The notes under the pieces: model-generated
The model's database searches: none
The model's input: only the letters and a program-made list of their open reading frames with translations
What the model was told of the DNA's origin: nothing
Shown: piece after piece, positions 1 through 64,000 of the stretch
Layout of the letters: each line of letters starts with the position of its first letter
Position numbering within the stretch: the first letter of the stretch is position 1
Translations under genes and position numbers: made by a program
NCBI GenBank assembly: GCA_042577045.1
Contig: JBHPEK010000002.1
Coordinates: 389 to 64,388, forward strand
Length of the DNA: 64,000 nucleotides
Source of the DNA: Patescibacteria group bacterium
GTDB lineage: Bacteria; Patescibacteriota; Minisyncoccia; JAHISW01; Tagabacteraceae
Reading direction: 5' to 3'

Positions 1-465
1 GCTTTAAATATCAAAGGTGGAAAATTTGTAATTAAAAACACTATTTTTAAAAATAATTCTTTCGACGCTATTGATATAGATTTTTCAGAGGGAGAGGTGG
101 TTGATTCCATGTTTTTAAATAATGTGGGTGTTGATGGTGATGCAATTGATTTAAGTTTTTCAGAGGTAGCAATAATAGGGAATGAAATTGAAAACTGTGG
201 AGATAAGGGCATTAGTATTGGCGAAAAATCTACCTCTGTTGTTGAAAATAACGAAATTAAAGGTTGCCAAATAGGTATTGCCGTAAAAGATAGTTCTTAT
301 GCTAAGATTGTAAACTCTAACTTGACTGAAAATGAAATCGGAATTAGTCTTTACCGAAAGAAGCAAGTTTTTGGAGGAGCTAAAGCTAGCTTAAGTAATG
401 TTGTTTTTGAAAGCAATGTTCAAGATACAAAATTGGATAACTTATCAGAACTTTACTATGAATAA
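1..465 (+). CDS. Right-handed parallel beta-helix repeat protein (NosD/pectin-lyase-like). 5'-partial: the reading frame is open from base 1.
   Basis: Frame 1 is open from position 1 to the stop at 465. It shows repeated G-x-x-I-x-x-N motifs such as IIGNEIENCGDKGISIG, NNEIKGCQIGIAV and TENEIGISL. Confidence 0.5.
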   Translation, partial: ALNIKGGKFVIKNTIFKNNSFDAIDIDFSEGEVVDSMFLNNVGVDGDAIDLSFSEVAIIGNEIENCGDKGISIGEKSTSVVENNEIKGCQIGIAVKDSSYAKIVNSNLTENEIGISLYRKKQVFGGAKASLSNVVFESNVQDTKLDNLSELYYE

Positions 466-1123
466 ATTTTCAAGGCCTGCCTTGTCTGCAAGCAGGTTTG
501 AGTTTAAATATTTGATGAACGAGCAAAAAGCGATATCTGTCTTAAGCGTTCTTAAGAAACTTGGAATGAGACCTGACCCTAAATCTTGTTCGGGGGGCGA
601 TAATTCTTATATTGTTAGTTCTCTATATTTTGATTCGTGGGCTTGGAAAGATTATCAAGATAAAGTTGGAGGTTTTTTGTCGCGAAAAAAGATAAGACTA
701 CGTTTTTACGGTGATGAACCAAAGGACATATGGGCAGAGATAAAAAGAAAACAAGATATGTCTATTTTAAAAGAGCGCTCACACGAAATTAAAAAACCTC
801 TTTTAATGTATATCATCAAAGAGGGGCTTAAACCCAAGGTTTTAGTTAGATACAAAAGAAGACCGCTTGTTTTTGGTAATTCAAATAATTTAAGGATTAC
901 TTTTGACTCAAATATTGAAACTTGCAAAACTAGCAGTTTTTTCTATAATAAGTCTATGTTTCCAGTCGGGAAAGGATTGGTTGTAATGGAGTTAAAATAT
1001 AATATCTGTATACCCAGGTGGTTCGGAGATATTGTTAAAAAATTTGATCTACAACGAGAAGCATTTTCCAAATATGCTCTTTCTGTGGAGGTCTGTAATA
1101 AATATAAACCATTGGTGCGATAA
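458..1123 (+). CDS. VTC-domain (polyphosphate-polymerase-like) protein.
   Basis: The ORF contains SLYFDS, IRLRFYGD and EIKRK motifs typical of VTC/CYTH-like domains. The internal Met at 458 (MNKFSRP) overlaps the upstream stop. It is followed by its usual DUF4956 partner. Confidence 0.5.
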   Translation: MNKFSRPALSASRFEFKYLMNEQKAISVLSVLKKLGMRPDPKSCSGGDNSYIVSSLYFDSWAWKDYQDKVGGFLSRKKIRLRFYGDEPKDIWAEIKRKQDMSILKERSHEIKKPLLMYIIKEGLKPKVLVRYKRRPLVFGNSNNLRITFDSNIETCKTSSFFYNKSMFPVGKGLVVMELKYNICIPRWFGDIVKKFDLQREAFSKYALSVEVCNKYKPLVR

Positions 1124-1130
1124 ATAAATT

Positions 1131-1808
1131 ATGTTTAGTCCTGAAAACTTTTTTAATCTTACAAGCATAGAATTGAGTAGTACAATTATTGTTTTTAATA
1201 TTTTATTTTCTTTTGTATTAGTTTTTTTTATAGCTTGGATTTATAAAAGAACGCATAGCGGTATTTCCTATTCTTCTTCTTTTGTATTTACCATTGTTTT
1301 AATGGGTGTTGTATCAACTGTTATCATGATGGTTGTTAGCCATAATCTTATAGGTGCCGTCGGGCTTTTGGGAGCTTTTTCTCTTTTGCGATTTAGAACA
1401 ATTATTAAAGATACTCGCGACATTGCTTTTGTTTTCTTTTCTTTGGCCATTGGCGTTGCTGTTGGAACTAATAATTATACAATTGCATTGTTGGCTACAA
1501 TTTTGGTCTCTCTTATAATAATTTTTCTTACAAAAATTCGTTTTGGCTCTGCATTAAAAGAAGATTTTGTTCTTACCTTTAATTTGCCGGGTGGTAGTTC
1601 AAATGTTTATAGTAAAGTTTTTTCTAATTTTTTTAAATCTCATGAACTTCTTCATGTTAAAAGTTTCGGTGAAGATAGGCAGGAGTATGCTTTTAGTTTT
1701 ATATTGCAAAAGGATAAAATTTTGGATGATTTCCTTAAAGAGCTAAAAGTTATAAATGATATAGCTGGTGTTGAAATTATCTCAATTAATTCAAGTGTAG
1801 AATATTAA
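1131..1808 (+). CDS. DUF4956-family membrane protein (usual partner of bacterial VTC-domain proteins).
   Basis: It has N-terminal transmembrane helices and a SLLRFRTIIKDTRDIAFVFFSLAIGVAVG motif. Gene order is conserved with the VTC gene. Confidence 0.5.
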   Translation: MFSPENFFNLTSIELSSTIIVFNILFSFVLVFFIAWIYKRTHSGISYSSSFVFTIVLMGVVSTVIMMVVSHNLIGAVGLLGAFSLLRFRTIIKDTRDIAFVFFSLAIGVAVGTNNYTIALLATILVSLIIIFLTKIRFGSALKEDFVLTFNLPGGSSNVYSKVFSNFFKSHELLHVKSFGEDRQEYAFSFILQKDKILDDFLKELKVINDIAGVEIISINSSVEY

Positions 1809-1809
1809 T

Positions 1810-3423
1810 TTGTTTGTTTTTAAAAATTTTCTAAAAGCACATTTTCTGTTTATTATTTTGCTGATTATTTTGGCAGTTTATTTGGGTTTGAAGACTGTTC
1901 CTGAAGACGGTTGGGATGAATGGGGATTTGGAACGGCGCAAGTCTTGATGTCTGCAAAATATTGGGCTGAAGATGGAATTGTTAATCACAAATTTCTAAC
2001 TATTCCTATGGGCTACAATAAAGTTGTCCAGTATCTTGATGAGCCAGAAATGAGGCACCACGCCAGAGGAGCGGTTACTGGCGGTTTGATTGGTCGTCGA
2101 CTTTATTATACTCATTATCCATCTGGCTATGTTTTTCCTCCAACTTTGCTAATGAAACTCGGTATTGACTATGTAGAACGTCATTGGTATAGAATTTTGT
2201 CTCTTATGTTTTCCCTTAGCGCCTTAATTTTTATGTATGCGTTTTTTTGCTATCTTTCCAATCGGTTAATTGCATTCTTGGCAACTCTTTATTATGCTGG
2301 ATCAACGATGTTTTTGGGCTTTGCTGATACGGTTTGTACTCCTCCAGTAGATGATTTTTTCAGATTTTTAATTTTGCTCTTAAGTGTTTTGGCATTTCGT
2401 AGTGTCTCGGATGTTAAAAAGTTTAGAATATACAACATCGCAATTTGGGCATCATATTTATTGTTGTCTATTTCTTCTTATGATTCCACTTTTTTTATTT
2501 TCGTTTGGCTTGTTGGTTTAGATATTATTATTTTCAAAAAGTTTTTGTGGAAAAGGTGGTTGATTTTTGCTTTGGCACCAATATTAGCATTTTGTTTGCA
2601 GGTTTTGCAAAATATTTGGTATTTTGGTGATTGGAGAACATTATGGCTTGATACAATGGGTGCCGGAGTAGCCAAAGCCCAATCTGGTAGCCTTTGGTTG
2701 CATATAAAGAGTATTTCGAGATCCTTTTATTTGTTGACTGGTTTTAGTGCGCTGTGGTCGACTCTGGGAATAGCAGGTCTATTTGTTGGATTTTGGAAGT
2801 TTAAAAAGAGCTTTCAATTGAAAAATTTTTATACAAACAATATTATTTGGATTTTAATAATTTTGTTTTTGGCTGGTTCAATTTTTCCATTTCTTTTTGC
2901 TGGAGGAGTTTTTGAATATCAGGGCAGACAAATGGCGCCATTTGTTGGTTTGTTATTTGGTTTAATAATCTACTTAGTTGGTAAAAATTTATTTTCTTTA
3001 AGAAGAAAAAAGATATTAATTGTTTTGTTTTTTATTGTTCTAGTTTTTTGGGCTGGTCAAATTATTAGAACAATTGATTATGTAAAAGATTGGCCAAACA
3101 ACACGATTGATAAAAATATTGTTGAATTTTCTAAATCGTTAAAAGAAAAGAAAGATGGAGTCGTTTTTAGAATCGATAACTTACCTTCTAAGCGTTATCC
3201 CAACATTGATCCTCGAGTTGAATATTATATAGAATTACCGGTTTTATCCTTTGAAAACCGGGAAGATTTGATCAACGATTATAACTGGCTAAAGAATCGT
3301 TCTGAATTTCCTTTTAAGGCAATTATTTTAGCCACCGACCAAGAAGAGAAAGAGAAAATAAAATTATTGTTTGAAGACAATAAAGAAGTTATAATTTTGA
3401 TTGGTCCTAGTTTAAATATTTAA
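1810..3423 (+). CDS. Polytopic membrane protein, putative GT-C glycosyltransferase of the ArnT/PMT type (GT39/83-like). Paralog of 4850..6523.
   Basis: About 12 predicted transmembrane segments. The first loop carries WDEWGFGTAQ...AEDG, which resembles the DE-x-x-Y...A..M..G motif of ArnT/PMT enzymes. There is a C-terminal soluble domain. Long near-identical blocks are shared with 4850..6523 (LIAFLATLYYAGSTMFLG, DDFFRFLILLLSVLA, KKFRIYNIAIW). A TTG start is inferred. Confidence 0.45.
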   Translation: MFVFKNFLKAHFLFIILLIILAVYLGLKTVPEDGWDEWGFGTAQVLMSAKYWAEDGIVNHKFLTIPMGYNKVVQYLDEPEMRHHARGAVTGGLIGRRLYYTHYPSGYVFPPTLLMKLGIDYVERHWYRILSLMFSLSALIFMYAFFCYLSNRLIAFLATLYYAGSTMFLGFADTVCTPPVDDFFRFLILLLSVLAFRSVSDVKKFRIYNIAIWASYLLLSISSYDSTFFIFVWLVGLDIIIFKKFLWKRWLIFALAPILAFCLQVLQNIWYFGDWRTLWLDTMGAGVAKAQSGSLWLHIKSISRSFYLLTGFSALWSTLGIAGLFVGFWKFKKSFQLKNFYTNNIIWILIILFLAGSIFPFLFAGGVFEYQGRQMAPFVGLLFGLIIYLVGKNLFSLRRKKILIVLFFIVLVFWAGQIIRTIDYVKDWPNNTIDKNIVEFSKSLKEKKDGVVFRIDNLPSKRYPNIDPRVEYYIELPVLSFENREDLINDYNWLKNRSEFPFKAIILATDQEEKEKIKLLFEDNKEVIILIGPSLNI

Positions 3424-3431
3424 GTAAACTT

Positions 3432-4853
3432 ATGAAAATTGCATTTGTTCAAAATTTAATGATGCCTTATTTTGGGATATCTTATATTTCTTCTGTCTTA
3501 AGAAAGGGGGGGCATTTGTCGGAAGTTTTTATAGAAGGGTTACATAAAGATATAGTAAAAGATATTTGTGATGCTCAGCCTGACATTGTTGGTTTTTATT
3601 GTATCACAGGCGAACATCGGTGGGTTGAGAGAACAGCAAGAGAAATAAAGAAGAAGCTGGATATTCCTGTTATAGTTGGAGGGCCGCACCCTACTTATTT
3701 TCCAGAAATGGTGGAGGAGGACGGTATTGATATGATTTGTCGAGGAGACGGGGAGATTGCTGTGTTAGAGTTGATGAATAGGATTGAGAGAAAGGAGAAT
3801 ACTAACAACATAGAAGGAATTTGGTCAAAAGAAGGCGTGGATATTCACAAAAATGGTGTTGGAGAAATGATTGAAGATTTGGAGACCCTTCCTTTGCCGG
3901 ATAGAGATCTTTATGACAAGTATGATTTTTTTAAAGAAGAAACGGAGATTCCAGTGTGTGTTTCTAGGGGGTGTCCGTTTAATTGTACTTTTTGCTACAA
4001 CGCATCCAAGAAGAAGTTATATTTGGGCAAGAAGGTGGTAAGGACAAGGAGTGTTGAGAATATTATGTCCGAGATAACATATTTGCGCAAAGAATATCCT
4101 CTTATGAAATCAATTATTTTCAACGATGATAATTTAGGTTTGTCTCCAGACTGGTTTAACGAGTTTTGTGAAAAATATGCAGGAATTAATGGTCCGCCAT
4201 ATTTTGCCAGTATTCGTGCAGACTTCATAAATGAAAAGACTATTAAAAAATTAAAAAAATCAAATTGTTTCTGTCTTTCTCTTGGGGTTGAAAGTGGAAG
4301 TGCAGAAATGAGAAGAAAGATATTACACAAGAACATACCAGACGAAGTCTATATCAATGCCGCAAAATTAATGAGAGAGAACGGTATAAAAGTAAGAACT
4401 TCGAATATGTTTTTCTTGCCAGGAGAAACTATTGACATGGCTTTTAAAACCGTTTGGTTAAATAAGAAAATGAAAACGGATTATCCGTGGGTTTATCCTC
4501 TCCAGCCTTATCCAGGAACAGAGATTTATGACTATTCGATGAAAAACAATTTCTTGAGAAAGGATTTTTCTTTTGACGACATAGACCCCCTGGGAATTTT
4601 AGAAAGTCCCTTGGAGTCAAAATTAAAAGATGGAAAAAAGATTAAAGTTTTACATAGACTTTTTTATTATGGTGTTAAGGTTCCAGGATTTGTTTATTTA
4701 TTAAAGTTATTTGTTTATATTCCAAACAATTTTGTTTTTGAATTTTTTCATCGTTTTGCAATTTTAATGACTTATGCTAATTATCATCAGGTTAGTTTTT
4801 ACAGGGCGCTAAAGGTGGCATTGCAGGCGAATAAAGTTGAAAAAAGAAAATGA
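3432..4853 (+). CDS. Cobalamin(B12)-binding radical SAM protein (class B).
   Basis: The N-terminal B12-binding Rossmann region contains IVGFYCITGEH...VIVGGPHPT. The radical SAM cluster motif is CPFNCTFC (CxxxCxxC). The stop overlaps the next start (ATGA). Confidence 0.75.
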   Translation: MKIAFVQNLMMPYFGISYISSVLRKGGHLSEVFIEGLHKDIVKDICDAQPDIVGFYCITGEHRWVERTAREIKKKLDIPVIVGGPHPTYFPEMVEEDGIDMICRGDGEIAVLELMNRIERKENTNNIEGIWSKEGVDIHKNGVGEMIEDLETLPLPDRDLYDKYDFFKEETEIPVCVSRGCPFNCTFCYNASKKKLYLGKKVVRTRSVENIMSEITYLRKEYPLMKSIIFNDDNLGLSPDWFNEFCEKYAGINGPPYFASIRADFINEKTIKKLKKSNCFCLSLGVESGSAEMRRKILHKNIPDEVYINAAKLMRENGIKVRTSNMFFLPGETIDMAFKTVWLNKKMKTDYPWVYPLQPYPGTEIYDYSMKNNFLRKDFSFDDIDPLGILESPLESKLKDGKKIKVLHRLFYYGVKVPGFVYLLKLFVYIPNNFVFEFFHRFAILMTYANYHQVSFYRALKVALQANKVEKRK

Positions 4854-6523
4854 AAAATATTTTTAGAAAACATTTTTTATTTATTTTACTATTATTTATT
4901 TTGACGGTTTATCTGGGACTGAAGGCAATACCTAGTAATAGCTGGGATGACTGGGCTTTTGGTTCAGCGCAGACAATGTTAACTATGAGGCATTGGGTTG
5001 AGGATGGAATGATTTATTCTAAGTTTTTATTTATACCGATTGGTTATAGTAAAATTGTTCAATACTTTGATGAACCAGAAATGCGTCGTCACGCCAAGGG
5101 AACAACAACGGGAGAGTTAATGGAGAACAGACTTTATTACACTCATTATCCTGCTGGGTATCTGATTCCACATGGAATTTTAGCTAAAATAGGTTTTGAG
5201 TCTAGGTATTGGTTTAGATTTTTAGCGCTACTTTTTTCTTTGTCGGCGCTTATTTTGATGTATTTCTTTTTTTGTTTTCTCTCAAATAAATTAATTGCCT
5301 TTCTGGCAACCCTCTATTATGCTGGGTCAACAATGTTTTTAGGATTGGCTGATTCTTTGGCTAATCAACCAATAGATGACTTTTTCAGATTTCTAATATT
5401 ACTTTTAAGTGTTTTGGCAGTACGGAATGCTTCCAATGTTAAAAAATTTAGAATTTATAATATCGCAATTTGGGTTTCGTATTTTTTGCTTGCTAGCTCT
5501 TCTTATGATTCCACTTTCTTTGTTTTCGTCTGGCTTGTGGGTCTAGACATTGTTACTGACTGGAATACTAACAAAGATGGTGCGAAGCCCCGTACCAAAA
5601 GATTAAAAGAAATCTTTTTGGTTCGGGGGAAAAAGTGGTTGCTGTGGGGAAGTGCTCCTGTCTTGGCATTTATTTTGCAAATGGCGCAAAATGTTTGGTA
5701 TTTAGGGTGGCGTGATATGTGGCTTGATGTTTACGGTTCTTTTAAATTTCGTACTACATCAGCGCCTGGTTCTGGTTTTTTTGAAAAACATATACGGTCA
5801 ATGTTCTCACCTCTTGTATATTTAGCTGACTTTAGAGCTCGTTTTATTATTCCTATCATTTCATTTTTATTTTTTATTTTTTGGAAATTAAAAAACAAGG
5901 TAAGTTACACTTGGCCCAAAATACAAGTATTAGTTTTGCTCGCTCTGGCTGGATTTGCTTATCCTTTTATTCTTTCTTCAACAGCATATTTCCCATATCA
6001 GGGTAGGCAAATGTTGCCTTTTGTTGGTTTACTGCTGGCTTCTTCTACTATTTTAATTTTTAAAATTTTTAAGGAAAAAAGGGAAATGTCTTTGTATTTA
6101 ATTGGCATGCTACTGCTTGTTGCTAGTCTTTGGTTTGTTCAAGCACAAAGAACATATTCTTACATTCTTGAATGGCCAAATAATACTGTTGATAAAGAGG
6201 TAATTAGTTTTACTAAAGAAATAAAAGACATTGAAGGAGAGAACAAGGTGATTTTTAAGTTAGATGGAACTATTCCTACCCGCCACCACCATGCTTCGCT
6301 GGTTCTTGAGTATTATATGAATATGCCAATTATGTCTTTTAAATATTCTTTTGACTTAGTTCGTGATTATAAGTGGTTAAAAGATCGATCTGAATATCCT
6401 TTTTATTCTGTAGTTTTAACTACTACCGAGGAAGAGTTTAATGAGGCAAATTCTTTGTTTGACGGAGAAGATCAGATCTCTATTATTTATAGACCAGATT
6501 TAAATTTTGATTTAGGAATATGA
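4850..6523 (+). CDS. Polytopic membrane protein, putative GT-C glycosyltransferase. Paralog of 1810..3423.
   Basis: Carries WDDWAFGSAQ...VEDG and the same conserved blocks as 1810..3423. Multiple transmembrane helices and a C-terminal soluble domain. Confidence 0.45.
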   Translation: MKNIFRKHFLFILLLFILTVYLGLKAIPSNSWDDWAFGSAQTMLTMRHWVEDGMIYSKFLFIPIGYSKIVQYFDEPEMRRHAKGTTTGELMENRLYYTHYPAGYLIPHGILAKIGFESRYWFRFLALLFSLSALILMYFFFCFLSNKLIAFLATLYYAGSTMFLGLADSLANQPIDDFFRFLILLLSVLAVRNASNVKKFRIYNIAIWVSYFLLASSSYDSTFFVFVWLVGLDIVTDWNTNKDGAKPRTKRLKEIFLVRGKKWLLWGSAPVLAFILQMAQNVWYLGWRDMWLDVYGSFKFRTTSAPGSGFFEKHIRSMFSPLVYLADFRARFIIPIISFLFFIFWKLKNKVSYTWPKIQVLVLLALAGFAYPFILSSTAYFPYQGRQMLPFVGLLLASSTILIFKIFKEKREMSLYLIGMLLLVASLWFVQAQRTYSYILEWPNNTVDKEVISFTKEIKDIEGENKVIFKLDGTIPTRHHHASLVLEYYMNMPIMSFKYSFDLVRDYKWLKDRSEYPFYSVVLTTTEEEFNEANSLFDGEDQISIIYRPDLNFDLGI

Positions 6524-6530
6524 TAACAAA

Positions 6531-7247
6531 ATGAACAAGAGAATTTTTAGATTTAAAAAACCAGTAGCTTTAATAGAACCCGCATATTTTTGGCTTCATG
6601 CTAAGCCAAAAGTTTTAAAATGGTTCTTAGCGTTTGCACCAATTTCTGCTTTCATTTTTGAAATTCGTTTTCTTAGAAAAATATTTTTCAAAATAGATTT
6701 TAATGAGAGAGTTGTAGAAAACACTTTTGTTTTAGCCAATATTCCTGAATTACCAGCTAAAATATTAGATTTTGGTGTTACCAGCTCTTGGTTGAGCATC
6801 AGATTGGCTTCTTTGGGGTACAAGATTACTGGTTTAGATATGCGGCCTTATGAGTTTTCTCACCCCAACATAAAACTAATTCGGGGTGATTTGTTTGAAA
6901 CATCTTTACCCAAAGAAGAGTATGATGCCATCTTAGTTGTTTCTACCCTAGAGCATGTTGATGCAGACGAGCGTGCTCTTCAAATTTTATCAGAATCATT
7001 AAAAATAGGCGGAAAATTATTTATAACTGTACCTTTTGGTCAGGAGGCAATTTTGCCTTCCCATCGAGTTTATTCTAAAAAAAGATTAGAGAAAATAGTT
7101 CCTCCAAATTTAAATATCAAAAAAATAGCTTATTATAAAAAAGACTCTTCAATGGTGTGGCTTGAGTCTAAAGAGGAAGATGTTTCTTTGGTAGATTCGT
7201 CCAGAGAATCAAATGCTGTAGTATGTTTAATTTTAGAAAAACAATAA
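6531..7247 (+). CDS. Class I SAM-dependent methyltransferase.
   Basis: ILDFGVTSSWLSIRLASLGYKITGLD (motif I), LVVSTLEHV and GGKLFITVP are typical of the Methyltransf_11/12 fold. Confidence 0.55.
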   Translation: MNKRIFRFKKPVALIEPAYFWLHAKPKVLKWFLAFAPISAFIFEIRFLRKIFFKIDFNERVVENTFVLANIPELPAKILDFGVTSSWLSIRLASLGYKITGLDMRPYEFSHPNIKLIRGDLFETSLPKEEYDAILVVSTLEHVDADERALQILSESLKIGGKLFITVPFGQEAILPSHRVYSKKRLEKIVPPNLNIKKIAYYKKDSSMVWLESKEEDVSLVDSSRESNAVVCLILEKQ

Positions 7248-8560
7248 AAAAATACTGGTTTCCCATTTTGGTACTGTTCATAATTATTTTGAGTGCTGTA
7301 ATTTGGTTACCAAAATATGGAGCATGGACGGGAGCAACTGATGTGGAGTATCAAGTGATAGCTCAGAATATGCTAGAGGGCAAGGGATATTCTTTGGATG
7401 AGGAAAAAACAATGAAACGGGAACCTGCTTACCCTACTTTCTTGTTTTTAAACTACAAAATTTTTGGAGTTAATTCTAATTTGATTAGGTTTGAACAATT
7501 AATTTTTTTGTTTTTAATTTGTTTTTTAACTTATAAACTTTCTAAAGAATTTTTTAATGAAGCAGTTGCTAAAATTGCTACACTAGCAATTGCAATTCAT
7601 CCTTTGTTTATTATTTATGTAACTGATCGAGTTTCAGAAATTTTAGCTACCTTTTTGATTTTATTGTTTTGCTTCGTTCTATTAAAAAGTGTCGGAAGAG
7701 AAAATTTATTATTTAGTTTTTTGTCTGGATCTATTTTGGGGCTTCTTGTTTTGACTAAAAGTATTTTTATCTTTATTCCTATTTTTGCAGTTATTTTTTA
7801 TTTGTTTAAGGGTGGTAATAAAAAATTAGTAAAAGCTACTTTGTTTTTTTTGGCTTTTGTTATTTTTGTTTCTCCTTGGTTTTTACGAAACTACACTTAT
7901 TTTGACACTTGGTCTATTGCTGAAAGAGGAGGCCTGATTACTTATATGCACACATTAAAAACTAAACTTTATGGGCAGGATTTGAAAGATTATCTTGTTT
8001 CTTCTTTTTTGAGTCAGTATTTTGTGCGCTTAGAAAATCCTTCCTTTAAAATAGCCGACATAAACAAGACGCCGGTAAATGAAGAAATAGACGAACTTTT
8101 GGGAGAGGGTTATTCTCGTCGAGAAATAGATATTTTGTTTGCAGAGAAAGCGAAAGAGAGCTGGAAGCAACATCCTATAAAAAATTTTCTTTTAGGTTTT
8201 ACGCAGTTAAGTAGAGCTAATTCACCGACTGTGCCGAAGGATTCTATAATGTATGTCTATGCCGTTCCAGATAGTTTGTTTATGAAGTTTGCTCGAGGAG
8301 CGGTACTAGTTTTTATTAGGTTGTTTTGGTTGATTGTATTATTGTTGATGGTTTACGGTGTTTACAAAACAATACGTTTAAAAAAATATTATCTTCTGCC
8401 GTTGATATTTTTGATTGTATATTTGAATGGCCTTCTTTCTCTTTTTGATACTGCACCACGTCATATTTTCCCAATTTATCCTCTCTATTTTATCTTTTTT
8501 GCCTTTGGCTTGTCTTTTTTGCTTTCCCCCGACCCCGGGGGTCGGGGGAAAAATCTTTAA
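7223..8560 (+). CDS. GT-C membrane glycosyltransferase (GT39/ArnT/PMT_2-like).
   Basis: TDVEYQVIAQNMLEGKGY matches the DE-x-Y...A..M..G signature of ArnT/PMT. There are more than 10 transmembrane helices. The C-terminus reads through a GC palindrome. Confidence 0.55.
   Translation: MFNFRKTIKKYWFPILVLFIIILSAVIWLPKYGAWTGATDVEYQVIAQNMLEGKGYSLDEEKTMKREPAYPTFLFLNYKIFGVNSNLIRFEQLIFLFLICFLTYKLSKEFFNEAVAKIATLAIAIHPLFIIYVTDRVSEILATFLILLFCFVLLKSVGRENLLFSFLSGSILGLLVLTKSIFIFIPIFAVIFYLFKGGNKKLVKATLFFLAFVIFVSPWFLRNYTYFDTWSIAERGGLITYMHTLKTKLYGQDLKDYLVSSFLSQYFVRLENPSFKIADINKTPVNEEIDELLGEGYSRREIDILFAEKAKESWKQHPIKNFLLGFTQLSRANSPTVPKDSIMYVYAVPDSLFMKFARGAVLVFIRLFWLIVLLLMVYGVYKTIRLKKYYLLPLIFLIVYLNGLLSLFDTAPRHIFPIYPLYFIFFAFGLSFLLSPDPGGRGKNL
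8521..8549 (+). terminator. Near-perfect GC palindrome (CCCCCGACCCCGGGGGTCGGGGG) lying across the 3' end of the preceding CDS. Possible intrinsic terminator or attenuator.
   Basis: An 11-bp G/C stem read directly, followed by AAAAATCTTT. It lies inside the last codons of 7223..8560. Confidence 0.3.
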
Positions 8561-8654
8561 GTTCTTGTGGGGGAGTGTGTGGGGGAGTTGCGTATTTTAG
8601 TTGTTTGTGATAGTTTTGAAAAAAACAAAGAACGTTGACATAAGGAGGATATCT

Positions 8655-9479
8655 ATGAAAGAGAGTAAGATTGCTTTTTTGGAGGAAAAGGCGCTTTGGG
8701 TGCGTCAGCAGGTTTTAGAAATGTGTTTAGCTGCGGGAGCTGGGCATATTGCGCCAGCATTTTCGTGCGCAGACATTTTAACGCTACTTTACTACGGTGA
8801 TATAGTACGAGTGGATCCTAGAAATAGAACTTGGGAAGATCGAGATCGTTTTATTTTGAGCAAAGGTCAGGCTTGTGCCGGTCTTTACCCCATATTGGCT
8901 GATCTTGGATTTTTTCCAGTTGAGGATCTTGTGAATTACTGCCAGAACGGTAGTTATTTGGGCGGACATACGGAATCTAAAGTTCCTGGAGTAGAAACGC
9001 TTACTGGTTCACTTGGGCATGGATTATCTATTGGTCTTGGTATGGCTTTGGCCGCCAAAATGGACAAAAGGGATTATTACACATTTGTTCTTTTGGGGGA
9101 CGGATCGCTTCAAGAAGGTTCAAATTGGGAGGCAGTGATGGCGGCGCAGAAATACGAATTGGATAACTTGATTGCCATTGTTGATAGAAACAATCTGCAA
9201 GCTCTTGATTTTACGACTAATTCTATTGACCCTGGTGACCTTGCCAAGCCATTTGAGGCTTTTGGGTGGGATGTTTATCAAGCAGATGGACATTCTTTTG
9301 AAGAGATGGATATCGTTTTTGATATGGCGACGCAGAATAGAGACGGAAGACCAACAGTTATTATTGCGCATACCACCAAAGGAAAAGGCGTATCTTTTAT
9401 GGAAAACGATCCCAAGTGGCATTTTCGGATCCCTAAAGGTGACGAAATTACCCAAGCCAGAAAGGAGTTGAAAATATGA
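8655..9479 (+). CDS. Transketolase, N-terminal (TPP-binding) subunit of a split transketolase.
   Basis: LGHGLSIGLGMALA, LLGDGSLQEGSNWEA and the HIAP..SCADIL motifs. RBS AAGGAGG lies 7 nt upstream of the ATG at 8655. Confidence 0.8.
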   Translation: MKESKIAFLEEKALWVRQQVLEMCLAAGAGHIAPAFSCADILTLLYYGDIVRVDPRNRTWEDRDRFILSKGQACAGLYPILADLGFFPVEDLVNYCQNGSYLGGHTESKVPGVETLTGSLGHGLSIGLGMALAAKMDKRDYYTFVLLGDGSLQEGSNWEAVMAAQKYELDNLIAIVDRNNLQALDFTTNSIDPGDLAKPFEAFGWDVYQADGHSFEEMDIVFDMATQNRDGRPTVIIAHTTKGKGVSFMENDPKWHFRIPKGDEITQARKELKI

Positions 9480-10414
9480 GAGAATCATTTTTTAACGGCT
9501 TATATGAAGTAATGAAAAAAGATGAGAGGGTGATTCTTTTAAGCTCTGACACAGGCTTTGGTGTAATGAGCCACATTCGGGAAGAATTTCCTGATCGTTG
9601 GTACAATGTAGGGATTGCTGAGCAGAATATGATTGGAATGGCTGCCGGTTTAGCTCTCTGCGGGAAAATTGTCTACGTTTATGCCATTTGTCCTTTTGTA
9701 ACCTTGCGTTGCATAGAGCAGATTAGGGTAGACGTTTGTATCCAAAATCTTAATGTCAATATGGTTGGAGTTGGAGCTGGGTATGATTATGGCACCCTAG
9801 GTGCAACTCATCACGCTTGTGAGGACATTGCGAGCATGAGACTTATGCCCAATATGACTATTCTCAATGCCTCCGATAGTGTTTCTGCTCAATCTTTTGC
9901 TGAATTATCTTACGATACTCCCGGGCCTGTTTATGTTAGGTTTGAACGATATGCGGGAGACGATCTCTATGACAAGAAACAGGCTTTTTTGGGTGGGCTT
10001 AGCACATTAAAGTCTGGTGATGGTGGAACGGTTATAATTTCTGGTGGTAAATTAGTTCATAAAGCGCTTGAAGTTGCCGAAAATCTTTTGGAACATCAGA
10101 TAGGTGCCACAGTAATAGATCTTTACAGAATCAAGCCCTTGAATGTGGAGCTCTTGTTAAGAATACTGTGTCGTGTCAAGAATGTCGTGACCATAGAGGA
10201 ACATAGCATTGTTGGAGGTCTTGGTAGTTCCATAGCCGAATTAATCGTTGATACTGGTTTAGAATGTTCGGTTAAGAGAATTGCTTTGCCGGATGCTTTT
10301 CTTAGAGAATATGGTGATAGAGAATGCCTTCACGAGCTAGTGGGCTTGGATGTTAAGACAATGACGAGCCAGATACTCGTTTGGTTAAGGAATATTCATG
10401 GCGAAGATGTTTGA
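9476..10414 (+). CDS. Transketolase, C-terminal (pyrimidine-binding) subunit.
   Basis: YNVGIAEQNMIGMAAGLALCGK and GATHHACEDIASMRLMPNMT motifs. Start overlaps the N-subunit stop (ATGA). Confidence 0.8.
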   Translation: MRESFFNGLYEVMKKDERVILLSSDTGFGVMSHIREEFPDRWYNVGIAEQNMIGMAAGLALCGKIVYVYAICPFVTLRCIEQIRVDVCIQNLNVNMVGVGAGYDYGTLGATHHACEDIASMRLMPNMTILNASDSVSAQSFAELSYDTPGPVYVRFERYAGDDLYDKKQAFLGGLSTLKSGDGGTVIISGGKLVHKALEVAENLLEHQIGATVIDLYRIKPLNVELLLRILCRVKNVVTIEEHSIVGGLGSSIAELIVDTGLECSVKRIALPDAFLREYGDRECLHELVGLDVKTMTSQILVWLRNIHGEDV

Positions 10415-11324
10415 TAGAAGCAGAATAAAAACAAATCCTCTAGAATCAAGAGAGAACAAGCATTTTGTAAAAGATTTTTTTTCTTTAGATTATGAACCGC
10501 CAGAGTATACTAATAAAGATTTAGATATTCTGGCAGATAGGATTGTTTCAGCTAGAGTAAAAGACAAACCCGTCATTTGGATGATGGGAGCCCATCTTAT
10601 TAGAAGAGGAAACTCTCTCTTTGTTATTGATTTAATTAAGAAGGGTGTAATAACTCACATTGCCACCAATGGTGCTTGCGCTATTCATGATTTTGAATTT
10701 GCTTATATGAATGCGACTTGTGAAGATGTAGAGCGCTATGTAAAAGACGGTCAGTTTGGAAACTGGGAAGAAACAGGCCGATTGATTAATAACGCTGTGA
10801 GTGATGGATATAGATATGGTTTGGGTTTTGGAGAATCTGTTGGAAATATGATTAATCTCAGCACCAAACATAGAGATATTAGTGTTTTTGCTTATGCATG
10901 TATGAAAGGTATCCCAATTACAGTTCACAAATCTATCGGACAAGATATTACCGATCAACATCCTAGTGCCGATTATGAAGCCCTCGGCGGAGCTTCTGGA
11001 AGAGACTTCTTGATCTTTGCAGAAACTATTTCTAAGCTGGAAGGCGGGGGAGTGTTTTTAAATCTTGGTACTCAAGTAATGGGCCCCGAGGTTTACCTCA
11101 AGGCACTTTCTATGGCCAGAAATGTTGCCAATCAAAACGGTTGGAAAATAACAGACTTTATAACTGCTGTTTTTGATATTCGTGAAGATCCTGATTATTT
11201 TTTTCGTCCCAAGAAAACAATTCTTGAAAGAACTGTTAAAGACGGCGGAGAAAGTTTCTATATCCAAGGAGATTTTGCTTTGACAACACCTCATTTATAT
11301 AGAAAAATAGTGGAAAAACTATAA
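10398..11324 (+). CDS. Deoxyhypusine synthase-like (DHS family) NAD-binding protein.
   Basis: The block VIDLIKKGVITHIATNGACAIHDFEFAY matches the DHS core pattern (LIK-G--D-I-TT-GA-IEHD). MMGAHLIRRG resembles the DHS SSGLR region. Length about 308 aa. Confidence 0.45.
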   Translation: MAKMFDRSRIKTNPLESRENKHFVKDFFSLDYEPPEYTNKDLDILADRIVSARVKDKPVIWMMGAHLIRRGNSLFVIDLIKKGVITHIATNGACAIHDFEFAYMNATCEDVERYVKDGQFGNWEETGRLINNAVSDGYRYGLGFGESVGNMINLSTKHRDISVFAYACMKGIPITVHKSIGQDITDQHPSADYEALGGASGRDFLIFAETISKLEGGGVFLNLGTQVMGPEVYLKALSMARNVANQNGWKITDFITAVFDIREDPDYFFRPKKTILERTVKDGGESFYIQGDFALTTPHLYRKIVEKL

Positions 11325-11343
11325 ATAACACAACGAGTTTAAT

Positions 11344-11380
11344 AAAGAGTCAACATTGTTTGGCTCTTTTTTTGATGTTA
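11344..11380 (+). repeat. Copy 1 of a 37-nt intergenic element (AAAGAGTCAACATTGTTTGGCTCTTTTTTTGATGTTA). Terminator-like hairpin plus T-run.
   Basis: Identical to 22391..22427. Both copies are preceded by CACAACGA and followed 40-50 nt later by (A)AGGAGG and a start codon. Confidence 0.7.
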
Positions 11381-11426
11381 CTCTGATGTCAAATGTTTTT
11401 TTTGAAAATAGAATAAGGAGGAAAAA

Positions 11427-12530
11427 ATGACAATTGCCGAAGATACAACCAGCAGACAAATGGATAGCGGAAGTAAGATATTACACCACGAAGATTGGTT
11501 GGAAAAATGGAAAAAAGATCCACTCTCGGTCTACCCTATTTATGTTGAAGCAACACCTGTAGGATATTGTAATCACCGTTGTGTTTTTTGCGCTTTTGAC
11601 TATATTGGGTACAAGAACATATCATTATCCGGTGATGTCTTAAAAAAAGTAGCAAAAGAAATGGCCGAAGGTGGAGTAAAAGCTATTCAATATGCCGGAG
11701 AGGGCGAGCCACTTCTTCACCCTGAAATAGCAGATATTATTCGCTATACCGCTGATCTAGGAATAGAGGTATCAATGCTTACCAATGGAGTCCTTCTTCG
11801 TGAAAAGTTTGTGAACAAAACAATTAAATCACTTTTGTGGTTTCAGGTGAGCTTAGATGCTGGCACAAAAGAAACCCATTCCAAAATCCATCAAACTTCG
11901 GAAAAAGATTTCGGTACAATTCTTAAGAATTTGTCTTATGCTGTCAAAGAGAGAAACAGACAAAAATCTTCTTGTGATATCGGTGTTCAATTTATTATAT
12001 TACCAGGCAACTTCAAAGAATTGGTAAGGGCTGTTGAAGTGATGAAAGAGACAGGTGTGGATTATATAACAATAAAACCATATTCACACCACTTGCTTAG
12101 CTTACACAGCAAAGAAGAGGTGCTTAAGGAAGGGTTTAATTATACAGACTTGCTGTATTTGGAAAATGATGTGAAAAAAATAGCTGGAACAGATTTGGCA
12201 GTAGATTTTAGAACTGCAGCTATGGACGAGATAGAAACAGAAAGAAACTATAACAGATGTTATGCCACCCCAACGGCCTGGGCGTATATCAGTGCCGATG
12301 GGTCGGTTTATAGTTGTAGCGCTTTTTTGGGAGATGATAGATTTAATGTGGGAAATATTAACGATAATTCCTTTAGCGAAATTTGGATGAGCGAGAAAAG
12401 AAAAAAACATCTGGAAATGATGAAAGGTTTTGACATAAACTCAAACTGTAGAAGGATTTGTAGGATGAATAGAACCAATAGAACTTTGTTTTCTTTGCGA
12501 AATCCACCTTCTAGAGTAAATTTTATCTGA
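11427..12530 (+). CDS. Radical SAM protein with a C-terminal SPASM/twitch Cys cluster. Paralog of 20739..21806.
   Basis: CNHRCVFC (CxxxCxxC). C-terminal Cys-rich region CYATPTAWAYISADGSVYSCSAF...CRRICR. The leader GAAAATAGAATAAGGAGG is shared with the 20739 gene. Confidence 0.7.
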   Translation: MTIAEDTTSRQMDSGSKILHHEDWLEKWKKDPLSVYPIYVEATPVGYCNHRCVFCAFDYIGYKNISLSGDVLKKVAKEMAEGGVKAIQYAGEGEPLLHPEIADIIRYTADLGIEVSMLTNGVLLREKFVNKTIKSLLWFQVSLDAGTKETHSKIHQTSEKDFGTILKNLSYAVKERNRQKSSCDIGVQFIILPGNFKELVRAVEVMKETGVDYITIKPYSHHLLSLHSKEEVLKEGFNYTDLLYLENDVKKIAGTDLAVDFRTAAMDEIETERNYNRCYATPTAWAYISADGSVYSCSAFLGDDRFNVGNINDNSFSEIWMSEKRKKHLEMMKGFDINSNCRRICRMNRTNRTLFSLRNPPSRVNFI

Positions 12531-12542
12531 GGAGAGGCTTAA

Positions 12543-13442
12543 ATGAAATACAGAAAACTTGGAAGAACCAATTTACAAGTATCTGAACTTGGTTTTGGGG
12601 CTTGGGCTATTGGTGGGGCTTTGAAACTCGGTGAACAAAGTTTAAGTTATGGCCAAACTAGCAATAAGGAATCGCTAAGAGCATTGAGAGTAGCTATGGA
12701 CAATGGTATCAACTTTTTTGATACGGCAGATATATATGGTGATGGTTTGAGTGAACAATTGATTGGGCAGGCAATAAAAGGGAGACGAGGTGAAGTTGTT
12801 GTCGCCACTAAAGTTGGCAATGTGGTCAAAAGAGATGAGCTTCGGTTTGATTTATCATATAGTCATATCGTAGAAGCTTGCGAGAAAAGTCTAAAGCGAT
12901 TAGGAACCGACTATATTGATCTTTATCAACTACATTTTCCACCAGAATCTGATGAATATCTCGAGGCGCTGGGAGAACTGAAAAAGGAAGGCAAGATAAG
13001 ATTCGCTGGGGTAAGCATTGCGCATCAATTTGATAAAGCGAAACAGTTTATGGAAAGTGAAGTGATAGACACACTTCTTCTGTATTACAATCTGTTACTT
13101 AGAACTGCTGAAGATGTTGTACTGAATCATGCGAGAAGGCATAATATCGGGATTATAGTTGCCTCTCCATTGTCTCGTGGTCTTTTGACAGGTAAATTTG
13201 GCAAGAATATAAATTTTTCGGCAGAAGATGTTCGGTCAAGGTGGAACGATGGAGAAAAGGACAGAGATTGGTTTTTGGAACAACTGGAGGCAGTTGCAAA
13301 AATCAAGAGTAAACTAACAGTAAACAACGAAAGGTTAACAAATTTTTCTTTAAATTTTCCACTTTGGCACCCTGCTGTTTCAACGGTTATTGCCGGAATG
13401 AAAAACGAGGAACAATTGTTACAAAATTTAAAATCTTTTTAA
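12543..13442 (+). CDS. Aldo/keto reductase family oxidoreductase.
   Basis: LGFGAWAIGG, FFDTADIYGDGLSEQLIG, IDLYQLH and IVASPLSRGLLTGK motifs. Confidence 0.8.
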   Translation: MKYRKLGRTNLQVSELGFGAWAIGGALKLGEQSLSYGQTSNKESLRALRVAMDNGINFFDTADIYGDGLSEQLIGQAIKGRRGEVVVATKVGNVVKRDELRFDLSYSHIVEACEKSLKRLGTDYIDLYQLHFPPESDEYLEALGELKKEGKIRFAGVSIAHQFDKAKQFMESEVIDTLLLYYNLLLRTAEDVVLNHARRHNIGIIVASPLSRGLLTGKFGKNINFSAEDVRSRWNDGEKDRDWFLEQLEAVAKIKSKLTVNNERLTNFSLNFPLWHPAVSTVIAGMKNEEQLLQNLKSF

Positions 13443-13445
13443 GTA

Positions 13446-13476
13446 AAATACCACTTCATATGAAGTGGTATTTTTT
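13446..13476. terminator. Bidirectional intrinsic terminator between convergent genes.
   Basis: Perfect 10-bp stem TACCACTTCA/TGAAGTGGTA flanked by an A-run and a T-run. Confidence 0.6.
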
Positions 13477-13485
13477 AATAAATAG

Positions 13486-15051
13486 TTAACGATTTTTGGG
13501 TGCAGGATATGTTATGTTTTTTTGCTTTCCTTTCATTATGGTTCTAAAAAACTCAATAAAAAGCCCTCTCACAAAATCTTTTAATCCTCTAATGGGATTT
13601 TTTATTTTAATGGGATAAATAAATTTTTTGAGGGTATATACTTTTACCAGATAAAAGAATATAAAAAAAACTGATTCAAAAAAACGTCCACGCCGGTAAA
13701 TGACGTGTTTTTTTATGAATGGAGCAAGCCAAGGTTGCCAAACAGCAAGTCCAGAAAGATAAAGAATATTTTTTTGGATATCTTTTTCTTTTTCAGAAAA
13801 GCAATTTAATGGGGATTTTCCCAGAATGGACTCACCAAAATCGTCTACTTCCATTTTGAAATATCCTTCATCTTCGCACTGTTTGCCAAGTTTAGTGCCG
13901 GGATAGGGTACTAGAATTGTTCGACTAGAAAACTTCACTCCTGCGGCAATTTCCAGATTAATAGTTTCTTCATCTGCCTTTATTATATCTTCAGTTTTTA
14001 TTGATCCTGTGGGTGGTAGCCCCAAAATCATATTATTAAAAACATTAATGCCATAATGTTTCAGTAATTTGAAATTTTCAACAACCATTTCATTAGAAAA
14101 ATTTTTGCCAATTACCTCTTTTCTTATTTGTTCACTTTCTGAGTCAATTGCAGTATTTACCGAAGTGCAACCTGCCTTTGATAAAAGTTTAGCCGTGTTT
14201 TCGTTAATAGAGTCTACTCGAAGCAAAACATTGAACGGGATACCAACTTTTTGAGGATATTTTTCAGCAAATTCCTCTAGCCAAGGGTCTTTTCCTCCCA
14301 CCACAAAAAGGTCGTCTTCAAATTTTATGAACTCAACTGGCCACCTTTTTTTGAGATCTAAAATTTCATCAATAACATGATCAACAGAATGTCTTCTTAC
14401 ATATTTTCCTAGTCCGCGATAGAGCTCCTTTAAAACAGTTTCAAAACAGTAAGAGCAATTAAATGGACAACCACGCGAGGTTATGAAAGTTTTTAGAGGG
14501 AAGTTGCCAATGCTTAAAGATTTTTCAAAAATGGTATCTCTGTCTGGGAATGGTAAAGAGTCAAGATCTGTAATCAACGGGCGGACGGGATTAGTTGGCC
14601 CATTTGGAAAGCCAAGATTAGCGATATTATAAAGATCTTCGGTTTTTGCCTCGCCGGCAAGTTTGTCTAAAAGTTCTGTGAATGCACCTTCTCCTTCGCC
14701 GATACATATTGCATCAATTGGTTGGTCTTTTACGCAGTTTGGATAAAAAGTAGGATGAGCCCCACCCATAATAGTAAATATATTTGGAAAATATTCTTTT
14801 ACTTTTTTGTTGAAAGAAAAATATTTTTGATGTGTGCCCGTAACAGCGCTATATGCGATAACATCCGGTTTGTAGTCTTCAATTTCTTTAAAAGGATTTT
14901 TGCTATTAGAAAGAATTAAAGCATTGCCATTGTGTCCAGCCTTTTTTGCTACGGCCAGAAGATAGGAAGGCCCCATTGGGTCTATAAAATCTTCGTTATC
15001 AATAATGAACAAAATCTTCAAGCCATTTTTTGAATATTCTTTTTCATGCAT
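13486..15051 (-). CDS. Cobalamin(B12)-binding radical SAM protein.
   Basis: B12-binding region (KPDVIAYSAVTG...IMGGAHPT). RGCPFNCSYC motif. Confidence 0.75.
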   Translation of the reverse strand: MHEKEYSKNGLKILFIIDNEDFIDPMGPSYLLAVAKKAGHNGNALILSNSKNPFKEIEDYKPDVIAYSAVTGTHQKYFSFNKKVKEYFPNIFTIMGGAHPTFYPNCVKDQPIDAICIGEGEGAFTELLDKLAGEAKTEDLYNIANLGFPNGPTNPVRPLITDLDSLPFPDRDTIFEKSLSIGNFPLKTFITSRGCPFNCSYCFETVLKELYRGLGKYVRRHSVDHVIDEILDLKKRWPVEFIKFEDDLFVVGGKDPWLEEFAEKYPQKVGIPFNVLLRVDSINENTAKLLSKAGCTSVNTAIDSESEQIRKEVIGKNFSNEMVVENFKLLKHYGINVFNNMILGLPPTGSIKTEDIIKADEETINLEIAAGVKFSSRTILVPYPGTKLGKQCEDEGYFKMEVDDFGESILGKSPLNCFSEKEKDIQKNILYLSGLAVWQPWLAPFIKKHVIYRRGRFFESVFFIFFYLVKVYTLKKFIYPIKIKNPIRGLKDFVRGLFIEFFRTIMKGKQKNITYPAPKNR

Positions 15052-15124
15052 TTCTTTAATATAGCGTAACTCGTTTCAAATGTAAATTTCTTTTATTTTT
15101 GTGTGTTGGAAGCTCGTTGTGTAT

Positions 15125-15332
15125 CTGTGGGAGATCCAATCTCCCACAGATGAAAATATGAGTTGAAAAACCCGCAAAATAGGGGTAGCATATGGGGGTT
15201 ATGGATAGTAGCTCCTAAACAGTGACAAGCCTTTAAAAAATGGAGGCCTTCATATCCTCCTTTGCCTTTTTCGTCTTGTCACTGTTTAGGGGTTGGTATT
15301 AAGTTTTGGCGCCTCCGCAGAGGCGCTTTTTG
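15125..15332 (+). ncRNA. Candidate structured non-coding element in a GC-rich intergenic region: three hairpins, the last a canonical intrinsic terminator.
   Basis: Hairpin 15125-15149 (CTGTGGGAGAT/ATCTCCCACAG). A 16-bp inverted repeat 15214-15229/15275-15290 (CCTAAACAGTGACAAG) encloses an inner GGAGG/CCTCC stem. Hairpin GCGCCTC-CGCA-GAGGCGC plus TTTTT lies at 15308-15332. Confidence 0.25.
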
Positions 15333-15370
15333 GTTGTCAAAAGGGTTAAAATGGAGGTAGAATTAGGGGT

Positions 15371-16747
15371 ATGAAAAACTTGTGGATTTTATCAGAAGAG
15401 AGGCCCAAACATGAAGTTGTAAAAACAATAATTAAAAAATTTACTTCAGACAAAAGAGTTTCATGTAAAATTAAAGATTTAAAAATTTTACCACTTGTGT
15501 CAGATGGATGTTTCTTGTTTAAGTATGAAGTAACTGGGTTTAAATGTAAGAAAATAGAAAAAATTTTTATAAAATTGGCAAGTGGTGAATCAAGTTTTGT
15601 TGATTTCTTGCTTTTTTACCAAAAACAAGAACCAAGGGATGATTCCGTTCCCAGTTATGCCATAGAAGAAACAAAAACAAGTGACACAGAATCTCGCAAT
15701 ACTGGTGTTTATCAGCGGTGTAGCAAGTTTGTTTTTATTGATTATTATTATCCGAAAATTAAGAAGATAATGTTGCATAATAGTTTATTGCAAAAAAACA
15801 AGAAGCCAACAGAAACCAATATATTTGGTACACGAATGCTACTCACAGACAGGGTAGAAATTATGGGTAGGAAAGTTGATAAAAACACAAAAATCTTTAA
15901 AAATCTTGAAGAGTTAATTCAAGCAAAGAACGCAATGAAAGCTCCCTTCTACGGCTTGCCTATACGTATTAAAAAACAAAAGAACAAAATTTTTATTTCT
16001 GGAAGACTTTACAAATCGAGTGGTATTAATCATGATCCAAATATCGGTGCATTAACCATGATAGCACAAAACATACGCAAGTGGGACAAAAAAAGTAAAA
16101 TTATTATTACTGACCATGGGTTGAAACAAGAGCATGTTGGAAAGAGAAATAAATTTATTCTTATTGCCAATCGATTGAATATTAAATTAGAAGGACTAAC
16201 TATTCCTAAAACAAAAGAACATAAATCATACTGGCATTATGAGACCAAGCAAGAAAAAATCGGCACGATCTTTGTTCATATGAGTATCTTGGCATTTACT
16301 AAGGGGAAAATTATTTACGAAAACCATGGCGGTTGTGAACGAGGATATTTTGTTGGTAAGTCAAATTTGGTTGCTGTCAAAAAATATCAAGACGGTAAAA
16401 GAAGAGATTACAAAAGCGGGAACAAAACAGCAATTATCTATCTTCCCGATATTGTGGTTTGGGATCCGGTAAGGGAGGAAGTTGTTAATGCAGAGGGAAA
16501 AACATATTTGAAAAGGAAAAATGGAATAAAAGAGTTATCTAATTATAATTATTTCGAAAAGAATCTTATAAAGCCAGAGTATAATCCTAAAAGTATAAAA
16601 AGAATCGTTATTACTTTTGGCGGAAAAAAGAACAAAATTCGCGAGAAAAAAATAGGTTTTCATCTCAACGAAAACGGAGGAATTATTATAGGAAAAAATA
16701 CTCCTAAAATTATCACTGAGGCAGTAAATAAACTATTGTCTGCTTAA
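15371..16747 (+). CDS. Hypothetical 458-aa protein, convergent with two Dam-family methyltransferases. Speculative restriction-endonuclease candidate.
   Basis: No recognisable family motif. A possible D-x10-E-T-K (PD-ExK-like) stretch lies at RDDSVPSYAIEETK. Call rests on gene context only. Confidence 0.2.
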   Translation: MKNLWILSEERPKHEVVKTIIKKFTSDKRVSCKIKDLKILPLVSDGCFLFKYEVTGFKCKKIEKIFIKLASGESSFVDFLLFYQKQEPRDDSVPSYAIEETKTSDTESRNTGVYQRCSKFVFIDYYYPKIKKIMLHNSLLQKNKKPTETNIFGTRMLLTDRVEIMGRKVDKNTKIFKNLEELIQAKNAMKAPFYGLPIRIKKQKNKIFISGRLYKSSGINHDPNIGALTMIAQNIRKWDKKSKIIITDHGLKQEHVGKRNKFILIANRLNIKLEGLTIPKTKEHKSYWHYETKQEKIGTIFVHMSILAFTKGKIIYENHGGCERGYFVGKSNLVAVKKYQDGKRRDYKSGNKTAIIYLPDIVVWDPVREEVVNAEGKTYLKRKNGIKELSNYNYFEKNLIKPEYNPKSIKRIVITFGGKKNKIREKKIGFHLNENGGIIIGKNTPKIITEAVNKLLSA

Positions 16748-17794
16748 TAAATATAATTGTTCTCGTATGCGCTTTTTGTGTTGCGAGTCTCCGTTACTAT
16801 TACTTTTGAATCTTAAATAATCAATCTCTTTTAATTTTACATCGCCGTATTTTTTAAGAGTTTTCATTATTTCTTTTTGGGGCATAATTCCTTCAGAATT
16901 ATAGCTTAGCACTAAAGTTTTATATTTTGCCGAGAGAGCTATTTTATCAAGCGCTTCTATTGCTGTTTTTACATTACAAAACTCTGATTTTTGATGACTA
17001 TAATTACGCATTCCAGTCACGCCTTTAATTTCTGGGTTGTCATATTTTGCAACAGTTTCTAGTAGATGATAATTACCTCCATACTGCCTGCTGTTATACG
17101 GAGGGTCGATATACAAAACATCTGTTTCTAAATTATCCAAAAGATGCATGCTGTCTTGGTTATATACCCAGTGTTTTTTGTTTCCTGCATAAATCTTTAT
17201 TGGTTTTAGTTCAAATTTCTTTGTTGCGCGGGGATCATAATTTTTAAGGAAGGCGGCATAAACACCAGAAATATTTGCATAAAACGGCACACTTTCTACC
17301 AACATTGCCAGTAATACAAAATATTCATTTTTACTTATCAATTTTTGTTCGTTCCATTTTTCTATTTGTATTCTTATTGCATCAATTTTTTTTCCATTAT
17401 TACCTGTAAAATATTTTCTTGGATATTCTTGTTTGTTTGTTCCTTCAGGTGTGTAATTTTTATAAATAAAACCACTAACTCCTTTGAGGCTATTTAAATA
17501 TTCTCGCATTTTATCCAATGGAGAAATGAAAAGAGTGGTTCGCGGAATAGTGATTGTTTTTGAAAGTTTTGAAAAGTCAGGTTCCTTGTTGTTTTTTATA
17601 TAAGCTTTTTGAAGGACATAAGAAAAATAAAGTACATCGGAAGAAATAACCTGAAATCCTTTCTCTTTAAAATACCTGCCTACATTACTGGTGCCAGAAA
17701 AAAAATCACAAAATACACCATCTTTTATTTCTGTGGAACAGATAACTTCGTAAATATTCTCTAACAGTTTTTCTTTATTGCCTATAAAACGCAT
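16733..17794 (-). CDS. N6-adenine DNA methyltransferase, D12 class (T4 Dam-like, alpha group).
   Basis: N-terminal FIGNKEKLL and FCDFFSGTSNVG (motif I), then LYIDPPYN (motif IV) about 190 aa later. Confidence 0.75.
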   Translation of the reverse strand: MRFIGNKEKLLENIYEVICSTEIKDGVFCDFFSGTSNVGRYFKEKGFQVISSDVLYFSYVLQKAYIKNNKEPDFSKLSKTITIPRTTLFISPLDKMREYLNSLKGVSGFIYKNYTPEGTNKQEYPRKYFTGNNGKKIDAIRIQIEKWNEQKLISKNEYFVLLAMLVESVPFYANISGVYAAFLKNYDPRATKKFELKPIKIYAGNKKHWVYNQDSMHLLDNLETDVLYIDPPYNSRQYGGNYHLLETVAKYDNPEIKGVTGMRNYSHQKSEFCNVKTAIEALDKIALSAKYKTLVLSYNSEGIMPQKEIMKTLKKYGDVKLKEIDYLRFKSNSNGDSQHKKRIREQLYLLSRQ

Positions 17795-17795
17795 T

Positions 17796-19304
17796 TTAGT
17801 AATTCATTATCAATACCTCGCTTACTTTACCTCTTTTGTCAGCTTTACAGTTGAGCGATCTGTTGGATTCTACTTTTTCAATTTTATAATCCTTATAAAG
17901 AGTATTTATAAATTTGCAGTTGGAATTAGAAAGCATTATTTTTACTCCTTTTTTAGTAAGTTTGTTTATTAAGGTCTTTAAGCGTTCCTGATCCTCTTTA
18001 AAAAATTTTTCTTTTGTATATCGAGTAAAATTAGAATATTCCGAAATTGGATGATAGGGCGGATCAAGATAAACAAAATCGTCCTTTTTGGCTCCCTGAA
18101 GTGTTTTTTCAAAATCATCACATTTTATATCAGCCTCTTTAAGAATTTTGCTATCAGCTTTTATTGTTCCTTCGTCGCATATTAATCGATTTAAAGAACT
18201 ACCGATTGGAACATTGAATTGACTTTTTTTATTAACGCGATAAACACCATTAAACCCTGCTTGATTTAAATAAATCATGCGAGCAGCAATCTCTGCACTG
18301 TTTAATTCGTTGAAAATATTTATCTCGCGATCGAGTACACGAATTTTCATATATAATTCTTTTGAATGACGCTTTTTTAATTCTTTCAATAATTTAATTA
18401 CTTCTTCTGGATTGTCTCTAATTCCTTCGCAGGTCTTAATAAGTTCTAAGTTATTATCGTTGAGAACGGCCTTGTTTGGTTTTAAGTAAAAATACATTGC
18501 TCCGCCTCCCAAAAAGGGTTCATAAAAAGTATTGAATTTTGTGGGGAGAAATTTTTTGTATTGAGAAATCATTCCCCGTTTTCCTCCAACCCATTGAAGA
18601 AATGGCTTAATTTCTTTTTTTGTATCACTGGTTATTCTTCTCGCATGACTTGTGTAAGGGAATCGATAAATAATGTCTGCGAGTATTTCGATTTCATCTT
18701 TTTTAATTTCGAGGTTTCTAATTATGTTTATTACCACACCTCTTATTTCCACATCGGTTCTAAAGAAGGGGAGCATGGCTTGATTCATTGGCTGGAGTCT
18801 GATTCTGTCTTTTTCTTTGTATATTTTTTTTAGCGTTGCTTGGTTGTTGTCAATAATGGCCACAACTGTCTGGCCGTTATCTGCAGTTTTTTGTTCTTTA
18901 ATTACGACTGTGTCTCCGTCAAAAATTCCTTCTTCAATCATACTATCGCCCTTAACGCGTAGAGCGTAATGCTTACCCGAAGCGCTTAAGGTATTTTTTG
19001 CTACAGATATTGTTTCGCCAGGAATTTCTATGGCTTCTATTGGTTCACCAGCCGAGATGGTTCCAAGTAGTGGAATTTCTAGGATTGTTTTTGTTTCCAT
19101 TAGTTCAATAGATCGGGCGTGGCCTTTATTTTGTTTGATGTAGCCCTTTGTATCCAAAGCAGAAAGATGTTGGTGGACTGTTGGTTTTGATAACTTAAAC
19201 TTTTTTCCTGTTTCCTCGAGAGTAGGAGAGAATCCATTCTTTTCCTGAAAAGATTTTATGAAGTCTAGAACATTTTTTTGCTTCTTGGTAAGTGGTGTTG
19301 TCAT
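17796..19304 (-). CDS. Fusion protein: LexA-like repressor (winged HTH plus S24 peptidase) N-terminal to an E. coli Dam-like N6-adenine methyltransferase.
   Basis: N-terminal part: KQKNVLDFIKSFQEKNGFSPTLEE...SKPTVHQHL (LexA DNA-binding domain), then LLGTISAGEPIEA...RVKGDSMIEEGIFDGDTVVI and ATLKKI (S24 Ser/Lys dyad). C-terminal part: FLQWVGGKRG, EPFLGGGA, LNQAGFNGVYRVN...FNVPIG and YLDPPY, which align with E. coli Dam. Confidence 0.7.
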   Translation of the reverse strand: MTTPLTKKQKNVLDFIKSFQEKNGFSPTLEETGKKFKLSKPTVHQHLSALDTKGYIKQNKGHARSIELMETKTILEIPLLGTISAGEPIEAIEIPGETISVAKNTLSASGKHYALRVKGDSMIEEGIFDGDTVVIKEQKTADNGQTVVAIIDNNQATLKKIYKEKDRIRLQPMNQAMLPFFRTDVEIRGVVINIIRNLEIKKDEIEILADIIYRFPYTSHARRITSDTKKEIKPFLQWVGGKRGMISQYKKFLPTKFNTFYEPFLGGGAMYFYLKPNKAVLNDNNLELIKTCEGIRDNPEEVIKLLKELKKRHSKELYMKIRVLDREINIFNELNSAEIAARMIYLNQAGFNGVYRVNKKSQFNVPIGSSLNRLICDEGTIKADSKILKEADIKCDDFEKTLQGAKKDDFVYLDPPYHPISEYSNFTRYTKEKFFKEDQERLKTLINKLTKKGVKIMLSNSNCKFINTLYKDYKIEKVESNRSLNCKADKRGKVSEVLIMNY

Positions 19305-19456
19305 TTATATTTTTTATCCGCAATGGCATTTGTGGATTTTTGTTTTTATACTATAATTATATCAGATACCTAACAAAATACGAATTTAGAATGTGGGGAT
19401 AAGTATTTAGGTTCGGGTCGATGGTATAAATTATTATTAATTAACAGTAAAAAAAG

Positions 19457-19744
19457 ATGAAAGTAGTTAACATAAACAACACTAGCGACAACACCTGTAG
19501 TTGCGGTAGTTGGCTTGAGCACTGGAAGGATTTTAGTAATCAATCCCTTCCAAGTTGTTGTCCAGAAAAGAGTTGTCCCAACAAGCCTGATGTAGGAGCT
19601 CATGTGCAAAAGGATAGTGTCAATGACAATAATTGGTACATTGTTCCACTTTGCAAAGATTGTAACGCAAAAGCTGGGGGTTCGTTAGAAATTGGAGATG
19701 ATATTGCCTTGGTGGCTGCCAGTGTAAATGAAACTTGTGGTTAA
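19457..19744 (+). CDS. Small Cys-rich hypothetical protein (possible Zn-binding).
   Basis: Contains CSCGSWLEHW...CCPEKSC...PLCKDCN. It is divergent from the LexA-Dam gene. Confidence 0.3.
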   Translation: MKVVNINNTSDNTCSCGSWLEHWKDFSNQSLPSCCPEKSCPNKPDVGAHVQKDSVNDNNWYIVPLCKDCNAKAGGSLEIGDDIALVAASVNETCG

Positions 19745-19864
19745 AGACTGGTTCTTGGAAAACGGATTTTAGTAGATAGAGCTTGAAAGTTCGATGTGTG
19801 TTCAGAGCGGAAGTTTGCACAGAATTGCATACATTGATGGCGATCGAAAAATCCACCTTCTAAT

Positions 19865-19890
19865 AAAAACCACCCTGCGAGGTGGTTTTT
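19865..19890. terminator. Intrinsic terminator (ACCACC-ctgcga-GGTGGT flanked by A/T runs).
   Basis: AAAAACCACCCTGCGAGGTGGTTTTT. Confidence 0.5.
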
Positions 19891-19990
19891 ATGCTAAAAT
19901 AAACCCATGAATTACATATACATACTAATTGCTGGGGGTTTTGGGGTTTATGATTGTAAAGAGAACTAATTTATAGTAGCATTTAGTAAA

Positions 19991-20683
19991 ATGAACAACT
20001 CTGTATCAGTTGTAATTCCAGCTTTGAACGAGGATCAAACCTTAGAAAAAGTGACTGTAAATTTAGATGCTTTTTTAAAAAAAGGTGGTTTTGACTATGA
20101 AATAATAATTGTTGATGATGGCTCAACAGACAAAACTGGTCAAATTGCCGACCAATTGATGTCTCAAAATGAAAGAGTTAGAACACTACACAACACCAAA
20201 AATATGGGCTTTGGTTACGCTTTTAAAAGGGGGATTGAAAATGCTTCAAAGACATGGGCAACTCTTGTTACTGCAGATGATGAAGTAGAAATAGAAGACA
20301 TACCACTTTTTCTTCCCCATGCAGAAAAATCGGATATTATTATTGGCTATATAAACAATAAGTGGATAAGATCAAGGATGCGTAGATTTTTGTCGTGGGG
20401 TTTCAGGACTACCGTAAGAATATTATTTAAAATGAATTTTGAAGGTATCAATGGCATGCCATTCTATAGGGTTTCTGAAGTTAATAAACTAGACATTATG
20501 TCTGACGATTTTAGTATTCAAGCTGAGATTTTAGTTAAAGGAGCTAAGAAAGGTTTGCGGGTTGGTAAGTTCGGGTATCGTATTAAGCCTCGTCTTGCTG
20601 GTGAGGCCAAAGCAACACAACCTAAGCATATATGGAGAGCCCTTGTTTCAACTATGAAGTTGTGGCAGGATATAAAAAAGTAA
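19991..20683 (+). CDS. GT2 family glycosyltransferase (polyprenol-phosphate sugar synthase-like).
   Basis: VSVVIPALNE and IIIVDDGSTDKT motifs. About 230 aa. Confidence 0.7.
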   Translation: MNNSVSVVIPALNEDQTLEKVTVNLDAFLKKGGFDYEIIIVDDGSTDKTGQIADQLMSQNERVRTLHNTKNMGFGYAFKRGIENASKTWATLVTADDEVEIEDIPLFLPHAEKSDIIIGYINNKWIRSRMRRFLSWGFRTTVRILFKMNFEGINGMPFYRVSEVNKLDIMSDDFSIQAEILVKGAKKGLRVGKFGYRIKPRLAGEAKATQPKHIWRALVSTMKLWQDIKK

Positions 20684-20738
20684 ATGTTTTCCGCCGAAGG
20701 CGGACAGGTTTGAAAATAGAATAACGGAGGTTGTAAAC

Positions 20739-21806
20739 ATGAATTTACAGTTATCAGGCAACAAATTACTTTATCACCTTGACGCTTTAAGGAAGTGGCA
20801 AGAAGGTCGGGATTTTTATCCCCTAAATTTAGAGATTGGTCCCACTTCGGCTTGTAATGTTAGGTGTGTTCATTGTTACGTTCAACATCTAGAGCACAAA
20901 CGAGTATATTTACCAGATGATGCTTATCTGAATTTGATTACGGATATTATCACAGCAAAGATTAAAGCGATTGTTTTTTGTGGAACTGGTGAACCTCTTT
21001 TGCACAAGAAAACACCCGAAGCAATAGTTTTGGCTGAACAGGGTGGCATTGATGTTGGCATGATAACAAATGGAACATTGCTTACACCTAGTGTTGCCAA
21101 ACAAATTTTGCCCAAAATGACATGGATGCGTTTCAGCATTTTAGGGATAAAAGAGGAGACATATAATAAGCTTCATGGAATAAAAGGAAAAATATGGGAA
21201 AGGTTATATTCTAATCTGGAAGAAGCTTCTCGCTTGAAAAGAGAGAATGGGTATAAAGTTACTTTCGGCGTTTCCTGTGCTTTAATGCCAGAAAATGGGC
21301 ACGAGATTCATCTAATGGCAAAAAAATTTAGTGATTTAGGTTTTGATTATTTTGTGATTAGACCCGTTGGGCAAGATATGGCACATGCCATAGTTGCAGA
21401 TACGGATCTTTCCAAAAGGTTTGAAAAGGAATTGGAAATGGCTGAAAATTATTCTTCAGACACCTTTAAAGTTGTTGTTAGAAGAGAACTATTTGGTTAT
21501 GAAGAGGATCAGGAAACCAAAAGACATTATGAAAAGTGTTTAGCTCTGCCATTTCTTGCTTGCGTTGATGCCGATGGTTCTTTGTACACCTGCAATGGTC
21601 GTTGGGGGGAAGAAGATTATACTTACGGCAATATTAATCAGAAATCTTTTTTAGATATCTGGAATTCACCCGAACATAAGAAAAAAATGAAGAACTTAAT
21701 GGCTACAACAGATGTTAAAACATGCGGGATTGTATGTCGCCAGAATAGTATGAATGAATTACTCCAGCAAATTTCCGATATTCCCGACCATGTGAATTTC
21801 CTATGA
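20739..21806 (+). CDS. Radical SAM protein with a SPASM/twitch C-terminal domain. Paralog of 11427..12530.
   Basis: CNVRCVHC motif. C-terminal CLALPFLACVDADGSLYTCNG...CGIVCRQ. The stop overlaps the next start. Confidence 0.7.
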   Translation: MNLQLSGNKLLYHLDALRKWQEGRDFYPLNLEIGPTSACNVRCVHCYVQHLEHKRVYLPDDAYLNLITDIITAKIKAIVFCGTGEPLLHKKTPEAIVLAEQGGIDVGMITNGTLLTPSVAKQILPKMTWMRFSILGIKEETYNKLHGIKGKIWERLYSNLEEASRLKRENGYKVTFGVSCALMPENGHEIHLMAKKFSDLGFDYFVIRPVGQDMAHAIVADTDLSKRFEKELEMAENYSSDTFKVVVRRELFGYEEDQETKRHYEKCLALPFLACVDADGSLYTCNGRWGEEDYTYGNINQKSFLDIWNSPEHKKKMKNLMATTDVKTCGIVCRQNSMNELLQQISDIPDHVNFL

Positions 21807-22375
21807 TGAATTTTACTTTTGAACATGTTTCCGGTTCTTGTAAATATCATCGGGATATAGGGCGGGTGTATACTTTTAAAGACTTAGTTCCTGAAGGGCT
21901 TTGTCCGCATGCATACTTTGTTGCTTATCCATATTGCTTGGGTTTATTACATGAGGCAAAGTTTAGCTGGATGAAAAATATAGATGAAAATACAGTAATA
22001 GCTCAATGTCCAGCTCCGTCAAATCCTATTGTTATGAAAATTTGGCGAGACTTAATTCCAAAAGAAAAAAGAAAAACAGACAAGGATGACGACAGATATA
22101 ACATCTTTATTGAACTAGTAGAGAAGTTGGAAGATTCTACAAAAGTTTATAAAAGTTGTCAGAATTGCGCTCAAACAATGAAAGTAGAAAGAAAATGGGA
22201 GTTTAACAAAGGTCAACTTGCTGGTATTTGTCCAGCGGCGTTTAATCAAATGTTTCCCTACCTTGTGGCGCTAGAAAATGGTGGGCATCTTGATTGGCAA
22301 AATAAAGATGGAAGTGTTACATTGCCTTGCCCAGACAATATTAGTAAGGTTAATTTCTTAGTTAAAGTAGTATAG
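21803..22375 (+). CDS. Small Cys-rich protein with a duplicated G-[LI]-C-P-x-A-[FY]...PY motif, translationally coupled to the SPASM radical SAM protein (possibly TIGR04076-like).
   Basis: GLCPHAYFVAYPY and GICPAAFNQMFPY, plus CQNC and LPCP. ATGA overlap with the upstream gene. Confidence 0.4.
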   Translation: MMNFTFEHVSGSCKYHRDIGRVYTFKDLVPEGLCPHAYFVAYPYCLGLLHEAKFSWMKNIDENTVIAQCPAPSNPIVMKIWRDLIPKEKRKTDKDDDRYNIFIELVEKLEDSTKVYKSCQNCAQTMKVERKWEFNKGQLAGICPAAFNQMFPYLVALENGGHLDWQNKDGSVTLPCPDNISKVNFLVKVV

Positions 22376-22390
22376 CACAACGAAATTCAA

Positions 22391-22427
22391 AAAGAGTCAA
22401 CATTGTTTGGCTCTTTTTTTGATGTTA
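22391..22427 (+). repeat. Copy 2 of the 37-nt intergenic element.
   Basis: Identical 37-mer to 11344..11380. Confidence 0.7.
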
Positions 22428-22474
22428 GTTTTAAGCCAAACAGTCTTTGAAAACAAAATAAAGGAGGTTATAAA

Positions 22475-24001
22475 TTGGAAACTGACAAAATTATATCTCT
22501 AGAAAACTTGATTAAAAAATTAGAGTATATTAAAAAAACAGGTGAAAAAATTATCCACTGTCATGGTTGCTTTGATTTGATACATCCTGGCCACATCAAA
22601 CATTTTCAAGCGGCAAAAAAACTTGGAGATATTTTGGTTGTTACGGTTACTTCGGATAGGCTTGTAAATAAGGGGCCGGGACGACCTGTCTTTAATCAAG
22701 ATTTAAGGATGGAGACAGTTGCGGCAATTGGTTGTGTTGATTTCGTAGTCTTAAATGATGATAGTGATTCAGTTAGTTTGATTACAACACTAAAGCCAGA
22801 CTATTTCGTGAAAGATCAAGAGTTTCAAGAAGCAGCTTGGAATGATCCAGAATCTGCTATTTATAGAGAGCGAATTGCCGTTGAGTCAGTTGGTGGAAAA
22901 TTTCATGCTACTACCGAAATACGTTTTAGTTCTAGTCGTCTTTTGGGTGATTTTTTTGGTACTCAATCTGAATCTGCTGTGGGCTTTTTGAGTTCGTTTC
23001 GCGATAGATACGCACCAGAAGAAATTATAGAAAGATTTGAATTGCTGAAGAATTTGAAAGTTTTAGTTATTGGCGATGCTATCATAGATGTTTATTCGTA
23101 TGTTGACCCAATGGGTAAATCCACGAAAGCTAATGATGTTATTGCCTGCAACTATTTATCTGAAGAAACTTTTGCCGGTGGCATAATGGCATGCGCTAAT
23201 CATCTTGCTGGTTTTTGCGAGCAAGTTGATATGTTAACATGTCTTGGAAAAAAAGGGCGTTCTTACCATGATTTTATCGTCAGTAATTTAAAAGATAATG
23301 TGAGTCCTCTTTTTTTGTTCAGAGAGGATGCGCCTACTGTTTGCAAAAGGCGGTTTATAGATGAACCTTTTCTAAACAAAATATTTGAACTTTATTATTT
23401 TGACGATCGCATGGTTTTCGAAGATGTTGAGAATGAAGCGCTAGAGGTGTTGCAGAATATTCAAGATTATGATCTTGTCTTGGTGTCTGACTTTGGTCAT
23501 GGCTTTTTAAGTCCTGAGTTGATTAACTTGATCTGCCAAAAATCTAATTTTTTGGCTCTCAATGTTCAAACCAATACTGGTAATTTTGGTTACAACTTGG
23601 TAACAAAGTATCCTCGAGCAGATTTTGTTTGTATTGATAGGCCGGAAGTTTCTTTGGCCTGTCACAAAAAAGGCGGTAACTACGAAGAAATGCTGTCGTT
23701 TTTGAGAAAAAAATTGAGCTGTCAAAACATAATTATGACTGGTGGACATGAAAGTACTTGGACTCTTGGTCCTGAGGGTTTTGGGCAGGTGCCAATTTTT
23801 TCGTCTAAAGTTGTTGATACTGTTGGTGCTGGGTGTGCTTTTTTATCGGTAGTTTCGCCGTGTGCTTTTTGGGGATGGCCTACCGAATTATTGGCTTTTG
23901 TTGGAAATGTTGTTGGCGCTTTGGCGGTTGGTATTGTTGGCAACCGTTCTTCTGTTGAGCCAAAAGATTTCTTTCGGTTCCTTACTACTCTATTGAAATA
24001 A
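22475..24001 (+). CDS. Bifunctional cytidylyltransferase-like nucleotidyltransferase (N-terminal) plus PfkB-family sugar kinase (C-terminal). HldE-like but with reversed domain order.
   Basis: N-terminal HCHGCFDLIHPGHIKHF...ILVVTVTSD resembles RfaE domain II/TagD. C-terminal VLVIGDAIIDVY and DTVGAGCAF match PfkB motifs. TTG start after AAGGAGG. Confidence 0.65.
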   Translation: METDKIISLENLIKKLEYIKKTGEKIIHCHGCFDLIHPGHIKHFQAAKKLGDILVVTVTSDRLVNKGPGRPVFNQDLRMETVAAIGCVDFVVLNDDSDSVSLITTLKPDYFVKDQEFQEAAWNDPESAIYRERIAVESVGGKFHATTEIRFSSSRLLGDFFGTQSESAVGFLSSFRDRYAPEEIIERFELLKNLKVLVIGDAIIDVYSYVDPMGKSTKANDVIACNYLSEETFAGGIMACANHLAGFCEQVDMLTCLGKKGRSYHDFIVSNLKDNVSPLFLFREDAPTVCKRRFIDEPFLNKIFELYYFDDRMVFEDVENEALEVLQNIQDYDLVLVSDFGHGFLSPELINLICQKSNFLALNVQTNTGNFGYNLVTKYPRADFVCIDRPEVSLACHKKGGNYEEMLSFLRKKLSCQNIIMTGGHESTWTLGPEGFGQVPIFSSKVVDTVGAGCAFLSVVSPCAFWGWPTELLAFVGNVVGALAVGIVGNRSSVEPKDFFRFLTTLLK

Positions 24002-24011
24002 GGAGAATGCA

Positions 24012-25937
24012 ATGAGACAACAAAAGCTACTGGATCTTTTTAAAGAAATTTATTTGATTCGTCGAGTAGAAGAAAGGGTAATTGAACTTGCTAAGGAAGG
24101 ATATGTTAATCCATTGGTTCATTTATCTATTGGGCAAGAGGCTTGTGCCGTTGGTATGTGTCAGGCCTTGAAGCAGATAGATTATGTTTGGAGTAATCAT
24201 AGATGCCATGCTCATTATTTGGCCAAAGGTGGAAATCTTGCGCGGATGTTTGCTGAACTTGCTGGAAAAGAAAACGGTTGTGCTGGTGGGTGGGGAGGTT
24301 CCATGCATTTAGTTGATCCTGCTGTTAATATGATGGGATCGTCCTCAATTGTGGGAAGTAGCATTCCTCTAGCAGCTGGTTCTGCTTTGGCTTCTAAATT
24401 GAGAGAAGATGAGAGGGTTTCTGTTGTTTTTATGGGAGATGGCGCAGTTGAAGAAGGCGCTTTTTGGGAAACACTCAACTTTTCTGTTGTCCACAACTTG
24501 CCGATTATATTTTTCTGTGAGAATAATTTGTATGCCACGCATCTGCATATTTCTAAGCGTCAACCAAAAGGAGAGATTATAGATAGAGTTGGCTCTTTTG
24601 GTATTAAAACTTTTTCTGTTGATGGAAATGATGTGGAGGCAGTTTATCAAAAAGCCACAGAGGCAGTATCTGTTGCCAGAGGTTGCGTTCCAGTTTTTAT
24701 TGAAGCTAAAACTTACAGATGGAGAGAGCATTGGGGTTTTGGCGAGGATGATAGTCTAGGTTATCGGAGTCCCGAAGAAATTGCTAATTGGAAAGAAAAA
24801 TGTCCTATCAAACTTTTGGAAGAAAAAATTCCTTTAAAAGAAATTACTTGTACAAAAAAAGCAATAAGCAAGAAAATTGATCAGGCATGGCTAGGAGCTG
24901 TTACTGAGGAAAATGTTGACATTGTTGCTAAAAAAGAACGAAATTTTACTGTTCACAGTTCAGAAAGGGAATTAAGTTATCGGGAGGCAGTGGAGGAAGC
25001 TTATCTTCAAGCTATGGAGGCAGACCCAGAAGTTTTTCTTTTGGGGGAAGGGGTGGATGGTATTGCTGGTATTTATGGAACCACGCTTCATGCTTTCAGC
25101 AAGTTCGGCCCCAATAGAGTTATTGACACTCCGTTGAGCGAGGTGGCTATTACAGGAATAGCAATTGGTTCGGCTATTGCTGGGATGAGACCAGTTATTA
25201 TGCATCAAAGAATGGATTTTCTTTTACTTGCATTAAGTCAAGTTGTTCACACGGCTGCCTCTTGGAAAAGTATGACTGGTGGCCGGTTAAGTTGTCCGGT
25301 AACCATAAGGGCTTATATTGCCAGAAAGCCTGGCGAAGGAGCCCAGCATACTGGCGCTTGGCACTCTATATTTGGTCATATTCCTGGATTAAAAACAGTA
25401 ATGCCTTCTAATTCTTATGACGTAAAGGGTTTGACTGTCTCTGCAATTTTTGACGATGATCCGGTATTGATTTTAGAACACAGAGACCTGAACGAGAGTA
25501 AATCTCTAGTGCCGGACGGTTTATACAAAGTTCCTATCGGTGAGTCAAGAATTATACGAGAGGGTATGGGTATTACAATTGTTTCTGTCTCAGCGGAAAT
25601 AGAAAAAGTGCTTGAAGCTGCAGGTTCCTTGGGTGAAAAAAATATTTCTGTTGAAGTGATAGATCTTGTAAGCGTAAGGCCAATTGATAAAAGGACAATT
25701 ATTTCTTCGGTTGAAAAAACGGGCAAGTTACTAGTTGTTGATACCGGGTTTCCAACTTATGGTGTTAGCGCTGAAATATGCGCAATAGTTGTAGAAGAAG
25801 TGGGAATGAAGAAGAAGTCAGTTAGAAGGATGGGAACGCTAGAATTCCCTGCGCCAGCATCCAAGTTACTTTTAGGTAATTATCACCCAAGTGTTGGGCA
25901 GATTATTACCACTGTTCTTGAGATGGTCGGAAGTTAA
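24012..25937 (+). CDS. Fused 2-oxoacid dehydrogenase E1 alpha+beta (TPP-dependent, pyruvate-dehydrogenase-E1-like).
   Basis: Alpha part: HLSIGQEA, GCAGGWGGSMHL and MGDGAVEEG (TPP motif). Beta part: SYREAVEEAYLQAMEADPEVFLLGEGV and a transketolase C-like end. Confidence 0.75.
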   Translation: MRQQKLLDLFKEIYLIRRVEERVIELAKEGYVNPLVHLSIGQEACAVGMCQALKQIDYVWSNHRCHAHYLAKGGNLARMFAELAGKENGCAGGWGGSMHLVDPAVNMMGSSSIVGSSIPLAAGSALASKLREDERVSVVFMGDGAVEEGAFWETLNFSVVHNLPIIFFCENNLYATHLHISKRQPKGEIIDRVGSFGIKTFSVDGNDVEAVYQKATEAVSVARGCVPVFIEAKTYRWREHWGFGEDDSLGYRSPEEIANWKEKCPIKLLEEKIPLKEITCTKKAISKKIDQAWLGAVTEENVDIVAKKERNFTVHSSERELSYREAVEEAYLQAMEADPEVFLLGEGVDGIAGIYGTTLHAFSKFGPNRVIDTPLSEVAITGIAIGSAIAGMRPVIMHQRMDFLLLALSQVVHTAASWKSMTGGRLSCPVTIRAYIARKPGEGAQHTGAWHSIFGHIPGLKTVMPSNSYDVKGLTVSAIFDDDPVLILEHRDLNESKSLVPDGLYKVPIGESRIIREGMGITIVSVSAEIEKVLEAAGSLGEKNISVEVIDLVSVRPIDKRTIISSVEKTGKLLVVDTGFPTYGVSAEICAIVVEEVGMKKKSVRRMGTLEFPAPASKLLLGNYHPSVGQIITTVLEMVGS

Positions 25938-25950
25938 TATAAAAAACAAA

Positions 25951-25977
25951 AAGGGATTGCTTCGGCAATCCTTTTTT
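25951..25977 (+). terminator. Intrinsic terminator.
   Basis: AAGGGATTGC-TTCG-GCAATCCTT followed by TTTTTT. Confidence 0.6.
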
Positions 25978-26058
25978 ATTTTGTCAATATTGCCTTGTTT
26001 TTAATGGTTGTGGTAATTTAGATTTAGATAAGAACTTTGAAAAAGGTGGTGATACCGT

Positions 26059-27582
26059 ATGTCAGAAGAAAAGATAAAAAGTCTAGAAGAATTAAGACCC
26101 ATAATTGACGACCTTAAAAAAAGAGGAAAGAAGATTGTTTTGAGTCATGGAGCTTTTGACTCAATTCAACATGGTCATCGTCATTATCTGAGAGAATCCA
26201 AGAAATTAGGAGATATTCTTGTTGTTTCTGTGGTGGCTGATAAATTTGTCCGGAAAGGGCTAACTAATCCTATCTTTAATCAAGATGTTCGTATGGAAAC
26301 CATTGTATCTTTTGAGTTTGTTGACTTTGTTGTGCTTTGTGAAGAGTTGGGTGCTTGGGACATTATCCAAGGTATTGAACCAGATATTTATGCCAAAGGT
26401 ACAGATTCCAAAAGACAGCTAGACAATCCTGCTAGCGGTCTAAGCAAAGAACGCAATGCAGTAGAAAGACATGGGGGTGAGATTTGCTTTACGCAGTCTT
26501 TTCCTATTCATAGTGTGAATATTTTAAATAGGTACTCGAACAATATACCTGAAGATATTTTAGTTTTTCTCGGGGAATTTGGTGAAAAATACAACATGGC
26601 TGATATAACAGAATTTTTAGATAGATTGTGTGGCTTAAAAGTTTTAGTTATTGGAGAGACGGTTGTAGACGAGTATCGTTTCATGTCTCCTTTGGGAAAA
26701 CCATCAAAAGCAACTGTATTGTGTGCGCAATATAAGAACAAGGAGATATTTGCCGGCGGTGCAATAGTATTAGCTAATCATATAGCCAGCATTTGTTCTA
26801 ATGTTGATTTGATTAGTTCTTTAGGAAGAAAGGATTCTCAAGAGAGTTTTATAAGGAGTTCCTTAAAATATAATGTTACTCCATACTTTCTTTTTCAAGA
26901 TGATATACCAACCACTGTTAAGCGCCGATTTATCGATCAAACCAGTGGCTCTAAGTTGTTTGAAGAGTATATATATGAAAAAAAGGCTCTTTTGGTGAGT
27001 GATGAAAAGAAACTAGCCCAACACCTTAAGAAGTCTTTGCCAAAGTATGACTTGGTAATTGTTCTAGACTATGGACAAGGTTTTTTTTCTGAGAATGTTA
27101 TAGATGTTTTGTCTAAAGAATCCAAATTTTTAGCCGTTAATGCTCAGACAAACAGTGGGAATACTGGATTTAATTATGTAACTAAATATCCAGAAACTGA
27201 TTTTGTTTGTATTGATGAAATGGAAGCTAGGCTTGCTGTGCAAGACGATGAAATGGGTTTAAAAAAAGTAATTGGATCTATTTGTGAAAAAACCGGAGCA
27301 GATAAAATTATTGTTACCTTGGGGGGTGCTGGGTGTTTGTCCTATGAAAGAAATGGCAAATTTGTAAAAACTCCTTCTTTTGCTTTCAGCGTATTAGACC
27401 CAGTTGGCGCTGGCGATACTTTTTTAGCGTTTTCGTCTCCGTGTGTGGCAAGTAACTTTCCAATGGAAGTAGTTTCTTTTATTGGTTCTGTTGCTAGTGC
27501 CGTAGCCGTCGGTATTTTGGGGAATAAGTCTTCTGTAAGTAAAGAAGAGTTCCTAAAAGTTGCTGGCAGTCTTTTAGAATAA
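26059..27582 (+). CDS. Bifunctional nucleotidyltransferase (N-terminal) plus PfkB sugar kinase (C-terminal). Paralog of 22475..24001.
   Basis: LSHGAFDSIQHGHRHYL...ILVVSVVAD, VLVIGETVVDEY and DPVGAGDTF. Confidence 0.65.
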   Translation: MSEEKIKSLEELRPIIDDLKKRGKKIVLSHGAFDSIQHGHRHYLRESKKLGDILVVSVVADKFVRKGLTNPIFNQDVRMETIVSFEFVDFVVLCEELGAWDIIQGIEPDIYAKGTDSKRQLDNPASGLSKERNAVERHGGEICFTQSFPIHSVNILNRYSNNIPEDILVFLGEFGEKYNMADITEFLDRLCGLKVLVIGETVVDEYRFMSPLGKPSKATVLCAQYKNKEIFAGGAIVLANHIASICSNVDLISSLGRKDSQESFIRSSLKYNVTPYFLFQDDIPTTVKRRFIDQTSGSKLFEEYIYEKKALLVSDEKKLAQHLKKSLPKYDLVIVLDYGQGFFSENVIDVLSKESKFLAVNAQTNSGNTGFNYVTKYPETDFVCIDEMEARLAVQDDEMGLKKVIGSICEKTGADKIIVTLGGAGCLSYERNGKFVKTPSFAFSVLDPVGAGDTFLAFSSPCVASNFPMEVVSFIGSVASAVAVGILGNKSSVSKEEFLKVAGSLLE

Positions 27583-27612
27583 AAAGTCAAATCATATAGA
27601 TTTGACTTTTTT
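27583..27612 (+). terminator. Intrinsic terminator.
   Basis: AAAGTCAAATC-atata-GATTTGACTTT plus a T-run. Confidence 0.6.
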
Positions 27613-27706
27613 AGTTTTGTGTTATATTTTCTTATTAACTGACGATTAGAGAACATTGAAAACCAACCCTGCTTCGCCAAGGCTTTGCAGGGCAAGGGAG
27701 GACTTT

Positions 27707-29356
27707 ATGAAAATTGCCTTTGTGATTTACAATGTGCTAAGCACAGAACGCATGGGAATTATGTTGATGTCTTCTTTGGTCAAACAGAAATTTCCGCACG
27801 CCGAAGTTGAACTTTTTGTTTATACAGATGGAAGACTAAAAGAACAAATATTATCGTTCAAGCCAGATATCGTGGCATATAGTGCTTCGACAGGAGAGCA
27901 TGTTCACTATCTGACTATTGCTAGAGAAGTAAAAAACCTAGGCAAAGTTTTGGGGAAAAAGATCTTTCAAGTTATGGGTGGTCCTCATTGCACATTTGCT
28001 CCAGAGACCTTATTGGGCAGTAGTTTAGATGCTGTTGGGGTTGGAGAGTGTGACGATGCCTGGGTAGAACTCCTCGAAAGTCTAGAAATAGGGGGAAATA
28101 TAAGTAACATACCTGATATAGTAACTCGGGGAAATTTTAACGAGATCGTTTTTCCGGCTAATATACAGAGCGAAGGTTATGTTCGATATCGCGTTACCAA
28201 CATTAGACCCAGAACATGTCGAGATCCAGAAAATCACCAAACTTGTCTTGATCATTTACCATTTTTGGATTGGGACCTGTATCTTTCCAGAACCAATTTC
28301 GAACAAAGCAACAGTCTTCTGAAAAGAACTATAATGACAAGACGCGGGTGTCCGTTTCAGTGTACTTATTGTTTCAACAGAGTTTTTAATGCTATTCACC
28401 CAGGAGAAAGACCGGTTCACAACTATAGCATAGAGCGGGTGATTCAGGAATGTGAATGGGTTACTGCCAATTATCCTACCGAGTTTTGGAAGTTTTATGA
28501 TGACATAGCATTCTTCTCGTCTAGCGGACAAGAGGGGGAGAGATTAAGAGAATTTTCTGAAAAATGGAAACGGCGCATCAACCTTCCTTTCTTTGTTTTA
28601 ACTAGGGCTGATTTGGTTGCTAAAGATCCAGATATTTTGAGAATTTTGAAAGATGCCGGTTGCCAGTCTTGTACTATGTCTATTGAGGGTGGAAATGAAT
28701 ATGTAAGAAACAATATTCTAGAAAGATCCATGTCGGATGAAGATGTTGTTTTTGCGCATCGTTTGGCTTGGGATTTAGGAATAAAAACTTTTAGTAATGT
28801 TATCTTTTCGGTCCCTGTCAAAAGTACTGAAATAGAGAAACATAATCTTCCACGAAAATCGATCAATCGTGACATAGAATCTGTTAAACTTTGTTTAGAC
28901 TCGCGGGTTCATTTTGTAGAATGCCCTATGTTGTTTCCCTATCCAGGCACCAAACTAGGAGAATATTGCAAAGAAGAGGGTTTTTTTGATGGTGATGCAG
29001 AAAAATTAGACCAAAGCTATCAAACTCTATCGCCATTTGATGTTTTAAGCGAAAAGGAAAAGAGATGGTCGCAAAACTTAGCCTTTTTATCTATGTGGTG
29101 TGTTTTTCTTGGAAGTCGTCAAAACAAGCTGGTTCGTAATTTTATTTCCCCATTGTTTTTTAGATTTACTACTAGCTTCCTTATCAAAATACCAAGTGTT
29201 TGGTTTTCAAAATTGTATTTTATTTTGTATGCAGTTCTTCAGCAGTATTTATGTGGTGCTGAGATTTACAGACCAAAATACAGAACCCCATTAAAAACAA
29301 TGACCAATGGATTTTGGGGAAGGCTTAGATATGAATTTAAAAAACAATTTCCATAG
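27707..29356 (+). CDS. Cobalamin(B12)-binding radical SAM protein.
   Basis: MKIAFVIYN start after AGGGAGG. KPDIVAYSASTG...MGGPHCT (B12 domain). RRGCPFQCTYC motif. Confidence 0.75.
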   Translation: MKIAFVIYNVLSTERMGIMLMSSLVKQKFPHAEVELFVYTDGRLKEQILSFKPDIVAYSASTGEHVHYLTIAREVKNLGKVLGKKIFQVMGGPHCTFAPETLLGSSLDAVGVGECDDAWVELLESLEIGGNISNIPDIVTRGNFNEIVFPANIQSEGYVRYRVTNIRPRTCRDPENHQTCLDHLPFLDWDLYLSRTNFEQSNSLLKRTIMTRRGCPFQCTYCFNRVFNAIHPGERPVHNYSIERVIQECEWVTANYPTEFWKFYDDIAFFSSSGQEGERLREFSEKWKRRINLPFFVLTRADLVAKDPDILRILKDAGCQSCTMSIEGGNEYVRNNILERSMSDEDVVFAHRLAWDLGIKTFSNVIFSVPVKSTEIEKHNLPRKSINRDIESVKLCLDSRVHFVECPMLFPYPGTKLGEYCKEEGFFDGDAEKLDQSYQTLSPFDVLSEKEKRWSQNLAFLSMWCVFLGSRQNKLVRNFISPLFFRFTTSFLIKIPSVWFSKLYFILYAVLQQYLCGAEIYRPKYRTPLKTMTNGFWGRLRYEFKKQFP

Positions 29357-29440
29357 AAACAGTAAAGAAATAAAAATCCGTCTTTTAGTGGGCGGATTTT
29401 TTTGACTTGAATTACTAGTTTGTTAAGTTATGATATTAAG

Positions 29441-30187
29441 ATGACAAAATTTGATAATTCTATTTCCATAATTATGCCTGCCTATAACGAGGCCAAAGGT
29501 ATTTATGGTGCATATGAAAGTACTAAACGATCAATACAAAAAGCTGGAATTGGTGATTATGAAATTTTAATTACGACCAATATATCTCCTAGTGGCACTC
29601 ATGATGGCACTCCAGATGTAGTAGACAAAATAGCCAAAAATGATTCTCACGTAAAACATATTTTTCATAACAAATATGCTGGTCTAGGTTTTAAATATAG
29701 AGACGCTCTGAACAAAGCTCAAAAAAAGTACGCCATGATGGTTCCCGGTGATAATGACACCATAGAAAGTTCCCTAGTTAATATTTTAAAAAATGTGGGA
29801 AAATTTCCAGCTATTGTTGTCTATACCTCTAATTCCAAAGCGAGACCTTTTTACATTAGGGCTGTTTCTAGATCTTTTGTTTTTCTTTGCAATTTGTTGT
29901 TTGGCTTAAGAATGAAATATTATAATGGTATGTGTGTTTTTCCAATTGAACTTCTAAAAATAGTTCCTACGACGGCAAATAATCCAGCTTATATGGCAGA
30001 AACGTTAATCTACTTATTGAAATCTGGTTTAAAATATACAGAGATGCCACAAGAAATTAAGTACACGCCTCTTCCCGGAAAGACTTTTCGTTTGAAGAGT
30101 GTTTGGGATGTGTTGATCACCCTAACTTTGTTGTTTTGGAAGATTAATATAAAAAGGGTTAGACTTGATATTTCTAAGTGGATTTAG
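29441..30187 (+). CDS. GT2-like glycosyltransferase.
   Basis: ISIIMPAYNEAKGI motif. The start could be 29420. Confidence 0.5.
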   Translation: MTKFDNSISIIMPAYNEAKGIYGAYESTKRSIQKAGIGDYEILITTNISPSGTHDGTPDVVDKIAKNDSHVKHIFHNKYAGLGFKYRDALNKAQKKYAMMVPGDNDTIESSLVNILKNVGKFPAIVVYTSNSKARPFYIRAVSRSFVFLCNLLFGLRMKYYNGMCVFPIELLKIVPTTANNPAYMAETLIYLLKSGLKYTEMPQEIKYTPLPGKTFRLKSVWDVLITLTLLFWKINIKRVRLDISKWI

Positions 30188-30250
30188 TTGACACGTGACA
30201 ACATTTAACTTACTTTAATATCAGATGTTTCGTTGAAAAAAGGAGTCCTT

Positions 30251-31093
30251 ATGCGATACAAAGTAACAAGGAAAGATTGTCAGAGAGTTATAGGAGAATT
30301 GATTAGGATTTTCAAAGAAGTAGAGTTGTCAAATGAAATAGATTTTTTGGTTTATGGAACCTATTTTGGCAAATGGCGAAACGGGTTAAGCGATCTTGAT
30401 GGTGTTTTAAGTTTTTCAAAATCTTTTATCGATCCACAACTACGATTCAAAATATTAGCTTTTCAGATGAAGATGAGAGAGCTATATGAGAATATAGAAT
30501 TTTTAAAAACTGGTCATTTTTTTGCTGATGTTTTTGTTTTGGATAAAGAATTGGTTGAAGACGGCCGTTTTATGATATACGACAAGGGGTTTATCGACAG
30601 AATTGTAAATGGCCAAACCAAGCAAGCTGTATTATTTGGAGAAGACTTTGTAAGAAAATTAAATCCTGTATCTTTAAGGCATCAGGACGAATTTGAGCTG
30701 GCTGCGGGTGTTCAGAAACTAAGGAATTATTTATTGTTTGAAATTCCTAAGCCAGTGAACATTATAGACTTAAATTGTGCCATAGGAGTGACAAAGTTTT
30801 TCAAAATTCTTCCCAGAACAGTTGCTATTATTTTAGGAGAATCCTTGATTAGCACTATTGAAGAAATGACAAAACTTCGAAATTACTTGGAAGAAATAGA
30901 TTATAGTTATCTAGAAAGATTTTTTGAAGCTAGTTTTGATCCTGATTTTATTGTTGAACACATACGATCATGGCATGAGATTGGTAATGAAGCTTTCTTA
31001 GACTATCTTGTCTGTTTTGAGAAAGTGCTACAAGCTGTTATCAAAAACGAATCAATGTTAAGTTTGGGGGGAAACCGTGGAATTAATGAATGA
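30251..31093 (+). CDS. Nucleotidyltransferase-domain protein (Pol-beta-like minimal NTase fold).
   Basis: LVYGTYFGKWRNGLSDLDGV (hG[GS]...DhD). AAGGAG RBS before the ATG at 30251. Confidence 0.4.
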   Translation: MRYKVTRKDCQRVIGELIRIFKEVELSNEIDFLVYGTYFGKWRNGLSDLDGVLSFSKSFIDPQLRFKILAFQMKMRELYENIEFLKTGHFFADVFVLDKELVEDGRFMIYDKGFIDRIVNGQTKQAVLFGEDFVRKLNPVSLRHQDEFELAAGVQKLRNYLLFEIPKPVNIIDLNCAIGVTKFFKILPRTVAIILGESLISTIEEMTKLRNYLEEIDYSYLERFFEASFDPDFIVEHIRSWHEIGNEAFLDYLVCFEKVLQAVIKNESMLSLGGNRGINE

Positions 31094-31757
31094 GAGGAGG
31101 CTTGTCGGTCTTTGGCGACATTTCTTTAAAAAAGAAGCAAGTGTTGTTTTAATGAGACATGCTCCAAAATATGGTTCAGATTCTAGCGGTTTGTCTAAAG
31201 AGGGTCGATTGTTTGCCCAAAAATATGGTTGCGTGTTGGCTAGAGCAAATTATTTGAAAGATATTACATTTGTAGACACAGATAAACAGAGAACAACCGA
31301 TACACTTAATTTGATGTTTAATATCTCGGGTGGCGCTATGCGTTTTAACGATTTAAATTCTCCTCGAATTTCTAGTTTTGTTCAGAGGCAGGTTGAGGAC
31401 TTGCATATGAAAGTGGGTCGTTTTAGAAATTATTTTTTGAACCACACATATTATTTTCTTGAAAGATTGGGTGGGGAATATGATGCAGAGCATTTACATA
31501 AGGTTGTGGCTTTGCGAATGGCAACTGGTATTATTAAGTTGTTTGAGTTTGAACAAAACCTAGTTGTCTATTGTGGGCACTCTCCTTCTATTGAAGTTGG
31601 GTGTGAAAAGTTACTAGGAAAGAATTTATCTGAGATTGGTGGCTTTTTAAATCCCCTGGACTCTATACATCTTAAAAAGACCAATAACCAAATTGAGTTT
31701 GTTGGTAGGATTAATCCTATTTTGGGATATGTAGATCTTGAAAGTGAAAATTATTAA
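31077..31757 (+). CDS. Histidine phosphatase (phosphoglycerate-mutase-like) family protein.
   Basis: VVLMRHAPK is an RHG-like motif. About 226 aa. GTG or ATG start is uncertain. Confidence 0.35.
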   Translation: MELMNERRLVGLWRHFFKKEASVVLMRHAPKYGSDSSGLSKEGRLFAQKYGCVLARANYLKDITFVDTDKQRTTDTLNLMFNISGGAMRFNDLNSPRISSFVQRQVEDLHMKVGRFRNYFLNHTYYFLERLGGEYDAEHLHKVVALRMATGIIKLFEFEQNLVVYCGHSPSIEVGCEKLLGKNLSEIGGFLNPLDSIHLKKTNNQIEFVGRINPILGYVDLESENY

Positions 31758-31814
31758 AGGGAGACCAAGGGCCTCCCTTTTTTGTTTTATGTTTATATAA
31801 TAAGATTAAATTAA

Positions 31815-33665
31815 ATGTGCGCAATAAATGGCTTTGATTTTGCCGACCAAAAATTGATTTTAAAAATGAACGCTATCACTAAGCATCGAGGCCCAGATGA
31901 TAGCGGTTTTTATGTTGGAAATAACATTTCTCTTGGGCACAATAGACTCTCTATTATTGATCTTTCCAAGCAAGGGCGTCAGCCGTTGTGGAACAAAGAC
32001 GAAACAAAGTGCATAGTTTTCAATGGAGAGATTTATAATTTTAGGGAATTAAAAAAAGAACTTGAAAGTACGGGGTATGTATTTTATTCAAAAACAGACA
32101 CAGAAGTTGTTCTTAGTTTGTTTGAAGAATTTGGAGAAAAATGTTTAGAAAAATTAAATGGAATTTTTGCTTTTGCAATTTTGGACACCCAAAGTGGCGA
32201 ATTATTTTTGGCGCGTGATCGGCTTGGCATAAAACCACTTTATTATTATCATAAAGCAGGAAAATTTATTTTTTCGTCTGAAATAAAAGCAATATTTGAA
32301 CATAATGTTAAAAGAGAAGTGAACTTGGAGTCTTTTAATCATTTTTTTCGTTTGCGTTACGTTCCGGCCCCTCTTACGATGTTTAATAATATTTTTAAGT
32401 TACCCGCTGGTCATTTTGCGAAATTTTCTAATGGGAATTTGGAAATTAGAAAATACTGGGATATTGAAGATTTTGAGAACTTAGACTGTTCAAGGCAAGA
32501 AATTGTTCAGAAAATTAATTTTTTGATGAAAGATTCTGTAAAACGACAGCTCATTTCAGATAGGCCAGTCGGGGTGTTTTTAAGTGGCGGAATAGATTCT
32601 ACTTCAGTTTTGGGGATTGCGGATGAAGTTTTGGGTGGAGAAGTCAAAACATATTCTATTGGGTTTGATATATCGGTTGAGTCAGAAAAATTTAATGCTG
32701 ATTTTAAAATTGCCAGAAGAACAGGTAAATATTATAAAACAGATCATCACGAGTTCTTGTTTTCTGAAAAAAATTTTTTAGAGAACATAGACGATGCAGT
32801 TTTTTTCAATGATGAACCACTTGCTGATCCAATTAGAGTGGTAAACCTTTTTCTTGCCAAGGAAGCCAAGAAAGATGTCGCGGTTGTTTTGGGTGGTGAT
32901 GGTGGAGACGAACTTTTCGGTGGTTATCGCAGGTACTATTTAAGTACCCTAATTGATACCTTTCAGGGTTTTCCTTCTTTGGCTCAAAAACCATTATTAT
33001 TTTTAATCAAAAATTTTTCTAAAAACAAAACTGCGATAGAGAAGCTAAAATTACCGTTGGGACACAAGCGGTATTTGGCCTTTATGATCCAGAAAAACGA
33101 TGTTTTAGAGAGGGTTCTTAAAAAAGACTTTTTCCAGGAGAATTTGGTTGATTCTTTTTTTGAAAAAAATTATCAAAATTGTTTATTAACCAAAGACTCG
33201 GCCAAGCAAATGATGTATTATGATGTAAAAAATTGGCTTTTGGAGGAGTCATTAATGAGAACTGATAGAATGACTATGGGGCATGGTTTAGAGGGTAGAG
33301 TTCCTATTCTAGATCATCGTCTCGTAGAATTGGCTTTTAAAATCCCAACCTCCTTAAAAATAAAAAACAGACATGGCGGTAAGGATATCTTTAAAGAGGC
33401 GATGGAAGATTATTTACCTAAGTATGTTTTGAATCAGCCGAAAAGAGGATGGTTTTCTCCATCAGCAAAATGGCTAAGGTTTGGATTAAAAGATTTTGCT
33501 TATGAGATTTTATCCGAGAACTATAATTCAGAAACTGTTAAATATTTTAATTTTGATTCAATTAAAAAAATACTAGACGATCATATTTCCAAAAAAGAAT
33601 ATAATGCAACAATTATTTGGATGTTAATTTCTTTCCAGCTTTGGCATAAAAAATTTATAAAATAA
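31815..33665 (+). CDS. asnB: Asparagine synthase (glutamine-hydrolysing)-like amidotransferase.
   Basis: MCAING (Ntn Cys2), GIFAFAILD, LARDRLGIKPLYY and VFLSGGIDS (PP-loop). Confidence 0.85.
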   Translation: MCAINGFDFADQKLILKMNAITKHRGPDDSGFYVGNNISLGHNRLSIIDLSKQGRQPLWNKDETKCIVFNGEIYNFRELKKELESTGYVFYSKTDTEVVLSLFEEFGEKCLEKLNGIFAFAILDTQSGELFLARDRLGIKPLYYYHKAGKFIFSSEIKAIFEHNVKREVNLESFNHFFRLRYVPAPLTMFNNIFKLPAGHFAKFSNGNLEIRKYWDIEDFENLDCSRQEIVQKINFLMKDSVKRQLISDRPVGVFLSGGIDSTSVLGIADEVLGGEVKTYSIGFDISVESEKFNADFKIARRTGKYYKTDHHEFLFSEKNFLENIDDAVFFNDEPLADPIRVVNLFLAKEAKKDVAVVLGGDGGDELFGGYRRYYLSTLIDTFQGFPSLAQKPLLFLIKNFSKNKTAIEKLKLPLGHKRYLAFMIQKNDVLERVLKKDFFQENLVDSFFEKNYQNCLLTKDSAKQMMYYDVKNWLLEESLMRTDRMTMGHGLEGRVPILDHRLVELAFKIPTSLKIKNRHGGKDIFKEAMEDYLPKYVLNQPKRGWFSPSAKWLRFGLKDFAYEILSENYNSETVKYFNFDSIKKILDDHISKKEYNATIIWMLISFQLWHKKFIK

Positions 33666-33667
33666 TT

Positions 33668-34723
33668 ATGAAGATTTGTTTTTTAGTTCCAAATTTAGAC
33701 AAAAAGGCCGGTTGGGGTAGATTTTCAATGGAAATAGTCAACAGGGTTTCCGAAAGGGGTTTTGATGTTGAAATTGTTAAGATCGGTAAAAAACTGGGAA
33801 GAGGAGTGATATTTTCTATTTTTAAAAATGCTCTTTTGGTAAGAAAAAAAATAAAAAATTGTGACATTGTACATTGTTTTGACGGGTTTCCTTACGGAAT
33901 TATCGGCGCATTGTCCAATGTTGGTATAAACAAGAAATTGGTAATTAATGGTGTTGGTACTTGGTCGGTTTTGCCCTTGTATCAAAAGAGGTATCAATGG
34001 TTACTTGTTTGGGCGTATAAAAGAGCGGATAGGGTTTTGTGTATTAGTAGATTCGTCAGGGACGAAATAAAGAAAAAGGTCAATTTGGGAAATTTGGAGG
34101 TTGTGAATTTGGGTGTTGATTTAAATAAATTTAACTGTATAAACAGTTTGCAAAAAAAGAAGGAAAAAATAATTTTAAGTGTAGGAGCTTTGGTTTCTAG
34201 AAAGGGTTATCACGTTTCAATTCCTGCAATTGCAGAGGTTAAGAAGATATATCCACATATAAAGTATTGTGTAGTGGGAAATCAGTCAAATTTGGAATAT
34301 TTTTCTGAATTGAAAAAGCTTGTAAAAAAATATGATTTAGTAGAAAATATTGAATTTTTAAATAACTTATCGGATGAAGAGTTGCGTGATTTGTACACCA
34401 TTAGCGATTTGTTTATACTAACCTCAATAAATGACGGGCATGCTTTTGAGGGATTCGGTTTGGTTTATTTAGAAGCTAATGCGTGCGGAAAACCTGTAAT
34501 TGGTACTTATGGTTGTGGCGCGGAAGATGCAATAAAAGATGGTTATAATGGTTTTTTGGTTCCTCAAAATAATGTGGTGGCAACCGCAGAAGCAATAATA
34601 AAGTTTTTTGGTGGTCAAAGTTTACAGAAAGAGATGCACAAAAACGCTCTAAAATGGGCAAAGAATCATGGTTGGGATAAAACCGTAGACGGATATTTAA
34701 GTGTTTATAAAAGCCTTACTTAG
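33668..34723 (+). CDS. GT4 family glycosyltransferase (GT-B).
   Basis: EGFGLVYLEANACGKPVIGT (E-x7-E). Confidence 0.8.
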   Translation: MKICFLVPNLDKKAGWGRFSMEIVNRVSERGFDVEIVKIGKKLGRGVIFSIFKNALLVRKKIKNCDIVHCFDGFPYGIIGALSNVGINKKLVINGVGTWSVLPLYQKRYQWLLVWAYKRADRVLCISRFVRDEIKKKVNLGNLEVVNLGVDLNKFNCINSLQKKKEKIILSVGALVSRKGYHVSIPAIAEVKKIYPHIKYCVVGNQSNLEYFSELKKLVKKYDLVENIEFLNNLSDEELRDLYTISDLFILTSINDGHAFEGFGLVYLEANACGKPVIGTYGCGAEDAIKDGYNGFLVPQNNVVATAEAIIKFFGGQSLQKEMHKNALKWAKNHGWDKTVDGYLSVYKSLT

Positions 34724-35966
34724 CAAATGATTTTTTGAAGAGATAAATACTGAAAATAGATGATATTGTCTTTGAGATTAATTGTGCATAAATAAGACCC
34801 CACACTCCGTAAAGTGGAATCAGTGAAAATAAGAGTATTATTTCGGCAATGGCCGTAAGAGTATTCCACTGATAGAGCTCTTTTTGCATTTTTTTAGCTT
34901 GAAATATCAAAGGCAAAAAACTCAGAGGAAAAAACAAAACTAGAAGGAAAAGCATTCTAGAGTACTTCACTGCTTCCATGTAGGTTGGAAAAAATATTCT
35001 ATAAAGATAAGGAGATATTAGTATATATAAAGCCACACCTACAGACACAAAGACTGTTACTAAGAGAAGTTTTCTTATCCAGACTTTAATTTGAATGTCT
35101 TTATTTTTTTCTGCTAGTTTAGGGTAAGCAATGCTTCTCAAGTTAGCTAAAAAAGCAGTGGCTTGTTTTTGAGGAATGTCGGCAAAAGCATAGATGGCTA
35201 ATTGAATCGCTCCTACATAATGGAAAATCAAAATTTTATTCAGGTGCTTGGCAATTGTGGTGATTACCCCCATAAGAGATAAGTGTTTGCCGTATTTAAC
35301 CATGGTTGCGTCTACTTTCTTTCCTTTTACTTTTTTAATGATAGAGTAATTGAAGAACCACTTAACAAGAATTGCAATTACAGCATAACCAAGAAAAAGA
35401 GGAAGTAGTTGGGGGTAGAAGTAGATTATTATCAAAACAACTGTTGTGTAGGCAAATTGATAAAAAATATTTAACTTTGCTAGGTGTTTAAAGTTTTTTT
35501 TGCCTTCAAAATAAGCCGTATATGTATCAGCTGTTTCCATAAAGGGAATGAGTAAGGCAATAAAGGCAGATCCAATAGCAAGGACATCGTTACCCTTTAA
35601 AATATAATATCCAGACAAAACTAGGGCTACGGCGGAACCAATCAGTGACCAAACAAATTTTTTCTTGATTGCTAAATTAAAACTACCTTCAAAACCACGT
35701 GCAGTAGATCTAGTTAGGGACGCTGAAATTCCTCGCAAAGAAAAAATTCCCAGAAGAGACATAATGGAAAGTAGGTATTGATAATGAGCGTAAATTTCTT
35801 TTGGCACAAAACGAGCAAAAGCCATTGCGGTTAATAACCCCAGGACAAAAACAATTGTGTAATTGACACTAATAAAAAACCCTTGAGTTCCCAAATAAAC
35901 ATTGTCAGTCTTACTGAATTTCTGAGTTTTCATTAGTAAGCTTAAGATCCTCTTCTTTATTTTCAT
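34716..35966 (-). CDS. Oligosaccharide flippase (Wzx/MOP superfamily).
   Basis: About 12 transmembrane helices, 416 aa, located in the glycan locus. Confidence 0.55.
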   Translation of the reverse strand: MKIKKRILSLLMKTQKFSKTDNVYLGTQGFFISVNYTIVFVLGLLTAMAFARFVPKEIYAHYQYLLSIMSLLGIFSLRGISASLTRSTARGFEGSFNLAIKKKFVWSLIGSAVALVLSGYYILKGNDVLAIGSAFIALLIPFMETADTYTAYFEGKKNFKHLAKLNIFYQFAYTTVVLIIIYFYPQLLPLFLGYAVIAILVKWFFNYSIIKKVKGKKVDATMVKYGKHLSLMGVITTIAKHLNKILIFHYVGAIQLAIYAFADIPQKQATAFLANLRSIAYPKLAEKNKDIQIKVWIRKLLLVTVFVSVGVALYILISPYLYRIFFPTYMEAVKYSRMLFLLVLFFPLSFLPLIFQAKKMQKELYQWNTLTAIAEIILLFSLIPLYGVWGLIYAQLISKTISSIFSIYLFKKSFAK

Positions 35967-35987
35967 TAATATATATTATAGTATATT

Positions 35988-36593
35988 ATGGTGTATATTT
36001 ATCAACCACATAGAATATTACTAGAAAGAATCGTTAATGACCTAAAGGGCTACATTGAAGGAGATATTTTGAATGCTGGTTGTGGAAGTTATGATAGATA
36101 TGAATTTGACGGAAATGTAATCAAAATGGATATTATAAAAAAGGAAGGAGTTGTGTATGGAGACATACACGATATACCTTTTGAAGACAAAAAATTTGAC
36201 AACATAGTCTGCACCGAAGTTTTAGAGCATGTAAAAGACCCGCAACTTGCTTTAAAAGAAATATACCGTGTTTTAAAAGATGGTGGCAAGGTGCTCCTAA
36301 CAGTTCCTCAAGGCGTAGAAGTTCATGAAGCCCCACACCACTACTGGAAATTTACAGAATATGGAATAAAAATGTTGGCAGAAAATGTAGGTTTTAGAAT
36401 AATCAAACAACAATCATTTGGTAACTGGTACTCATCAGTTCACCATATAATAATTCGGAAACTAATAAAGAAATTTGATTTATATAACCGACCTATTGTG
36501 GGGAGAATTGTCAGTCGTTTATCGAGATTAATGATGCGTTTTAAAAACAACGATGACCATATTTTAGGGTGGTGTTTTGTACTAAAAAAATGA
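35988..36593 (+). CDS. Class I SAM-dependent methyltransferase.
   Basis: ILNAGCGSYD, NIVCTEVLEHV and DGGKVLLTVP. Confidence 0.6.
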   Translation: MVYIYQPHRILLERIVNDLKGYIEGDILNAGCGSYDRYEFDGNVIKMDIIKKEGVVYGDIHDIPFEDKKFDNIVCTEVLEHVKDPQLALKEIYRVLKDGGKVLLTVPQGVEVHEAPHHYWKFTEYGIKMLAENVGFRIIKQQSFGNWYSSVHHIIIRKLIKKFDLYNRPIVGRIVSRLSRLMMRFKNNDDHILGWCFVLKK

Positions 36594-37825
36594 GGATAAT
36601 AATATTACAAGACCACTTTCCACCGAATAATTATGGTGGCGCGGGTACTGTCGCATATAGTATTTCAAGAGAACTTTTGAATAGGGGGCATCATGTTTTT
36701 GTGATTACGACAGTAGACCAAAAAGAAAAGGAAGGCGAAGAAAATTATAATGGTTTAAAAATTTTTAAAATTTATTCCAGTTATCACGAAAGATGGAGAT
36801 CCTACTTAAGTTTGTTTAATCCGGGAACAGTTTTTCATGTAAAGAAAATTATGAAAAAACTTAATCCCGACATTGTTCATGCTCATAACATACATTTTCA
36901 ATTATCTTATTATTGTTTGAAATTGGCAAAAAAATTAGGAGCTAAGGTTTTCTTGACTGCTCATGATGCCATGTTGTTTCATTATGGAAAATATACAGAA
37001 TATTCAAACAATGAAAAAGAAACAGGGGTAAAAGAGAATTATAAAGTTTCACAATTTCAGCTATTAAAGAAATACAAGAAAAGATATAATCCGTTTCGTA
37101 ATTTAATTATCCGCAAATATCTCAAATATACTGACAATATTTTTGCAGTAAGCAGTGTTTTAAAAAAAGTCTTAGATCAAAATGGGATTAATAATGTGGA
37201 AATTATTTATAACGGTGTTGATGTAGATGAATGGAAGATTAAAGAAGATTTTATTAACAACTTTAAAAATAAATATAAAATCATTGATAAAAAAGTAATT
37301 TTGTTTGGTGGAAGGTTGAGTGATGCTAAGGGTGGAGAAAAAATAATTTTATCAATGAAAAATATTGTTGAAAAAGAACCAAAAGCTATTCTATTAATTT
37401 GTGGCAAAAAAGATAGATATACTGACAAGCTGATAGCGTTATCACGCAAATTGGGCGTACATAAACATGTTATTTTTACAGATTGGCTAAGTGGAAAAGA
37501 GTTGAAGTTTGCTTATTGGTCTAGTTGTCTGGTGGTTGTACCTTCTATCTTTTTTGAATCATTTGGAATGCAAGCGCTTGAAGCTATGGCGTGTAAAAAA
37601 CCCGTAGTAGCAACTTGCTTTGGGGGTACGTCAGAAATAGTTCAGAATAATGTTACTGGTTACGTTGTAAATCCGTATAAGTTAGAATTATTATCGAAAT
37701 ACGTCTTAGAACTGCTGGGCGACAAAGAAAAAGCAGACTTAATGGGAGAAGCTGGATTTCAAAGAGCAAAAGATAGATTTTCTTTAAAACTTCAAATTGA
37801 CAAACTTTTAAATTACTATAGATAA
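36590..37825 (+). CDS. GT4 family glycosyltransferase.
   Basis: ESFGMQALEAMACKKPVVAT. ATGA overlap with the upstream stop. Confidence 0.8.
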   Translation: MRIIILQDHFPPNNYGGAGTVAYSISRELLNRGHHVFVITTVDQKEKEGEENYNGLKIFKIYSSYHERWRSYLSLFNPGTVFHVKKIMKKLNPDIVHAHNIHFQLSYYCLKLAKKLGAKVFLTAHDAMLFHYGKYTEYSNNEKETGVKENYKVSQFQLLKKYKKRYNPFRNLIIRKYLKYTDNIFAVSSVLKKVLDQNGINNVEIIYNGVDVDEWKIKEDFINNFKNKYKIIDKKVILFGGRLSDAKGGEKIILSMKNIVEKEPKAILLICGKKDRYTDKLIALSRKLGVHKHVIFTDWLSGKELKFAYWSSCLVVVPSIFFESFGMQALEAMACKKPVVATCFGGTSEIVQNNVTGYVVNPYKLELLSKYVLELLGDKEKADLMGEAGFQRAKDRFSLKLQIDKLLNYYR

Positions 37826-37826
37826 A

Positions 37827-39290
37827 ATGATAGATATAGTTTTATTTTATCCCAAACTAGAAACAGTCAAACCAAGGCTTTTGCCAATGGGTGTTTTAAG
37901 TATAGCAGGTCCTTTGGTGGAGGCAGGCTTTAACGTAAAAATCATTGATCAAAGAGTTGATAATGATTGGCGCAATACACTTCTCAATTCTTTAAATAAA
38001 AAACCGTTATTGGTTGGTTTTTCTGTGATGACAGGTATTCAGATTTTGAATGCCCTAGAGGCGACAAAACTAGTAAAAAAGAACAGCAATATCTTGACTG
38101 TTTGGGGCGGTGTTCATCCAAGTTTATTGCCAGAACAAACTTTGGAAAACAGCAACATAGACTTTGCGGTGGTTGGTGAAGGAGAAAACATTTTGTTGAA
38201 TTTGGTAAAAAGTTTAAAATCTAACCAATCTTATAAAGATATTCCAGGACTTGGCTATAAAGAGGGAAATGAAATAGTTGTTAATCCTGCGATGGCCTTT
38301 ATTGATCTGGATACTTTGCCCGACATTCCTTATCATTTGGTAGATATAGAAAAATATATTCAAGAATATTCTTATGCAAGTGGCAAAAAAGCGAGGTCTA
38401 TAGATTTTTACACAAGCCGAGGGTGTCCTCACAGATGCGCTTTTTGCTATAATCAAGAGTTTAATAAAAGAAAATGGAGAGGAAACTCGGCGCAGAAAGT
38501 CGTAGAGCAAATAAAAAAGCTCATAGATAATTATCAAATTTCCGCTTTAGATATTGAAGATGACGAATTTTTTGTAGATATGAAAAGGGCCAAAGAAATT
38601 TGCGAACTTTTAATTAAAGAAAATATAAATATCGAAATAATGACGACTTGCCGTGTAAATTATGTGTCTCAAAGAATGGATGGTGAACTTCTTAATCTTT
38701 GTAAAAAAGCAGGTTTCAATGCTTTGTCTTTTGGTGTTGAGTCGGGTTCTTCAAAAATACAAAAAATGATGTCAAAAGATATCACCACTGAACAGGTTTT
38801 TGATACAATAAAGAAACTAAAAAAAGCCGACATCGGATCCAAATATTTTTTTATGGCAGGCATTCCAAGAGAGCAAATCGAAGATTTATATGCCACAACT
38901 GATTTAATACGGCAGATGAAAGAATTAGACAATGGAGTTCGAATTCCTGCTTGGCGTGTCTTTACGCCATATCCGGGCACAGAGTTGTATGGTAAAAGTA
39001 TAGAGTTAGGTTTTAATCCTCCGAAGAATCTTGAAAATTGGGCAAAATATGATTTCAAGACTATAAATATGCCATGGGTAAGCAAGAAAGCAAAAAAAAT
39101 CATAAAAAATGTAATTTATTCCATAAAATTTCTAGAACTTGAAAAAGAAAGTTCAAACAGTTTTTATTTCAACTTAAGTCGACTATATGGGAAGACGGTG
39201 GATTATCGTTGGAGAAAACATTGGTTCTTTTTTCCTGAAAAAAATATTATATTGTTGTTTTTAAAAATTAAGTCTTTTTTGACGAAATGA
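37827..39290 (+). CDS. Cobalamin(B12)-binding radical SAM protein.
   Basis: LLVGFSVMTG...VWGGVHPS. SRGCPHRCAFC motif. Confidence 0.75.
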   Translation: MIDIVLFYPKLETVKPRLLPMGVLSIAGPLVEAGFNVKIIDQRVDNDWRNTLLNSLNKKPLLVGFSVMTGIQILNALEATKLVKKNSNILTVWGGVHPSLLPEQTLENSNIDFAVVGEGENILLNLVKSLKSNQSYKDIPGLGYKEGNEIVVNPAMAFIDLDTLPDIPYHLVDIEKYIQEYSYASGKKARSIDFYTSRGCPHRCAFCYNQEFNKRKWRGNSAQKVVEQIKKLIDNYQISALDIEDDEFFVDMKRAKEICELLIKENINIEIMTTCRVNYVSQRMDGELLNLCKKAGFNALSFGVESGSSKIQKMMSKDITTEQVFDTIKKLKKADIGSKYFFMAGIPREQIEDLYATTDLIRQMKELDNGVRIPAWRVFTPYPGTELYGKSIELGFNPPKNLENWAKYDFKTINMPWVSKKAKKIIKNVIYSIKFLELEKESSNSFYFNLSRLYGKTVDYRWRKHWFFFPEKNIILLFLKIKSFLTK

Positions 39291-40093
39291 AAACTTTTTA
39301 TAAAAACTATTTGAAGAAACAAGGCATTTTAGGATTACCCAAAAAAGATATTTTTTTGGTCGTCGGAGTGTCTAGGAGTGGAACTAGTTTGCTAATGAGC
39401 CTTCTAGATAATATGGGAGTATTTATTGGTAATTCTGATGATTTTGTTCCGTCAGACACGTCAAACCCACGTGGCTATTTTGAACACGCAAAGGTTCTTG
39501 GTATTAATTACTCTATTTTAAAGCAGGCCAGAGCTAAAAAGGAAGATATTTGGGGAAAATATGATATAAGTGCCAGGGGGCCCATAAAAAAATTTCAGAG
39601 AGCTATCGTTAGGCTAAAAATAAATAAGTTTTTGAAAAAAATGCACAGTCAACCTGAAGACAGTTGGGCTATGAAAAGTCATTTAGCAACTTTTCCTTTG
39701 TGGCAAGAATATATTCCAGAATTTAAACTTATTATTGCTTTTAAGGACCCCACAACAGTTGCTCATTCTAACGTTAAACTAAAAAATTTTTCAGCTCCAT
39801 TTTCTGAATATCTTTCAAGATGGGAAAAAATCAATAGAGAATTAATTTATTTTAGTTACCGATTTCAAAGTCTGGTTATTAATTACAATGATTTGTTAGA
39901 TTTGGGTAGTAAAGATCGGGTTTTAAATAAATTAATAGAATTTGTTGGTAAGGGGAACATAGAAACATTAAGGGATGTAGTGGATCCATCCCTCAATCGT
40001 TCTCGTAGCGAGGTAGAAAAATTAGAAGAAATCTACCCATTATTGCCAAGCCAGAAAGAAGTATTCAGGGTTTTAGAAAAAATAAAAACTTAA
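39287..40093 (+). CDS. Sulfotransferase family protein.
   Basis: FLVVGVSRSGTSLL (5'-PSB P-loop-like). About 268 aa. Confidence 0.5.
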   Translation: MKTFYKNYLKKQGILGLPKKDIFLVVGVSRSGTSLLMSLLDNMGVFIGNSDDFVPSDTSNPRGYFEHAKVLGINYSILKQARAKKEDIWGKYDISARGPIKKFQRAIVRLKINKFLKKMHSQPEDSWAMKSHLATFPLWQEYIPEFKLIIAFKDPTTVAHSNVKLKNFSAPFSEYLSRWEKINRELIYFSYRFQSLVINYNDLLDLGSKDRVLNKLIEFVGKGNIETLRDVVDPSLNRSRSEVEKLEEIYPLLPSQKEVFRVLEKIKT

Positions 40094-40096
40094 AAA

Positions 40097-41563
40097 ATGA
40101 GTAAAAAAATTATTATTCTTACGCTCCTTGTTTTGTTTTTACTTTCTTTAGTAAGGGTAGCTCCTCTTATCTACAAGGGGTATGCACCAACGGGATCACA
40201 CGGAAATCTTGTTTTGGCAAGAAACCTCGCTCTTAATAGTGGATACAAATCAGAAAATAGTGAGAATGTTGTTCTTGCTTCTTCGCAGGTAGCAGAAAAA
40301 GGACTCAATTCAACAACAGGAAACAAGCTTACTTCTTATCTAATTTCATATGTTTTTAGGGTCTTTGGTTTTAGCCCAAATCTACCTTTTTATGTTTCTG
40401 TTTTTATGTTTGCTTTGTCTGGTGTTTTAATTTTTCTTCTCGTTTTAAGGTTATTTAATAATTATTGGTTGGCTTTGTCTGCTTTCTTCCTAGATCTTTT
40501 TATGCCTTTTGTTTGGAAGGGTAGTTTGTGGGCTGGTTTTTACGAGTTTGCCTCTGTTTTTTTCTTGTTGGGACTTTTGTTTTATTTTTGGAATAAACAA
40601 CCAGCAACATATAATTTTTTGGGTGCCGGCATATTTTTAGGTTTGGCAACGATTTCTCGTAATGCCTTCGTGCTATCTGTTATTCCGATAGTCCTTTTTC
40701 AATTTTTGAAAACTAGATCTTACAAAAATATTCTTTGCTTTGCTTTGCCAATTTTAATTATTTTTGGCTTTATTGGATTGTTCAATAATTCTTATTTAAC
40801 AGATAAGCCGTCTGCAGATTATGGTCATTTATTCCCCGACTCATACATATATCACTTTGAAAAGGAGACTTATTTGAATGAAGTAGATAGCACAGGTAAT
40901 CATGAAATTGCTCAATTCATGCTTCAATATGGATACAAGGTTCCTTTTGCACAAAAAATAAAAATGTACTTAAATTCTGTTATTTTTTATCCAAAACAGT
41001 TATTTTCTGTTATAAACTTTGGTGGTTCGATATTTTTGTTTTTTGCAATCTTGGGTGGAACTGTTTTGTTTAAAGAAAAGAAAAAACTGTTTAATTTTTT
41101 AGTTTTTTGGCTGATCTTTTGGTATCTTGGGCTTGTCCTAATGAAAACAAATAACTGGGATCACTTTCTGGAGATTAGGTTTGTGCTGATTTTGCTGATT
41201 ACTCTTGGTGCTTGGAAACTAATTGAGATTTTTGGGAAACAGAAAATTTTGTTTGGGACAGGGTTAATTTTGCTTATGTCCCTACAATTATTCTCTTCTA
41301 ATAAATGGCTTTTTCATCAGGATTATGATTCCAGCTTCTTTCCAGAAGCTTTTGAGATTATAGATGTTATAAACAAGCAAGATTTTGGGGATGATGATAT
41401 TATTGCCGTAAGTTTTAACCAGGGTGCACCAAAAATTTTAAATTATTATACAGACAAGAGTTTTATCTATTTTGCGCCGGAGACCATAGAAAAACTAAAA
41501 AAAGAGAATAAACTTGAAGAAATATTCAAAGAGTTTGGAGTAACTTATTTTTTGCAGATATAG
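40097..41563 (+). CDS. Polytopic membrane protein, putative GT-C glycosyltransferase.
   Basis: Multiple transmembrane helices. GSHGNLVLARNLALNSGY in the first loop. Confidence 0.4.
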   Translation: MSKKIIILTLLVLFLLSLVRVAPLIYKGYAPTGSHGNLVLARNLALNSGYKSENSENVVLASSQVAEKGLNSTTGNKLTSYLISYVFRVFGFSPNLPFYVSVFMFALSGVLIFLLVLRLFNNYWLALSAFFLDLFMPFVWKGSLWAGFYEFASVFFLLGLLFYFWNKQPATYNFLGAGIFLGLATISRNAFVLSVIPIVLFQFLKTRSYKNILCFALPILIIFGFIGLFNNSYLTDKPSADYGHLFPDSYIYHFEKETYLNEVDSTGNHEIAQFMLQYGYKVPFAQKIKMYLNSVIFYPKQLFSVINFGGSIFLFFAILGGTVLFKEKKKLFNFLVFWLIFWYLGLVLMKTNNWDHFLEIRFVLILLITLGAWKLIEIFGKQKILFGTGLILLMSLQLFSSNKWLFHQDYDSSFFPEAFEIIDVINKQDFGDDDIIAVSFNQGAPKILNYYTDKSFIYFAPETIEKLKKENKLEEIFKEFGVTYFLQI

Positions 41564-42306
41564 ATTCTTCGTAGTCCCAAAAGTGTGACAATAAAGTTTG
41601 GTAAAACTTTTTCAAGCCATTCTCCAAACTTTATTAAAAATTTAGGTCCACATGGGATTAAAATAAAAGTTTTTTGTTTTAGTATTTTAAAGTTGTTTTC
41701 TTTGAGCCATTTTTTTACTTTTCTATGCCTGATAAACCGATGAGGTCCTTCGCTGTGGTGAATATTAAAAATTGCTGCTATCCAGTGGATCGGTTCCCAC
41801 AATATGTTTGGCATTGTTAAAACTAGGTGTCCATTTGGCTGAAGTATTCTGTGTAATTCTTTTACAAATTTTTTGGGGTTGGGCAAATGTTCTATGGATT
41901 CAAAACTTAAAATGGTTTCGAACTGATTGTCCCCAAATGGTAAGGGATATTCTACAAACTGTTTGGTGGTAAATTCTAGGGGGTGTTTTTTGAGATTTGA
42001 TGCACAGATTTCTTGCATTTTTTTGGTAACATCAGCGCATACCACTTTGGAAATTTTTTCATTTTTCCAAAAATATAAACTTCCGTTTCCGGTTCTGGAG
42101 CAGATATCTAATGTATATTTGTTTTCGGGTAAATCGAAAAGTTCGTAAGCATCAATAAACCGGCGAAAATAAGTATACGTTTTTTCGTTTATGTCATCAT
42201 AGTCCGTTGTGTTGTCCCAGTGTTCACCTACATCTTTGAATGTCCAAGAAGGACTAAAGATGTATTTTAGTTCATTACTCAATCTCTGGAAAAAATTATA
42301 TTGCAC
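41545..42306 (-). CDS. Class I SAM-dependent methyltransferase.
   Basis: LDICSRTGNGSLYF, ILSFESIEHL and NGHLVLTMPN. Confidence 0.6.
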   Translation of the reverse strand: MQYNFFQRLSNELKYIFSPSWTFKDVGEHWDNTTDYDDINEKTYTYFRRFIDAYELFDLPENKYTLDICSRTGNGSLYFWKNEKISKVVCADVTKKMQEICASNLKKHPLEFTTKQFVEYPLPFGDNQFETILSFESIEHLPNPKKFVKELHRILQPNGHLVLTMPNILWEPIHWIAAIFNIHHSEGPHRFIRHRKVKKWLKENNFKILKQKTFILIPCGPKFLIKFGEWLEKVLPNFIVTLLGLRRIYICKK

Positions 42307-43747
42307 GTTTTTTTAGTTTGATCACTTTTAGCCCCGCCCTTACTTTACGAATTAGTTCAGGAAAAGATCTTATTTTTATAAGCCGTTTCAAAATATAACT
42401 GGGTCGCACATAAAATTGTTTATAGGCATAGTTTAAAAGACTTTGAAGTTCTTCGTTGCTAAGTTCTTTTGTCCAGTATTTTGTTTTAAAGCTCCGTTGA
42501 GGATTCTTGGCAAACTCAAGCCAGTAATCATTTTCGAAAACTTTTTGTTCTAGCGCCCAGTTGTAAACTCTAGTTGCTGGGAAAGGTGTTAGGAGTGTTA
42601 TTTGAACAAAGTCTGGGTTCAATTTTTTAGCAAATTTTATAGTTTCTAAAATATCTTCTTTGGTCTCGGTGGGGGAGCCAATCATGAAATAAGCCAAAGT
42701 GTCTATACCCATTTTTTTAGTAAGTTTAAATATTTTTAAAACCTGCTCAAGGTTTATGTTTTTATTTAGGACTTTTAAAATTTTTGGAGTTCCTCCTTCT
42801 ACGCCATAGTGAATTCGTTCACATCCGGCTTTTTTAAGTAGTTTTAATACTTCTTCATTTACTGTGTCCACTCTTGCTCGTATATCCCAGCTAAATTTAA
42901 GTTTGCGTCTTAAAATTTCTTCACAGATATCAATTACTCGTTGATTGTCTACAGTAAAAGTGTCGTCATAAACAAATATCTCTTTAATTCCTAGATTCAA
43001 ACATTCTTCCATTTCGTCAACTACATTTTCAGCAGATCTTTTTCTAAAAATTTTCCCCATGTTAGGTCTGTCGCAAAAAGCACACTGGAAAGGGCAACCT
43101 CTACTGGTAAACATTGTTGTAATCGGGCTCTTTTTTGCCAAAAGAGAAAAGTATTTTTTGTAAGGTAGCATTTCTCGTGGAGGGAATGGCAAGGAGTCTA
43201 AATCTTCACAATATTTTTTTATACCCGTATTTATAATTTCTCCGTTGTGTTTAAAAACAAGTCCAGAGATTTTTTTAAGCTCGTCCGAATTATTAATATT
43301 CTCTAAAAGTTTATGAAAGGTTTCTTCTCCTTCTCCAGACACCACAAAATCAACATCTTTTAAATTAATAGTTTCTTCTGGGTAAATATGTACATGTGGA
43401 CCACCAAGAACAATTTTTACTTGTGGAGAGACCCTTTTAGATATTTCAGCTGTTTTTAAAACGTCTAACAGGGTAAAGGTCATTGTAGTAATACCCACAA
43501 CATCTGGAGAGTATTTTTTTATTTTTTCTTGTAGTTTTTGGTAATTAAGTTTTTCTACTTGAGCGTCAATTATTTTTAGCTCATGATTGGAATGTTTTTT
43601 TAAATATCCAGCTAAATACAAAAGACCTAGTGGGGGGTCAAACCCTCTCTCTGTTTTGATTATCTCTGGATTACAGCTTAAAATTTCGTTTTGCGACGGT
43701 GGATTTATTAAAAGTATTTTCATTTTAGTTTTTGAACTTTTTAACAA
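42296..43747 (-). CDS. Cobalamin(B12)-binding radical SAM protein.
   Basis: SPDVVGITTMTF...VLGGPHVH. SRGCPFQCAFC motif. Confidence 0.75.
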   Translation of the reverse strand: MLKSSKTKMKILLINPPSQNEILSCNPEIIKTERGFDPPLGLLYLAGYLKKHSNHELKIIDAQVEKLNYQKLQEKIKKYSPDVVGITTMTFTLLDVLKTAEISKRVSPQVKIVLGGPHVHIYPEETINLKDVDFVVSGEGEETFHKLLENINNSDELKKISGLVFKHNGEIINTGIKKYCEDLDSLPFPPREMLPYKKYFSLLAKKSPITTMFTSRGCPFQCAFCDRPNMGKIFRKRSAENVVDEMEECLNLGIKEIFVYDDTFTVDNQRVIDICEEILRRKLKFSWDIRARVDTVNEEVLKLLKKAGCERIHYGVEGGTPKILKVLNKNINLEQVLKIFKLTKKMGIDTLAYFMIGSPTETKEDILETIKFAKKLNPDFVQITLLTPFPATRVYNWALEQKVFENDYWLEFAKNPQRSFKTKYWTKELSNEELQSLLNYAYKQFYVRPSYILKRLIKIRSFPELIRKVRAGLKVIKLKKRAI

Positions 43748-44369
43748 ATTTGTCTACAAGTGGGGAAATTATTTTTTTAACAAACAAGGGAAGTTTGTAG
43801 TATATTTTTCTGGCGACTCTTTTAAAATGTATATTTAGAGACGTTTTTTGTTGTGGCCAAGAGAATTTATTAAAAGAATAAATGTTTTCAATTTTATTTT
43901 TTCTGGGTATAGAAATTGAGGTTTGTTTGGGATATCCGAAAGCTACATAGGCAACAGGGGAATATGACTCTTTGATATTAAAGATTTTTTTAAGAGTTTT
44001 TTTGCTAGGCAGGTGGCACACCCAGCAAGCTCCCAATCCTAGATCATGTATAGTTAGAAGCATATTTTGAATAGCAGCGGAACTACTTTGAATCCAATCA
44101 AGATACTCTAGATTATCTGAATCTGATTTATTGTATAGAACTAAAATTCCATAAGGAGCACTTTTTATAACTGGGGCGCTTCCGTTTTCAAAAATCTTAT
44201 TTTTTATTTCTTGGTCATCTACTATGATAAACTTCCAGCTTTGTGTGTTGCAATGGCTGGGTGCCCAATTACCAGCCTCTAGAATTTTCTCTAGAGTTTC
44301 TTGGTTTATTTTTTGATCAGAAAAAACTCGAACGCTTCTTCTATTTTTAATTACTTGTTCTATTTCCAT
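43725..44369 (-). CDS. Nitroreductase family protein.
   Basis: IKNRRSVRVF and WAPSHCNTQSWKFIIV. The start at MEIEQ overlaps the upstream gene. Confidence 0.8.
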   Translation of the reverse strand: MEIEQVIKNRRSVRVFSDQKINQETLEKILEAGNWAPSHCNTQSWKFIIVDDQEIKNKIFENGSAPVIKSAPYGILVLYNKSDSDNLEYLDWIQSSSAAIQNMLLTIHDLGLGACWVCHLPSKKTLKKIFNIKESYSPVAYVAFGYPKQTSISIPRKNKIENIYSFNKFSWPQQKTSLNIHFKRVARKIYYKLPLFVKKIISPLVDKFVKKFKN

Positions 44370-45433
44370 AAAGAGTGTTTTAAAATTGATAAATATTCTT
44401 TGGGATTGAAAATTATACCGGTACGAATAGCACACTCCCAGGTGCAATTACACTGTTTGTTTTTTATTTTTTCATATTCTTTTTTAGCAAAATCAGATTT
44501 AACTATTTTATTTATGTCATAATCAAAATCTCGTAAATTTCCTAGGGATGTTGGTAAAATCTCACAAATTTTTATTTTGCCATCGTCTTCCAATACTATC
44601 ATTTTTTTAATAGCATAACAGTTGAAATTTCGTTTTCTTGTTGTAAGGTTTTCAAAAACTTTTTCGCGAGCAGTAATAGTTGCTCCCCAAATAAAACCAG
44701 ATAAAGGATGATTTTTAAATTTGTTTCTGTTTAATTTTGAAAGATATTCTGTTGCTTTTTTGTATTTTTCAATATAAAGATTTTCTTTGTTATCTTTAGA
44801 ACGGGCATCTCCTCTAATAAAGGTCATACTCATTGAATCTACATCTAAGTTTTTCTTTATAAAATCTAAAACTTCCATTACCTTATCCTGATTTGTTTTC
44901 ATAAAACAAGTGTTGGTAATTAGAGAAAAGTTTTTGTATTTATTCTTTAGTTTTTTGACTTGTTTTACTGTTTCGATTACTTTATCAAAACCTCCAGGAA
45001 CACCTCGTATCTTATCGTGCATTTCACCGATACCGTCAATAGAAAAAGAAAATCTAAAATGTATTTTAGGATATTTTTGTAATATTTTTTCCGCTGTATT
45101 TACAATTTTTTCGGTCGAGAAGCCATTAGATGGAATACCAACCATATCTACACCTGTATATTTTTTAAATAATTCAATAATGTCTATTAAATCGTCTCTT
45201 AAGTATGGTTCACCTCCAGACAAATTTAGAAAAAGCATACTGCCCCAATTTTTGGCAATTTTTTCTATTTCTTCTAAAGAGAGCTCTTTTCTGTTTGGTG
45301 CCTCGTCAACCAATTTCCAATTAAAACAATGAGAACAACGAGCATTGCACTTAGATGTTATATAAAAAATTGTGTAGAAAGGTGTTTGGCTAAAATAAAA
45401 TTTTAACCATCTGATATATTTTGGTAATTTCAT
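44360..45433 (-). CDS. Radical SAM protein with a C-terminal SPASM-like Cys cluster.
   Basis: SKCNARCSHC (CxxxCxxC). C-terminal CNCTWECAIRTG. Confidence 0.7.
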   Translation of the reverse strand: MKLPKYIRWLKFYFSQTPFYTIFYITSKCNARCSHCFNWKLVDEAPNRKELSLEEIEKIAKNWGSMLFLNLSGGEPYLRDDLIDIIELFKKYTGVDMVGIPSNGFSTEKIVNTAEKILQKYPKIHFRFSFSIDGIGEMHDKIRGVPGGFDKVIETVKQVKKLKNKYKNFSLITNTCFMKTNQDKVMEVLDFIKKNLDVDSMSMTFIRGDARSKDNKENLYIEKYKKATEYLSKLNRNKFKNHPLSGFIWGATITAREKVFENLTTRKRNFNCYAIKKMIVLEDDGKIKICEILPTSLGNLRDFDYDINKIVKSDFAKKEYEKIKNKQCNCTWECAIRTGIIFNPKEYLSILKHSLWK

Positions 45434-46413
45434 AAAGATTTTTTTTTCTTGGTTAAGTGGGCAAATATTAGTCCTGTGGTTCCAGCAATAGAAACAACAA
45501 GAATATAAAAATAGTGTAACAAGGTTGTTCTAAAACTGAAAATGGCTCCATGTTTTTTATAAAATTTGTTATATAAAGATCGGTTTAGGAAGAAAAAAAC
45601 AAAGTAAAATAGCAAAGCTAAATATAATAGTGGTCGAAAAAATAAACCCAGAACAACAAATAATAAAACTACTCCTGAAAGAAGGTAAAGTATTTTAAAC
45701 ATCTTGCTGTTGTAAGATGTTTCTGTTTTGTTTTTGATTTGATACAAAACCATAGCCCTAAGAAAAGCTCTTTGGCAATATTTTTTCATACCTTCAAAAA
45801 AGAAGCTATCAAGATAAGAATTTTTCATTAAGATTTTCTTATCTAGGTCTATCTTGTACCCTTTATTAAATAATTTTAAGCCAAAATAAAAATCTTCAGC
45901 GTTGGCTGTTTTGAAATTTTCATCAAATCCACCCTCTTTTAAAAATAGATCTTTGTAAATTGCCGAACCGTTACTTCCGAAACTTTTGGTAATCAAATTG
46001 GTGAATAAATAGTTTCCTTCAACAGCTTTAAATTTGTTAAAGAAATTATTTTTTATGGACTCGTCACTCCAAGAAATTGTAAGACCTTGAAGCTTAGGAT
46101 CTTTTTGAAATCGTTCGTATATTTTTTCAAAAGTGTCTGGATAAACTTGGGCATCGGAGTCAAGAAAGAAAACAATATTACCTGTGGCTTTTTTAACCCC
46201 AAAGTTTCTAGCTACAGCTGGACCTTTGTTTTTTTCAAAAGTAAATAATTTAGTATTTGGGTATTTGGCAACAATTTCTTCTACACTTACTTTAGTGGAA
46301 CCATCATCAATCACGATTATTTCTGGTAGAACATTTTTTGAATTAAAAATAGAATCAAGGCATTGGTTTAAGAGAGGATCATTATACGTAGCAATTATAA
46401 CAGAGATTTTCAT
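45430..46413 (-). CDS. GT2 family glycosyltransferase.
   Basis: ISVIIATYND, IIVIDDGST and FLDSD. Confidence 0.75.
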   Translation of the reverse strand: MKISVIIATYNDPLLNQCLDSIFNSKNVLPEIIVIDDGSTKVSVEEIVAKYPNTKLFTFEKNKGPAVARNFGVKKATGNIVFFLDSDAQVYPDTFEKIYERFQKDPKLQGLTISWSDESIKNNFFNKFKAVEGNYLFTNLITKSFGSNGSAIYKDLFLKEGGFDENFKTANAEDFYFGLKLFNKGYKIDLDKKILMKNSYLDSFFFEGMKKYCQRAFLRAMVLYQIKNKTETSYNSKMFKILYLLSGVVLLFVVLGLFFRPLLYLALLFYFVFFFLNRSLYNKFYKKHGAIFSFRTTLLHYFYILVVSIAGTTGLIFAHLTKKKKSL

Positions 46414-47300
46414 TATTTATTATAGATAACGATTTCAGCAAGAAGGCCAAAGAAAAGAGTTTGAAGCGCCGTAGCAAAAAGAATTAAAATTGTTGTGTCA
46501 TAGAAGGTGGAAATAATTCCAAGAAAAAACAGAACAGTTAAAACTAGAGGTACAGCAAGTAAAAGCAAACTTAAGGGCAAGAAAACTTTAATTGGCCTGA
46601 AGAAAAGAGAAAGTTTTGTTACTAGCTTCAAGAAATTTATAAAGTCTACAGCTCGGATAGAAGATTTTCCTTTTCTTTTGTAATATTCAATGGGAATAAA
46701 TTTAGTTGGATAGCTGTGACTTAGGCATACCATTGTCAGAGTAGAGGTAAAAGAAAATTTTTCTGGAAAAAGATCCCAATATTTTATAACTATATCTTTT
46801 TTAAACATTCGCAGTCCACAGTTTAAATCTGGTATCTTTGAGCTTACCAGGTAACTAGTAAACCTATTTAGAAAGTTTTTTGCCCATCTTCTTTCAAAAG
46901 GAATTCCTTTTCCGTTTATTTGTCGGTGGCCGGTAATTAGGTCGTAGTTGTTAGATTGTTTTATGAGGTCAGGAATAGAATGAACTGGATAAGTGCCATC
47001 CCCGTCCATAATAATTATCCAATTGTATTTGCTATGCCGAATACCAGTCTTCAAGCTGGCGCCGTATCCTTTATTGATAGGGTGATGTAGTACAATTGTT
47101 GGATCAGGGGAATTGTGAATCTGTTCTAGGATTTCTTCACATTTGTCGGTAGAACAATCATTAACAAGTATTATTTCGTAATTTCTAGAAAATTGTGGTT
47201 CAAGAGTATCAATAATACCAGAAACTGTGTTTTTTATCGTTTCGGCTTCATTATATACAGGAATAATTATAGAAAAATTTTTAGCAATTTCACTTTGCAT
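46413..47300 (-). CDS. GT2 polyprenol-phosphate glycosyltransferase (DPM-synthase/ArnC/GtrB-like) with a C-terminal transmembrane region.
   Basis: FSIIIPVYNEAETI and ILVNDCSTD. C-terminal hydrophobic helices. Confidence 0.7.
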   Translation of the reverse strand: MQSEIAKNFSIIIPVYNEAETIKNTVSGIIDTLEPQFSRNYEIILVNDCSTDKCEEILEQIHNSPDPTIVLHHPINKGYGASLKTGIRHSKYNWIIIMDGDGTYPVHSIPDLIKQSNNYDLITGHRQINGKGIPFERRWAKNFLNRFTSYLVSSKIPDLNCGLRMFKKDIVIKYWDLFPEKFSFTSTLTMVCLSHSYPTKFIPIEYYKRKGKSSIRAVDFINFLKLVTKLSLFFRPIKVFLPLSLLLLAVPLVLTVLFFLGIISTFYDTTILILFATALQTLFFGLLAEIVIYNK

Positions 47301-47358
47301 AATGCTGTTATTTTAGGCTTATTTGCCTTTTTTTTCAAGTTTGTTAGAATATCTACTA

Positions 47359-47586
47359 ATGGTAAAAATTATTCAAAAACTAGATGGTTGTATTGGTTGT
47401 GGAACCTGTGTCGTTCTCTGTCCAAAATATTGGGAAATGAACGAAGACGGGAATAAAGCTGTCCTTAAGGGGTCCACTCAAAATACTAGTGGCGATTGGG
47501 AATTAGAGGTAAATGACTCAGAATGTAATAAGGATGCAGAGGAAGCTTGCCCGGTTAGTGTTATCTCCCAGAGTGATCAAGCATAA
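47359..47586 (+). CDS. Small 4Fe-4S ferredoxin.
   Basis: CIGCGTCVVLCP ... C...EACP. The start could be 47323. Confidence 0.6.
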   Translation: MVKIIQKLDGCIGCGTCVVLCPKYWEMNEDGNKAVLKGSTQNTSGDWELEVNDSECNKDAEEACPVSVISQSDQA

Positions 47587-48886
47587 CCATTATTGTTTTC
47601 AAAAACGTAGATAAGTCTAAAACAATAGATCTATTTTTTATGTAGTATAAGTCATACTGCAATTTTTTTATGGCGTCTTCTACAGATGAGCCGTATCGGT
47701 AATTTATTTGCGCCCAACCGGAAGCTCCAGGTTTTACCAAAAGGCGCATTGAATAGTGGGGGATTTTTTCTGTAAGTTGTTGAACAAACTCTGGTCTTTC
47801 TGGGCGTGGACCAATGAAAGATAAATCTCCCATAAGAATGTTTAAGAGTTGTGGAAGTTCATCTAGTCTAGTTCTTCTTAACATTTTTCCTATTTTTGTA
47901 ATTCTTTTGTCTTTTTCTGTGGCCCAAGTTGCTCCATTTTTTTCGGCATTCTGAATCATTGATCTAAATTTTATAATTTCAAAAATCTTTCCGTTTTTAC
48001 CAACTCGTTGGTGTTTATAAAAAACAGGACCCTTGCTGTTGCTTTTTATGGCTATGGCTATTATGGGCGTGAATAATAAAGTAGGAATACCAAGAATGAT
48101 TGCTCCCAGAATATCAAAAAACCTTTTAAGTGTTTCAAACATTTTTTTATCTAGAGTGGAAAGATTTTCCAAAAACCAATTTTCATTGATCATTGATAGC
48201 GGAACTTTTCCTCGAATTATTTCATAAAAGTTTTGAAAATTTACAACGTCAACACCAAGAGGAAGAACTTCGTAAAATTTTTTCATTCCATCTTCAGAGC
48301 GAGTGATACTTTCGGAGGCAACTATCAACTGGATGTTGTGCTCCTTAATTATTTTTTGAAGATTGTTGTTCACAGAAGGAAGGACGGTTGTTGGTTCGTA
48401 GCCAATTTGAGGATTGTTTTTTAAATGATTTGCTAGTTCTTCTACCTCTTTTGATGATCCAAAAAATAAAACTTTTATTTTTGACACCTTCCTGCTAAAA
48501 GACCAAAACAATCTTCTCCAAAGGATGAGGAAGAATGCTACCAAAACAATATCTAAGAATAAGATAGTTTTTGGAGCAATGCCTGTTTGGGGAATAAAAT
48601 AAAAGATAATGGTTGATAGTATTGTGATTATTAGAAGAGCGTTAGCTGTTCTTTTTAAAATTATTTTAAAAGAACCAAATCCTTTTATATCGTAAAGATC
48701 ACTGATATAGAATACAAAAAGCCAGAGAATGTGAATAAATAAAAATGGCACTTGGTGTAAGTCCCAAGTTTCTTTTACTAGCGAAAATCCTGTTCTGATA
48801 CTCAAAGCCAAATAAAGGCTTAAGTAAAACATTATTAAGTCTCCAGCTAGCAGTAAAACTGTTTTGATGCGGTTAGATAAAATCAT
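47561..48886 (-). CDS. Polyprenyl-phosphate glycosyl-1-phosphate transferase (WbaP/EpsE-like initiating sugar transferase).
   Basis: N-terminal transmembrane helices. C-terminal bacterial sugar-transferase domain (KPGASGWAQINYRYG, LDLSTFLKTI). Confidence 0.8.
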   Translation of the reverse strand: MILSNRIKTVLLLAGDLIMFYLSLYLALSIRTGFSLVKETWDLHQVPFLFIHILWLFVFYISDLYDIKGFGSFKIILKRTANALLIITILSTIIFYFIPQTGIAPKTILFLDIVLVAFFLILWRRLFWSFSRKVSKIKVLFFGSSKEVEELANHLKNNPQIGYEPTTVLPSVNNNLQKIIKEHNIQLIVASESITRSEDGMKKFYEVLPLGVDVVNFQNFYEIIRGKVPLSMINENWFLENLSTLDKKMFETLKRFFDILGAIILGIPTLLFTPIIAIAIKSNSKGPVFYKHQRVGKNGKIFEIIKFRSMIQNAEKNGATWATEKDKRITKIGKMLRRTRLDELPQLLNILMGDLSFIGPRPERPEFVQQLTEKIPHYSMRLLVKPGASGWAQINYRYGSSVEDAIKKLQYDLYYIKNRSIVLDLSTFLKTIMVMLDHSGR

Positions 48887-48934
48887 AATATATTGCTAAA
48901 ACCTGCAATTATATGCTAGTTTAATAATTATAAC

Positions 48935-51115
48935 ATGTCTAGTAGATCAATAAGTTATATAGTTTATGCAATTAAAGCGGGCCTTTTTATTTTACCCCTG
49001 CTTTGTCTGATTGTCGTCGAGTCTTTATTTTTTCCTTTTATTACTGGAAAAAATTTCTTTTTTAGAATAATTGTTGAGATTCTATTACTTTTGTGGGTGT
49101 TTGTGATGGTTTTTGATTCCAAATATAGGCCACGAATAAGTCCAATTCTTATTTCTCTTTCTGCCGTCTTGTTGTTTTTGAGTTTGGCTACAATTTTTGG
49201 AGAGAGTCCTTATCGTAGTTTCTGGTCTAATTATGAAAGAATGGAAGGTCTAGTAAGCCATGTTCATCTTTTTTTGTATTTTCTAATCTTAACTAGTATT
49301 TTTCAAAGCCAAAAAGAATGGAAGCAGTTTTTTGGTGTTGTTTTGGGTGCCAATGTTCTTCTTGTTGGCTATGGTTTTTTACAGCTTGCTGGTAAAGCAG
49401 CTATCCATCAGAGTGGTACCCGGCTTGATGCTAGCTTTGGGAATTCTGGATACCTCGCAATTTATCTAATTTTTGGTATTTTCGTTACAGCCCTGTTTTT
49501 GTATTGGTTCAAAAATTTTTGGCTTCGGCTTGGTTTGGCCACCCTGCTTATTTTAGAGGCCTTAATTGTTTTCTTTACAGCTACTAGAGGTGCCATTCTG
49601 GGTCTTTTTGGTGGCTTGATACTTTTCTCTGTCTTGATGTCCATTTTTTCAAAAAATAAACCAATGCGCGTTACTGCTTTAGCACTTTTAACATTCTTGG
49701 TTATTATTTTGTCTTTGTTTTTTGTGTTCAGGAATGCTCAATTTATGAGCAACAATTATGTGCTTGCCCGATTATCAACAATGACAGTAGAGGAAACTAC
49801 TATACAATCTAGGCTTACTATTTGGGGAATGTCTTGGGAGGGCTTTAAAGAACACCCTATTCTTGGTTGGGGGCCCGAGAATTACAATTTAGTTTTCAAT
49901 AAATATTATAAACCCGAATTGTTTAGGCAAGAGCCTTGGTTTGATCGGTCTCACAATATAGTTTTTGACTGGTTGATAAGTTCAGGTATCTTGGGATTTC
50001 TTGCTTATATAAGTATTTTCACGTCTACTTTTTATATGATTTGGCGCAAGAAGTTTGATTTGTTTCAAACCTCTCTAATTGTTTCACTTTTTGCAGCCTA
50101 TCTTTTCCATAATCTTTTTGTTTTTGACAATCTAACTTCTTATTTTATGTTCTTTTCTGTTTTGGGATATATTCATACCTCATCGTTTGAAAAAGAAAAA
50201 GAGTCTGTGAACAAGAAAGATATTCCATTTTCTAGTTATTTTGTTGTTACCTTTGTGTTTTGTTTGGTTGTTTTTTCCTTATATTTTGTAAACGCCAAAC
50301 CAATTATGGCTGCCAACAGTCTTTTAAGAACTCTTATTCTACAAAGACAACCTGTATCTGCTGGTGTTGTTGTAGATAAATACGACGAGGTTTTTTCTTT
50401 TCGTACTTTTGGTAGCGGAGAGGCTAGAGAGCAACTGAGTGGCTTTGCCAATAACGTTGTGGTCGCGCAAGACGTTTCTGTGGAAGATAAAAATCTGATT
50501 CTTGGAAAAGCTATTGAGCAGATGGAGTTGCAAGTAGAAGCATTTCCGAAACAAACAAGATATAGAGTTTTTTTAGGAGCTTTGTATTCTAGAGGAATGT
50601 TAATTGATGAATCTTTAAAAATGCTTCTTTCTGCTTTAGAACTTTCACCAAACAAACAACATATTTCGTTTGCTGTTGCCGATGCTTATTTGTCTTACGG
50701 GCAAAAAGAAAAAGCTTTAGAAATCTTACAGAAAACCTATGAATTAAGTCCTGTGTATAGCGAGGCCGCCAAAAACTATGTAATGGTATCTATTATTGTA
50801 AATTTAGATAATGCTCAAGTTCTTTTAAACCAAATGATGAAGATTTTTGGTGAAGACTTTAGATATGACAAAAAATTTATTTCCGCTTATGCCCAAGTGG
50901 GTGAATATGGAAAAGTAAAAGAAATATGGGAGTATCAGATTAAATTAAATCCTGAAAATTTGCAGTATTATCTGAATTTAGCTGCTACGCAAGTGGAGTT
51001 GGGTGAGCGAGAGGGGGCGATAAAGCAAATAGAATATATAATTAGTGTTCAGCCAAACTTTAAAGAACAAGGAGGGCAAATTATAAGAGACATCCGTGCT
51101 GGGAAGACTTTTTAA
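48935..51115 (+). CDS. O-antigen ligase/Wzy-like membrane protein with a C-terminal TPR-repeat domain.
   Basis: More than 10 transmembrane helices with a WFDRSHN-type motif. The C-terminal 250 aa has TPR-like repeats (ALEILQKTYELSP...). Confidence 0.55.
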   Translation: MSSRSISYIVYAIKAGLFILPLLCLIVVESLFFPFITGKNFFFRIIVEILLLLWVFVMVFDSKYRPRISPILISLSAVLLFLSLATIFGESPYRSFWSNYERMEGLVSHVHLFLYFLILTSIFQSQKEWKQFFGVVLGANVLLVGYGFLQLAGKAAIHQSGTRLDASFGNSGYLAIYLIFGIFVTALFLYWFKNFWLRLGLATLLILEALIVFFTATRGAILGLFGGLILFSVLMSIFSKNKPMRVTALALLTFLVIILSLFFVFRNAQFMSNNYVLARLSTMTVEETTIQSRLTIWGMSWEGFKEHPILGWGPENYNLVFNKYYKPELFRQEPWFDRSHNIVFDWLISSGILGFLAYISIFTSTFYMIWRKKFDLFQTSLIVSLFAAYLFHNLFVFDNLTSYFMFFSVLGYIHTSSFEKEKESVNKKDIPFSSYFVVTFVFCLVVFSLYFVNAKPIMAANSLLRTLILQRQPVSAGVVVDKYDEVFSFRTFGSGEAREQLSGFANNVVVAQDVSVEDKNLILGKAIEQMELQVEAFPKQTRYRVFLGALYSRGMLIDESLKMLLSALELSPNKQHISFAVADAYLSYGQKEKALEILQKTYELSPVYSEAAKNYVMVSIIVNLDNAQVLLNQMMKIFGEDFRYDKKFISAYAQVGEYGKVKEIWEYQIKLNPENLQYYLNLAATQVELGEREGAIKQIEYIISVQPNFKEQGGQIIRDIRAGKTF

Positions 51116-51323
51116 TTTTGTCTGATACAAATGTCCATTATATTGACTTGCTAGTAAGGCGAGTTTTTTATTGTTATCCACAGTTTTTTTGTTTTTGTTT
51201 TTTACTTAATTTTTAAAAGGTTTAAACTATAAACAAGGGTTTATGAACTCAACATTGTTGTGTTACAAAATCTTTTTATAAAAAAGTCGAAAACGTTATA
51301 AATTATTAGTAATTATTAGGTTT

Positions 51324-52727
51324 ATGAAAAAATTTTATAAGAGCAATAATTTTTTAAGTATTGTTGCTTCTATGTTAGTTTCGGTTCTTTTTGTCGCTGC
51401 CTCTGTTCAAGGTGCGACGACTATTAGTACCAACATAGAAACTGCGGGCACTCTTTCTGTAACAAGTACCAGTGCTTTAACTGGTGCGGTTACTATAACT
51501 GGCGATATCATTGCTGATACAGATACTCTATATGTTGATGTTTCTGCAGATAGGGTTGGTGTTGGTACAACAACTCCGTCAGCTATGTTTTCTGTTGGTG
51601 AAGGTACTGGTACTGTAACTGGAGATGCTTACTTTACGGGCGGATTAACAATTGGTGCCGAGGCTGCCATTAACGGCGTAGATGGAACCATTGTCTTCTC
51701 GGGAAAAGCCGCGGACCCTACAGGCGCGGCTGGAATGGTTTATTATGATTCCACAAACAAGTCGCTTAAGCTTCACGATGGAGAGTTCTGGTTTACAGTT
51801 GGTACCACGACTACTGGAATTCAGTTGAGCGCTCCACGAGTTTCTTTGGGCGACTTAACCACACAATATATGACGATTGGTACTACTACGCAAGAAGGTC
51901 TCTCAATTTTGACCTTGTCGGCTACAACAACCACTTCTATCCCACTGTCCATTATGGGTGAAGAAAGTTCAACAGCTAACTACATGCAAATTATCGATTC
52001 TGAAGCGGCTGAAATATTTGCTATTGATAACAATGCAAATGCCTCAACTACTGGAATATGGGCTTTTACTGGTGATGTTTGGTTTAATGGATATGCAACC
52101 ACAACTATCGCCAATGGTAATTTTGCCACAGATGGATCACTAACTGTTGGTGAAGATGATGAAGGCACAGATGTAACATTTTACACGGATACTGCCGGGG
52201 AAGAACTTTTGTGGGACGCTTCTGCAAATGCACTTCTTTTCGATGGCATGGCCACAACAACTGTAACCACAGGAAATATTGAAACTGAAGGAACTGTGAC
52301 TGCTGCAAGTCTTGCTACTCTCGGCGGTGGACAATTAAGAAGTTATGCAAATTCTACCTCAACTACAGATACCACATATACTCTTATAGAAGCAGATTTG
52401 CTTAACTATGACACCATGATAATGGTTCTTAATGTGGATTCAGCGACATTTACGCTTCCAGCAACATCAACTTTAACTTCTATGGTTCCTACAACTGGTG
52501 ACATGCAAGAACTTTGTATTCACAACGCTACTACCACAGATGGAATTGATTTAACTTTTGCTGCTGGTGCAGGAATAGACTTGGAGACATCTTCAAGTAC
52601 ACCTGTTGATTTGACAATTGAGGATGGTGCTTTTGGTTGTTTCAAATTTATTAGACAATTAGACAGAGCTGGTGGTGGTGGCGGTGATGTATCAGTCTTA
52701 TTAACAATTTTTAACGACGCTGACTAG
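51324..52727 (+). CDS. Secreted Thr/Gly-rich beta-rich surface protein (tail-fibre or S-layer-like).
   Basis: Signal peptide followed by TG-rich repeats. Motif RVGVGTTTPSAMFSV. Confidence 0.4.
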   Translation: MKKFYKSNNFLSIVASMLVSVLFVAASVQGATTISTNIETAGTLSVTSTSALTGAVTITGDIIADTDTLYVDVSADRVGVGTTTPSAMFSVGEGTGTVTGDAYFTGGLTIGAEAAINGVDGTIVFSGKAADPTGAAGMVYYDSTNKSLKLHDGEFWFTVGTTTTGIQLSAPRVSLGDLTTQYMTIGTTTQEGLSILTLSATTTTSIPLSIMGEESSTANYMQIIDSEAAEIFAIDNNANASTTGIWAFTGDVWFNGYATTTIANGNFATDGSLTVGEDDEGTDVTFYTDTAGEELLWDASANALLFDGMATTTVTTGNIETEGTVTAASLATLGGGQLRSYANSTSTTDTTYTLIEADLLNYDTMIMVLNVDSATFTLPATSTLTSMVPTTGDMQELCIHNATTTDGIDLTFAAGAGIDLETSSSTPVDLTIEDGAFGCFKFIRQLDRAGGGGGDVSVLLTIFNDAD

Positions 52728-52751
52728 ATTAATTTAATTTCTTTATAAATT

Positions 52752-54029
52752 ATGAAAATTTATTTAACAATTTTTCTGTCGCTTCTACTTGCTCCTTTTG
52801 CTGTCTTTGCTGCTAGTACAGATGTGTTGATGTCGGCGTCCTCTATCATTAGTGTCGGTGGGTATAGTTTGGTGGTAAGTGGTACTGCCAGTTTTGATTC
52901 TATTACTGTTTCAGCCAGCTCTTTTTCACTAAGTTTGTCAGAAGGTGCGGAATTGATTATAACTTCTACAGATAGAAGGAGTTATACAGTTTCCCCTGCT
53001 GAATATAAAAAGAGTTTTTCTTGTGGAACTTCTCAGTCTATAATGACAGTGAAAAATGATATTTGGGCTGGACCTCAAACAGTGACGATAACTCCAACTA
53101 CTGTTGCTTGTGTGGGAAGTGGTGGTGGTGGTTCGGTTTCTAGCGGGGGTGGTGGCGGCGGTGGTGGATCTGTTCCAACACCAGTATATACTGTTATCCC
53201 TGGAACCGACCCTATACCCACTACAGCATCCACACCAGCGGTAACTTCTACTCAAGCTTTGACTTCTGTCTCAGCAATGTTTACAAAAACAATGAGGTTG
53301 GGACAATCTAGTGCCGACATTAAACGCTTACAGCAACTTCTAAACTCAGACTCAGATACGCAAATTGCGTCTTCTGGAGTTGGTTCTCCGGGAAATGAGA
53401 CCGAGTACTTTGGTTCATTGACTAGAGTTGCCCTTAAGAAATTCCAAGCAAAATATGGTATAGTTTCTTCTGGAAGTGAAGATACAACTGGATATGGTTT
53501 GGTTGGTCCGTCAACTAGGGCTAAATTAGCAGAAGTGTTTGCGAATGCTCCAGCCTCGCCGAGTCTAGGCGGGCAGACAACAGCACCAAGTATTGCTCAG
53601 CCATCGGCTGTAGCTGTAGGTGTTTCCCCTGTGTTTAGTTCTGGTATGGCAAAAGGAGAGTCAAATTCTAGTATTAAGCGCTTACAGCAACTTCTAAACT
53701 CTGACCCAGATACGCAAATTGCATCTTCCGGTGTTGGTTCACCAGGAAGTGAGACCAATTATTACGGCTCACTAACTGAAAAAGCTGTTCAGAAATTCCA
53801 AATGAAATATGGAATTGTCAGTTCAGCAAGTGATGCTGGTTATGGATATGTTGGACCAAAGACACGCGCTAAAATACAAGAGGTGTTTAGTGCTAGTGCT
53901 ACTCCAGCTACTCCAGCAACCCCTGCGACTCCTGCAGCTTCAGTAACCCAAACAGAGATAGAAGCACAAATTCAGACATTGTTACAACAACTAGAAGCAA
54001 TGCAGGCAGAGTTGAACGCTATGCAATAA
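52752..54029 (+). CDS. Secreted protein with two peptidoglycan-binding (PG_binding_1-like) repeats, a Gly-rich linker, a PATPATPATPA low-complexity region and a C-terminal coiled coil.
   Basis: Signal peptide. Two repeats of about 80 aa (IKRLQQLLNSD.DTQIASSGVGSPG.ET.Y(F/Y)GSLT...KFQ.KYGIVSS...GYG.VGP.TRAKL). The Gly run SGGGGGGGGS. Confidence 0.55.
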   Translation: MKIYLTIFLSLLLAPFAVFAASTDVLMSASSIISVGGYSLVVSGTASFDSITVSASSFSLSLSEGAELIITSTDRRSYTVSPAEYKKSFSCGTSQSIMTVKNDIWAGPQTVTITPTTVACVGSGGGGSVSSGGGGGGGGSVPTPVYTVIPGTDPIPTTASTPAVTSTQALTSVSAMFTKTMRLGQSSADIKRLQQLLNSDSDTQIASSGVGSPGNETEYFGSLTRVALKKFQAKYGIVSSGSEDTTGYGLVGPSTRAKLAEVFANAPASPSLGGQTTAPSIAQPSAVAVGVSPVFSSGMAKGESNSSIKRLQQLLNSDPDTQIASSGVGSPGSETNYYGSLTEKAVQKFQMKYGIVSSASDAGYGYVGPKTRAKIQEVFSASATPATPATPATPAASVTQTEIEAQIQTLLQQLEAMQAELNAMQ

Positions 54030-54054
54030 GAACGACAGGAATTTTCAGATATCA

Positions 54055-54098
54055 ACAGCCCTACCCAGCCTAATGATTGGGTGGGGTTGTTTTTTTAT
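54055..54098 (+). terminator. Intrinsic terminator.
   Basis: CCCTACCCA...TGGGTGGGG stem followed by TTGTTTTTTT. Confidence 0.5.
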
Positions 54099-54369
54099 TT
54101 AAAGTATGTTATATATATAAATATGTGAGTGTTTTGTATTTGCGGAACCACTCTATGTCTGCATAAAATCCCTATTTCGGTAGGGATTTTATGTTTCTAA
54201 AGCAACTTGTTGATTAAATATATTGTTGTATAATTAAAGTATGGTTTACCAGCGTTTTGGTGGCTGGAGAGTATTTGGCACTCACATAAAGACATAGTCA
54301 TGAGGTTTAGCCTTCTCCAGCCTCTAAAGCGCTGATGAACACTTTAGTGGTTTATTTTTTTATAAAATT

Positions 54370-55122
54370 ATGAAAAGGATAATTTTTGTCTCGTTGGTTC
54401 TTATTTTGAGTACTAGTTTTGTGTTTGCCCAAAACGACGTTTCTTTAGATGAGATTACTCCAGAAGACTTGGGTGTCATTGACCCAAAACTTTTACCAGA
54501 TAGTCCTTTATATTTTTTAAAAGAGTGGGGAAGAGGTTTGGGAAATTTTCTTACTTTTAATCCTGTAAAAAAAGTAGAGAGGCAATTAAGACATGCTAAT
54601 GAAAAACTCATTGAAGCTCGAAAACTAGCTGAGAAGAAAGAAAATGAAGAAATAGCTACTCGTGCTATGGAAAATTACCAGAATATCATTGGAAAAGTGG
54701 AGGGCAGAATAGAACAAATAAGGGAAAGAGAAAAAAATAATCCGAAATTTCAAAAATTAGTTGATAAGTTTTCCGAAGACAGTTTAAAGCATCGTCGGCT
54801 AACTGCCATCATTAGAAACAAATTTAATAAAGAAGAAAAACAAGGAGAAACGCAAATTGCTAACCCGGCATCTGTTTATTGCGAAGAGCAGGGTGGGAAG
54901 TTGCGTATGGAACAGACCGATAAAGGAACGCATGGTATTTGTGTTTTGCAAAATGGCACAGAGTGTGAAGAGTGGTTATTTTTTAGAAAACAATGCGGAG
55001 GGAATCTTATAAAAGAAAAGGAAATAATTAAAGAAAAAAAGAAACCTACTCAAAACACAAATAGATCTCTTTTAAAAATTTTTCAACCAATTACAAATAC
55101 AATCTCTCCGAAAAATAACTAA
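54370..55122 (+). CDS. Secreted protein with an N-terminal DUF5667-like region and a C-terminal DUF333 (putative hemolysin) domain.
   Basis: Signal peptide. DSPLYFLKEWGR, then NPASVYCEEQGG...GICVLQNGTECEEWLFFRKQCG. Confidence 0.5.
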   Translation: MKRIIFVSLVLILSTSFVFAQNDVSLDEITPEDLGVIDPKLLPDSPLYFLKEWGRGLGNFLTFNPVKKVERQLRHANEKLIEARKLAEKKENEEIATRAMENYQNIIGKVEGRIEQIREREKNNPKFQKLVDKFSEDSLKHRRLTAIIRNKFNKEEKQGETQIANPASVYCEEQGGKLRMEQTDKGTHGICVLQNGTECEEWLFFRKQCGGNLIKEKEIIKEKKKPTQNTNRSLLKIFQPITNTISPKNN

Positions 55123-56096
55123 TGGTAAATATTCAAAAAAATGTTTTGTTGGCTCCATATACGACTTTTAAAATAGGCGGACCTGCTAAATATTTTGTTG
55201 AAGCAAAAAGTATTGAAGAAGTACAAGAGTTTTGTGTTTTTGCTAAAGAAAAAGAATTACCTATTTTCATTTTGGGTGGAGGCTCCAATGTTTTAATATC
55301 TGACCAAGGTTTTAAGGGGTTAGTGATTAAAATAAAGGATTCTGAAAACAAAGAATCAAATTTTCGGTTTGGTGGCAATGGTCATGGAGTTAAACTACTT
55401 GAGGTTTGGGTGGGAACGCCACTTTCCAAACTAGTTGCCAACACAACAAATACCGGACTTTCTGGGCTGGAGTGGGCTATAGGGATTCCCGGAACAGTGG
55501 GGGGTGCAATTTGTGGGAATACAGGAGCTTTTGGGAAAGAAATGGCCGATTCCATTCAGTCGGTCAAGGTCTTTAATCATCAAGATGCTTCCATTTCTGA
55601 TTTTAAAAAAGAAAACTGCGACTTCTCTTATCGAGATTCTATCTTTAAGCAGGGCGACAATTTAACAATTATTGGAGCGACTCTTACTTTCAAAAAAGAT
55701 GCGCCAGAATTGATTCAAGAAAGACTCAGAAAAAATATTAAACAGCGAACAGAATCTTTTGCTCATAATTACAAGTGCGCAGGGTGCTTTTTTAAAAATA
55801 TTGAATGGAAGAGAAGAGGCATAAACAAAGAAGATGTTCTTAAGAGATTTCCAGAACTAGGGCAGTTTGCTGATAGGTCAAAAATCTCGGCTGGTTTTTT
55901 GATTGAATCGGTTGGCCTAAGAGGAAAAAAGATTGATGATGTAGTTGTCTCTGAAGAGCATGCTAATTTTATTTTAAATTTAGGAAATGCCAATGCCGAA
56001 CAAATTTTAATGCTTTCAGGATTAGTAAAAGACAGAGTTTACTCCAAGTATGGCTTTAGTTTAGAAGAAGAAGTTAATCTAATAGGATTTGACTAA
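55122..56096 (+). CDS. murB: UDP-N-acetylenolpyruvoylglucosamine reductase.
   Basis: LAPYTTFKIGGPAKYF and IFILGGGSNVLISD (FAD-binding). About 324 aa. Confidence 0.8.
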   Translation: MVNIQKNVLLAPYTTFKIGGPAKYFVEAKSIEEVQEFCVFAKEKELPIFILGGGSNVLISDQGFKGLVIKIKDSENKESNFRFGGNGHGVKLLEVWVGTPLSKLVANTTNTGLSGLEWAIGIPGTVGGAICGNTGAFGKEMADSIQSVKVFNHQDASISDFKKENCDFSYRDSIFKQGDNLTIIGATLTFKKDAPELIQERLRKNIKQRTESFAHNYKCAGCFFKNIEWKRRGINKEDVLKRFPELGQFADRSKISAGFLIESVGLRGKKIDDVVVSEEHANFILNLGNANAEQILMLSGLVKDRVYSKYGFSLEEEVNLIGFD

Positions 56097-56152
56097 AATC
56101 AAATCCTATTAGAAATTCGAAGCACGAAATTCGAAATAACAAACAAATTCAA

Positions 56153-56518
56153 ATGATCAAAATTCAAAATACAAAACAATACGATTTAGAAGAACGTACT
56201 TTAGAATTTGCTAAACGAGTGCGCGTTTTTGTTAAAAAACTCCCTAAAATAACAGCAAATTTCGAAGACGGAAAACAAGTTATTAGATCTTCGGGTTCAA
56301 TGGGTGCTAATTATATTGAAGCAAACGAGGCTTTGAGCAAGAAAGATTTCTCTATGAGAATTAAAATTTCAAGAAAAGAATCAAAAGAAACTATTTATTG
56401 GTTATCGTTGATAGATGTTGGCGGAAATCAAGAATTAGAAAAAGAACGACAAGAACTTCTAAAGGAGGCTACAGAATTAATGAAAATATTTAGTGCAATA
56501 ATGAGAAAGTCAACATAG
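56153..56518 (+). CDS. Four-helix-bundle protein (TIGR02436; 23S rRNA intervening-sequence protein family).
   Basis: YDLEERTLEFAKRVRVFVKKLPK, IRSSGSMGANYIEANEA and ISRKESKETIYWLSLI. Flanked by 13-bp inverted repeats. Confidence 0.65.
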   Translation: MIKIQNTKQYDLEERTLEFAKRVRVFVKKLPKITANFEDGKQVIRSSGSMGANYIEANEALSKKDFSMRIKISRKESKETIYWLSLIDVGGNQELEKERQELLKEATELMKIFSAIMRKST

Positions 56519-56799
56519 TCGATGTTTAGAACATTATAATTTATGATTTAGATATTGTTTCGAATTTCGATATTCGGATTTCGGATTTTCTTCTTAAAAA
56601 ATTATTAGTTAACAATTTTTTAAGAATGTTATCCACATTTTTTTATTTCTTTTGTTTCTTTTTATTCAAAATTTATTTAAAATTAATATAGGAATGCAGA
56701 AAATTTTTTAATTTTTTCTTTTAAAATTTTTTAGCACCCTGCATTTCTGAAGCAAATATTTGGCGGTCGATGTTTGTTATTTTAAAAACGTAAATAAAA

Positions 56800-57066
56800 A
56801 TGATTCGACGCAAAAAGAAAGTCAAGAAAGTAGTCAAGAAAAAGCCAGCCAAGAAAGCACCTGCTAAGAGAAAAGTAGCTAAGAGAAAGGTGGTTAAGAG
56901 AAAAGTAGCCAAGAAAGTACCTGCTAAGAGAAAAGTAGCTAAGAGAAAGGTGGTTAAGAAGAAGGTGGCAAAAAGAAAACCGGCCAAGAAGAAGGTAGTA
57001 AAGAAAAAGCCAGCCAAGAAAGCACCTGCTAAGAGAAAAGTAGTACGCAGAAAAAAGAAGAAATAA
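56800..57066 (+). CDS. Histone H1-like, Lys/Ala-rich basic DNA-binding protein.
   Basis: 88 aa made almost entirely of KKxPAKRKVAKRKVV repeats. The DNA consists of tandem repeats of about 36 nt. Antisense ORFs are artefacts. Confidence 0.6.
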   Translation: MIRRKKKVKKVVKKKPAKKAPAKRKVAKRKVVKRKVAKKVPAKRKVAKRKVVKKKVAKRKPAKKKVVKKKPAKKAPAKRKVVRRKKKK

Positions 57067-57081
57067 TTTCTTTCTTGAACT

Positions 57082-57118
57082 AAACACAACCCCTCTCGCG
57101 AGGGGTTGTGTTTTTTGT
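57082..57118 (+). terminator. Intrinsic terminator.
   Basis: ACACAACCCCTC-GCGA-GAGGGGTTGTGT plus TTTTTT. Confidence 0.7.
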
Positions 57119-57184
57119 TTACACTTAGCTTGCTCGCCTCGCTGATGCTTTATCGAAGCGGGTGGAGGTGTTATACTAAGCGCC

Positions 57185-59623
57185 ATGGGAATACTAACTA
57201 AAATTTTAGGAAACTCTGACGACCAGTTTATAAAAAAAAATCAACTAATAGAAAAAAAAATTAGTGATTTTGAAGATAAGTTTAAAAAACTTTCAGATCA
57301 AGGCCTAAAAAATAAAACATTGGAATTTAAAGACCGCTTACTGAAAGAATCGCTAGACGACATTTTGCCAGAGGCTTTTGCTGTGGTTAGAGAGGCTGCC
57401 AAAAGAACATTGGGGCAATGGGCTTTTGATACTCAGATTTTGGGGGGTATAATTTTGCATCAAGGAAAGATTGTGGAGATGAAAACAGGAGAAGGAAAAA
57501 CACTAACTTCTACATTTCCAATATACTTGAATGCTTTAACTGATAAGGGTGTTCATGTTATTACGGTCAACGATTATCTAACAAGACGTGATGTTGTTTG
57601 GATGGGCCAGATTTACCATGCACTTGGTTTAAGTGTTGGGTGCCTAAGTCATGAATCAACATATCTTTATGACCCAGAACATTCGTTCGACAGCCGTGTG
57701 GACCAAGAGTTAGACAAAGAACGTGATAAGCTAGGGTCTTTTAAAATAATCTATAAATTTTTAAAACCTTGTAGCAGACAAGAGGCTTATCGTGCGGATA
57801 TAACCTATGGTACGAATAATGAATTTGGTTTTGATTATTTACGCGACAGTATGGCTTATCAAAAGGAACAGCTTGTTCAAAGAGCGGGAGATGATGCTTA
57901 TAATTTTGCGATTGTGGATGAAATCGATTCCGTTTTAATTGACGAAGCTAGAACGCCTTTAATTATTTCTGCTCCAGATGAAGACTCGGCGGATCTTTAT
58001 AAGGTTTTTGCGAATGTTGTTCCAAAGCTGGATCAAAATGATTATTCTGTTGACGAAAAACAAAAGGCGGCCTCAATAAATGATGCTGGTATTGAAAAAA
58101 TAGAGAAACTACTAAACATAGGTGATATTTATACAGAGAAAGGAATTAAATATGTTCATCATCTGAATCAAGCATTACGAGCGCGTGCAATTTTTAAGAA
58201 AGATAGAGATTATGTTGTAAAAAATAATGAAATTGTAATAGTGGATGAATTTACCGGCAGAATGATGCCTGGTCGGCGTTGGTCTGAAGGTTTGCATCAA
58301 GCCATTGAAGCAAAAGAAGGTGTTACTATTCAAAAAGAGTCTCGCACCATGGCCAGTATTACATTTCAAAATTATTTTAGAATGTATAAAAAACTTTCTG
58401 GCATGACAGGTACTGCCCTAACTTCCGCAGAAGAATTTCATAAGGTCTATAACTCAGAGGTGGTGGAGCTCCCGACAAATAGACCTTTAATAAGAAAAGA
58501 TCAGGCAGATTTTGTTTTTCCGACAGAACAAGGAAAATTTGAAGCGGTGGTACGGGAAGTAAAAGAAAGGCATCAGAAGGGTCAGCCAGTATTAGTAGGA
58601 ACGGTTTCTATTGAAAAAAACGAATATTTGTCAGCTTTATTGAAAAAGGAAGGCGTTCCTCATCGCCTCTTGAATGCCAAGCACCACGAAGAAGAGGGGG
58701 AAATTATCGCTCAAGCTGGAAAATCTGGAATGGTGACAGTTGCTACAAATATGGCGGGAAGAGGAGTTGACATTGTCCTCGGGGGTGCGCCCGAGAATAA
58801 GGAGCAAAGTAGCCAGGTTAAAGATCTTGGAGGTTTGTTTGTACTTGGTACTGAAAGGCATGAGGCTAGAAGAATAGATAACCAGCTTAGGGGGCGCTCT
58901 GGGCGACAAGGTGATCCAGGAGGAAGTCGGTTCTTTGTTTCCTTGGAAGATGATTTGATGCGCATATTTGGTTCGGAAAAAATTAAAAATATGATGCATA
59001 CCATGGGAGTTCCTGATGACCAACCAATTGAGAATAAACTTGTCGCGCGAGCAATTGAGTCTGCTCAATCTAAAATAGAAGGGATGAATTTTGATGCTCG
59101 TAAACATTTATTAGACTACGATGATGTTATGAATAAGCAACGAGTAAAAATATATACCGTAAGGCGCGAAGTACTTTTTGAAAACGAAAAAGATTTAGAA
59201 AAAAGAATACAAGATGTTTTTGATAAAGAAGGTTTGGATTTACAAAAACTTGAAGACAAGAAAAAAGATTTTGGAGATGACTTTTTCAGAGTTCAAAAAA
59301 ATATCTTTTTACAGGTTATAGATATGCTTTGGGTGGGGCATTTGGAAGAGATGGGTTATATGCGTTCGTCGGTTAGTTTGCGTGCTTATGGAAATCAAGA
59401 TCCGTTGGTTGAATATAAAAACGAAGGACTCAAGATGTTTAAGTCTCTTCAGGATTCTGTTGGTGCCACTTTTGTTAAATTAATATTAAATGTTCAAAAG
59501 AAATTTCCGTCAACGATTCCAGCACCCTCTTTGATTAAAACTTCCGAGGATAAAAAGGTTGGACGTAATGACCAGTGTCCTTGTGGAAGTGGTAAAAAAT
59601 ACAAAAAGTGCCACGGGCAGTAA
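57185..59623 (+). CDS. secA: Preprotein translocase ATPase SecA.
   Basis: DEAD-like motor motifs (GEGKT, DEIDSVLIDEARTPLIIS) and the C-terminal zinc-finger CPCGSGKKYKKCHG. Confidence 0.95.
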   Translation: MGILTKILGNSDDQFIKKNQLIEKKISDFEDKFKKLSDQGLKNKTLEFKDRLLKESLDDILPEAFAVVREAAKRTLGQWAFDTQILGGIILHQGKIVEMKTGEGKTLTSTFPIYLNALTDKGVHVITVNDYLTRRDVVWMGQIYHALGLSVGCLSHESTYLYDPEHSFDSRVDQELDKERDKLGSFKIIYKFLKPCSRQEAYRADITYGTNNEFGFDYLRDSMAYQKEQLVQRAGDDAYNFAIVDEIDSVLIDEARTPLIISAPDEDSADLYKVFANVVPKLDQNDYSVDEKQKAASINDAGIEKIEKLLNIGDIYTEKGIKYVHHLNQALRARAIFKKDRDYVVKNNEIVIVDEFTGRMMPGRRWSEGLHQAIEAKEGVTIQKESRTMASITFQNYFRMYKKLSGMTGTALTSAEEFHKVYNSEVVELPTNRPLIRKDQADFVFPTEQGKFEAVVREVKERHQKGQPVLVGTVSIEKNEYLSALLKKEGVPHRLLNAKHHEEEGEIIAQAGKSGMVTVATNMAGRGVDIVLGGAPENKEQSSQVKDLGGLFVLGTERHEARRIDNQLRGRSGRQGDPGGSRFFVSLEDDLMRIFGSEKIKNMMHTMGVPDDQPIENKLVARAIESAQSKIEGMNFDARKHLLDYDDVMNKQRVKIYTVRREVLFENEKDLEKRIQDVFDKEGLDLQKLEDKKKDFGDDFFRVQKNIFLQVIDMLWVGHLEEMGYMRSSVSLRAYGNQDPLVEYKNEGLKMFKSLQDSVGATFVKLILNVQKKFPSTIPAPSLIKTSEDKKVGRNDQCPCGSGKKYKKCHGQ

Positions 59624-59646
59624 AATATGTTAAAATAGAACCTATA

Positions 59647-60777
59647 ATGATCTCAATAGAAAAAATTATAAAGATACTGGGAGCTGAAGAAGCCACACTT
59701 GTTGATTGTGTCGGCAATGACATTTTAGAGAAGGTTGCCAAAGAAAATGAGGCAAAAATTAAGGAAAAGTTAAATTCTTTGGGGGTTCAAGAAGATATCT
59801 CAGAAATAGAAATTTTTAATGTTTTGCTTGAGAAAGCAGAACAAGACGACAAAAAGTTACTGCAAGAATATCCAGACTTACTTAAGTTGTCACATGAAAT
59901 AGCCAATCTGGGCACAGGATTTTTTATAAAAGAAAATAAGGCTAAAGAGTTTCTTTTAAACATTCCTCCCGAAAACGTGGTTAAATTTTTGGGTTATGCC
60001 GACATTGAAGAAACACTCAAAAATGAAGACTTTTTTGAAGTATTCAGTGCAATGCGCTTTGTGGAGGATGACGAATGGATGAACAAACTTTTCTTCAAAC
60101 AATTTGAAACTTTAACAATAGAAGACTTTGAAGAAAGACCAATTCAAACAATCAAGCTAAGTGATAAGTGGCAAAAAATTGCGCAGCAATTTTTGAAAAA
60201 GAAGTACCACAACATTAGCCATTTGAAAGAGTTGGGCGTTATTTTTATGCTCCCAGCGACGCTAGGAGTGGCAGGAGAGGGGCTTAGAACGTTAAGTTTA
60301 CTACTACACTACCACCACGAAATAGATTTCTATTCTAGGCTTTTTAGAAATTTCTCTCAAACTAGTGACTTTGCAGAAAGAATGATAAGTTCTCTAAGAG
60401 GTGATGTTTTAGACCAAAAACTTGAAGCGGGACAATGGATGATTGTTCAACAATATTTGGCCAAAAAAGATGAGACAGACTGGCGCTTATTTCAACCACA
60501 CATAAATCCAGAGGCTTTGCATTGGAAGAAGGCCGAAGATGGCATAAGCTCTGTTCTTAGTTTTTGGAAAGATTTAGAGTGTGTCGGTAGTGAAGCTTAT
60601 AGTTTTAATTTAGTTGATGTTGTGATGTCTTTGGTTAGAAAAAGAGACGGGACAAAATATTTATACCATCAAAAAGAAGCTCTTTGGAATAAAATATTTT
60701 CTGAACTTATAGGAGAAGAAAAAATGGAAGAATTAATTATTGATAATTTTGAAAAAGGATTCATCAAATTGACCTAG
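59647..60777 (+). CDS. Hypothetical protein.
   Basis: ORF only; no recognised motifs. Alternative start at 59608. Confidence 0.4.
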   Translation: MISIEKIIKILGAEEATLVDCVGNDILEKVAKENEAKIKEKLNSLGVQEDISEIEIFNVLLEKAEQDDKKLLQEYPDLLKLSHEIANLGTGFFIKENKAKEFLLNIPPENVVKFLGYADIEETLKNEDFFEVFSAMRFVEDDEWMNKLFFKQFETLTIEDFEERPIQTIKLSDKWQKIAQQFLKKKYHNISHLKELGVIFMLPATLGVAGEGLRTLSLLLHYHHEIDFYSRLFRNFSQTSDFAERMISSLRGDVLDQKLEAGQWMIVQQYLAKKDETDWRLFQPHINPEALHWKKAEDGISSVLSFWKDLECVGSEAYSFNLVDVVMSLVRKRDGTKYLYHQKEALWNKIFSELIGEEKMEELIIDNFEKGFIKLT

Positions 60778-60806
60778 TTACTAATTAATCTAATTAACCT
60801 AAAACT

Positions 60807-61670
60807 ATGGACAAACTAGACGACATTTTAAAAAGGGCGACAAAAGAGCATTGGTCTACGGGTCATTTTAATATTTCTAATTTAGAACAACTTAAAGCAA
60901 TTATTTCTGCTGCCGAGGAGTTAAGATCCCCTATTATTATTGGTCTTTCGGAAGGAGAGAGAAAATTTTTCGGTATTCGTCAAGCAGTGGAAATGGTAAA
61001 AATTGTCAGAGAAGAAAGCAAATTGCCTGTTTTTTTGAATCCTGACCATTCTAGTTCTGTGGATTTAGCTAAAGAGGCTTTTGATGCTGGTTTTGACTCT
61101 GTTCATATCGATCTTTCAAAACTATCATTAACTGAAAATATAGAAGGCACGAAAGAAGTTGTTGATTATGTAAAATCAAAAAACTCAGATGTTTCTGTGG
61201 AAGGTGAGCTTAGTTACTTGCCAGGTGAATCCAAGATACAGAAAGAAGTCATAGAAATTAAGCCTGAAGACATGACTAAGCCCGAAGAAGCTCAAGAGTT
61301 CGTGTCCAAGACGGGCATAGACAGGTTCGCAGGTGTTTATGGGAATTTGCACGGCATTGCAGCCAACGTGCCTAATTTAGACATAGAAAGGATAAAAGAA
61401 ACAAGAAAACTCTTGTCAGAAAATGTTTCGTTGGTTCTTCATGGGGGTTCGGGTATTGCAGATGAGGAAATGAAACAAGCCATAAACGCTGGCATAGCCA
61501 ACATCCATATAAATACAGATATCCGAATTGCCTTCACTGAAACCTTAAGAAAAGAGCTGGACACTACTGATGAAGTGGCACCTTACAAAATTATGCCCTC
61601 AGCCATAGAAGCAGTTAAAAATAAGGTAAAAGAAAAGTTAGAACTTTTCGGTAGTGTAAATAGGAATTAA
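60807..61670 (+). CDS. Class II fructose-bisphosphate/tagatose-bisphosphate aldolase.
   Basis: HFNISNLEQLKAII, LNPDHSSS, VHIDLS and VLHGGSG. Confidence 0.8.
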   Translation: MDKLDDILKRATKEHWSTGHFNISNLEQLKAIISAAEELRSPIIIGLSEGERKFFGIRQAVEMVKIVREESKLPVFLNPDHSSSVDLAKEAFDAGFDSVHIDLSKLSLTENIEGTKEVVDYVKSKNSDVSVEGELSYLPGESKIQKEVIEIKPEDMTKPEEAQEFVSKTGIDRFAGVYGNLHGIAANVPNLDIERIKETRKLLSENVSLVLHGGSGIADEEMKQAINAGIANIHINTDIRIAFTETLRKELDTTDEVAPYKIMPSAIEAVKNKVKEKLELFGSVNRN

Positions 61671-61691
61671 AATTAAAAAACCAATTTTTTT

Positions 61692-62672
61692 ATGAATGTA
61701 TATGTAACACGCCAGATTCCCGAAGCAGGAATTATTAAATTAAAAGAAGCAGGTTATGAAGTTGACATTAATCCAGACAACAGAGTTTTGTCCAAGGAAG
61801 AGTTAATTACCAACCTTAAGAAGAAATCTTATGATGCAGTTTTGTGTCTTCTTACGGATAGTATAGACGGGGAGGTTTTTTCTTCTGCTCCTCAAGCTAA
61901 AATTTTTGCTAATTATGCTGTTGGGTATAATAATATAAATTTGGTAGATGCTAAGAGCGCTGGGATACATATTAGCAACACTCCCGGTGTTCTCACAGAA
62001 ACAGTTGCTGAACATGCATTCGCACTTCTAATGGCAATCTCTAAGAGGATCACGGAGGCGGATAGGTTTACTCGGGCAGGGGAGTATGAGGGGTGGGCGC
62101 CCATGTTATTCTTGGGCTCAGATTTGAACAAAAAAACTTTGGGAGTTGTTGGTTTGGGTAGGATAGGTGCGCGAGTTGCTCATCATGCCGCCCGAGGTTT
62201 TGATATGAGGGTAATTTATTACGACATAAAACGTAATGAAGAATTTGAAAAAAAATACAGCGCTGAGTTCAGAGAAAATGTTGACGATGTTTTGAGAGAG
62301 TCAGATTTTGTTTCTGTTCATGTACCTCTTCTAGATTCTACAAAGCATTTGATAAACTTCGAGCGTCTGTCTTTAATGAAAGACTCTGCTTATTTAATTA
62401 ACACTTCCCGAGGCCCAGTTGTAGATGAAAAAGCTTTGGTGGAAGTTTTAAAAACCAAAAAGATAAAAGGAGCAGCGTTAGATGTTTTTGAAGAGGAACC
62501 TTTATTGGCTCCGGGACTTGTTGATCTTGAAAATGTTATTCTTACTCCTCACATCGCGTCTGCTACGGAAAGGACACGTTCCAAAATGTCTGAGATAGCA
62601 GCCGATAATATTATTGCTGTCTTGGGGGGAGGTAACCCAATAAACCCTGTTGTGGAATTGTTACACATATAG
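61692..62672 (+). CDS. D-isomer-specific 2-hydroxyacid dehydrogenase (glycerate/phosphoglycerate dehydrogenase-like).
   Basis: LGVVGLGRIGARVA (NAD site), INTSRGPVVDE and ALDVFEEEP. Confidence 0.8.
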   Translation: MNVYVTRQIPEAGIIKLKEAGYEVDINPDNRVLSKEELITNLKKKSYDAVLCLLTDSIDGEVFSSAPQAKIFANYAVGYNNINLVDAKSAGIHISNTPGVLTETVAEHAFALLMAISKRITEADRFTRAGEYEGWAPMLFLGSDLNKKTLGVVGLGRIGARVAHHAARGFDMRVIYYDIKRNEEFEKKYSAEFRENVDDVLRESDFVSVHVPLLDSTKHLINFERLSLMKDSAYLINTSRGPVVDEKALVEVLKTKKIKGAALDVFEEEPLLAPGLVDLENVILTPHIASATERTRSKMSEIAADNIIAVLGGGNPINPVVELLHI

Positions 62673-62766
62673 TTTCACGCCTGTTTTAATGTAGTTGCGG
62701 AATCAATTTCAAAATCTTAACTTGAGGCTGTTGAATAAAGTTTTTAATTTTGCTAATCTCTAAATC

Positions 62767-63471
62767 ATGACTGAAAATAATAAAAAACAAGAAAATAGAG
62801 TGTTAAAGGCTGAAAAAAGAGATATTTTTGGTAAAGCTCTTGTTAGTGCTCGAAATGAAGGGAAACTTCCTGTGGTGGTTTATGGCGCCAAAGAAAAAAA
62901 CACACCACTTTTTGTGAGTTTTGGCGAATTTCAAAAGATTTGGGAGCAAGTAGGTGAATCTACAGTAGTAGATTTAGATGTTGATGGAAAAATTGTTCCA
63001 GTACTTATTTATGATGTTGCCTTGGATCCTGTTTCGGGTAGGTCAGTCCATGTTGATTTTTATGCAGTAGACATGACCAAGAAGATTACCACAAATGTAG
63101 TTGTTGAATTTATTGGTGATGCGCCAGCAGTTAAGCTTGGGGGAACATTGGTGAAAGTTTTTCATGAAATTGAAGTAGAGACCATGCCAAAAAATTTGCC
63201 ATCAGAAATTAAAGTAGATATCTCTAGCTTAGTAACTTTTGAAGATAAAATTCTTATTAAAGATATTAAATTAGGTGAAGGCGTAAAACTGTTGGCTGAT
63301 GAAGAAGATACAGTCGCATTTGTTGAAGAAGCCAAGGAGGAAGAGGAAGAAGAAGCACCAGTAAGCATAGAAAACATTGAAAGGATCGGAGAAAAGGAGA
63401 AGTCTGAAAAAGCCGAATCTGAATCCGAATCCGGAGACGGAGACGGAGATAAAAAAGAAGAGGGAAAATAA
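62767..63471 (+). CDS. rplY: 50S ribosomal protein L25 (general stress protein Ctc form with an acidic C-terminal tail).
   Basis: LKAEKRDIFGK..ARNEGKLPVVVYG and VDFYAVD. Acidic EEEEEE tail. Confidence 0.8.
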   Translation: MTENNKKQENRVLKAEKRDIFGKALVSARNEGKLPVVVYGAKEKNTPLFVSFGEFQKIWEQVGESTVVDLDVDGKIVPVLIYDVALDPVSGRSVHVDFYAVDMTKKITTNVVVEFIGDAPAVKLGGTLVKVFHEIEVETMPKNLPSEIKVDISSLVTFEDKILIKDIKLGEGVKLLADEEDTVAFVEEAKEEEEEEAPVSIENIERIGEKEKSEKAESESESGDGDGDKKEEGK

Positions 63472-63475
63472 TTTA

Positions 63476-64000
63476 ATGACAAAAATTCAAAATTCAAAAA
63501 TTATTCTGTTTCTGCTTCTGACAGGGTTGTTTTGTGGTGCTTATGCTGAAAGCATAGACCCTAATTCGGTTTTAGAAGAGCGAGCCAAGTTGGAAGCAGA
63601 ATTGGCCGATCTTGAAGCACAAATGACTGGATATGAAGACGTAATTAAGGAAAAGCAGAGGGAAGCATCCACTTTTGAAAGAGATATTACCATCTTAGAT
63701 GCTCAAATAAATAAAGCTAAAACTGGCATTCGTGTTCGGGATTTGGCTATTAATAAATTAAGTACTGGAATTGTAGAGCGATCCGGTTTGATTGGGGAAT
63801 TTCAAGAAAAAATTGAGGCTGAAAAAATTTCTCTTTCTGAGCTTTTGCGTCAAGTAAACGAAATGGACTCCACAAGTTTAGTGGAGATACTTTTGGGTTA
63901 CGATAGTTTGTCTGAATTTTTTGAAGATTTTTCTTCTTCTGAATCTGTTCAAAGAGAACTGCAATTTTCTCTGGAAGATATGAGGGGAACACAGAAAAGA
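63476..64000 (+). CDS. N-terminal part of a secreted coiled-coil protein (EnvC/M23-peptidase-activator-like). 3'-partial at the window end.
   Basis: ATG at 63476, signal peptide, long heptad-like coiled coil. Frame is open to base 64000. Confidence 0.45.
   Translation, partial: MTKIQNSKIILFLLLTGLFCGAYAESIDPNSVLEERAKLEAELADLEAQMTGYEDVIKEKQREASTFERDITILDAQINKAKTGIRVRDLAINKLSTGIVERSGLIGEFQEKIEAEKISLSELLRQVNEMDSTSLVEILLGYDSLSEFFEDFSSSESVQRELQFSLEDMRGTQKR

Follow-up and report, generated by a model that had tools for sequence, protein, structure and literature searches.

Radical SAM (rSAM) enzymes are known to act on lipid-linked sugars, the precedents being HpnI/HpnK/HpnJ and calditol synthase (PMC13459092), and MoeK5 accounts for sugar C-methylation in moenomycin biosynthesis (PMC9204698). 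HpnJ and BchE are non-methylases (PMC9204698). AprD4 is a cobalamin-independent sugar dehydratase, in which a Rossmann-like domain is present and cobalamin is not bound (PMC12931638). The window considered here, the whole 64,000-nucleotide stretch of DNA that was analysed, holds the surface glycan locus of a Patescibacteria bacterium and combines many rSAM genes with ten glycosyltransferase genes. The contig comes from a reduced-genome Patescibacteria bacterium, a type of host that the sequence-only reading had raised as a possibility.

The cell-surface sugar-polymer locus spans about 49 kb (Table 1) and consists of four co-directional blocks of closely spaced or overlapping genes, a packing that makes it plausible that rSAM and glycosyltransferase genes share operons, as had been proposed. 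Pfam scans find Radical_SAM in eight window ORFs; eight among about 40 genes is far above chance for a genome of about 1,000 genes, the background being an estimate. The ten glycosyltransferases counted previously are recovered (four GT2, two GT4, four GT-C), although the count holds only after structure prediction, which gave the GT-C fold of 1810-3423. Domain scans likewise confirm the flippase, the initiating phosphotransferase and the Wzy-like protein, as well as three class I methyltransferases, a nitroreductase and an AsnB enzyme (TIGR01536 483 bits, cut-off 267). The observation underlying the sequence-only reading is thus confirmed, while its interpretation is partly supported. The description of the locus as far beyond typical ones is apt with respect to model organisms, but the architecture is found again in related Patescibacteria, and its core gene pair in several anaerobic phyla.

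Table 1. Features of the glycan locus, with window positions, strand and principal evidence.
Feature	Position	Strand	Evidence
GT-C fold glycosyltransferase, 537 aa, ~10 TM helices	1810-3423	+	AF2 pLDDT 92.5
B12-domain rSAM #1	3432-4853	+	PF02310 66.7 bits, PF04055 77.7 bits
GT-C paralogue, 557 aa, at least 7 TM helices	4850-6523	+	49% identical to 1810-3423 over 559 columns
Class I SAM methyltransferase	6531-7247	+	Methyltransf_11/23/25
PMT_2-type GT-C, 9 TM helices	7223-8560	+	PF13231 42.6 bits
Split transketolase-like TPP enzyme	8601-10414 (N 8601-9479, C 9476-10414)	+	Transketolase_N 153 bits; Transket_pyr, Transketolase_C
Soluble protein, 308 aa	10398-11324	+	No significant Pfam or PDB match
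rSAM #6, partial SPASM/twitch	11427-12530	+	PF04055, PF13186
Aldo-keto reductase	12543-13442	+	PF00248 190.6 bits
B12-domain rSAM #2	13486-15051	-	PF02310 52.0 bits, PF04055 60.0 bits; CPFNCSYC
Type II R-M island	15371-19304		REase 15371-16747 (+), m6A MTase 16733-17794 (-), LexA-S24-m6A MTase fusion 17796-19304 (-)
GT2, 230 aa, no TM helices	19991-20683	+	PF00535 93.1 bits
rSAM #7, partial SPASM/twitch	20739-21806	+	PF04055, PF13186
190-aa protein	21803-22375	+	No Pfam or PDB match
Reverse-order HldE-like nucleotidyltransferase-PfkB sugar kinase	22475-24001	+	CTP_transf_like, PfkB
Fused E1 alpha-beta TPP-dependent enzyme	24012-25937	+	E1_dh 211.9 bits, Transket_pyr, Transketolase_C
Second reverse-order HldE-like enzyme	26059-27582	+	40% identical to 22475-24001
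B12-domain rSAM #3	27656-29356	+	PF02310 32.9 bits (marginal), PF04055 47.7 bits
GT2	29420-30187	+	PF00535 36.5 bits
Two soluble proteins	30233-31093, 31077-31757	+	No Pfam or PDB matches
AsnB-type glutamine amidotransferase	31815-33665	+	Asn_synthase 296.5 bits
GT4	33668-34723	+	Glycos_transf_1 145.7 bits
Wzx-type flippase, 10 TM helices	34716-35966	-	Polysacc_synt 58.6 bits
Class I SAM methyltransferase	35988-36593	+	Methyltransf_11 59.9 bits
GT4	36569-37825	+	Glycos_transf_1 126 bits, Glyco_transf_4 99 bits
B12-domain rSAM #4	37827-39290	+	PF02310 69.1 bits, PF04055 86.1 bits
Probable sulfotransferase (borderline)	39287-40093	+	Sulfotransfer_3 28.0 bits (cut-off 27)
Probable PMT_2-type GT-C (weak call), 8 TM helices	40097-41563	+	PF13231 19.8 bits (cut-off 26.1)
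Class I methyltransferase, B12-rSAM #5 partner	41545-42306	-	Methyltransf_11 60.4 bits
B12-domain rSAM #5	42296-43723	-	PF02310 94.9 bits, PF04055 104.9 bits
Nitroreductase-family flavoprotein	43725-44447	-	PF00881 113.3 bits
rSAM #8, Cys-rich C-terminal domain	44360-45433	-	PF04055 66.9 bits, Fer4_12
GT2, 2 C-terminal TM helices, partner of rSAM #8	45430-46413	-	PF00535 101.2 bits
GtrB/ArnC/DPMS-type polyprenyl-phosphate GT2	46413-47300	-	Top 7 PDB matches ArnC, GtrB, DPMS, near full length
Small single-cluster [4Fe-4S] ferredoxin	47359-47586	+	Fer4_15 46.3 bits (cut-off 22.4), Fer4_13 44.7 bits
Initiating polyprenyl-phosphate PGT	47561-48886	-	Bac_transf 220.7 bits
Wzy_C membrane protein with C-terminal TPR, 13 TM helices	48935-51115	+	Wzy_C 80.6 bits, TPR matches

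All eight rSAMs carry CX3CX2C (in #1 as CPFNCTFC at residue 181). Five had been called B12-binding, a call that was to fall if an HMM search found no such domain; PF02310 is present at the N-terminus of each of the five, above its cut-off of 32.1 bits. Cobalamin binding is nevertheless a prediction from this domain. None of the eight proteins reaches a curated NCBIfam family cut-off, and the top curated profiles of the five B12-type enzymes are HpnJ and BchE (#4 scores 201.6 bits with BchE, cut-off 481); #2 and #3 are 30% identical over 538 columns. The remaining three had been described as SPASM-type, a label that is only partly right, since the full CX2CX5CX3C (7-Cys SPASM) motif is missing from all of them and Pfam detects no PF13186 in #8, so that they are better regarded as twitch or partial SPASM proteins. 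The C-terminal domain of #6 has four cysteines only, and that of #8 has C272, C290, C328, C330 and C334; #6 finds its best PDB matches in BlsE, DesII, MoaA, viperin and BtrN, and #7 is 30% identical to it.

B12-rSAM #5, whose ORF extends to 43747 with the real start probably at 43723, belongs to a family of 377 genome loci with members 55-80% identical, and is 100% identical to P0001 (475 aa). The family spans Patescibacteria, anammox Planctomycetota, Chloroflexota, Omnitrophota and Desulfobacterota, and anammox bacteria contribute many of the orthologues. The AF2 model of #5 (pLDDT 90.3) has AprD4 as its best structural match (TM 0.74-0.78), just ahead of TsrM, MgmA, OxsB, CysS and TokK, all of them cobalamin enzymes. 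Its most constant companion is the GT2 at 46413-47300 (NCBIfam profiles PgfS, ArnC, AglJ and PpgS), which has a counterpart in 71-75 of 80-84 related loci; the GT2 gene is directly upstream of the rSAM homologue and co-directional with it in 65 of the 75 partner-bearing loci, the gap being below 100 nt in 44, and at least two C-terminal TM helices occur in 66 of 67 GT2 partners. This pair recurs across several anaerobic phyla, and no description of its chemistry was found in the literature. Patescibacteria may have enlarged the core pair into variable multi-rSAM loci.

Other recurrent neighbours of the family are methyltransferases (26 + 8 loci), PMT_2 GT-C enzymes (14 + 11 + 8), LPG_synthase_TM (19), PGT (12) and nitroreductase (10), and a large polytopic membrane protein lies within 7 kb in 42 of 44 full-flank loci, a raw count without background control. 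The nearest relatives repeat a PGT-(Fd)-GT2-nitroreductase-B12-rSAM-MT cassette. Among the related loci, a nitroreductase orthologue sits between GT2 and #5 (L005, L006, L007, L009), ferredoxin homologues adjoin the #5 orthologue (L005, L084), and orthologues of the methyltransferase at 41545-42306, 75-83% identical, follow directly 3' of it (L086, L006); in P0009, a methyltransferase is fused to the B12-rSAM. In L086, the homologues of rSAM #8 and of its GT2 partner form one 685-aa protein, which shares 62% and 64% identity with its two counterparts in the window, and L005 has a 54% identical Wzy_C-TPR orthologue, divergent from the PGT. The window nitroreductase, with its true start probably near 44370, has BluB as its best NCBIfam profile (69.7 bits, under the cut-off of 150). 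The ferredoxin gene had been overlooked in the sequence-only reading.

For the GT-C enzyme at 1810-3423, the top 31 Foldseek PDB matches are all GT-C enzymes (STT3/AglB/PglB, ALG9/12, ArnT, AftA/B, Pmt4, PimE), and DEPE is conserved in loop 1; neither this protein nor its paralogue at 4850-6523 has a Pfam match. The protein at 40097-41563 is a probable PMT_2-type GT-C, judging from its sub-threshold Pfam match, with homologues in 14-15 related loci. The PGT exceeds the TIGR03025 cut-off (362.3 against 295.6 bits). Small flippases of the GtrA/ArnEF type were not detected in the window. The Wzy_C protein would be a polymerase, a ligase or an O-oligosaccharyltransferase, roles that its Wzy_C domain cannot tell apart.

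Several putative sugar-making genes had also gone unmentioned, namely the split transketolase, the fused E1 alpha-beta enzyme (PDH E1 alpha/beta profiles under cut-off), the aldo-keto reductase and the two reverse-order HldE-like enzymes. The rfaE domain models stay under cut-off for the first HldE-like enzyme (22475-24001); the family of the second has 677 matches, and its member in Azospirillum halopraeferens adjoins a SIS_2 gene. The transketolase, E1 and HldE-like enzymes render the predicted higher-carbon sugars plausible, but no SIS/GmhA-type isomerase or GmhB completing a heptose pathway was found in the window. The predicted sulfotransferase stands as a borderline call; it has no PDB or NCBIfam match and carries a GVSRSGTS loop, which we take to resemble the PAPS-binding loop of sulfotransferases.

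From the gene content, folds, conserved gene pairing and fusions, we infer substrate, chemistry, step order and acceptor as follows. The locus probably joins two kinds of lipid-carrier glycosylation with cytoplasmic rSAM tailoring of lipid-linked sugars. In the main chain, the PGT would initiate a glycan that GT4 and GT2 enzymes extend on polyprenyl diphosphate, Wzx would flip it, and the Wzy_C-TPR protein would handle it extracellularly. In side branches, the GtrB/ArnC-type GT2 would place one sugar onto polyprenyl phosphate, from which one of the four GT-C enzymes would pass it to an extracellular acceptor. TM helices are predicted in none of the rSAMs, and their dependence on SAM and on a source of electrons confines them to the cytoplasm, where all eight would remodel sugars ahead of export. 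The most likely substrate of B12-rSAM #5 would be the polyprenyl-phosphate-linked sugar from the neighbouring GT2, with the adjoining methyltransferase adding a second modification and electrons coming from the ferredoxin, possibly also from the nitroreductase-like flavoprotein. MoeK5 offers a further precedent, its substrate being lipid-linked. Supplying and activating unusual main-chain sugars, which may be branched or seven-carbon, is probably the task of the TPP enzymes, the aldo-keto reductase and the two kinase/nucleotidyltransferase fusions. Alternatively, the rSAMs could act on nucleotide sugars ahead of the GT2.

The sequence-only reading saw in the B12-type enzymes GenK/Fom3-like cobalamin C-methyltransferases of soluble nucleotide-activated sugars, building a heavily C-methylated, sulfated and amidated higher-carbon polysaccharide. 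PF02310 and PF04055 do occur together in five proteins, the cobalamin enzymes rank just after AprD4 in the fold search, and rSAM #6 is closest to the nucleotide-sugar enzymes BlsE and DesII; AsnB, the sulfotransferase, the TPP enzymes and the HldE-like enzymes would suit such a polymer, and a published similarity network groups HpnJ with the methylases Fom3 and MoeK5 (PMC9204698). However, the leading profiles are those of non-methylases and the closest fold to #5 is a non-cobalamin dehydratase, so that C-methylation becomes one option beside ring contraction and deoxygenation, and "heavily C-methylated" does not follow. Moreover, the conserved pairing of #5 is with a lipid-carrier GT2 rather than with a nucleotide-sugar enzyme, a distinct class I methyltransferase occurs beside #5 or as a fusion with it, and the window contains no gene for cobalamin uptake or salvage, all of which leaves this reading rather unlikely. 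It is improbable that the B12-type rSAMs instead modify lipids, be it the polyprenyl carrier itself or membrane lipids acquired by scavenging, in the manner of HpnP/HpnR, GDGT-modifying or ladderane-associated enzymes. HpnJ, HpnR and TIGR04072 (lipid biosynthesis B12/rSAM protein) are among the better NCBIfam matches, LPG_synthase_TM neighbours and the anammox orthologues point the same way, and the range of lipid-modifying rSAMs is expanding (PMC13459092), but all scores are far under cut-offs, the conserved neighbours are glycosyltransferases and not lipid synthases, L086 has its GT2-rSAM fusion, and in Brocadia the family lies among GT2, PMT_2-PA14 and housekeeping (shikimate and leucine pathway) genes.

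That the rSAMs are RiPP peptide maturases, with glycosyltransferases merely nearby, is very hard to credit. Some RiPP clusters contain nitroreductase-fold proteins, two rSAMs match the SPASM Pfam model, and ApyD, rSAM_ocin_1 and PapB are among the sub-threshold matches; yet no plausible precursor ORF was found adjoining any rSAM, window Pfam scans found no YcaO, protease or peptide-exporter domains, the C-terminal domains do not have the 7-Cys SPASM motif, and the family is paired with GT2 in at least 71 of 80 loci, besides the GT2-rSAM fusion. A protein-linked O-glycan (pilin or S-layer) as end product, instead of a free polysaccharide or glycolipid, would change nothing but the acceptor and agrees with lipid-carrier glycosylation and rSAM tailoring, the Wzy_C-TPR protein then being an O-oligosaccharyltransferase and the GT-C enzymes protein glycosyltransferases. 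The Wzy_C domain is common to PglL/PilO/WsaB-type O-oligosaccharyltransferases, TPR repeats suggest protein binding, the GT-C model resembles oligosaccharyltransferases and PMTs, and window domain scans revealed neither a Wzz/PCP chain-length regulator nor an export protein. Nevertheless, such a product is doubtful, as the WWDYG motif was not found in the GT-C paralogues 1810-3423 and 4850-6523, the Wzy_C domain would fit a polymerase or a ligase as well, and no candidate acceptor protein was identified.

The R-M island, also overlooked before, is an insertion that interrupts the glycan locus and lies outside the glycan pathway; its PADLOC scores are 173 bits (REase_II) and 327 and 303 bits (MTase_II), and its Pfam domains are LexA_DNA_bind, Peptidase_S24 and MethyltransfD12. 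The 190-aa protein at 21803-22375 shows no similarity to SIS/GmhA; its gene overlaps the stop of the rSAM #7 gene by 4 nt.

All eight radical SAM (rSAM) proteins that the sequence-only reading had placed in the glycan locus were recovered by Pfam and motif scanning, each with the canonical CX3CX2C motif. The designation of five of them as B12-binding was likewise borne out by HMM search, with PF02310 scores of 66.7, 52.0, 32.9, 69.1 and 94.9 bits for B12-rSAM1 to B12-rSAM5 against a cut-off of 32.1 bits, the third being marginal. All five also match PF04055 above its cut-off and share the motif CP[FH]xC[STA][FY]C; they are divergent paralogues, with pairwise identities of 25-32%. For the other three, described earlier as SPASM-type, the label held in part: PF13186 is matched in rSAM6 and rSAM7 but not in rSAM8, and CX2CX5CX3C is absent from all three, which have only 4-5 C-terminal Cys each and look like twitch or partial-SPASM enzymes. 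The best matches of rSAM6 are the sugar and nucleotide enzymes BlsE, DesII, MoaA, viperin and BtrN.

Features of the glycan locus and its surroundings, with window coordinates
Feature	Position	Strand	Description
VTC-domain protein, then DUF4956 membrane protein	398-1808		Abuts locus, with a 1-nt gap to the first GT-C gene
Glycan locus	1810-51115
Pfam-less GT-C protein	1810-3423		537 aa, polytopic
B12-rSAM1	3432-4853
Pfam-less GT-C protein	4850-6523		557 aa, polytopic
ORF	10398-11324		No match in Pfam or PDB
rSAM6	11427-12530
B12-rSAM2	13486-15051
Restriction-modification (R-M) island	15371-19304		Type II
Cys-rich ORF	19457-19744	+	95 aa
rSAM7	20739-21806
ORF	21803-22375		190 aa; no match in Pfam or PDB
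Reverse-order HldE-like enzyme	22475-24001	+	CTP_transf_like N-terminal, PfkB C-terminal
Reverse-order HldE-like enzyme	26059-27582	+	CTP_transf_like N-terminal, PfkB C-terminal
B12-rSAM3	27656-29356
ORF	30233-31093		No match in Pfam or PDB
ORF	31077-31757		No match in Pfam or PDB
B12-rSAM4	37827-39290
Second PMT_2 protein	40097-41563		Pfam score below cut-off
Methyltransferase partner of B12-rSAM5	41545-42306	-
B12-rSAM5	42296-43747	-	Start probably 43723
Nitroreductase-family protein	43725-44447	-
rSAM8	44360-45433
GT2 partner of B12-rSAM5	46413-47300	-	GtrB/ArnC-type
Ferredoxin	47359-47586	+	About 75 aa, single-cluster [4Fe-4S]
Initiating phosphoglycosyl transferase (PGT)	47561-48886	-
Three proteins 3' of the Wzy_C-TPR gene	51324-55122		467-aa protein, PG_binding_1 protein, DUF5667/DUF333 protein

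The B12-rSAM5 family is strikingly conserved, with 58-81% identity among the best 120 database matches, and a genome scan returned 377 encoding loci. By our own count from record titles, the best 80 of these 377 loci comprise about 23 from Patescibacteria, 21 from anammox or other Planctomycetota and 9 from Chloroflexota, together with Omnitrophota, Desulfobacterota and others; most related loci are from MAGs, and a few taxon labels (Methanosarcinales, Gammaproteobacteria) may be binning errors. In the related loci, annotated through clustering of their ORFs and tblastn searches with the window proteins, the sole near-universal neighbour of this rSAM is a homologue of its GT2 partner. This GT2 occurs in 71-75 of 80-84 loci; in 65 of 75 it lies upstream in the same direction, and in 44 the distance is less than 100 nt. 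In a PDB search the GT2 partner matches ArnC, GtrB and DPMS over nearly its full length, and its best NCBIfam profiles are PgfS, ArnC, AglJ and PpgS, with no curated cut-off reached. It has two C-terminal TM helices, as do 66 of 67 orthologous partners (median 290 aa), and because of this architecture and the ArnC/GtrB/DPMS match it is predicted, at scores below curated cut-offs, to be a polyprenyl-phosphate monosaccharide synthase.

Other recurrent neighbours of B12-rSAM5 are class I methyltransferases (26 + 8 loci), PMT_2-type GT-C proteins (14 + 11 + 8), LPG_synthase_TM proteins (19), PGTs (12) and nitroreductases (10). Of 44 fully flanked loci, 42 also have a large polytopic membrane protein no more than 7 kb away, a figure without background control. 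In the nearest relatives the cassette runs from a divergent Wzy_C-TPR gene through PGT, in some cases ferredoxin, GT2, nitroreductase and B12-rSAM to methyltransferase. Fusions also occur: one database match to B12-rSAM5 (P0009, 725 aa) joins a class I methyltransferase to a B12-rSAM, and a related locus with five B12-type enzymes (L086) encodes at 7040-9097 a 685-aa GT2-rSAM fusion, 62% and 64% identical to window 45430-46413 and to rSAM8, respectively. Literature searches on B12-rSAMs in CPR, O-antigen or GT-C contexts yielded nothing relevant, and the combination of a conserved GT2/B12-rSAM pair in primary cell-envelope glycan loci with its multiplication in Patescibacteria was not found there. 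In Brocadia loci (L016, L033 and others), from anammox bacteria, the pair is followed by GT-C proteins of about 670-870 aa that are fused to PA14, a carbohydrate-binding domain. The S-layer O-glycan of Kuenenia has been reported as unusually methylated, in a paper that mentions no link to rSAM enzymes (PMC5088730).

Since none of the rSAMs has a TM helix, and since they need SAM and low-potential electrons, they would act in the cytoplasm. A lipid-linked sugar route is suggested because B12-rSAM5 has a lipid-carrier GT2 as its conserved partner and is not accompanied by any conserved nucleotide-sugar enzyme. The GT2 partner would load a common sugar onto polyprenyl phosphate, B12-rSAM5, often together with a methyltransferase, would remodel the linked sugar, and the product would then be flipped and transferred by a GT-C enzyme to an external acceptor; we infer the substrate, the chemistry and the acceptor alike. 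We propose tentatively, and at somewhat less than even odds, that the pair represents an undescribed, widespread route in which an rSAM rewrites a polyprenyl-phosphate sugar (the options being C-methylation, deoxygenation and contraction of the ring to give a cyclitol) and a GT-C enzyme installs the product on the cell surface, across Patescibacteria, anammox Planctomycetota, Chloroflexota, Omnitrophota and Desulfobacterota, and that the module has been expanded in Patescibacteria to give hypervariable loci whose four or five B12-type rSAMs are not orthologous. If this is true, the surface sugars would have no known counterpart among cell-envelope glycans. The pair is also a small testable unit of two to four genes, and through it new reactions of carbohydrates bound to a lipid carrier might come to light.

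As for the chemistry, the sequence-only reading had predicted heavy C-methylation, which stands as one of three live options but does not follow from the B12-domain call. None of the eight rSAMs reaches the curated NCBIfam cut-off of any family, and the named B12-rSAM equivalogs (HpnJ, BchE, HpnR, PhpK, BzaD, MCR Gln C-methyltransferase and TIGR04072) all fall short. HpnJ and BchE are the top profiles of the B12-type enzymes, HpnJ being first for four of the five; even in the best case, B12-rSAM5 against HpnJ, the score is 247.8 bits versus a cut-off of 577.6, all others being lower, and true HpnJ or BchE membership is ruled out by these curated cut-offs. No family named GenK, GenD1, Fom3 or MoeK5 appears among the best 25 NCBIfam families listed per protein. 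HpnJ, BchE and OxsB are classed as non-methylases in reviews, and in a similarity network HpnJ groups with two methylases, Fom3 and MoeK5 (PMC9204698). The AF2 model of B12-rSAM5 (pLDDT 90.3) has an N-terminal alpha/beta domain, and its closest fold is AprD4 (TM 0.74-0.78, full length), also the best PDB sequence match (1e-30), followed by TsrM, MgmA/QCMT, OxsB, CysS and TokK, again with full-length alignment. AprD4 is a carbohydrate 1,2-diol dehydratase with a Rossmann-like domain that holds no cobalamin, and both AprD4 and ArsL share the B12-type domain while binding none (PMC12931638). As judged from profiles and predicted fold, the B12-domain call is sound; neither cobalamin use nor methylation follows from it, because the best fold match works without cobalamin and the top profiles are non-methylases, below cut-off. 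Cobalamin-uptake genes were not found within the window; if the enzymes do use cobalamin, these symbionts would prove to depend on the vitamin.

A different reading, in which the rSAMs are maturases of a ribosomally synthesized peptide (RiPP), would place a precursor gene beside one of them, and the precursor-peptide check named in the sequence-only reading was run. The Cys-rich ORF adjoins the R-M island, and the rSAM7 gene follows about 1 kb further downstream; an intergenic small-ORF scan gave no plausible precursor beside any rSAM, and no YcaO, protease or exporter was found in the locus. RiPP maturation is rejected on two grounds, namely that there is no precursor ORF and no 7-Cys SPASM motif.

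Several known systems resemble this proposal in part. The three-component Gtr, Arn and Csb systems of polyprenyl-phosphate glycosylation (GtrA/GtrB/GtrC; ArnC/ArnD/ArnEF/ArnT; CsbB/GtcA/YfhO) share with the window an ArnC/GtrB/DPMS-type GT2 with two C-terminal TM helices, as well as GT-C enzymes in the same locus, here one PMT_2 protein above cut-off, one below, and two GT-C-fold paralogues, of which one was modelled. ArnD, in the Arn pathway, acts on a sugar that is already lipid-linked, and both ArnD and DprE1/E2 are non-radical precedents for remodelling lipid-linked sugars. The window differs in that a small flippase (GtrA/ArnEF/GtcA) was not found in it, the neighbouring position in the 19 related loci mentioned being occupied by the LPG_synthase_TM protein, and in that its modifying enzyme is a B12-domain rSAM, for which we found no precedent in these systems in the literature. 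AprD4, acting like the proposed enzyme on a carbohydrate, in the C3' deoxygenation of apramycin, works on a soluble aminoglycoside together with the reductase AprD3. Its identity to B12-rSAM5 is only 21%.

In the HpnI/HpnK/HpnJ pathway and in that of the calditol synthase Cds, a lipid first receives a hexosamine or hexose from a GT2, after which an rSAM remodels the lipid-linked sugar (PMC13459092, PMC9204698), the same order of events as in our model; HpnJ is listed among the Cbl-dependent rSAM enzymes (PMC9204698). In contrast to these pathways, the window enzymes score far below the HpnJ cut-off, hopanoid/GDGT genes are absent, the carrier would be polyprenyl phosphate, and the product would be passed on by GT-C enzymes. 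GenK, GenD1, Fom3 and MoeK5 have the same two-domain architecture as the B12-type rSAMs, a likeness at the level of architecture, but belong to secondary-metabolite pathways in actinomycetes. MoeK5 methylates the sugar of a lipid-linked saccharide, and its pathway also uses AsnB-like amidotransferases. It is listed as a moenomycin C-methylase (PMC9204698). Wzx/Wzy loci, three-component GT2/GT-C glycosylation and B12-domain rSAMs are all of known kinds, and it is their combination for which the literature searches gave no precedent.

The rSAM genes are multiplied in many relatives, 24 of the 84 related loci having 2-5 B12-type copies within 21 kb, and most such loci, including all with 4 or 5 copies, are labelled Patescibacteria/CPR. 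A Portnoybacteria locus (L001) has four B12-type rSAMs adjoining MurB, and another (L087) repeats the left arm of the window in the order GT-C, B12, B12, GT-C, PMT_2, then a TPP enzyme and an rSAM-SPASM protein. Between the window and the five-copy locus L086, the only orthologues are B12-rSAM5 (80% identity) and its methyltransferase (75%), the other B12-type enzymes of L086 being 25-38% identical to any window copy. Gene content varies among relatives and the chromosomal site near MurB and SecA is conserved; as with O-antigen loci, a core that is conserved is joined at this site by accessory genes that vary. Patescibacteria, abundant epibionts of which most have not been cultured, have genomes of about 1 Mb, and their surface chemistry is, to our knowledge, essentially unknown. 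Spending about 49 kb on one glycan locus with eight oxygen-sensitive, cofactor-hungry rSAMs implies a surface glycan of great importance to these cells, for instance in attaching to a host or evading phage.

The rest of the locus would supply reductant and unusual sugars. The ferredoxin gene, missed in the sequence-only reading, lies on the opposite strand in the 260-nt gap between the PGT and GT2 genes, its 3' end overlapping the PGT gene by 26 nt, and ferredoxin homologues adjoin the B12-rSAM5 orthologue in two related loci (L005 and L084); it is a likely electron donor for the rSAMs and would be their obvious reductant. The nitroreductase-like flavoprotein might serve in the same role or reduce a radical-derived intermediate. 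Its best NCBIfam profile is BluB, the B12 lower-ligand synthase, which is suggestive given the B12 theme, yet at 69.7 bits against a cut-off of 150 family membership does not follow and BluB identity was rejected. Also unmentioned earlier were a split transketolase, an aldo-keto reductase, a fused E1 alpha-beta TPP enzyme and the two reverse-order HldE-like fusions that flank it. The latter are not true HldE (ADP-heptose synthase), since their domain order is reversed and PRK11316 scores 118 and 144 bits against a cut-off of 521. Their family, with 677 matches, occurs in Patescibacteria, Omnitrophota and also Azospirillum halopraeferens, where the gene adjoins a SIS_2 isomerase and epimerases in a glycan locus; the family was also noted at L088 8001-10262. 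The window yielded no SIS or GmhB gene, and the 190-aa ORF, considered as the missing GmhA/SIS isomerase, showed no similarity. That the transketolase and E1 enzyme occur with the aldo-keto reductase and the HldE-like pair suggests that the cell makes branched or seven-carbon sugars of its own.

A Pfam scan of 53 non-overlapping ORFs from the listed ORFs of the window accounts for most of the remaining components. The ten glycosyltransferases claimed earlier are reached only after a fold test, Pfam giving four GT2, two GT4 and two PMT_2 proteins, to which two GT-C-fold paralogues are added. These two proteins flank B12-rSAM1 and have no Pfam match. The 537-aa protein, modelled from a 40-sequence alignment (pLDDT 92.5), has only GT-C enzymes among its top 31 PDB neighbours, and its 557-aa paralogue is assigned to the same class because the two are 49% identical. 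The family is small (about 120 database matches, mostly Patescibacteria), with an invariant acidic DEPE motif in loop 1 and a small C-terminal alpha/beta domain, and a Parcubacteria locus (L085, 5881-16242) has six tandem copies. STT3/PglB oligosaccharyltransferase identity was rejected, as WWDYG is absent and the C-terminal domain is only small. The family adds a new branch to the GT-C glycosyltransferase class.

Pfam also confirmed the three class I methyltransferases, the nitroreductase-family protein, Wzx and the Wzy_C-TPR protein, and both AsnB and the PGT score above their NCBIfam cut-offs (TIGR03025, 362 versus 296 bits for the PGT). The sulfotransferase is a borderline case, with a Pfam score of 28.0 bits against a cut-off of 27 and a GVSRSGTS loop that we take to resemble a PAPS-binding loop, and with no support from a PDB search. 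Three Wzx/Wzy-type components are present, namely PGT, Wzx (Polysacc_synt, 58.6 bits) and a Wzy_C protein (80.6 bits). The PGT would start the main chain, GT4 and GT2 enzymes would extend it, and Wzx would flip it for handling by the Wzy_C-TPR protein. Polymerase, ligase and protein O-oligosaccharyltransferase are all possible roles of this last protein, and the Wzy_C domain does not distinguish among them. Wzx/Wzy O-antigen, capsule and S-layer loci share this set, with variable content at a conserved site, whereas the window adds eight rSAMs, four GT-C enzymes and TPP enzymes, and has no Wzz/PCP chain-length regulator domain among the 53 ORFs scanned and no standard nucleotide-sugar genes (RmlA-D, Ugd, epimerases).

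Housekeeping genes (MurB, SecA, aldolase, L25) flank the locus, and no tRNA or Rfam family was found in the window. Three of the window's proteins match NCBI proteins of a 'Patescibacteria group bacterium' with 100% identity. The VTC/DUF4956 pair at its left edge is possibly polyphosphate-related. The three proteins 3' of the Wzy_C-TPR gene each have an N-terminal hydrophobic segment and are possible envelope proteins or glycan acceptors.

The glycan locus is split by the R-M island, which had been missed. The island encodes an REase and two m6A methyltransferases, the latter matching the two halves of double MTases of about 640 aa (type IIS-like). In the 686-nt gap from the island to the next GT2 gene lies the Cys-rich ORF (…CSCGSWLEHW…CCPEKSCP…CKDCN…), with no Pfam or PADLOC match. 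The second m6A MTase carries, as an N-terminal fusion, a LexA HTH and S24 autopeptidase module; such an arrangement is unusual and could link methylation or the control of R-M with DNA damage.

What the first reader, a model, noticed from the sequence alone, without database searches (positions are those of the whole stretch)
8655..13442. Split transketolase, DHS-like protein, SPASM radical SAM and aldo/keto reductase sub-operon embedded in the glycan locus
A two-subunit transketolase placed inside a polysaccharide locus, rather than with pentose-phosphate genes, suggests ketol transfer to make a higher-carbon (heptose/octose) or rearranged sugar. It is followed, with overlapping starts and stops, by a deoxyhypusine-synthase-family protein (an NAD-dependent aminobutyl-transferase fold), a SPASM radical SAM and an AKR. 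A DHS-like enzyme in sugar chemistry would be non-canonical.
Basis: partly seen in the sequence, partly recalled or inferred. Interest (0 to 1): 0.55.

Follow-up and report, generated by a model that had tools for sequence, protein, structure and literature searches.

The report
Heptose-linked sugar-tailoring gene cassette
Five real, tightly packed genes in a candidate-phyla-radiation bacterium's surface-glycan locus look like an uncharacterised toolkit for building a modified seven-carbon (heptose-type) sugar, and its "deoxyhypusine-synthase-like" member belongs to a widespread unstudied protein family that travels with heptose-synthesis genes.

Summary
The five ORFs exist exactly as described (8655–13442, + strand), on a Patescibacteria MAG contig. 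They form two units: [TK-N, TK-C, 308-aa protein], translationally coupled, then a terminator-like hairpin, then [radical SAM, AKR]. The 308-aa protein is not a deoxyhypusine synthase. It gets no Pfam DS hit, and the weak alignment puts the catalytic Lys329 on an invariant Thr. It belongs to the uncharacterised NCBIfam "GSU2086 family", a distant branch of the DHS/LOR-SDH Rossmann superfamily (Foldseek; profile E = 3e-7 to AgrE). Four lines link this family to nucleotide-heptose synthesis: neighbourhoods with GmhA-like and HldE-like genes in several phyla; fusions to SIS, PfkB, HAD/DUF89 and cytidylyltransferase domains; an LPS-core locus with GT9 heptosyltransferases; and a Geobacter Tn-seq phenotype matching hldE and gmhA. 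The transketolase pair belongs to a clade that keeps the ThDP machinery but has lost half the canonical sugar-phosphate site. The clade recurs in glycan loci next to radical SAM genes, so it is not an ordinary pentose-phosphate enzyme. The radical SAM is structurally closest to DesII, a TDP-sugar radical enzyme. The AKR has an intact catalytic tetrad but is not conserved elsewhere. The exact chemistry is inferred, not shown. Verdict: an uncharacterised variant of a known kind, of moderate interest.

The parts
8655..9479 (+). TK-like N-terminal (ThDP/diphosphate-binding) subunit, 274 aa
   Evidence: PF00456 9e-45. Best solved relative is the split-chain transketolase N component 6yak, 230 bits. 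The GDG...N ThDP-Mg motif and the human His37/His110/His258 equivalents are kept; human His77 is replaced by Gln (LSKGQ), as in the L088 and L089 orthologues. SD AAGGAGG precedes ATG 8655.
9476..10414 (+). TK-like C-terminal (pyrimidine-binding plus C domain) subunit, 312 aa
   Evidence: PF02779 + PF02780. 6yaj 172 bits; scores about equally to TK (181 bits) and DXS (176 bits) models, all far below cut-offs. In the query and its 119 closest relatives (120 sequences), the human His416 equivalent is Gly in every sequence, the Ser345 equivalent is mostly hydrophobic (P/I/L/F/V), and the Asp424 equivalent is variable (L/S/D/A/M). Glu366 and Arg474 equivalents are invariant, and the Arg318 equivalent is Arg in 119 of 120 with one gap.
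10398..11324 (+).
   Evidence: NF052581 2e-105, 352.6 bits against cut-off 250. No Pfam DS hit. AF2 model pLDDT 87.8, pTM 0.90. Foldseek top hits are ArgZ/AgrE, 3C2Q and DHS. Family profile against PDB: AgrE 3.2e-7. The start overlaps the TK-C stop by 17 bp.
11344..11369 (+). Terminator-like hairpin with T run between the 308-aa gene and the radical SAM gene
   Evidence: 10-pair stem, 6-nt loop, tail TTTTGATGTT. It is followed by a promoter-like site at 11386-11414 and SD AAGGAGG before ATG 11427. Consensus matches only; function not shown.
11427..12530 (+). Radical SAM enzyme with abbreviated SPASM/twitch-type C-terminal domain, 367 aa
   Evidence: PF04055 + PF13186. CX3CX2C at C48/C52/C55. 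Auxiliary Cys at 183, 278, 297 (CX14GX4C) and 341/345 (CX3C) only; C278, C297, C341 and C345 are invariant and C183 nearly invariant in 36 orthologues. AF2 pLDDT 93.1. Foldseek top hit is DesII 8hzv, E 9e-18, TM 0.66-0.69.
12543..13442 (+). Aldo/keto reductase, 299 aa
   Evidence: PF00248 4.3e-56. Catalytic tetrad D60/Y65/K90/H131 present in the sequence. Best solved relatives are IolS 1pyf (1.5e-45) and YhdN 1pz1; also MtmW side-chain reductase 6ovq. No orthologue was found in related loci L002, L004 or L086-L089; the single hit was an unrelated position in L021.
13445..13477 (.). Perfect 10-bp hairpin (ATACCACTTC-ATAT-GAAGTGGTAT) flanked by A and T runs, between the convergent AKR and B12-radical SAM genes
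   Evidence: Read directly from the sequence. Probable bidirectional terminator, which is an inference.
22475..24001 (+). HldE-like bifunctional protein (cytidylyltransferase-like N, PfkB kinase C), partner of the module
   Evidence: PF01467 + PF00294. rfaE domain I/II and HldE models hit but below threshold (118 bits against 521). It is 55-58% identical to the HldE-like gene directly adjacent to GSU2086 homologues in L002 and L004.
26059..27582 (+). Second HldE-like paralogue
   Evidence: PF00294 + PF01467; HldE model 144 bits, below threshold.
20739..21806 (+). Second radical SAM/SPASM protein of the same broad type
   Evidence: PF04055 + PF13186. About 28-30% identical to the second radical SAM of L002 and L004.
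24012..25937 (+). Fused PDH-E1 alpha+beta-type ThDP enzyme, a second ThDP enzyme of the locus
   Evidence: PF00676 + PF02779 + PF02780; TIGR03182 277 bits and NF006667 272 bits, both below threshold.

Best explanation
The cassette is the local form of a conserved but uncharacterised module that makes and tailors a nucleotide-activated heptose-type sugar for a surface glycan. It is not pentose-phosphate housekeeping and not polyamine or hypusine chemistry.

Shown here:
1. The 308-aa protein belongs to the GSU2086 family, a distant branch of the DHS/LOR-SDH Rossmann superfamily.
2. That family is genetically tied to the GmhA/HldE/GmhB-type pathway.
3. The TK-like pair belongs to a clade with an intact ThDP apparatus but a remodelled acceptor and phosphate pocket, and the clade lives in glycan loci next to radical SAM genes.
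4. The radical SAM is closest in structure to DesII.
5. The AKR has an intact catalytic tetrad.

Inferred:
1. HldE-like enzymes elsewhere in the locus activate a heptose (or heptose-like) phosphate as an NDP-sugar.
2. The GSU2086-family protein, which keeps both glycine-rich dinucleotide loops and the HDxE motif shared with NAD-binding AgrE, binds NAD or the ADP-sugar itself and performs a redox-neutral step. My preferred guess is an epimerase or isomerase analogous to HldD.
3. The DesII-like radical SAM abstracts a hydrogen from the NDP-sugar to give a keto intermediate.
4. The TK-like ThDP enzyme transfers a two-carbon ketol or acyl unit onto a carbonyl of that sugar, giving a branched or chain-extended product. 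This would parallel YerE or the AviB1/B2-type E1 enzymes (my own knowledge, not tested here).
5. The AKR reduces a resulting carbonyl.
For: GSU2086 family membership.

Heptose linkage of the family:
1. Geobacter has the operon gmhB (GSU2084), hldE (GSU2085), GSU2086, gmhA (GSU2087). Tn-seq scores were -3.1 for hldE, -3.2 for GSU2086 and -3.7 for gmhA (PMC5585712).
2. The gene is adjacent to an HldE-like fusion and/or a SIS gene in L002, L004, L086, L087, L089 and L095.
3. Rosetta-stone fusions join the domain to SIS, PfkB, HAD, PfkB+HAD, cytidylyltransferase, and DUF89 phosphatase plus cytidylyltransferase.
4. In L090 it lies with a lipid A acyltransferase and two GT9 heptosyltransferases.
5. 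IMG/VR contigs carry it with an adjacent GmhB-like HAD or nearby cytidylyltransferase or kinase homologues.

Fold.

TK-like clade: residue changes. Contexts in L088, L089, L092, L093, L094 and L096 are all glycan or flagellin-glycosylation loci. Four have a B12-radical SAM immediately downstream. Four have HldE-type or GmhA/GmhB/GHMP-kinase-type heptose-pathway genes: L088, L089 and L094, plus L092 with a GHMP kinase only.

Radical SAM. AKR. Two-unit architecture and translational coupling of TK-like and GSU2086 genes.
Against: No biochemical evidence exists for any step.
1. The window has no GmhA-like SIS gene and no obvious GmhB. Its HldE-like genes and the related SIS proteins score far below the curated heptose-enzyme cut-offs, so the sugar may not be a true glycero-manno-heptose.
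2. In 80 Poribacteria genomes the GSU2086 homologue has no pathway partner within 10 kb.
3. NAD binding is inferred from motifs only. Asp292, the equivalent of DHS Asp342, is not conserved across the wider family.
4. The TK-like enzyme keeps both phosphate-binding arginines and is 230 bits similar to a genuine split transketolase, so a sugar-phosphate substrate, including sedoheptulose-7-phosphate supply, is not excluded.
5. The AKR is not conserved in related loci.
6. A terminator-like hairpin separates the radical SAM and AKR genes from the first three, so the five genes need not act on one substrate.
Confidence: 0.6

Rival explanations
1. The transketolase is a functional sugar-phosphate transketolase. 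Either it is the genome's only (housekeeping) copy that happens to lie in the glycan locus, or it is a dedicated copy that supplies sedoheptulose-7-phosphate as the heptose precursor. The rest of the cassette then tailors the heptose.
For: It is strongly similar to the solved split-chain transketolase (230 and 172 bits). The ThDP-Mg motif, the activating Glu and the His37/His110/His258 equivalents are intact. Both phosphate-binding Arg residues are invariant. It co-occurs with heptose-pathway genes whose substrate is a transketolase product. Small Patescibacteria genomes often have few paralogues (general knowledge).
Against: The His416 equivalent is Gly in all 120 clade sequences, the Ser345 equivalent is mostly hydrophobic, and the Asp424 equivalent, which reads the acceptor C2-OH, is not conserved. 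His77 is replaced by Gln. The same clade occurs in large-genome phyla (Omnitrophota, Elusimicrobia, Planctomycetota, Chloroflexota). It also occurs in a Helicobacter flagellin-glycosylation island with no heptose genes within 21 kb. It is nearly always beside radical SAM genes. All TK and DXS equivalog cut-offs are missed by a wide margin.
Confidence: 0.2
2. The 308-aa protein is a true deoxyhypusine or homospermidine synthase-type enzyme that transfers an aminobutyl group from a polyamine onto an amino sugar or protein.
For: It has a DHS-like fold. Some family members give sub-threshold Pfam DS hits, for example P0260 at 25.8 bits against a cut-off of 27. Local alignments place DHS Arg320-Pro321 on R270-P271 and DHS Gly133 and Asp138 on G92 and D98.
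Against: The window protein gets no DS hit. It is nearer to the AgrE/ArgZ/LOR-SDH branch. Catalytic Lys329 aligns with invariant Thr279, and the spermidine-binding Glu323 aligns with Lys273 (a weak alignment). There are no polyamine genes nearby. The fusions and neighbourhoods point only to sugar-phosphate and nucleotide-sugar enzymes.
Confidence: 0.04
3. The radical SAM/SPASM protein is not a sugar enzyme but a peptide (RiPP or cofactor) maturase, or a prokaryotic viperin-type defence enzyme, placed near the restriction-modification island.
For: The best NCBIfam hit is the tungsten-cofactor radical SAM maturase TIGR04317 at 113.8 bits, and the viperin model gives 66.6 bits. PADLOC pVip gives 75 bits. 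SuiB, SkfB and anSME appear among the fold matches. A type II R-M system lies 2 kb away.
Against: All these hits are far below the curated cut-offs (380 and 180). The viperin match covers only the generic core, residues 47-202. The protein has only 4-5 auxiliary Cys rather than the two-cluster SPASM set. The top fold match is the TDP-sugar enzyme DesII. Orthologues sit in glycan loci next to GT2, GSU2086, SIS and TK-like genes. No small precursor ORF was noticed nearby.
Confidence: 0.06

Closest known systems
[quoted passage not shown]
   Same: The same enzyme types surround or are fused to the GSU2086 family: SIS isomerase, PfkB kinase plus cytidylyltransferase-like nucleotidyltransferase, and HAD phosphatase. 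In Geobacter the founding member sits inside the gmhB-hldE-gmhA operon. The window has two HldE-like genes.
   Different: A fifth, uncharacterised DHS/LOR-SDH-fold protein is present. The HldE-like proteins have reversed domain order and score below the equivalog cut-offs. The window has no GmhA or GmhB. No HldD orthologue was seen next to the module: neighbouring SDRs score 57-79 bits against a cut-off of 274.6.
Deoxyhypusine synthase, LOR/SDH proteins and the AgrE/ArgZ C-terminal ornithine cyclodeaminase domain (NAD-cycling Rossmann enzymes)
   Same: The overall fold is shared. So are the G-x6-G loop after strand 1 and the N-G-A-x-x-H-D-x-E segment, which is shared with AgrE and ArgZ. A second glycine-rich loop (GSAVxGPE) lies where DHS has GGGVVKHH; that correspondence rests on my reading of the motifs.
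   Different: Identity is 12-17%, TM only 0.5-0.57, and the Pfam cut-offs are missed. The DHS catalytic Lys is not conserved in the available alignment. The genomic context is sugar-nucleotide rather than amine metabolism.
Split-chain transketolase of Carboxydothermus hydrogenoformans (PDB 6YAK/6YAJ)
   Same: It has the same two-gene architecture, about 50% (N) and 37% (C) similarity by alignment, and the ThDP-binding and catalytic His residues.
   Different: The canonical THxG...GEDGxSHQ segment is replaced by GxGAG..Y...GPTHH, the phosphate-binding Ser is lost, and His77 is replaced by Gln. The gene lies in a glycan locus.
ThDP-dependent two-carbon branching of nucleotide sugars (YerE in yersiniose; AviB1/AviB2 and related E1 alpha/beta pairs in avilamycin- and aldgamycin-type sugars), from my own knowledge
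   Same: A ThDP enzyme is encoded among sugar-nucleotide tailoring genes together with a ketoreductase. Related loci swap in other ThDP enzyme types: an ALS/YerE-type in L095 and a fused E1 alpha/beta in this window.
   Different: Here the ThDP enzyme is of the transketolase lineage. No 4,6-dehydratase lies next to it in this window, and no product is known.
DesII (radical SAM TDP-4-amino-4,6-dideoxyglucose deaminase/dehydrogenase)
   Same: It is the best structural match (E 9e-18, TM 0.66-0.69) and the second-best sequence match among solved structures. It acts on a nucleotide sugar and yields a keto sugar.
   Different: Identity is only 17-18%. The TIGR04426 score is 55 bits against a cut-off of 450. 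The window protein has a C-terminal Cys-rich SPASM/twitch-type domain.

Membership tests
Deoxyhypusine synthase (Pfam DS, PF01916) | Profile match above the gathering threshold | tested here: not met
   No DS hit for the window protein at E <= 0.01. Some family members reach 20-26 bits against a cut-off of 27. Family profile against archaeal DHS 7cmc gives E 6e-3.
Deoxyhypusine synthase (Pfam DS, PF01916) | DHS-type Rossmann fold | tested here: met
   AF2 model pLDDT 87.8. Foldseek finds DHS structures at E 1e-6 to 1e-5, probability 1.0, TM 0.53-0.57.
Deoxyhypusine synthase (Pfam DS, PF01916) | Catalytic lysine (human Lys329) that forms the enzyme-imine intermediate | tested here: not met
   hhalign of the family against verified human DHS aligns Lys329 with invariant Thr279. 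The alignment itself is weak (E 0.33), so this is not definitive. Invariant Arg278 and Lys281 lie nearby.
Deoxyhypusine synthase (Pfam DS, PF01916) | NAD binding | not testable with these tools
   Glycine-rich loops are kept (G64, G71, G92, G224, G229). The Asp342 equivalent, D292, is invariant only among close homologues. No ligand modelling was possible.
NCBIfam NF052581, GSU2086 family protein | HMM score above the curated cut-off over the full length | tested here: met
   352.6 bits against cut-off 250, E 2e-105, residues 5-302 on profile positions 2-300 of 301.
ArgZ-like C-terminal Rossmann domain / LOR-SDH (PF21570) | Profile match above the gathering threshold | tested here: not met
   17.9 bits against 27 for the window protein. 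The family profile against AgrE, ArgZ and 3C2Q is significant (3.2e-7, 1.2e-6, 7.4e-5) but covers only about 100 N-terminal residues. This makes it a remote homologue, not a member.
Transketolase (EC 2.2.1.1) | ThDP-Mg binding motif (GDG...N), cofactor-activating Glu, catalytic His pair | tested here: met
   GDGSLQEG...VDRNNLQ is present, the human His37/His110/His258 equivalents are present, and the Glu366 equivalent E49 is invariant.
Transketolase (EC 2.2.1.1) | Sugar-phosphate and acceptor site: Arg318, Ser345, His416, Asp424, Arg474 (human numbering) | tested here: not met
   Arg474 is kept in all 120 sequences and Arg318 in 119 of 120 (one gap). Ser345 becomes Gly in the window and is mostly hydrophobic in the clade. 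His416 is Gly in all 120. Asp424 becomes Leu in the window and is variable in the clade.
Transketolase (EC 2.2.1.1) | Score above NCBIfam equivalog cut-offs | tested here: inconclusive
   260 bits (N) and 181 bits (C) against a cut-off of 488 for the full-length model NF004559. Split subunits cannot reach a full-length cut-off individually. The C subunit scores equally to DXS at 176 bits.
Radical SAM with SPASM domain | CX3CX2C cluster motif and a PF13186 match | tested here: met
   C48/C52/C55 are present, and PF13186 scores 42.6 bits against 21.5.
Radical SAM with SPASM domain | Full seven-Cys motif for two auxiliary clusters | tested here: not met
   Only CX14GX4C (278/297) and CX3C (341/345), plus C183, are present and conserved in 36 orthologues. 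This is consistent with a single auxiliary cluster (twitch-like), which is an inference.
DesII (TIGR04426) | Equivalog HMM cut-off | tested here: not met
   55.3 bits against 450. The structural resemblance is the best available.
Prokaryotic viperin (NF038283 / PADLOC pVip) | Equivalog HMM cut-off and viperin C-terminal extension | tested here: not met
   66.6 bits against 180. The match is limited to core residues 47-198/202, and the C-terminus is SPASM-type.
Aldo/keto reductase superfamily | PF00248 match and the Asp-Tyr-Lys-His catalytic tetrad | tested here: met
   190.6 bits against 24. D60, Y65, K90 and H131 are seen in the sequence.
ADP-heptose pathway (GmhA/HldE/GmhB/HldD) as encoded in this window | All four enzymes present and above equivalog cut-offs | tested here: not met
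   Two HldE-like proteins score 118 and 144 bits against 521. No SIS/GmhA homologue is present in the 64 kb. No HAD phosphatase or HldD was detected in the annotated ORFs.

The most novel reading that the evidence does not exclude
The GSU2086 family is a previously unrecognised enzyme of nucleotide-heptose biosynthesis. One candidate role is an NAD-cycling or ADP-sugar-binding epimerase or isomerase that replaces or supplements HldD in Geobacter, Poribacteria, CPR bacteria and others. In addition, the TK-like clade plus DesII-like radical SAM would form a new anaerobic route to branched or chain-extended (C9 or longer) heptose-derived sugars.
Probability: 0.2. Interest if true: 0.75.

Novelty: new variant of a known kind. 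Interest (0 to 1): 0.55.

Why it matters
Nucleotide-heptoses are LPS-core building blocks and, as ADP-heptose, potent innate-immune signals, and their pathway is regarded as fully known. A fifth conserved protein would add a step, or an alternative enzyme, to a textbook pathway. This one is fused to every enzyme type of that pathway somewhere in nature, and its Geobacter Tn-seq phenotype matches that of hldE and gmhA. It would also give the DHS/LOR-SDH fold its first role in carbohydrate chemistry. The transketolase-like clade with a remodelled acceptor pocket, always beside radical SAM enzymes, points to unexplored anaerobic carbon-carbon chemistry on surface sugars. Such loci occur in candidate-phyla-radiation bacteria, Elusimicrobia, Omnitrophota and even Helicobacter flagellin-glycosylation islands.

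Tried and rejected
1. GSU2086 as the missing GmhB phosphatase. Rejected because Geobacter has gmhB next door and the domain is fused to HAD or DUF89 phosphatases.
2. The neighbouring SDR genes as HldD, which would argue against an epimerase role. They score only 57-79 bits against 274.6 and look like generic GalE or 4,6-dehydratase types, so this neither supports nor refutes the role.
3. Absence of hldD in Geobacter. The Tn-seq supplements list only gene subsets, so zero hits for hldD or rfaD is inconclusive.
4. The genome-contig scan returned only Poribacteria (80 loci) with no partner genes. It showed the linkage is lineage-specific but was useless for broad co-occurrence statistics.
5. The metagenome scan with the single protein gave only two loci.
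6. Literature searches for GSU2086, heptose plus DHS, and transketolase plus radical SAM plus heptose or flagellin glycosylation found no characterisation. The AgrE search was swamped by the word 'agree'.
8. Idea that the TK-like enzyme uses 5-deoxyribose, the radical SAM by-product, as in 7-deoxysedoheptulose synthesis (PMC8102628, surfaced). It is weakened by the two invariant anion-binding arginines and is kept only as a remote possibility.
9. Viperin, defence or RiPP readings of the radical SAM were rejected (see rivals).

Full report
**Observation.**
- TK-N: 8655..9479.
- TK-C: 9476..10414.
- 308-aa protein: 10398..11324.
- Radical SAM/SPASM: 11427..12530.
- AKR: 12543..13442.

Pfam confirms the transketolase N, pyrimidine-binding and C domains, the radical SAM plus SPASM domains, and the AKR. 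The window is identical in protein sequence to a 69,097-bp contig of a Patescibacteria group bacterium MAG.

The surrounding 0.4–51 kb is one large glycan locus. It contains:
- GT2, GT4 and PMT_2 transferases, a flippase, Bac_transf, Wzy_C, AsnB, a sulfotransferase and methyltransferases;
- five B12-radical SAM genes and three other radical SAM genes;
- a fused E1 alpha/beta ThDP enzyme and two HldE-like genes;
- an inserted type II restriction-modification island.

**Architecture.** ATG 8655 follows a strong AAGGAGG. TK-N and TK-C overlap by ATGA, and TK-C and the 308-aa gene overlap by 17 bp, so these three genes are translationally coupled. After the 308-aa stop comes a 10-pair hairpin with a T run (11344–11369), a promoter-like site (11386–11414) and a new Shine-Dalgarno before the radical SAM gene. 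The radical SAM and AKR genes are 12 bp apart. A perfect 10-bp hairpin lies between the AKR and the convergent B12-radical SAM gene. The "sub-operon" is therefore more likely two units, [TK-N, TK-C, 308 aa] and [radical SAM, AKR]. These are consensus matches only, not shown function.

**The 308-aa protein is not a DHS-family member.**
- Pfam gives no DS hit. The only hit is ArgZ-like_C_2nd at 17.9 bits, below the cut-off of 27.
- NCBIfam places it firmly in NF052581, "GSU2086 family protein" (352.6 bits against 250).
- An AlphaFold model built on 33 homologues is confident (pLDDT 87.8, pTM 0.90).
- Its best Foldseek matches are the ArgZ/AgrE C-terminal domain, the LOR/SDH protein 3C2Q and deoxyhypusine synthases (E 3e-7 to 1e-5, TM 0.5–0.57, 12–17% identity).
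- A more diverse family profile of 60 sequences detects AgrE (3.2e-7), ArgZ (1.2e-6) and 3C2Q (7.4e-5) at sequence level. Archaeal DHS is only marginal at 6e-3.

I verified a human DHS sequence against the PDB and aligned it to the family. Only two weak local alignments (E 0.33 each) were found.
- One maps DHS 98–138 on residues 60–98: N106 on H66, G133 on G92, D138 on D98.
- The other maps DHS 320–351 on residues 270–301: R320-P321 on R270-P271, D342 on D292, and catalytic K329 on invariant T279.

Family membership and the catalytic lysine are not supported, and the protein is closer to the ornithine-cyclodeaminase-type branch than to DHS.

**What the GSU2086 family travels with.** Several independent lines link it to nucleotide-heptose synthesis.
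1. In Geobacter sulfurreducens the founding member lies between hldE (GSU2085) and gmhA (GSU2087), with gmhB (GSU2084) next door. Tn-seq scores on electrodes were -3.1 for hldE, -3.2 for GSU2086 and -3.7 for gmhA (PMC5585712).
2. In metagenomic contigs from other lineages the homologue is adjacent to pathway genes:
   - an HldE-like fusion and a GmhA-like SIS gene (L002, L004, L086);
   - SIS alone (L087);
   - HldE-like and SIS in Elusimicrobia (L089, 44.6% identity);
   - the order radical SAM, GSU2086, SIS (L095, 62.7% identity).
3. An exhaustive profile search found 2,541 cluster representatives. Among them are fusions of the domain to SIS, PfkB, HAD, PfkB+HAD, a cytidylyltransferase-like domain, and DUF89 phosphatase plus cytidylyltransferase. 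These are all four enzyme types of the heptose pathway.
4. In L090 a 42%-identical homologue lies with a lipid A acyltransferase and two GT9 heptosyltransferases.
5. IMG/VR contigs carry it with an adjacent GmhB-like HAD or nearby cytidylyltransferase or kinase homologues.

Because it coexists with and is fused to phosphatases, it is not the phosphatase. The canonical enzyme not seen beside it is the 6-epimerase HldD: neighbouring SDRs score 57–79 bits against 274.6. The superfamily's hallmark is NAD-cycling, redox-neutral catalysis, and HldD works the same way (general knowledge). My preferred but unproven guess is therefore an epimerase or isomerase acting on a heptose phosphate or NDP-heptose. 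Binding of the ADP-sugar itself in the dinucleotide site is an alternative. Eighty Poribacteria genomes carry the gene without partners within 10 kb, so the clustering is lineage-specific.

**The transketolase pair.** Its nearest solved relative is the split-chain transketolase of Carboxydothermus (230 and 172 bits). The ThDP-Mg motif, the activating Glu and three catalytic His residues are intact. The substrate site, however, is remodelled (human numbering):
- His77 becomes Gln.
- Ser345 becomes Gly.
- His416 becomes Gly.
- Asp424 becomes Leu.

In an alignment of the query with its 119 closest relatives (44–62% identity), the pattern holds:
- The His416 position is Gly in all 120.
- The Ser345 position is mostly hydrophobic.
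- The Asp424 position is variable.
- Arg474 is kept in all 120 and Arg318 in 119 of 120, leaving a DXS-like two-arginine anion site.

The C subunit scores equally to transketolase and DXS models. The clade occurs in Elusimicrobia, Omnitrophota, Planctomycetota and Chloroflexota. In every sampled context it lies in a glycan locus:
- L088: TK-N, TK-C, B12-radical SAM, HldE-like.
- L089: GT2, TK-N, TK-C, B12-radical SAM, HD, HldE-like, SIS, GSU2086.
- L092 and L093: TK-N, TK-C among many B12-radical SAM genes and glycosyltransferases.
- L094: SIS, HAD, SDR, SDR, GHMP kinase, TK-N, TK-C, B12-radical SAM.

A more distant pair (40% and 31% identity) sits with an orthologue of the window's radical SAM in a Helicobacter flagellin-glycosylation island, with Maf and flagellin genes. 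I could not check the rest of the MAG for a second transketolase. Even so, the clade-wide residue changes and contexts argue that this is a specialised ThDP carboligase or ketol-transferase of glycan tailoring. A dedicated role in supplying sedoheptulose-7-phosphate remains a live rival, at about 0.2.

**Radical SAM and AKR.** The radical SAM has the CX3CX2C motif. Beyond that it has only a CX14GX4C pair, a CX3C pair and one more Cys, all conserved in 36 orthologues. This suggests a single auxiliary cluster. Every named equivalog is missed by a wide margin. The model is confident (pLDDT 93.1). Its best structural match is DesII, the TDP-sugar radical deaminase/dehydrogenase (E 9e-18, TM 0.66–0.69). 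BlsE, SPASM maturases and viperins rank lower. By sequence, BlsE and DesII are also the best solved relatives. Orthologues (43–63% identity) occur in CPR bacteria, Omnitrophota, Nitrospinota and cultured Campylobacterota, again in glycan loci. The AKR has an intact D60/Y65/K90/H131 tetrad, and IolS and YhdN-type enzymes are its nearest structures. It has no counterpart in the related loci, so it is a local accessory.

**Synthesis.** It is a looser module of a TK-like pair, one or more radical SAM enzymes, an HldE-like activating enzyme, usually a GmhA-like isomerase, and the GSU2086-family protein. This window holds a rearranged version that lacks the isomerase and adds an AKR.

I interpret it as a pathway that makes an NDP-activated heptose-type sugar and then tailors it anaerobically:
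1. radical oxidation or elimination to a keto sugar;
2. ThDP-dependent two-carbon addition;
3. carbonyl reduction.

This parallels known ThDP-dependent branched-sugar pathways (YerE, AviB1/B2; my own knowledge). The interchange of ThDP enzyme types between loci fits that reading: TK-like here, a fused E1 alpha/beta at 24012..25937, and an ALS/YerE-type in L095. The order of steps and the substrates are inferred, not shown.

**Novelty and score.** No paper in the searchable library characterises GSU2086 or this module. NCBIfam has already catalogued the family without a function. This is a new variant of a known kind, nucleotide-heptose synthesis and tailoring. It contains a credible lead for a new enzyme in a textbook pathway and for new ThDP and radical chemistry on sugars. 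Interest is 0.55.

Noticed in passing
window 15371-19304: A type II restriction-modification island is inserted in the glycan locus. It comprises a REase_II-like gene (15371..16747), a Dam-like methyltransferase (16733..17794, minus strand) and a 502-aa protein (17796..19304, minus strand). The 502-aa protein fuses a LexA DNA-binding domain and S24 peptidase to a D12 N6-adenine methyltransferase, which is an unusual fusion.
   Followed up: partly
window 3432-4853, 13486-15051(-), 27656-29356, 37827-39290, 42296-43747(-), plus 11427, 20739, 44360(-): Five B12-binding radical SAM genes and three other radical SAM genes lie in a single glycan locus of about 50 kb in a small-genome CPR bacterium. 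This suggests extensive anaerobic C-methylation or other radical tailoring of the glycan.
   Followed up: no
window 22475-27582: A fused PDH-E1 alpha+beta-type ThDP enzyme (24012..25937) is sandwiched between two HldE-like paralogues (22475..24001 and 26059..27582). It is a second, different ThDP enzyme next to nucleotide-sugar-activating genes.
   Followed up: partly
window 1-64000: No GmhA-like SIS isomerase gene is present in the 64 kb (tblastn with the L002 and L004 SIS proteins). This is despite a GSU2086-family gene and two HldE-like genes, and in related loci SIS is nearly always adjacent.
   Followed up: yes
window 398-6523: VTC-domain (398..1123) and DUF4956 (1131..1808) genes are followed by two paralogous large membrane proteins without any Pfam or NCBIfam hit (1810..3423 and 4850..6523). 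They are 50-60% identical to a protein in L002. The same VTC-DUF4956-membrane protein-methyltransferase-PMT_2 synteny occurs in L002 and partly in L086.
   Followed up: no
window 21803-22375: A 190-aa TIGR04076-family protein (73.7 bits against a cut-off of 33) lies directly after the second radical SAM/SPASM gene. Its function is unknown.
   Followed up: no
L089 9930-12001: In the Elusimicrobia locus the TK-like pair is followed by a B12-radical SAM gene and then an HD-domain phosphohydrolase. This pairing is reminiscent of OxsB/OxsA (my own knowledge), and it precedes HldE-like, SIS and GSU2086 genes.
   Followed up: no
L097-L105 (IMG/VR contigs, up to 268 kb): GSU2086-family homologues (32-42% identity) occur on nine contigs classified as viral. 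L097 has a GmhB-like HAD immediately upstream. L098, L102 and L103 have cytidylyltransferase or kinase homologues nearby. Whether these are true phage genes or host contamination was not examined.
   Followed up: partly
L096 (Helicobacter sp. GCA_027859255.1), 1-21095: A flagellin-glycosylation island (Maf, flagellin) carries an orthologue of the window's radical SAM, a split TK-like pair, several methyltransferases and at least six further radical SAM or SPASM ORFs, some apparently split.
   Followed up: partly
window 8001-10000, 24001-26000, 52001-54000: G+C content rises locally to 0.41-0.42 against a background of 0.30-0.37. The first two peaks coincide with the two ThDP enzyme genes. This could reflect strong protein conservation or foreign origin.
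   Followed up: no

What the first reader, a model, noticed from the sequence alone, without database searches (positions are those of the whole stretch)
15371..19890. Two Dam-family methyltransferases plus an unknown convergent 458-aa protein and a small Cys-rich protein form an island inside the glycan locus
The four-gene module sits between a B12 radical SAM gene and a GT2 gene, flanked on both sides by unusually GC-rich, hairpin-dense non-coding DNA. One methyltransferase is T4-Dam-like and the other is E. coli-Dam-like. Paired N6A methyltransferases occur in DpnII/MboI-type and type IIS restriction-modification systems, where the restriction gene is adjacent. The convergent 458-aa ORF has no recognisable family and is the obvious candidate for the nuclease or effector (a weak D-x10-ExK stretch at RDDSVPSYAIEETK). 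Alternatively the whole module is an uncharacterised defence or epigenetic cassette acquired horizontally.
Basis: partly seen in the sequence, partly recalled or inferred. Interest (0 to 1): 0.7.

Follow-up and report, generated by a model that had tools for sequence, protein, structure and literature searches.

The report
Restriction system with LexA-fused methyltransferase
This is a mobile restriction-modification cassette of a known type (a BtsCI/BsmI-like cutter plus two adenine methyltransferases), with one unusual part: one methyltransferase is fused to a complete LexA DNA-damage repressor, which may tie the cell's self-protection to its DNA-damage alarm.

Summary

The two D12 methyltransferases correspond to the two halves of a 646-position fused type II methyltransferase profile, the architecture of the fused M.FokI/M.BtsCI enzymes.

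The Ala-Gly cleavage site and the Ser/Lys dyad are invariant in 38 relatives. A direct-repeat operator (TTTCK-N6-TTTCK) sits in the fusion's promoter in 20 of 24 non-redundant Patescibacteria loci. The window's own copy is degenerate.

The R-M1-(LexA-M2) cassette moves as a unit between genomic contexts. The hairpin-rich flank and the Cys-rich gene are not part of it.

The likely mechanism is a self-repressed methyltransferase operon that DNA damage can switch on. This is inferred, not shown. The restriction system is ordinary; the LexA fusion looks like a new variant.

The parts
15371..16747 (+). R: restriction endonuclease of the BsmI/BtsCI group, a monomer with two PD-(D/E)xK-type active sites. 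N-terminal site: E9, E10, D78, E99, Q115, R116. C-terminal site: E295, P359-D360, E375, K377.
16733..17794 (-). M1: D12-class N6-adenine DNA methyltransferase (DPPY at aa 230). It is the constant methyltransferase partner of R across phyla and corresponds to the N-terminal half of fused two-domain type IIS methyltransferases.
   Evidence: PF02086 matches at 6e-38. PADLOC MTase_II PDLC03287 positions 1-337 of 646 score 327 bits. A relative was detected next to R in 69 of the 83 loci fetched with an R relative (L001-L006, L012-L091 less three duplicate-contig loci); most of the rest are cut by a contig end. L124 carries a fused M1-M2 relative of 680 aa.
17796..19304 (-). LexA-M2 fusion (502 aa): LexA winged-helix DNA-binding domain, S24 autoprotease and a Dam-family methyltransferase. 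Its stop codon lies 1 nt from the M1 start, so the two form an operon.
   Evidence: Pfam and NCBIfam results. The reading frame is intact and stop-free in 38 independent loci. At least 57 clusters at 90% identity have the same architecture.
19113..19304 (-). LexA DNA-binding domain (aa 1-64). It is the most divergent part: 41% identity to the nearest relative, against 89% for the methyltransferase part.
   Evidence: PF01726 matches at 8.6e-16. Nucleotide similarity to L171 ends at 19081.
18729..19073 (-). S24 peptidase domain. The Ala85-Gly86 cleavage site is at 19047-19052, Ser121 at 18942-18944 and Lys159 at 18828-18830.
   Evidence: PF00717 matches at 1.8e-29. A85, G86, S121 and K159 are invariant in 38 fusion proteins. 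Codons were verified.
17799..18665 (-). Dam-family (DpnM-like) methyltransferase domain (aa 214-502; DPPY at 414). In relatives the same core occurs bare or fused to an HTH_31 domain at the same junction.
   Evidence: TIGR00571 scores 263.5 bits. DpnM 2dpm scores 246 bits. The junction is shown by alignment A5.
19356..19385 (-). Promoter and operator region of lexA-M2: an extended -10 (TGATATAAT, 19356-19364) preceded by ATTCGTATTTTGTTAGGTAT (19366-19385). The latter is a degenerate positional homologue of the TTTCK-N6-TTTCK direct-repeat operator.
   Evidence: The motif is present in 20 of 24 non-redundant relatives, against 0.08 expected. The window element is unique in the window. Sequence verified.
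19457..19744 (+). Neighbouring gene, not part of the cassette: a 95-aa Cys/His-rich protein of unknown function from a conserved family of about 409 proteins.
15100..15345 (+). Host-side structured non-coding region, not part of the cassette: three strong hairpins, the last being an intrinsic-terminator-like hairpin at 15308-15327.
   Evidence: (z -7.1). No Rfam match. Not repeated in the window. Absent from L171.
19863..19892 (.). Perfect 12-bp hairpin with A/T runs on both sides. It is a terminator-like element after the Cys-rich gene.

Best explanation
Region 15371 to about 19390 is a mobile cassette of about 4 kb that encodes a Type IIS restriction-modification system.

R (458 aa) is a compact member of the BsmI/Mva1269I/BsrI/BtsCI group. 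In that group one polypeptide carries two different PD-(D/E)xK-type active sites, each nicking one strand next to an asymmetric site. M1 and M2 are two strand-specific m6A methyltransferases. They are equivalent to the two halves of a fused two-domain methyltransferase such as M.FokI or M.BtsCI.

M2 is fused to a complete LexA. The LexA domain most likely binds a direct-repeat operator in the lexA-M2-M1 promoter and represses the methyltransferase operon. This is the known 'methyltransferase with an N-terminal DNA-binding domain' control mode. On RecA activation by DNA damage, including self-restriction, the protein would cleave itself at Ala85-Gly86, release repression and raise methylation.

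Shown here: the gene identities, the fold, the catalytic motifs, the fusion, conservation of the cleavage residues, the operator in relatives, and cassette mobility.

Inferred: DNA binding, autocleavage, direction of regulation, and the recognition sequence (possibly GGATG, as for BtsCI).
For: Nuclease:
- PADLOC REase_II matches at 2.5e-51.
- D78, E99, R116 and D360 are invariant. E9, E10, Q115, E295, P359 and E375 are at least 90% conserved in 58 homologues of 23-64% identity.
- These fit the published motifs PD-Xn-E-Xn-QR and PD-Xn-EX(K/E) (PMC11889245; PMC2831314).
- Landmark spacings are 7/17/244/15 here and 7/17/243/15 in BtsCI (D121, E128, R145, D388, E403).
- The family shows the same EXK/EXE dimorphism at position 377 (K 34, E 23).
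- PMC2831314 describes 463- and 472-aa BtsCI homologues that sit next to two separate methyltransferases.

Methyltransferases:
- M1 and M2 map to positions 1-337 and 356-641 of one 646-position profile.
- L124 carries a fused 680-aa relative.

Linkage and mobility:
- R relatives occur in 333 GTDB species, and the loci examined keep M1 plus a second methyltransferase next to R.
- Homologous modules lie on plasmids and in prophages.
- Cassette-only similarity between L013 and L092 is 92.6% over 4239 nt.

LexA:
- It scores above the NCBIfam equivalog cut-off.
- A85, G86, S121 and K159 are invariant in 38 fusions.
- All 38 sampled loci are in frame.
- The operator is present in 20 of 24 promoters, against 0.08 expected and a maximum of 3 in 2000 shuffles.
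- Bare and HTH_31-fused versions of the same methyltransferase share the junction.
- Self-repression by methyltransferases through an N-terminal HTH is established (PMC3874152).
- Direct-repeat LexA boxes are known (PMC8565304; PMC7739468).
Against: - The window's own operator is degenerate (ATTCG-N6-GTTAG). Its DNA-binding domain is the most divergent of the set and has a one-residue deletion just before the predicted recognition helix.
- No operator was found upstream of R, so coordinated control of R is not explained.
- There is no detectable sequence similarity to BsmI, and Foldseek found nothing significant. The BtsCI sequence could not be aligned directly.
- GGATG is not significantly avoided in the window: 65 observed against 78.7 expected.
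- The M2 domain is closest to the GATC enzyme DpnM, so the specificity is open.
- Nothing here shows DNA binding, cleavage, methylation or restriction.
Confidence: 0.7

Rival explanations
1. The LexA-M2 fusion is the cell's main or only SOS repressor. On this reading a restriction-modification system became welded to the resident lexA gene, so the whole SOS regulon and the R-M system are coupled, and losing the cassette would mean losing LexA.
For: The LexA part passes the NCBIfam equivalog cut-off, and PGAP names the protein 'transcriptional repressor LexA'. No second LexA lies in the 64-kb window. A citing paper groups the Patescibacteria LexA box with direct-repeat motifs (PMC7739468), which is the structure found here. 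A second, unrelated methyltransferase class (N6_N4) is fused to LexA behind the same promoter cassette in L049.
Against: LexA travels with R and M1 as one cassette between unrelated contexts. L013 and L092 are 92.6% identical inside the cassette and not similar outside it. No operator was seen before other genes in the roughly 276 kb sampled. The DNA-binding domain evolves much faster than the rest, which is unlike a master regulator with a large regulon.
Confidence: 0.2
2. The fusion is a suicide switch. RecA-triggered autocleavage destabilises or inactivates M2. Methylation then lapses and R kills the damaged or infected cell, behaving like an abortive-infection or toxin-antitoxin system.
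For: The cleavage machinery is conserved. R-M systems are known to behave as toxin-antitoxin modules, and unbalanced R-M activity induces SOS (PMC3874152).
Against: Cleavage at Ala85-Gly86 would leave the S24-methyltransferase part intact. It also removes the repressor domain, which predicts more methyltransferase synthesis, not less. M1 is untouched. Relatives use a plain HTH, or nothing, at the same junction, which points to a regulatory DNA-binding role.
Confidence: 0.08
3. It is a DpnII/MboI-like GATC system with two Dam-type methyltransferases, one of the two alternatives (with type IIS systems) that the first reader proposed.
For: M2's closest solved relative is DpnM, at 246 bits. GATC is mildly under-represented: 141 observed against 170 expected.
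Against: R has no similarity to the DpnII or MboI families. Instead it has the BsmI fold and both BsmI/BtsCI motifs. The second methyltransferase is D12-class, not DpnA-like. The Lys that contacts the first G in Dam is Gln here, a comparison from memory only.
Confidence: 0.07
4. The fusion is an assembly or gene-calling artefact, with separate lexA and dam genes joined by an error.
For: None beyond the rarity of the architecture.
Against: The frame is intact with no stop codon in 38 loci from many samples and assemblers. At least 57 protein clusters share the architecture. The linker is conserved (T218, R223).
Confidence: 0.01

Closest known systems
BtsCI and its 463- and 472-aa homologues Cup_ORF1489 and Nfl_ORF1032 (Type IIS, GGATG 2/0; PMC2831314)
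   Same: The size is about 460 aa. Two active sites lie in one chain, an N-terminal ...E-X15-QR site and a C-terminal PD-X14-EX(K/E) site. Landmark spacing is the same (7/17/244/15 here, 7/17/243/15 in BtsCI). The gene is accompanied by two separate D12 methyltransferases that correspond to the halves of M.BtsCI/M.FokI.
   Different: The Asp equivalent to BtsCI D121 is Ser in this protein and varies across the family; the invariant Asp is D78. The recognition sequence is untested. One methyltransferase carries a LexA fusion.
BsmI (GAATGC 1/-1; PDB 9ezd, PMC11889245)
   Different: Identity is 11% and there is no detectable sequence match. This protein has 458 aa against 667 for BsmI, so much of the central and recognition part is missing or reduced.
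Methyltransferases that repress their own promoters through an N-terminal helix-turn-helix domain (the class reviewed in PMC3874152; the examples M.SsoII, M.EcoRII, M.MspI and M.ScrFIA are recalled from memory)
   Same: A DNA-binding domain sits at the N-terminus of the methyltransferase, and an operator lies in its own promoter. Close relatives of M2 carry a plain HTH_31 domain at the same junction.
   Different: Here the DNA-binding module is a whole LexA with an intact autoprotease, which adds a possible DNA-damage input.
LexA (SOS repressor; TIGR00498)
   Same: It has the winged-helix DNA-binding domain, the S24 domain, the Ala-Gly site and the Ser/Lys dyad. A box lies in its own promoter, and direct-repeat boxes are known in other phyla.
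   Different: It carries a 290-aa methyltransferase at its C-terminus. It travels inside an R-M cassette. No regulon beyond its own operon was seen.

Membership tests
Type II restriction-modification system | An endonuclease with a nuclease fold and catalytic motif | tested here: met
Type II restriction-modification system | Adjacent DNA methyltransferase(s) with SAM-binding and DPPY catalytic motifs | tested here: met
Type II restriction-modification system | Linkage of the R and M genes conserved across unrelated genomes and mobile elements | tested here: met
Type II restriction-modification system | Site-specific cleavage that the cognate methylation blocks | not testable with these tools
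   This needs biochemistry or methylome data.
BsmI/Mva1269I/BsrI/BtsCI group (two-active-site Type IIS REases) | N-terminal bottom-strand site: (P/S)D-Xn-E-Xn-QR | tested here: met
   D78, E99 and R116 are invariant; Q115 is in 57 of 58.
BsmI/Mva1269I/BsrI/BtsCI group (two-active-site Type IIS REases) | C-terminal top-strand site: PD-Xn-EX(K/E) | tested here: met
   P359-D360-X14-E375-G-K377. Position 377 is K in 34 and E in 23 of 58.
BsmI/Mva1269I/BsrI/BtsCI group (two-active-site Type IIS REases) | Fold similarity to a solved member | tested here: met
BsmI/Mva1269I/BsrI/BtsCI group (two-active-site Type IIS REases) | Detectable sequence similarity to a characterised member | tested here: inconclusive
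   There is no PDB sequence hit to BsmI. The PADLOC REase_II profile matches strongly, but its seed enzymes are not named.
BsmI/Mva1269I/BsrI/BtsCI group (two-active-site Type IIS REases) | A monomer that nicks the two strands in sequence next to an asymmetric site (GGATG for BtsCI) | not testable with these tools
   GGATG avoidance in the window is not significant.
FokI/BtsCI-type two-domain m6A methyltransferase (here split into two genes) | Two D12 domains that match the two halves of a fused methyltransferase | tested here: met
   PDLC03287 positions 1-337 match M1 and 356-641 match M2. L124 has a fused relative of 680 aa.
LexA | LexA winged-helix domain plus S24 peptidase, scoring above the NCBIfam equivalog cut-off | tested here: met
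   182.5 bits against a cut-off of 110.95.
LexA | Ala-Gly cleavage site and Ser/Lys catalytic dyad | tested here: met
   A85-G86, S121 and K159 are invariant in 38 sequences. Codons were checked.
LexA | A binding site in its own promoter (autoregulation) | tested here: inconclusive
   A clear motif is present in 20 of 24 relatives. In the window only a degenerate positional homologue is found.
LexA | RecA-stimulated self-cleavage and control of an SOS regulon | not testable with these tools
   This needs whole genomes and experiments.
   There is no DpnII-family Pfam match, and the fold is BsmI-like.
   M2 is DpnM-like, but M1 is D12-class, not N6_N4.

The most novel reading that the evidence does not exclude
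LexA-methyltransferase fusions would be a natural device that makes a Type II restriction-modification system sense DNA damage. Self-restriction or other damage would activate RecA. The fusion would then cut off its own DNA-binding domain, the methyltransferase operon would be derepressed, and methylation would catch up. That would be a 'restriction alleviation' circuit for Type II systems. The fusion has arisen or spread repeatedly in Patescibacteria, with at least two unrelated methyltransferase classes (D12 here, N6_N4 in L049) and also as a stand-alone LexA-like controller (L068).
Probability: 0.4. Interest if true: 0.75.

Novelty: new variant of a known kind. Interest (0 to 1): 0.55.

Why it matters
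The restriction system itself is routine, although databases still annotate its nuclease family as 'hypothetical protein'. That family could be labelled as BtsCI/BsmI-like. It may also offer compact enzymes that can be engineered into nickases.

The LexA fusion matters more. Known R-M control uses C proteins, HTH-bearing methyltransferases, promoter methylation or antisense RNA (PMC3874152). None of these has a built-in damage sensor. A methyltransferase carrying an intact autocleaving LexA, with a conserved operator, would link genome self-protection directly to the SOS signal. It would also give a testable answer to how a cell avoids killing itself when methylation falls behind.

The finding also bears on how LexA domains and their operators diversify, since here the DNA-binding domain evolves much faster than the rest of the protein. 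I found no paper describing such fusions in the held library. That library is incomplete, and the one directly relevant paper (Sanchez-Osuna et al. 2017, Environ Microbiol) could not be read.

Tried and rejected
- Pfam and NCBIfam gave nothing above cut-off for the 458-aa protein; the only hit was a weak RE_Alw26IDE match of 19.7 bits.
- A profile search of PDB sequences found nothing. Foldseek against the PDB found nothing significant. The afdb50 library was unavailable.
- The hairpin flank is not a repeat, a transposon end or a known RNA. It is unique in the window, has no Rfam hit and is absent from relatives.
- Composition-based evidence of foreign origin was not significant.
- Site-avoidance analysis to guess the recognition sequence was uninformative.
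- The canonical operator occurs elsewhere in the window only at chance level: 4 found against 2.3 expected.
- I could not test whether the genome holds a second lexA.
Full report
**What is there.**
The window comes from a Patescibacteria (CPR) contig; the exact proteins are in NCBI under locus tags ACFLZC_00520 and ACFLZC_00535.
- R, 15371-16747 (+), 458 aa.
- M1, 16733-17794 (-), 353 aa.
- A 502-aa gene, 17796-19304 (-).
- A 95-aa Cys-rich gene, 19457-19744 (+).

R and M1 converge, and their 3' ends overlap by 15 nt. The 502-aa gene stops 1 nt before the M1 start, so the two form an operon. The flanking genes are a B12-binding radical SAM enzyme and a GT2 glycosyltransferase, within a run of radical-SAM/SPASM, aldo-keto reductase and cytidylyltransferase-kinase genes.

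**The 458-aa protein is a restriction endonuclease of the BsmI/BtsCI group.**
- Pfam and NCBIfam give nothing above threshold. The REBASE-derived PADLOC model REase_II PDLC03445 matches at E 2.5e-51.
- The family is large. There are 2216 hits among the scored candidates, mostly 461-465 aa, and relatives in 333 GTDB species. These span Patescibacteria, Bacteroidota, Alphaproteobacteria, Treponema, Poribacteria and archaea. Wherever a source gives a name, it is 'hypothetical protein'.
- An AlphaFold model built on 58 diverse homologues is very confident (pLDDT 95.2, pTM 0.93).
- BsmI is a monomeric Type IIS enzyme with two different active sites (PMC11889245). The N-terminal site is 90-PD-X17-E-X12-QR-123, with Asp9 also binding metal. 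The C-terminal site is 527-PD-X17-E-X-K-548, with Glu470.
- The family alignment shows the same two sites. The first is E9/E10 (57 of 58), D78 (58 of 58), E99 (58 of 58), Q115 (57 of 58) and R116 (58 of 58). The second is E295 (57 of 58), P359 (54 of 58), D360 (58 of 58), E375 (57 of 58) and position 377 (K in 34, E in 23).
- The BtsCI paper (PMC2831314) places BtsCI (GGATG 2/0) in this group. Mutagenesis there validated D121, E128 and R145 in one site and D388, E403 and E405 in the other.
- The spacings D121-E128-R145-D388-E403 are 7, 17, 243 and 15. The corresponding positions here (92, 99, 116, 360, 375) give 7, 17, 244 and 15.
- The same paper reports 463- and 472-aa BtsCI homologues in Campylobacter upsaliensis and Neisseria flavescens. 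Each sits next to two separate methyltransferases that match the N- and C-terminal halves of M.BtsCI. It also notes that the C-terminal motif is EXE in BtsCI but EXK in those homologues, which is the dimorphism seen in this family.
However, D90/D91 are not conserved. The BtsCI D121 equivalent is Ser92 here and is Asp in only 25 of 58 sequences.

**The two methyltransferases are the two halves of a fused two-domain methyltransferase of the M.FokI/M.BtsCI kind.**
- Both are D12-class with DPPY.
- M1 matches positions 1-337 of the 646-position PADLOC profile PDLC03287 (327 bits). The M2 catalytic domain matches positions 356-641 of the same profile (70 bits), and other profiles more strongly.
- One relative (L124) has the two fused in a 680-aa protein.
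- A relative of M1 (42-70% identity) was detected beside R in 69 of the 83 loci fetched with an R relative (L001-L006, L012-L091 less three duplicate-contig loci); most of the rest are cut by a contig end. The second methyltransferase varies. It can be this DpnM-like clade, a distant D12 enzyme, or an N6_N4 enzyme. That is what one expects if each enzyme protects one strand of an asymmetric site.
- M2's closest solved relative is DpnM (246 bits), with E. coli Dam at 108 bits. M1 has no PDB sequence relative. The labels 'T4-Dam-like' and 'E. coli-Dam-like' are therefore not supported as stated.

**The missed feature is a LexA-methyltransferase fusion.**
- Residues 3-64 of the 502-aa protein are a LexA DNA-binding domain and residues 78-192 an S24 peptidase. 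Together they score 182.5 bits on the NCBIfam LexA equivalog model, whose cut-off is 110.95. Residues 232-501 are the Dam-family domain.
- This is not an artefact. At least 57 clusters at 90% identity have the same three Pfam domains. In 38 fetched loci the frame is continuous and free of stop codons.
- In an alignment of 38 fusions (56-77% identity to the window protein), four positions are invariant: the cleavage site Ala85-Gly86, the nucleophile Ser121 (GDSM) and the general base Lys159 (TLKK).
- The methyltransferase core starts at a conserved P-x-T-x-N-x-x-R...KPFLQWVGGKR stretch. Bare relatives start exactly there, and others carry an HTH_31 domain of about 75 aa at the same junction. 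Among the sampled loci of this clade there are 35 LexA-sized, 9 HTH-sized and 6 bare versions; the sample is redundant.
- The N-terminal module is therefore an exchangeable DNA-binding regulator, as in the known self-repressing methyltransferases (PMC3874152).

**The operator.**
- Aligning the upstream regions of 24 non-redundant fusion genes shows a direct repeat, TTTC(G/T)-N6-TTTC(G/T). The extended form is ACTTTCKATTTATTTTCKAT, with an 11-bp period.
- It lies within 110 bp of the start codon in 20 of the 24. Shuffles give a mean of 0.08 loci and a maximum of 3 in 2000 trials. The background rate in these loci is 0.016 per 130 bp.
- It sits either over the -35/spacer region just upstream of a TATAAT box, or inverted between the -10 box and the start codon. 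It was not found upstream of R.
- Direct-repeat LexA boxes are known in Alphaproteobacteria (PMC8565304). PMC7739468 cites the Patescibacteria study among the cases of direct-repeat LexA motifs. I could not read that study.
- In the window, the homologous position (19366-19385, minus strand, next to the extended -10 TGATATAAT) reads ATTCGTATTTTGTTAGGTAT. This keeps the 11-bp period but has degenerate half-sites.
- The window's DNA-binding domain is also the odd one out. It has a one-residue deletion before the presumed recognition helix. It is only 41% identical to the nearest relative, against 70% for the S24 domain and 89% for the methyltransferase. Nucleotide similarity to that relative (L171, 84%) runs from the R start codon to 19081 and stops inside LexA. 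Either the DNA-binding domain and its promoter were swapped as a unit, or they evolve fast together.

**Mobility and what does not belong.**
- The gene order R-> <-M1 <-LexA-M2 recurs in all Patescibacteria loci that carry the fusion, but the neighbouring genes differ.
- L013 and L092 are 92.6% identical over 4239 nt, from about 209 nt upstream of R to about 69 nt upstream of the fusion gene, and are not similar beyond that. LexA therefore travels with the restriction system.
- Related R+M+M modules lie on 7.6-13.6-kb plasmids (Bartonella, Psychrobacter) and in Streptococcus prophages.
- The left hairpin-rich stretch (15100-15345) has three strong hairpins, an RNA fold z of -7.1 and GC of 44.7%. 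It is real but unique in the window, has no Rfam match and is absent from the nearest relative. It belongs to the host side.
- The right side has one terminator hairpin. Composition does not single the module out.
- The Cys-rich protein belongs to a well-conserved family of about 409 proteins with invariant Cys and His residues. In other genomes it lies in an integrase/type III R-M island or alone. Other cassettes have unrelated genes in its place. Its model (pLDDT 82.6) has no significant fold match. Its function remains unknown.

**Mechanism.**
- Shown: the system is a Type IIS-class R-M cassette, and one of its methyltransferases carries an intact-looking LexA together with a conserved promoter element.
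- Inferred, and in my view most likely: LexA-M2 dimers bind the direct repeat and repress the lexA-M2-M1 operon. RecA filaments, formed after damage that could include cuts by R at unmethylated sites, stimulate cleavage at Ala85-Gly86. Repression is lifted and methyltransferase levels rise. This would give a negative feedback loop that protects the chromosome.
- Alternatives, weighed in the rival list: the fusion is the cell's only LexA (a captured master regulator), or cleavage inactivates M2 and triggers suicide.
- The recognition sequence is unknown. GGATG is a reasonable guess from the BtsCI parallel. M2's closeness to DpnM and the lack of site avoidance leave the question open.

**Related variants seen.**
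- L049 has LexA fused to an N6_N4-class methyltransferase (454 aa), followed by an HNH nuclease. It lies behind the same kind of promoter, with a box one mismatch from consensus.
- L068 has a stand-alone LexA-like gene (30% identical) directly upstream of a fused D12+N6_N4 methyltransferase and an R homologue. Its operator is a different, palindromic one.
- LexA-type control of restriction systems therefore seems to recur in Patescibacteria.

**Verdict.**
The island is a known kind of restriction-modification system, and its nuclease can now be named. The LexA-methyltransferase fusion is, as far as I could find in the held library, undescribed. It is best classed as a new variant of methyltransferase-mediated R-M control.

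Noticed in passing
Upstream of lexA-methyltransferase genes in L092, L113, L115, L171, L049 and L068; window 19316-19337 and about 19400: A DnaA-box-like sequence, TGTGGATAA, accompanies the operator. It is exact in 6 of 26 upstream regions and within one mismatch in 16 of 26 (shuffles give 0.04 and 1.3). In the window, a variant (TGCGGATAA) and ATCCACAAA form a hairpin in the 5' UTR. Its role is unknown.
   Followed up: partly
window 15100-15370: This structured non-coding stretch has a 13-bp perfect hairpin at 15123-15151, 25-nt arms at 15205-15229 and 15275-15299, and a terminator-like hairpin at 15308-15327. A promoter-like TTGTCA-18-TAGAAT follows, ending 7 nt before the R start codon. 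That suggests either a leaderless R mRNA or an attenuator-type leader. There is no Rfam match.
   Followed up: partly
L049 4733-6718: A second kind of fusion: LexA (DNA-binding plus S24 domains) joined to an N6_N4-class methyltransferase (454 aa), followed by an HNH endonuclease (203 aa). It lies 2.4 kb from an R homologue on the same contig.
   Followed up: partly
L068 3475-7380: A stand-alone LexA-like gene (204 aa, 30% identical) lies directly upstream of a 628-aa fused D12+N6_N4 methyltransferase and an R homologue. The palindrome CCCGACCA-TT-TGGTCGGG sits between its -35 and -10 boxes.
   Followed up: partly
L124 1150-3192: A 680-aa protein with two D12 domains, M1-like then M2-like. This is the fused, FokI/BtsCI-like form of the window's two methyltransferases.
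   Followed up: partly
window 19457-19744; L007-L011: The 95-aa Cys-rich protein has invariant C14, C16, H22, C35, C40, H49, C66 and C94, which probably bind zinc. In L007-L010 it recurs in an integrase-bearing island next to HNH_5 and type III R-M genes. It has no fold match.
   Followed up: partly
whole window: GCAGC (28 observed, 57.9 expected) and CCAGG (33 observed, 61.5 expected) are the most under-represented 5-mers. This may reflect other restriction systems acting on this genome.
   Followed up: no
L013, L014, L015: These three MAG contigs are labelled Nealsonbacteria, Nomurabacteria and Saccharibacteria. They are 87-95% identical and syntenic over about 10 kb, so at least some of the taxonomic labels are unreliable.
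   Followed up: no
window 11427-12530, 13486-15051, 20739-21806: The surrounding 'glycan' locus holds three radical SAM enzymes, two with SPASM domains and one B12-binding. It also holds an aldo-keto reductase and a cytidylyltransferase-PfkB fusion, which is an unusual set for sugar modification.
   Followed up: no
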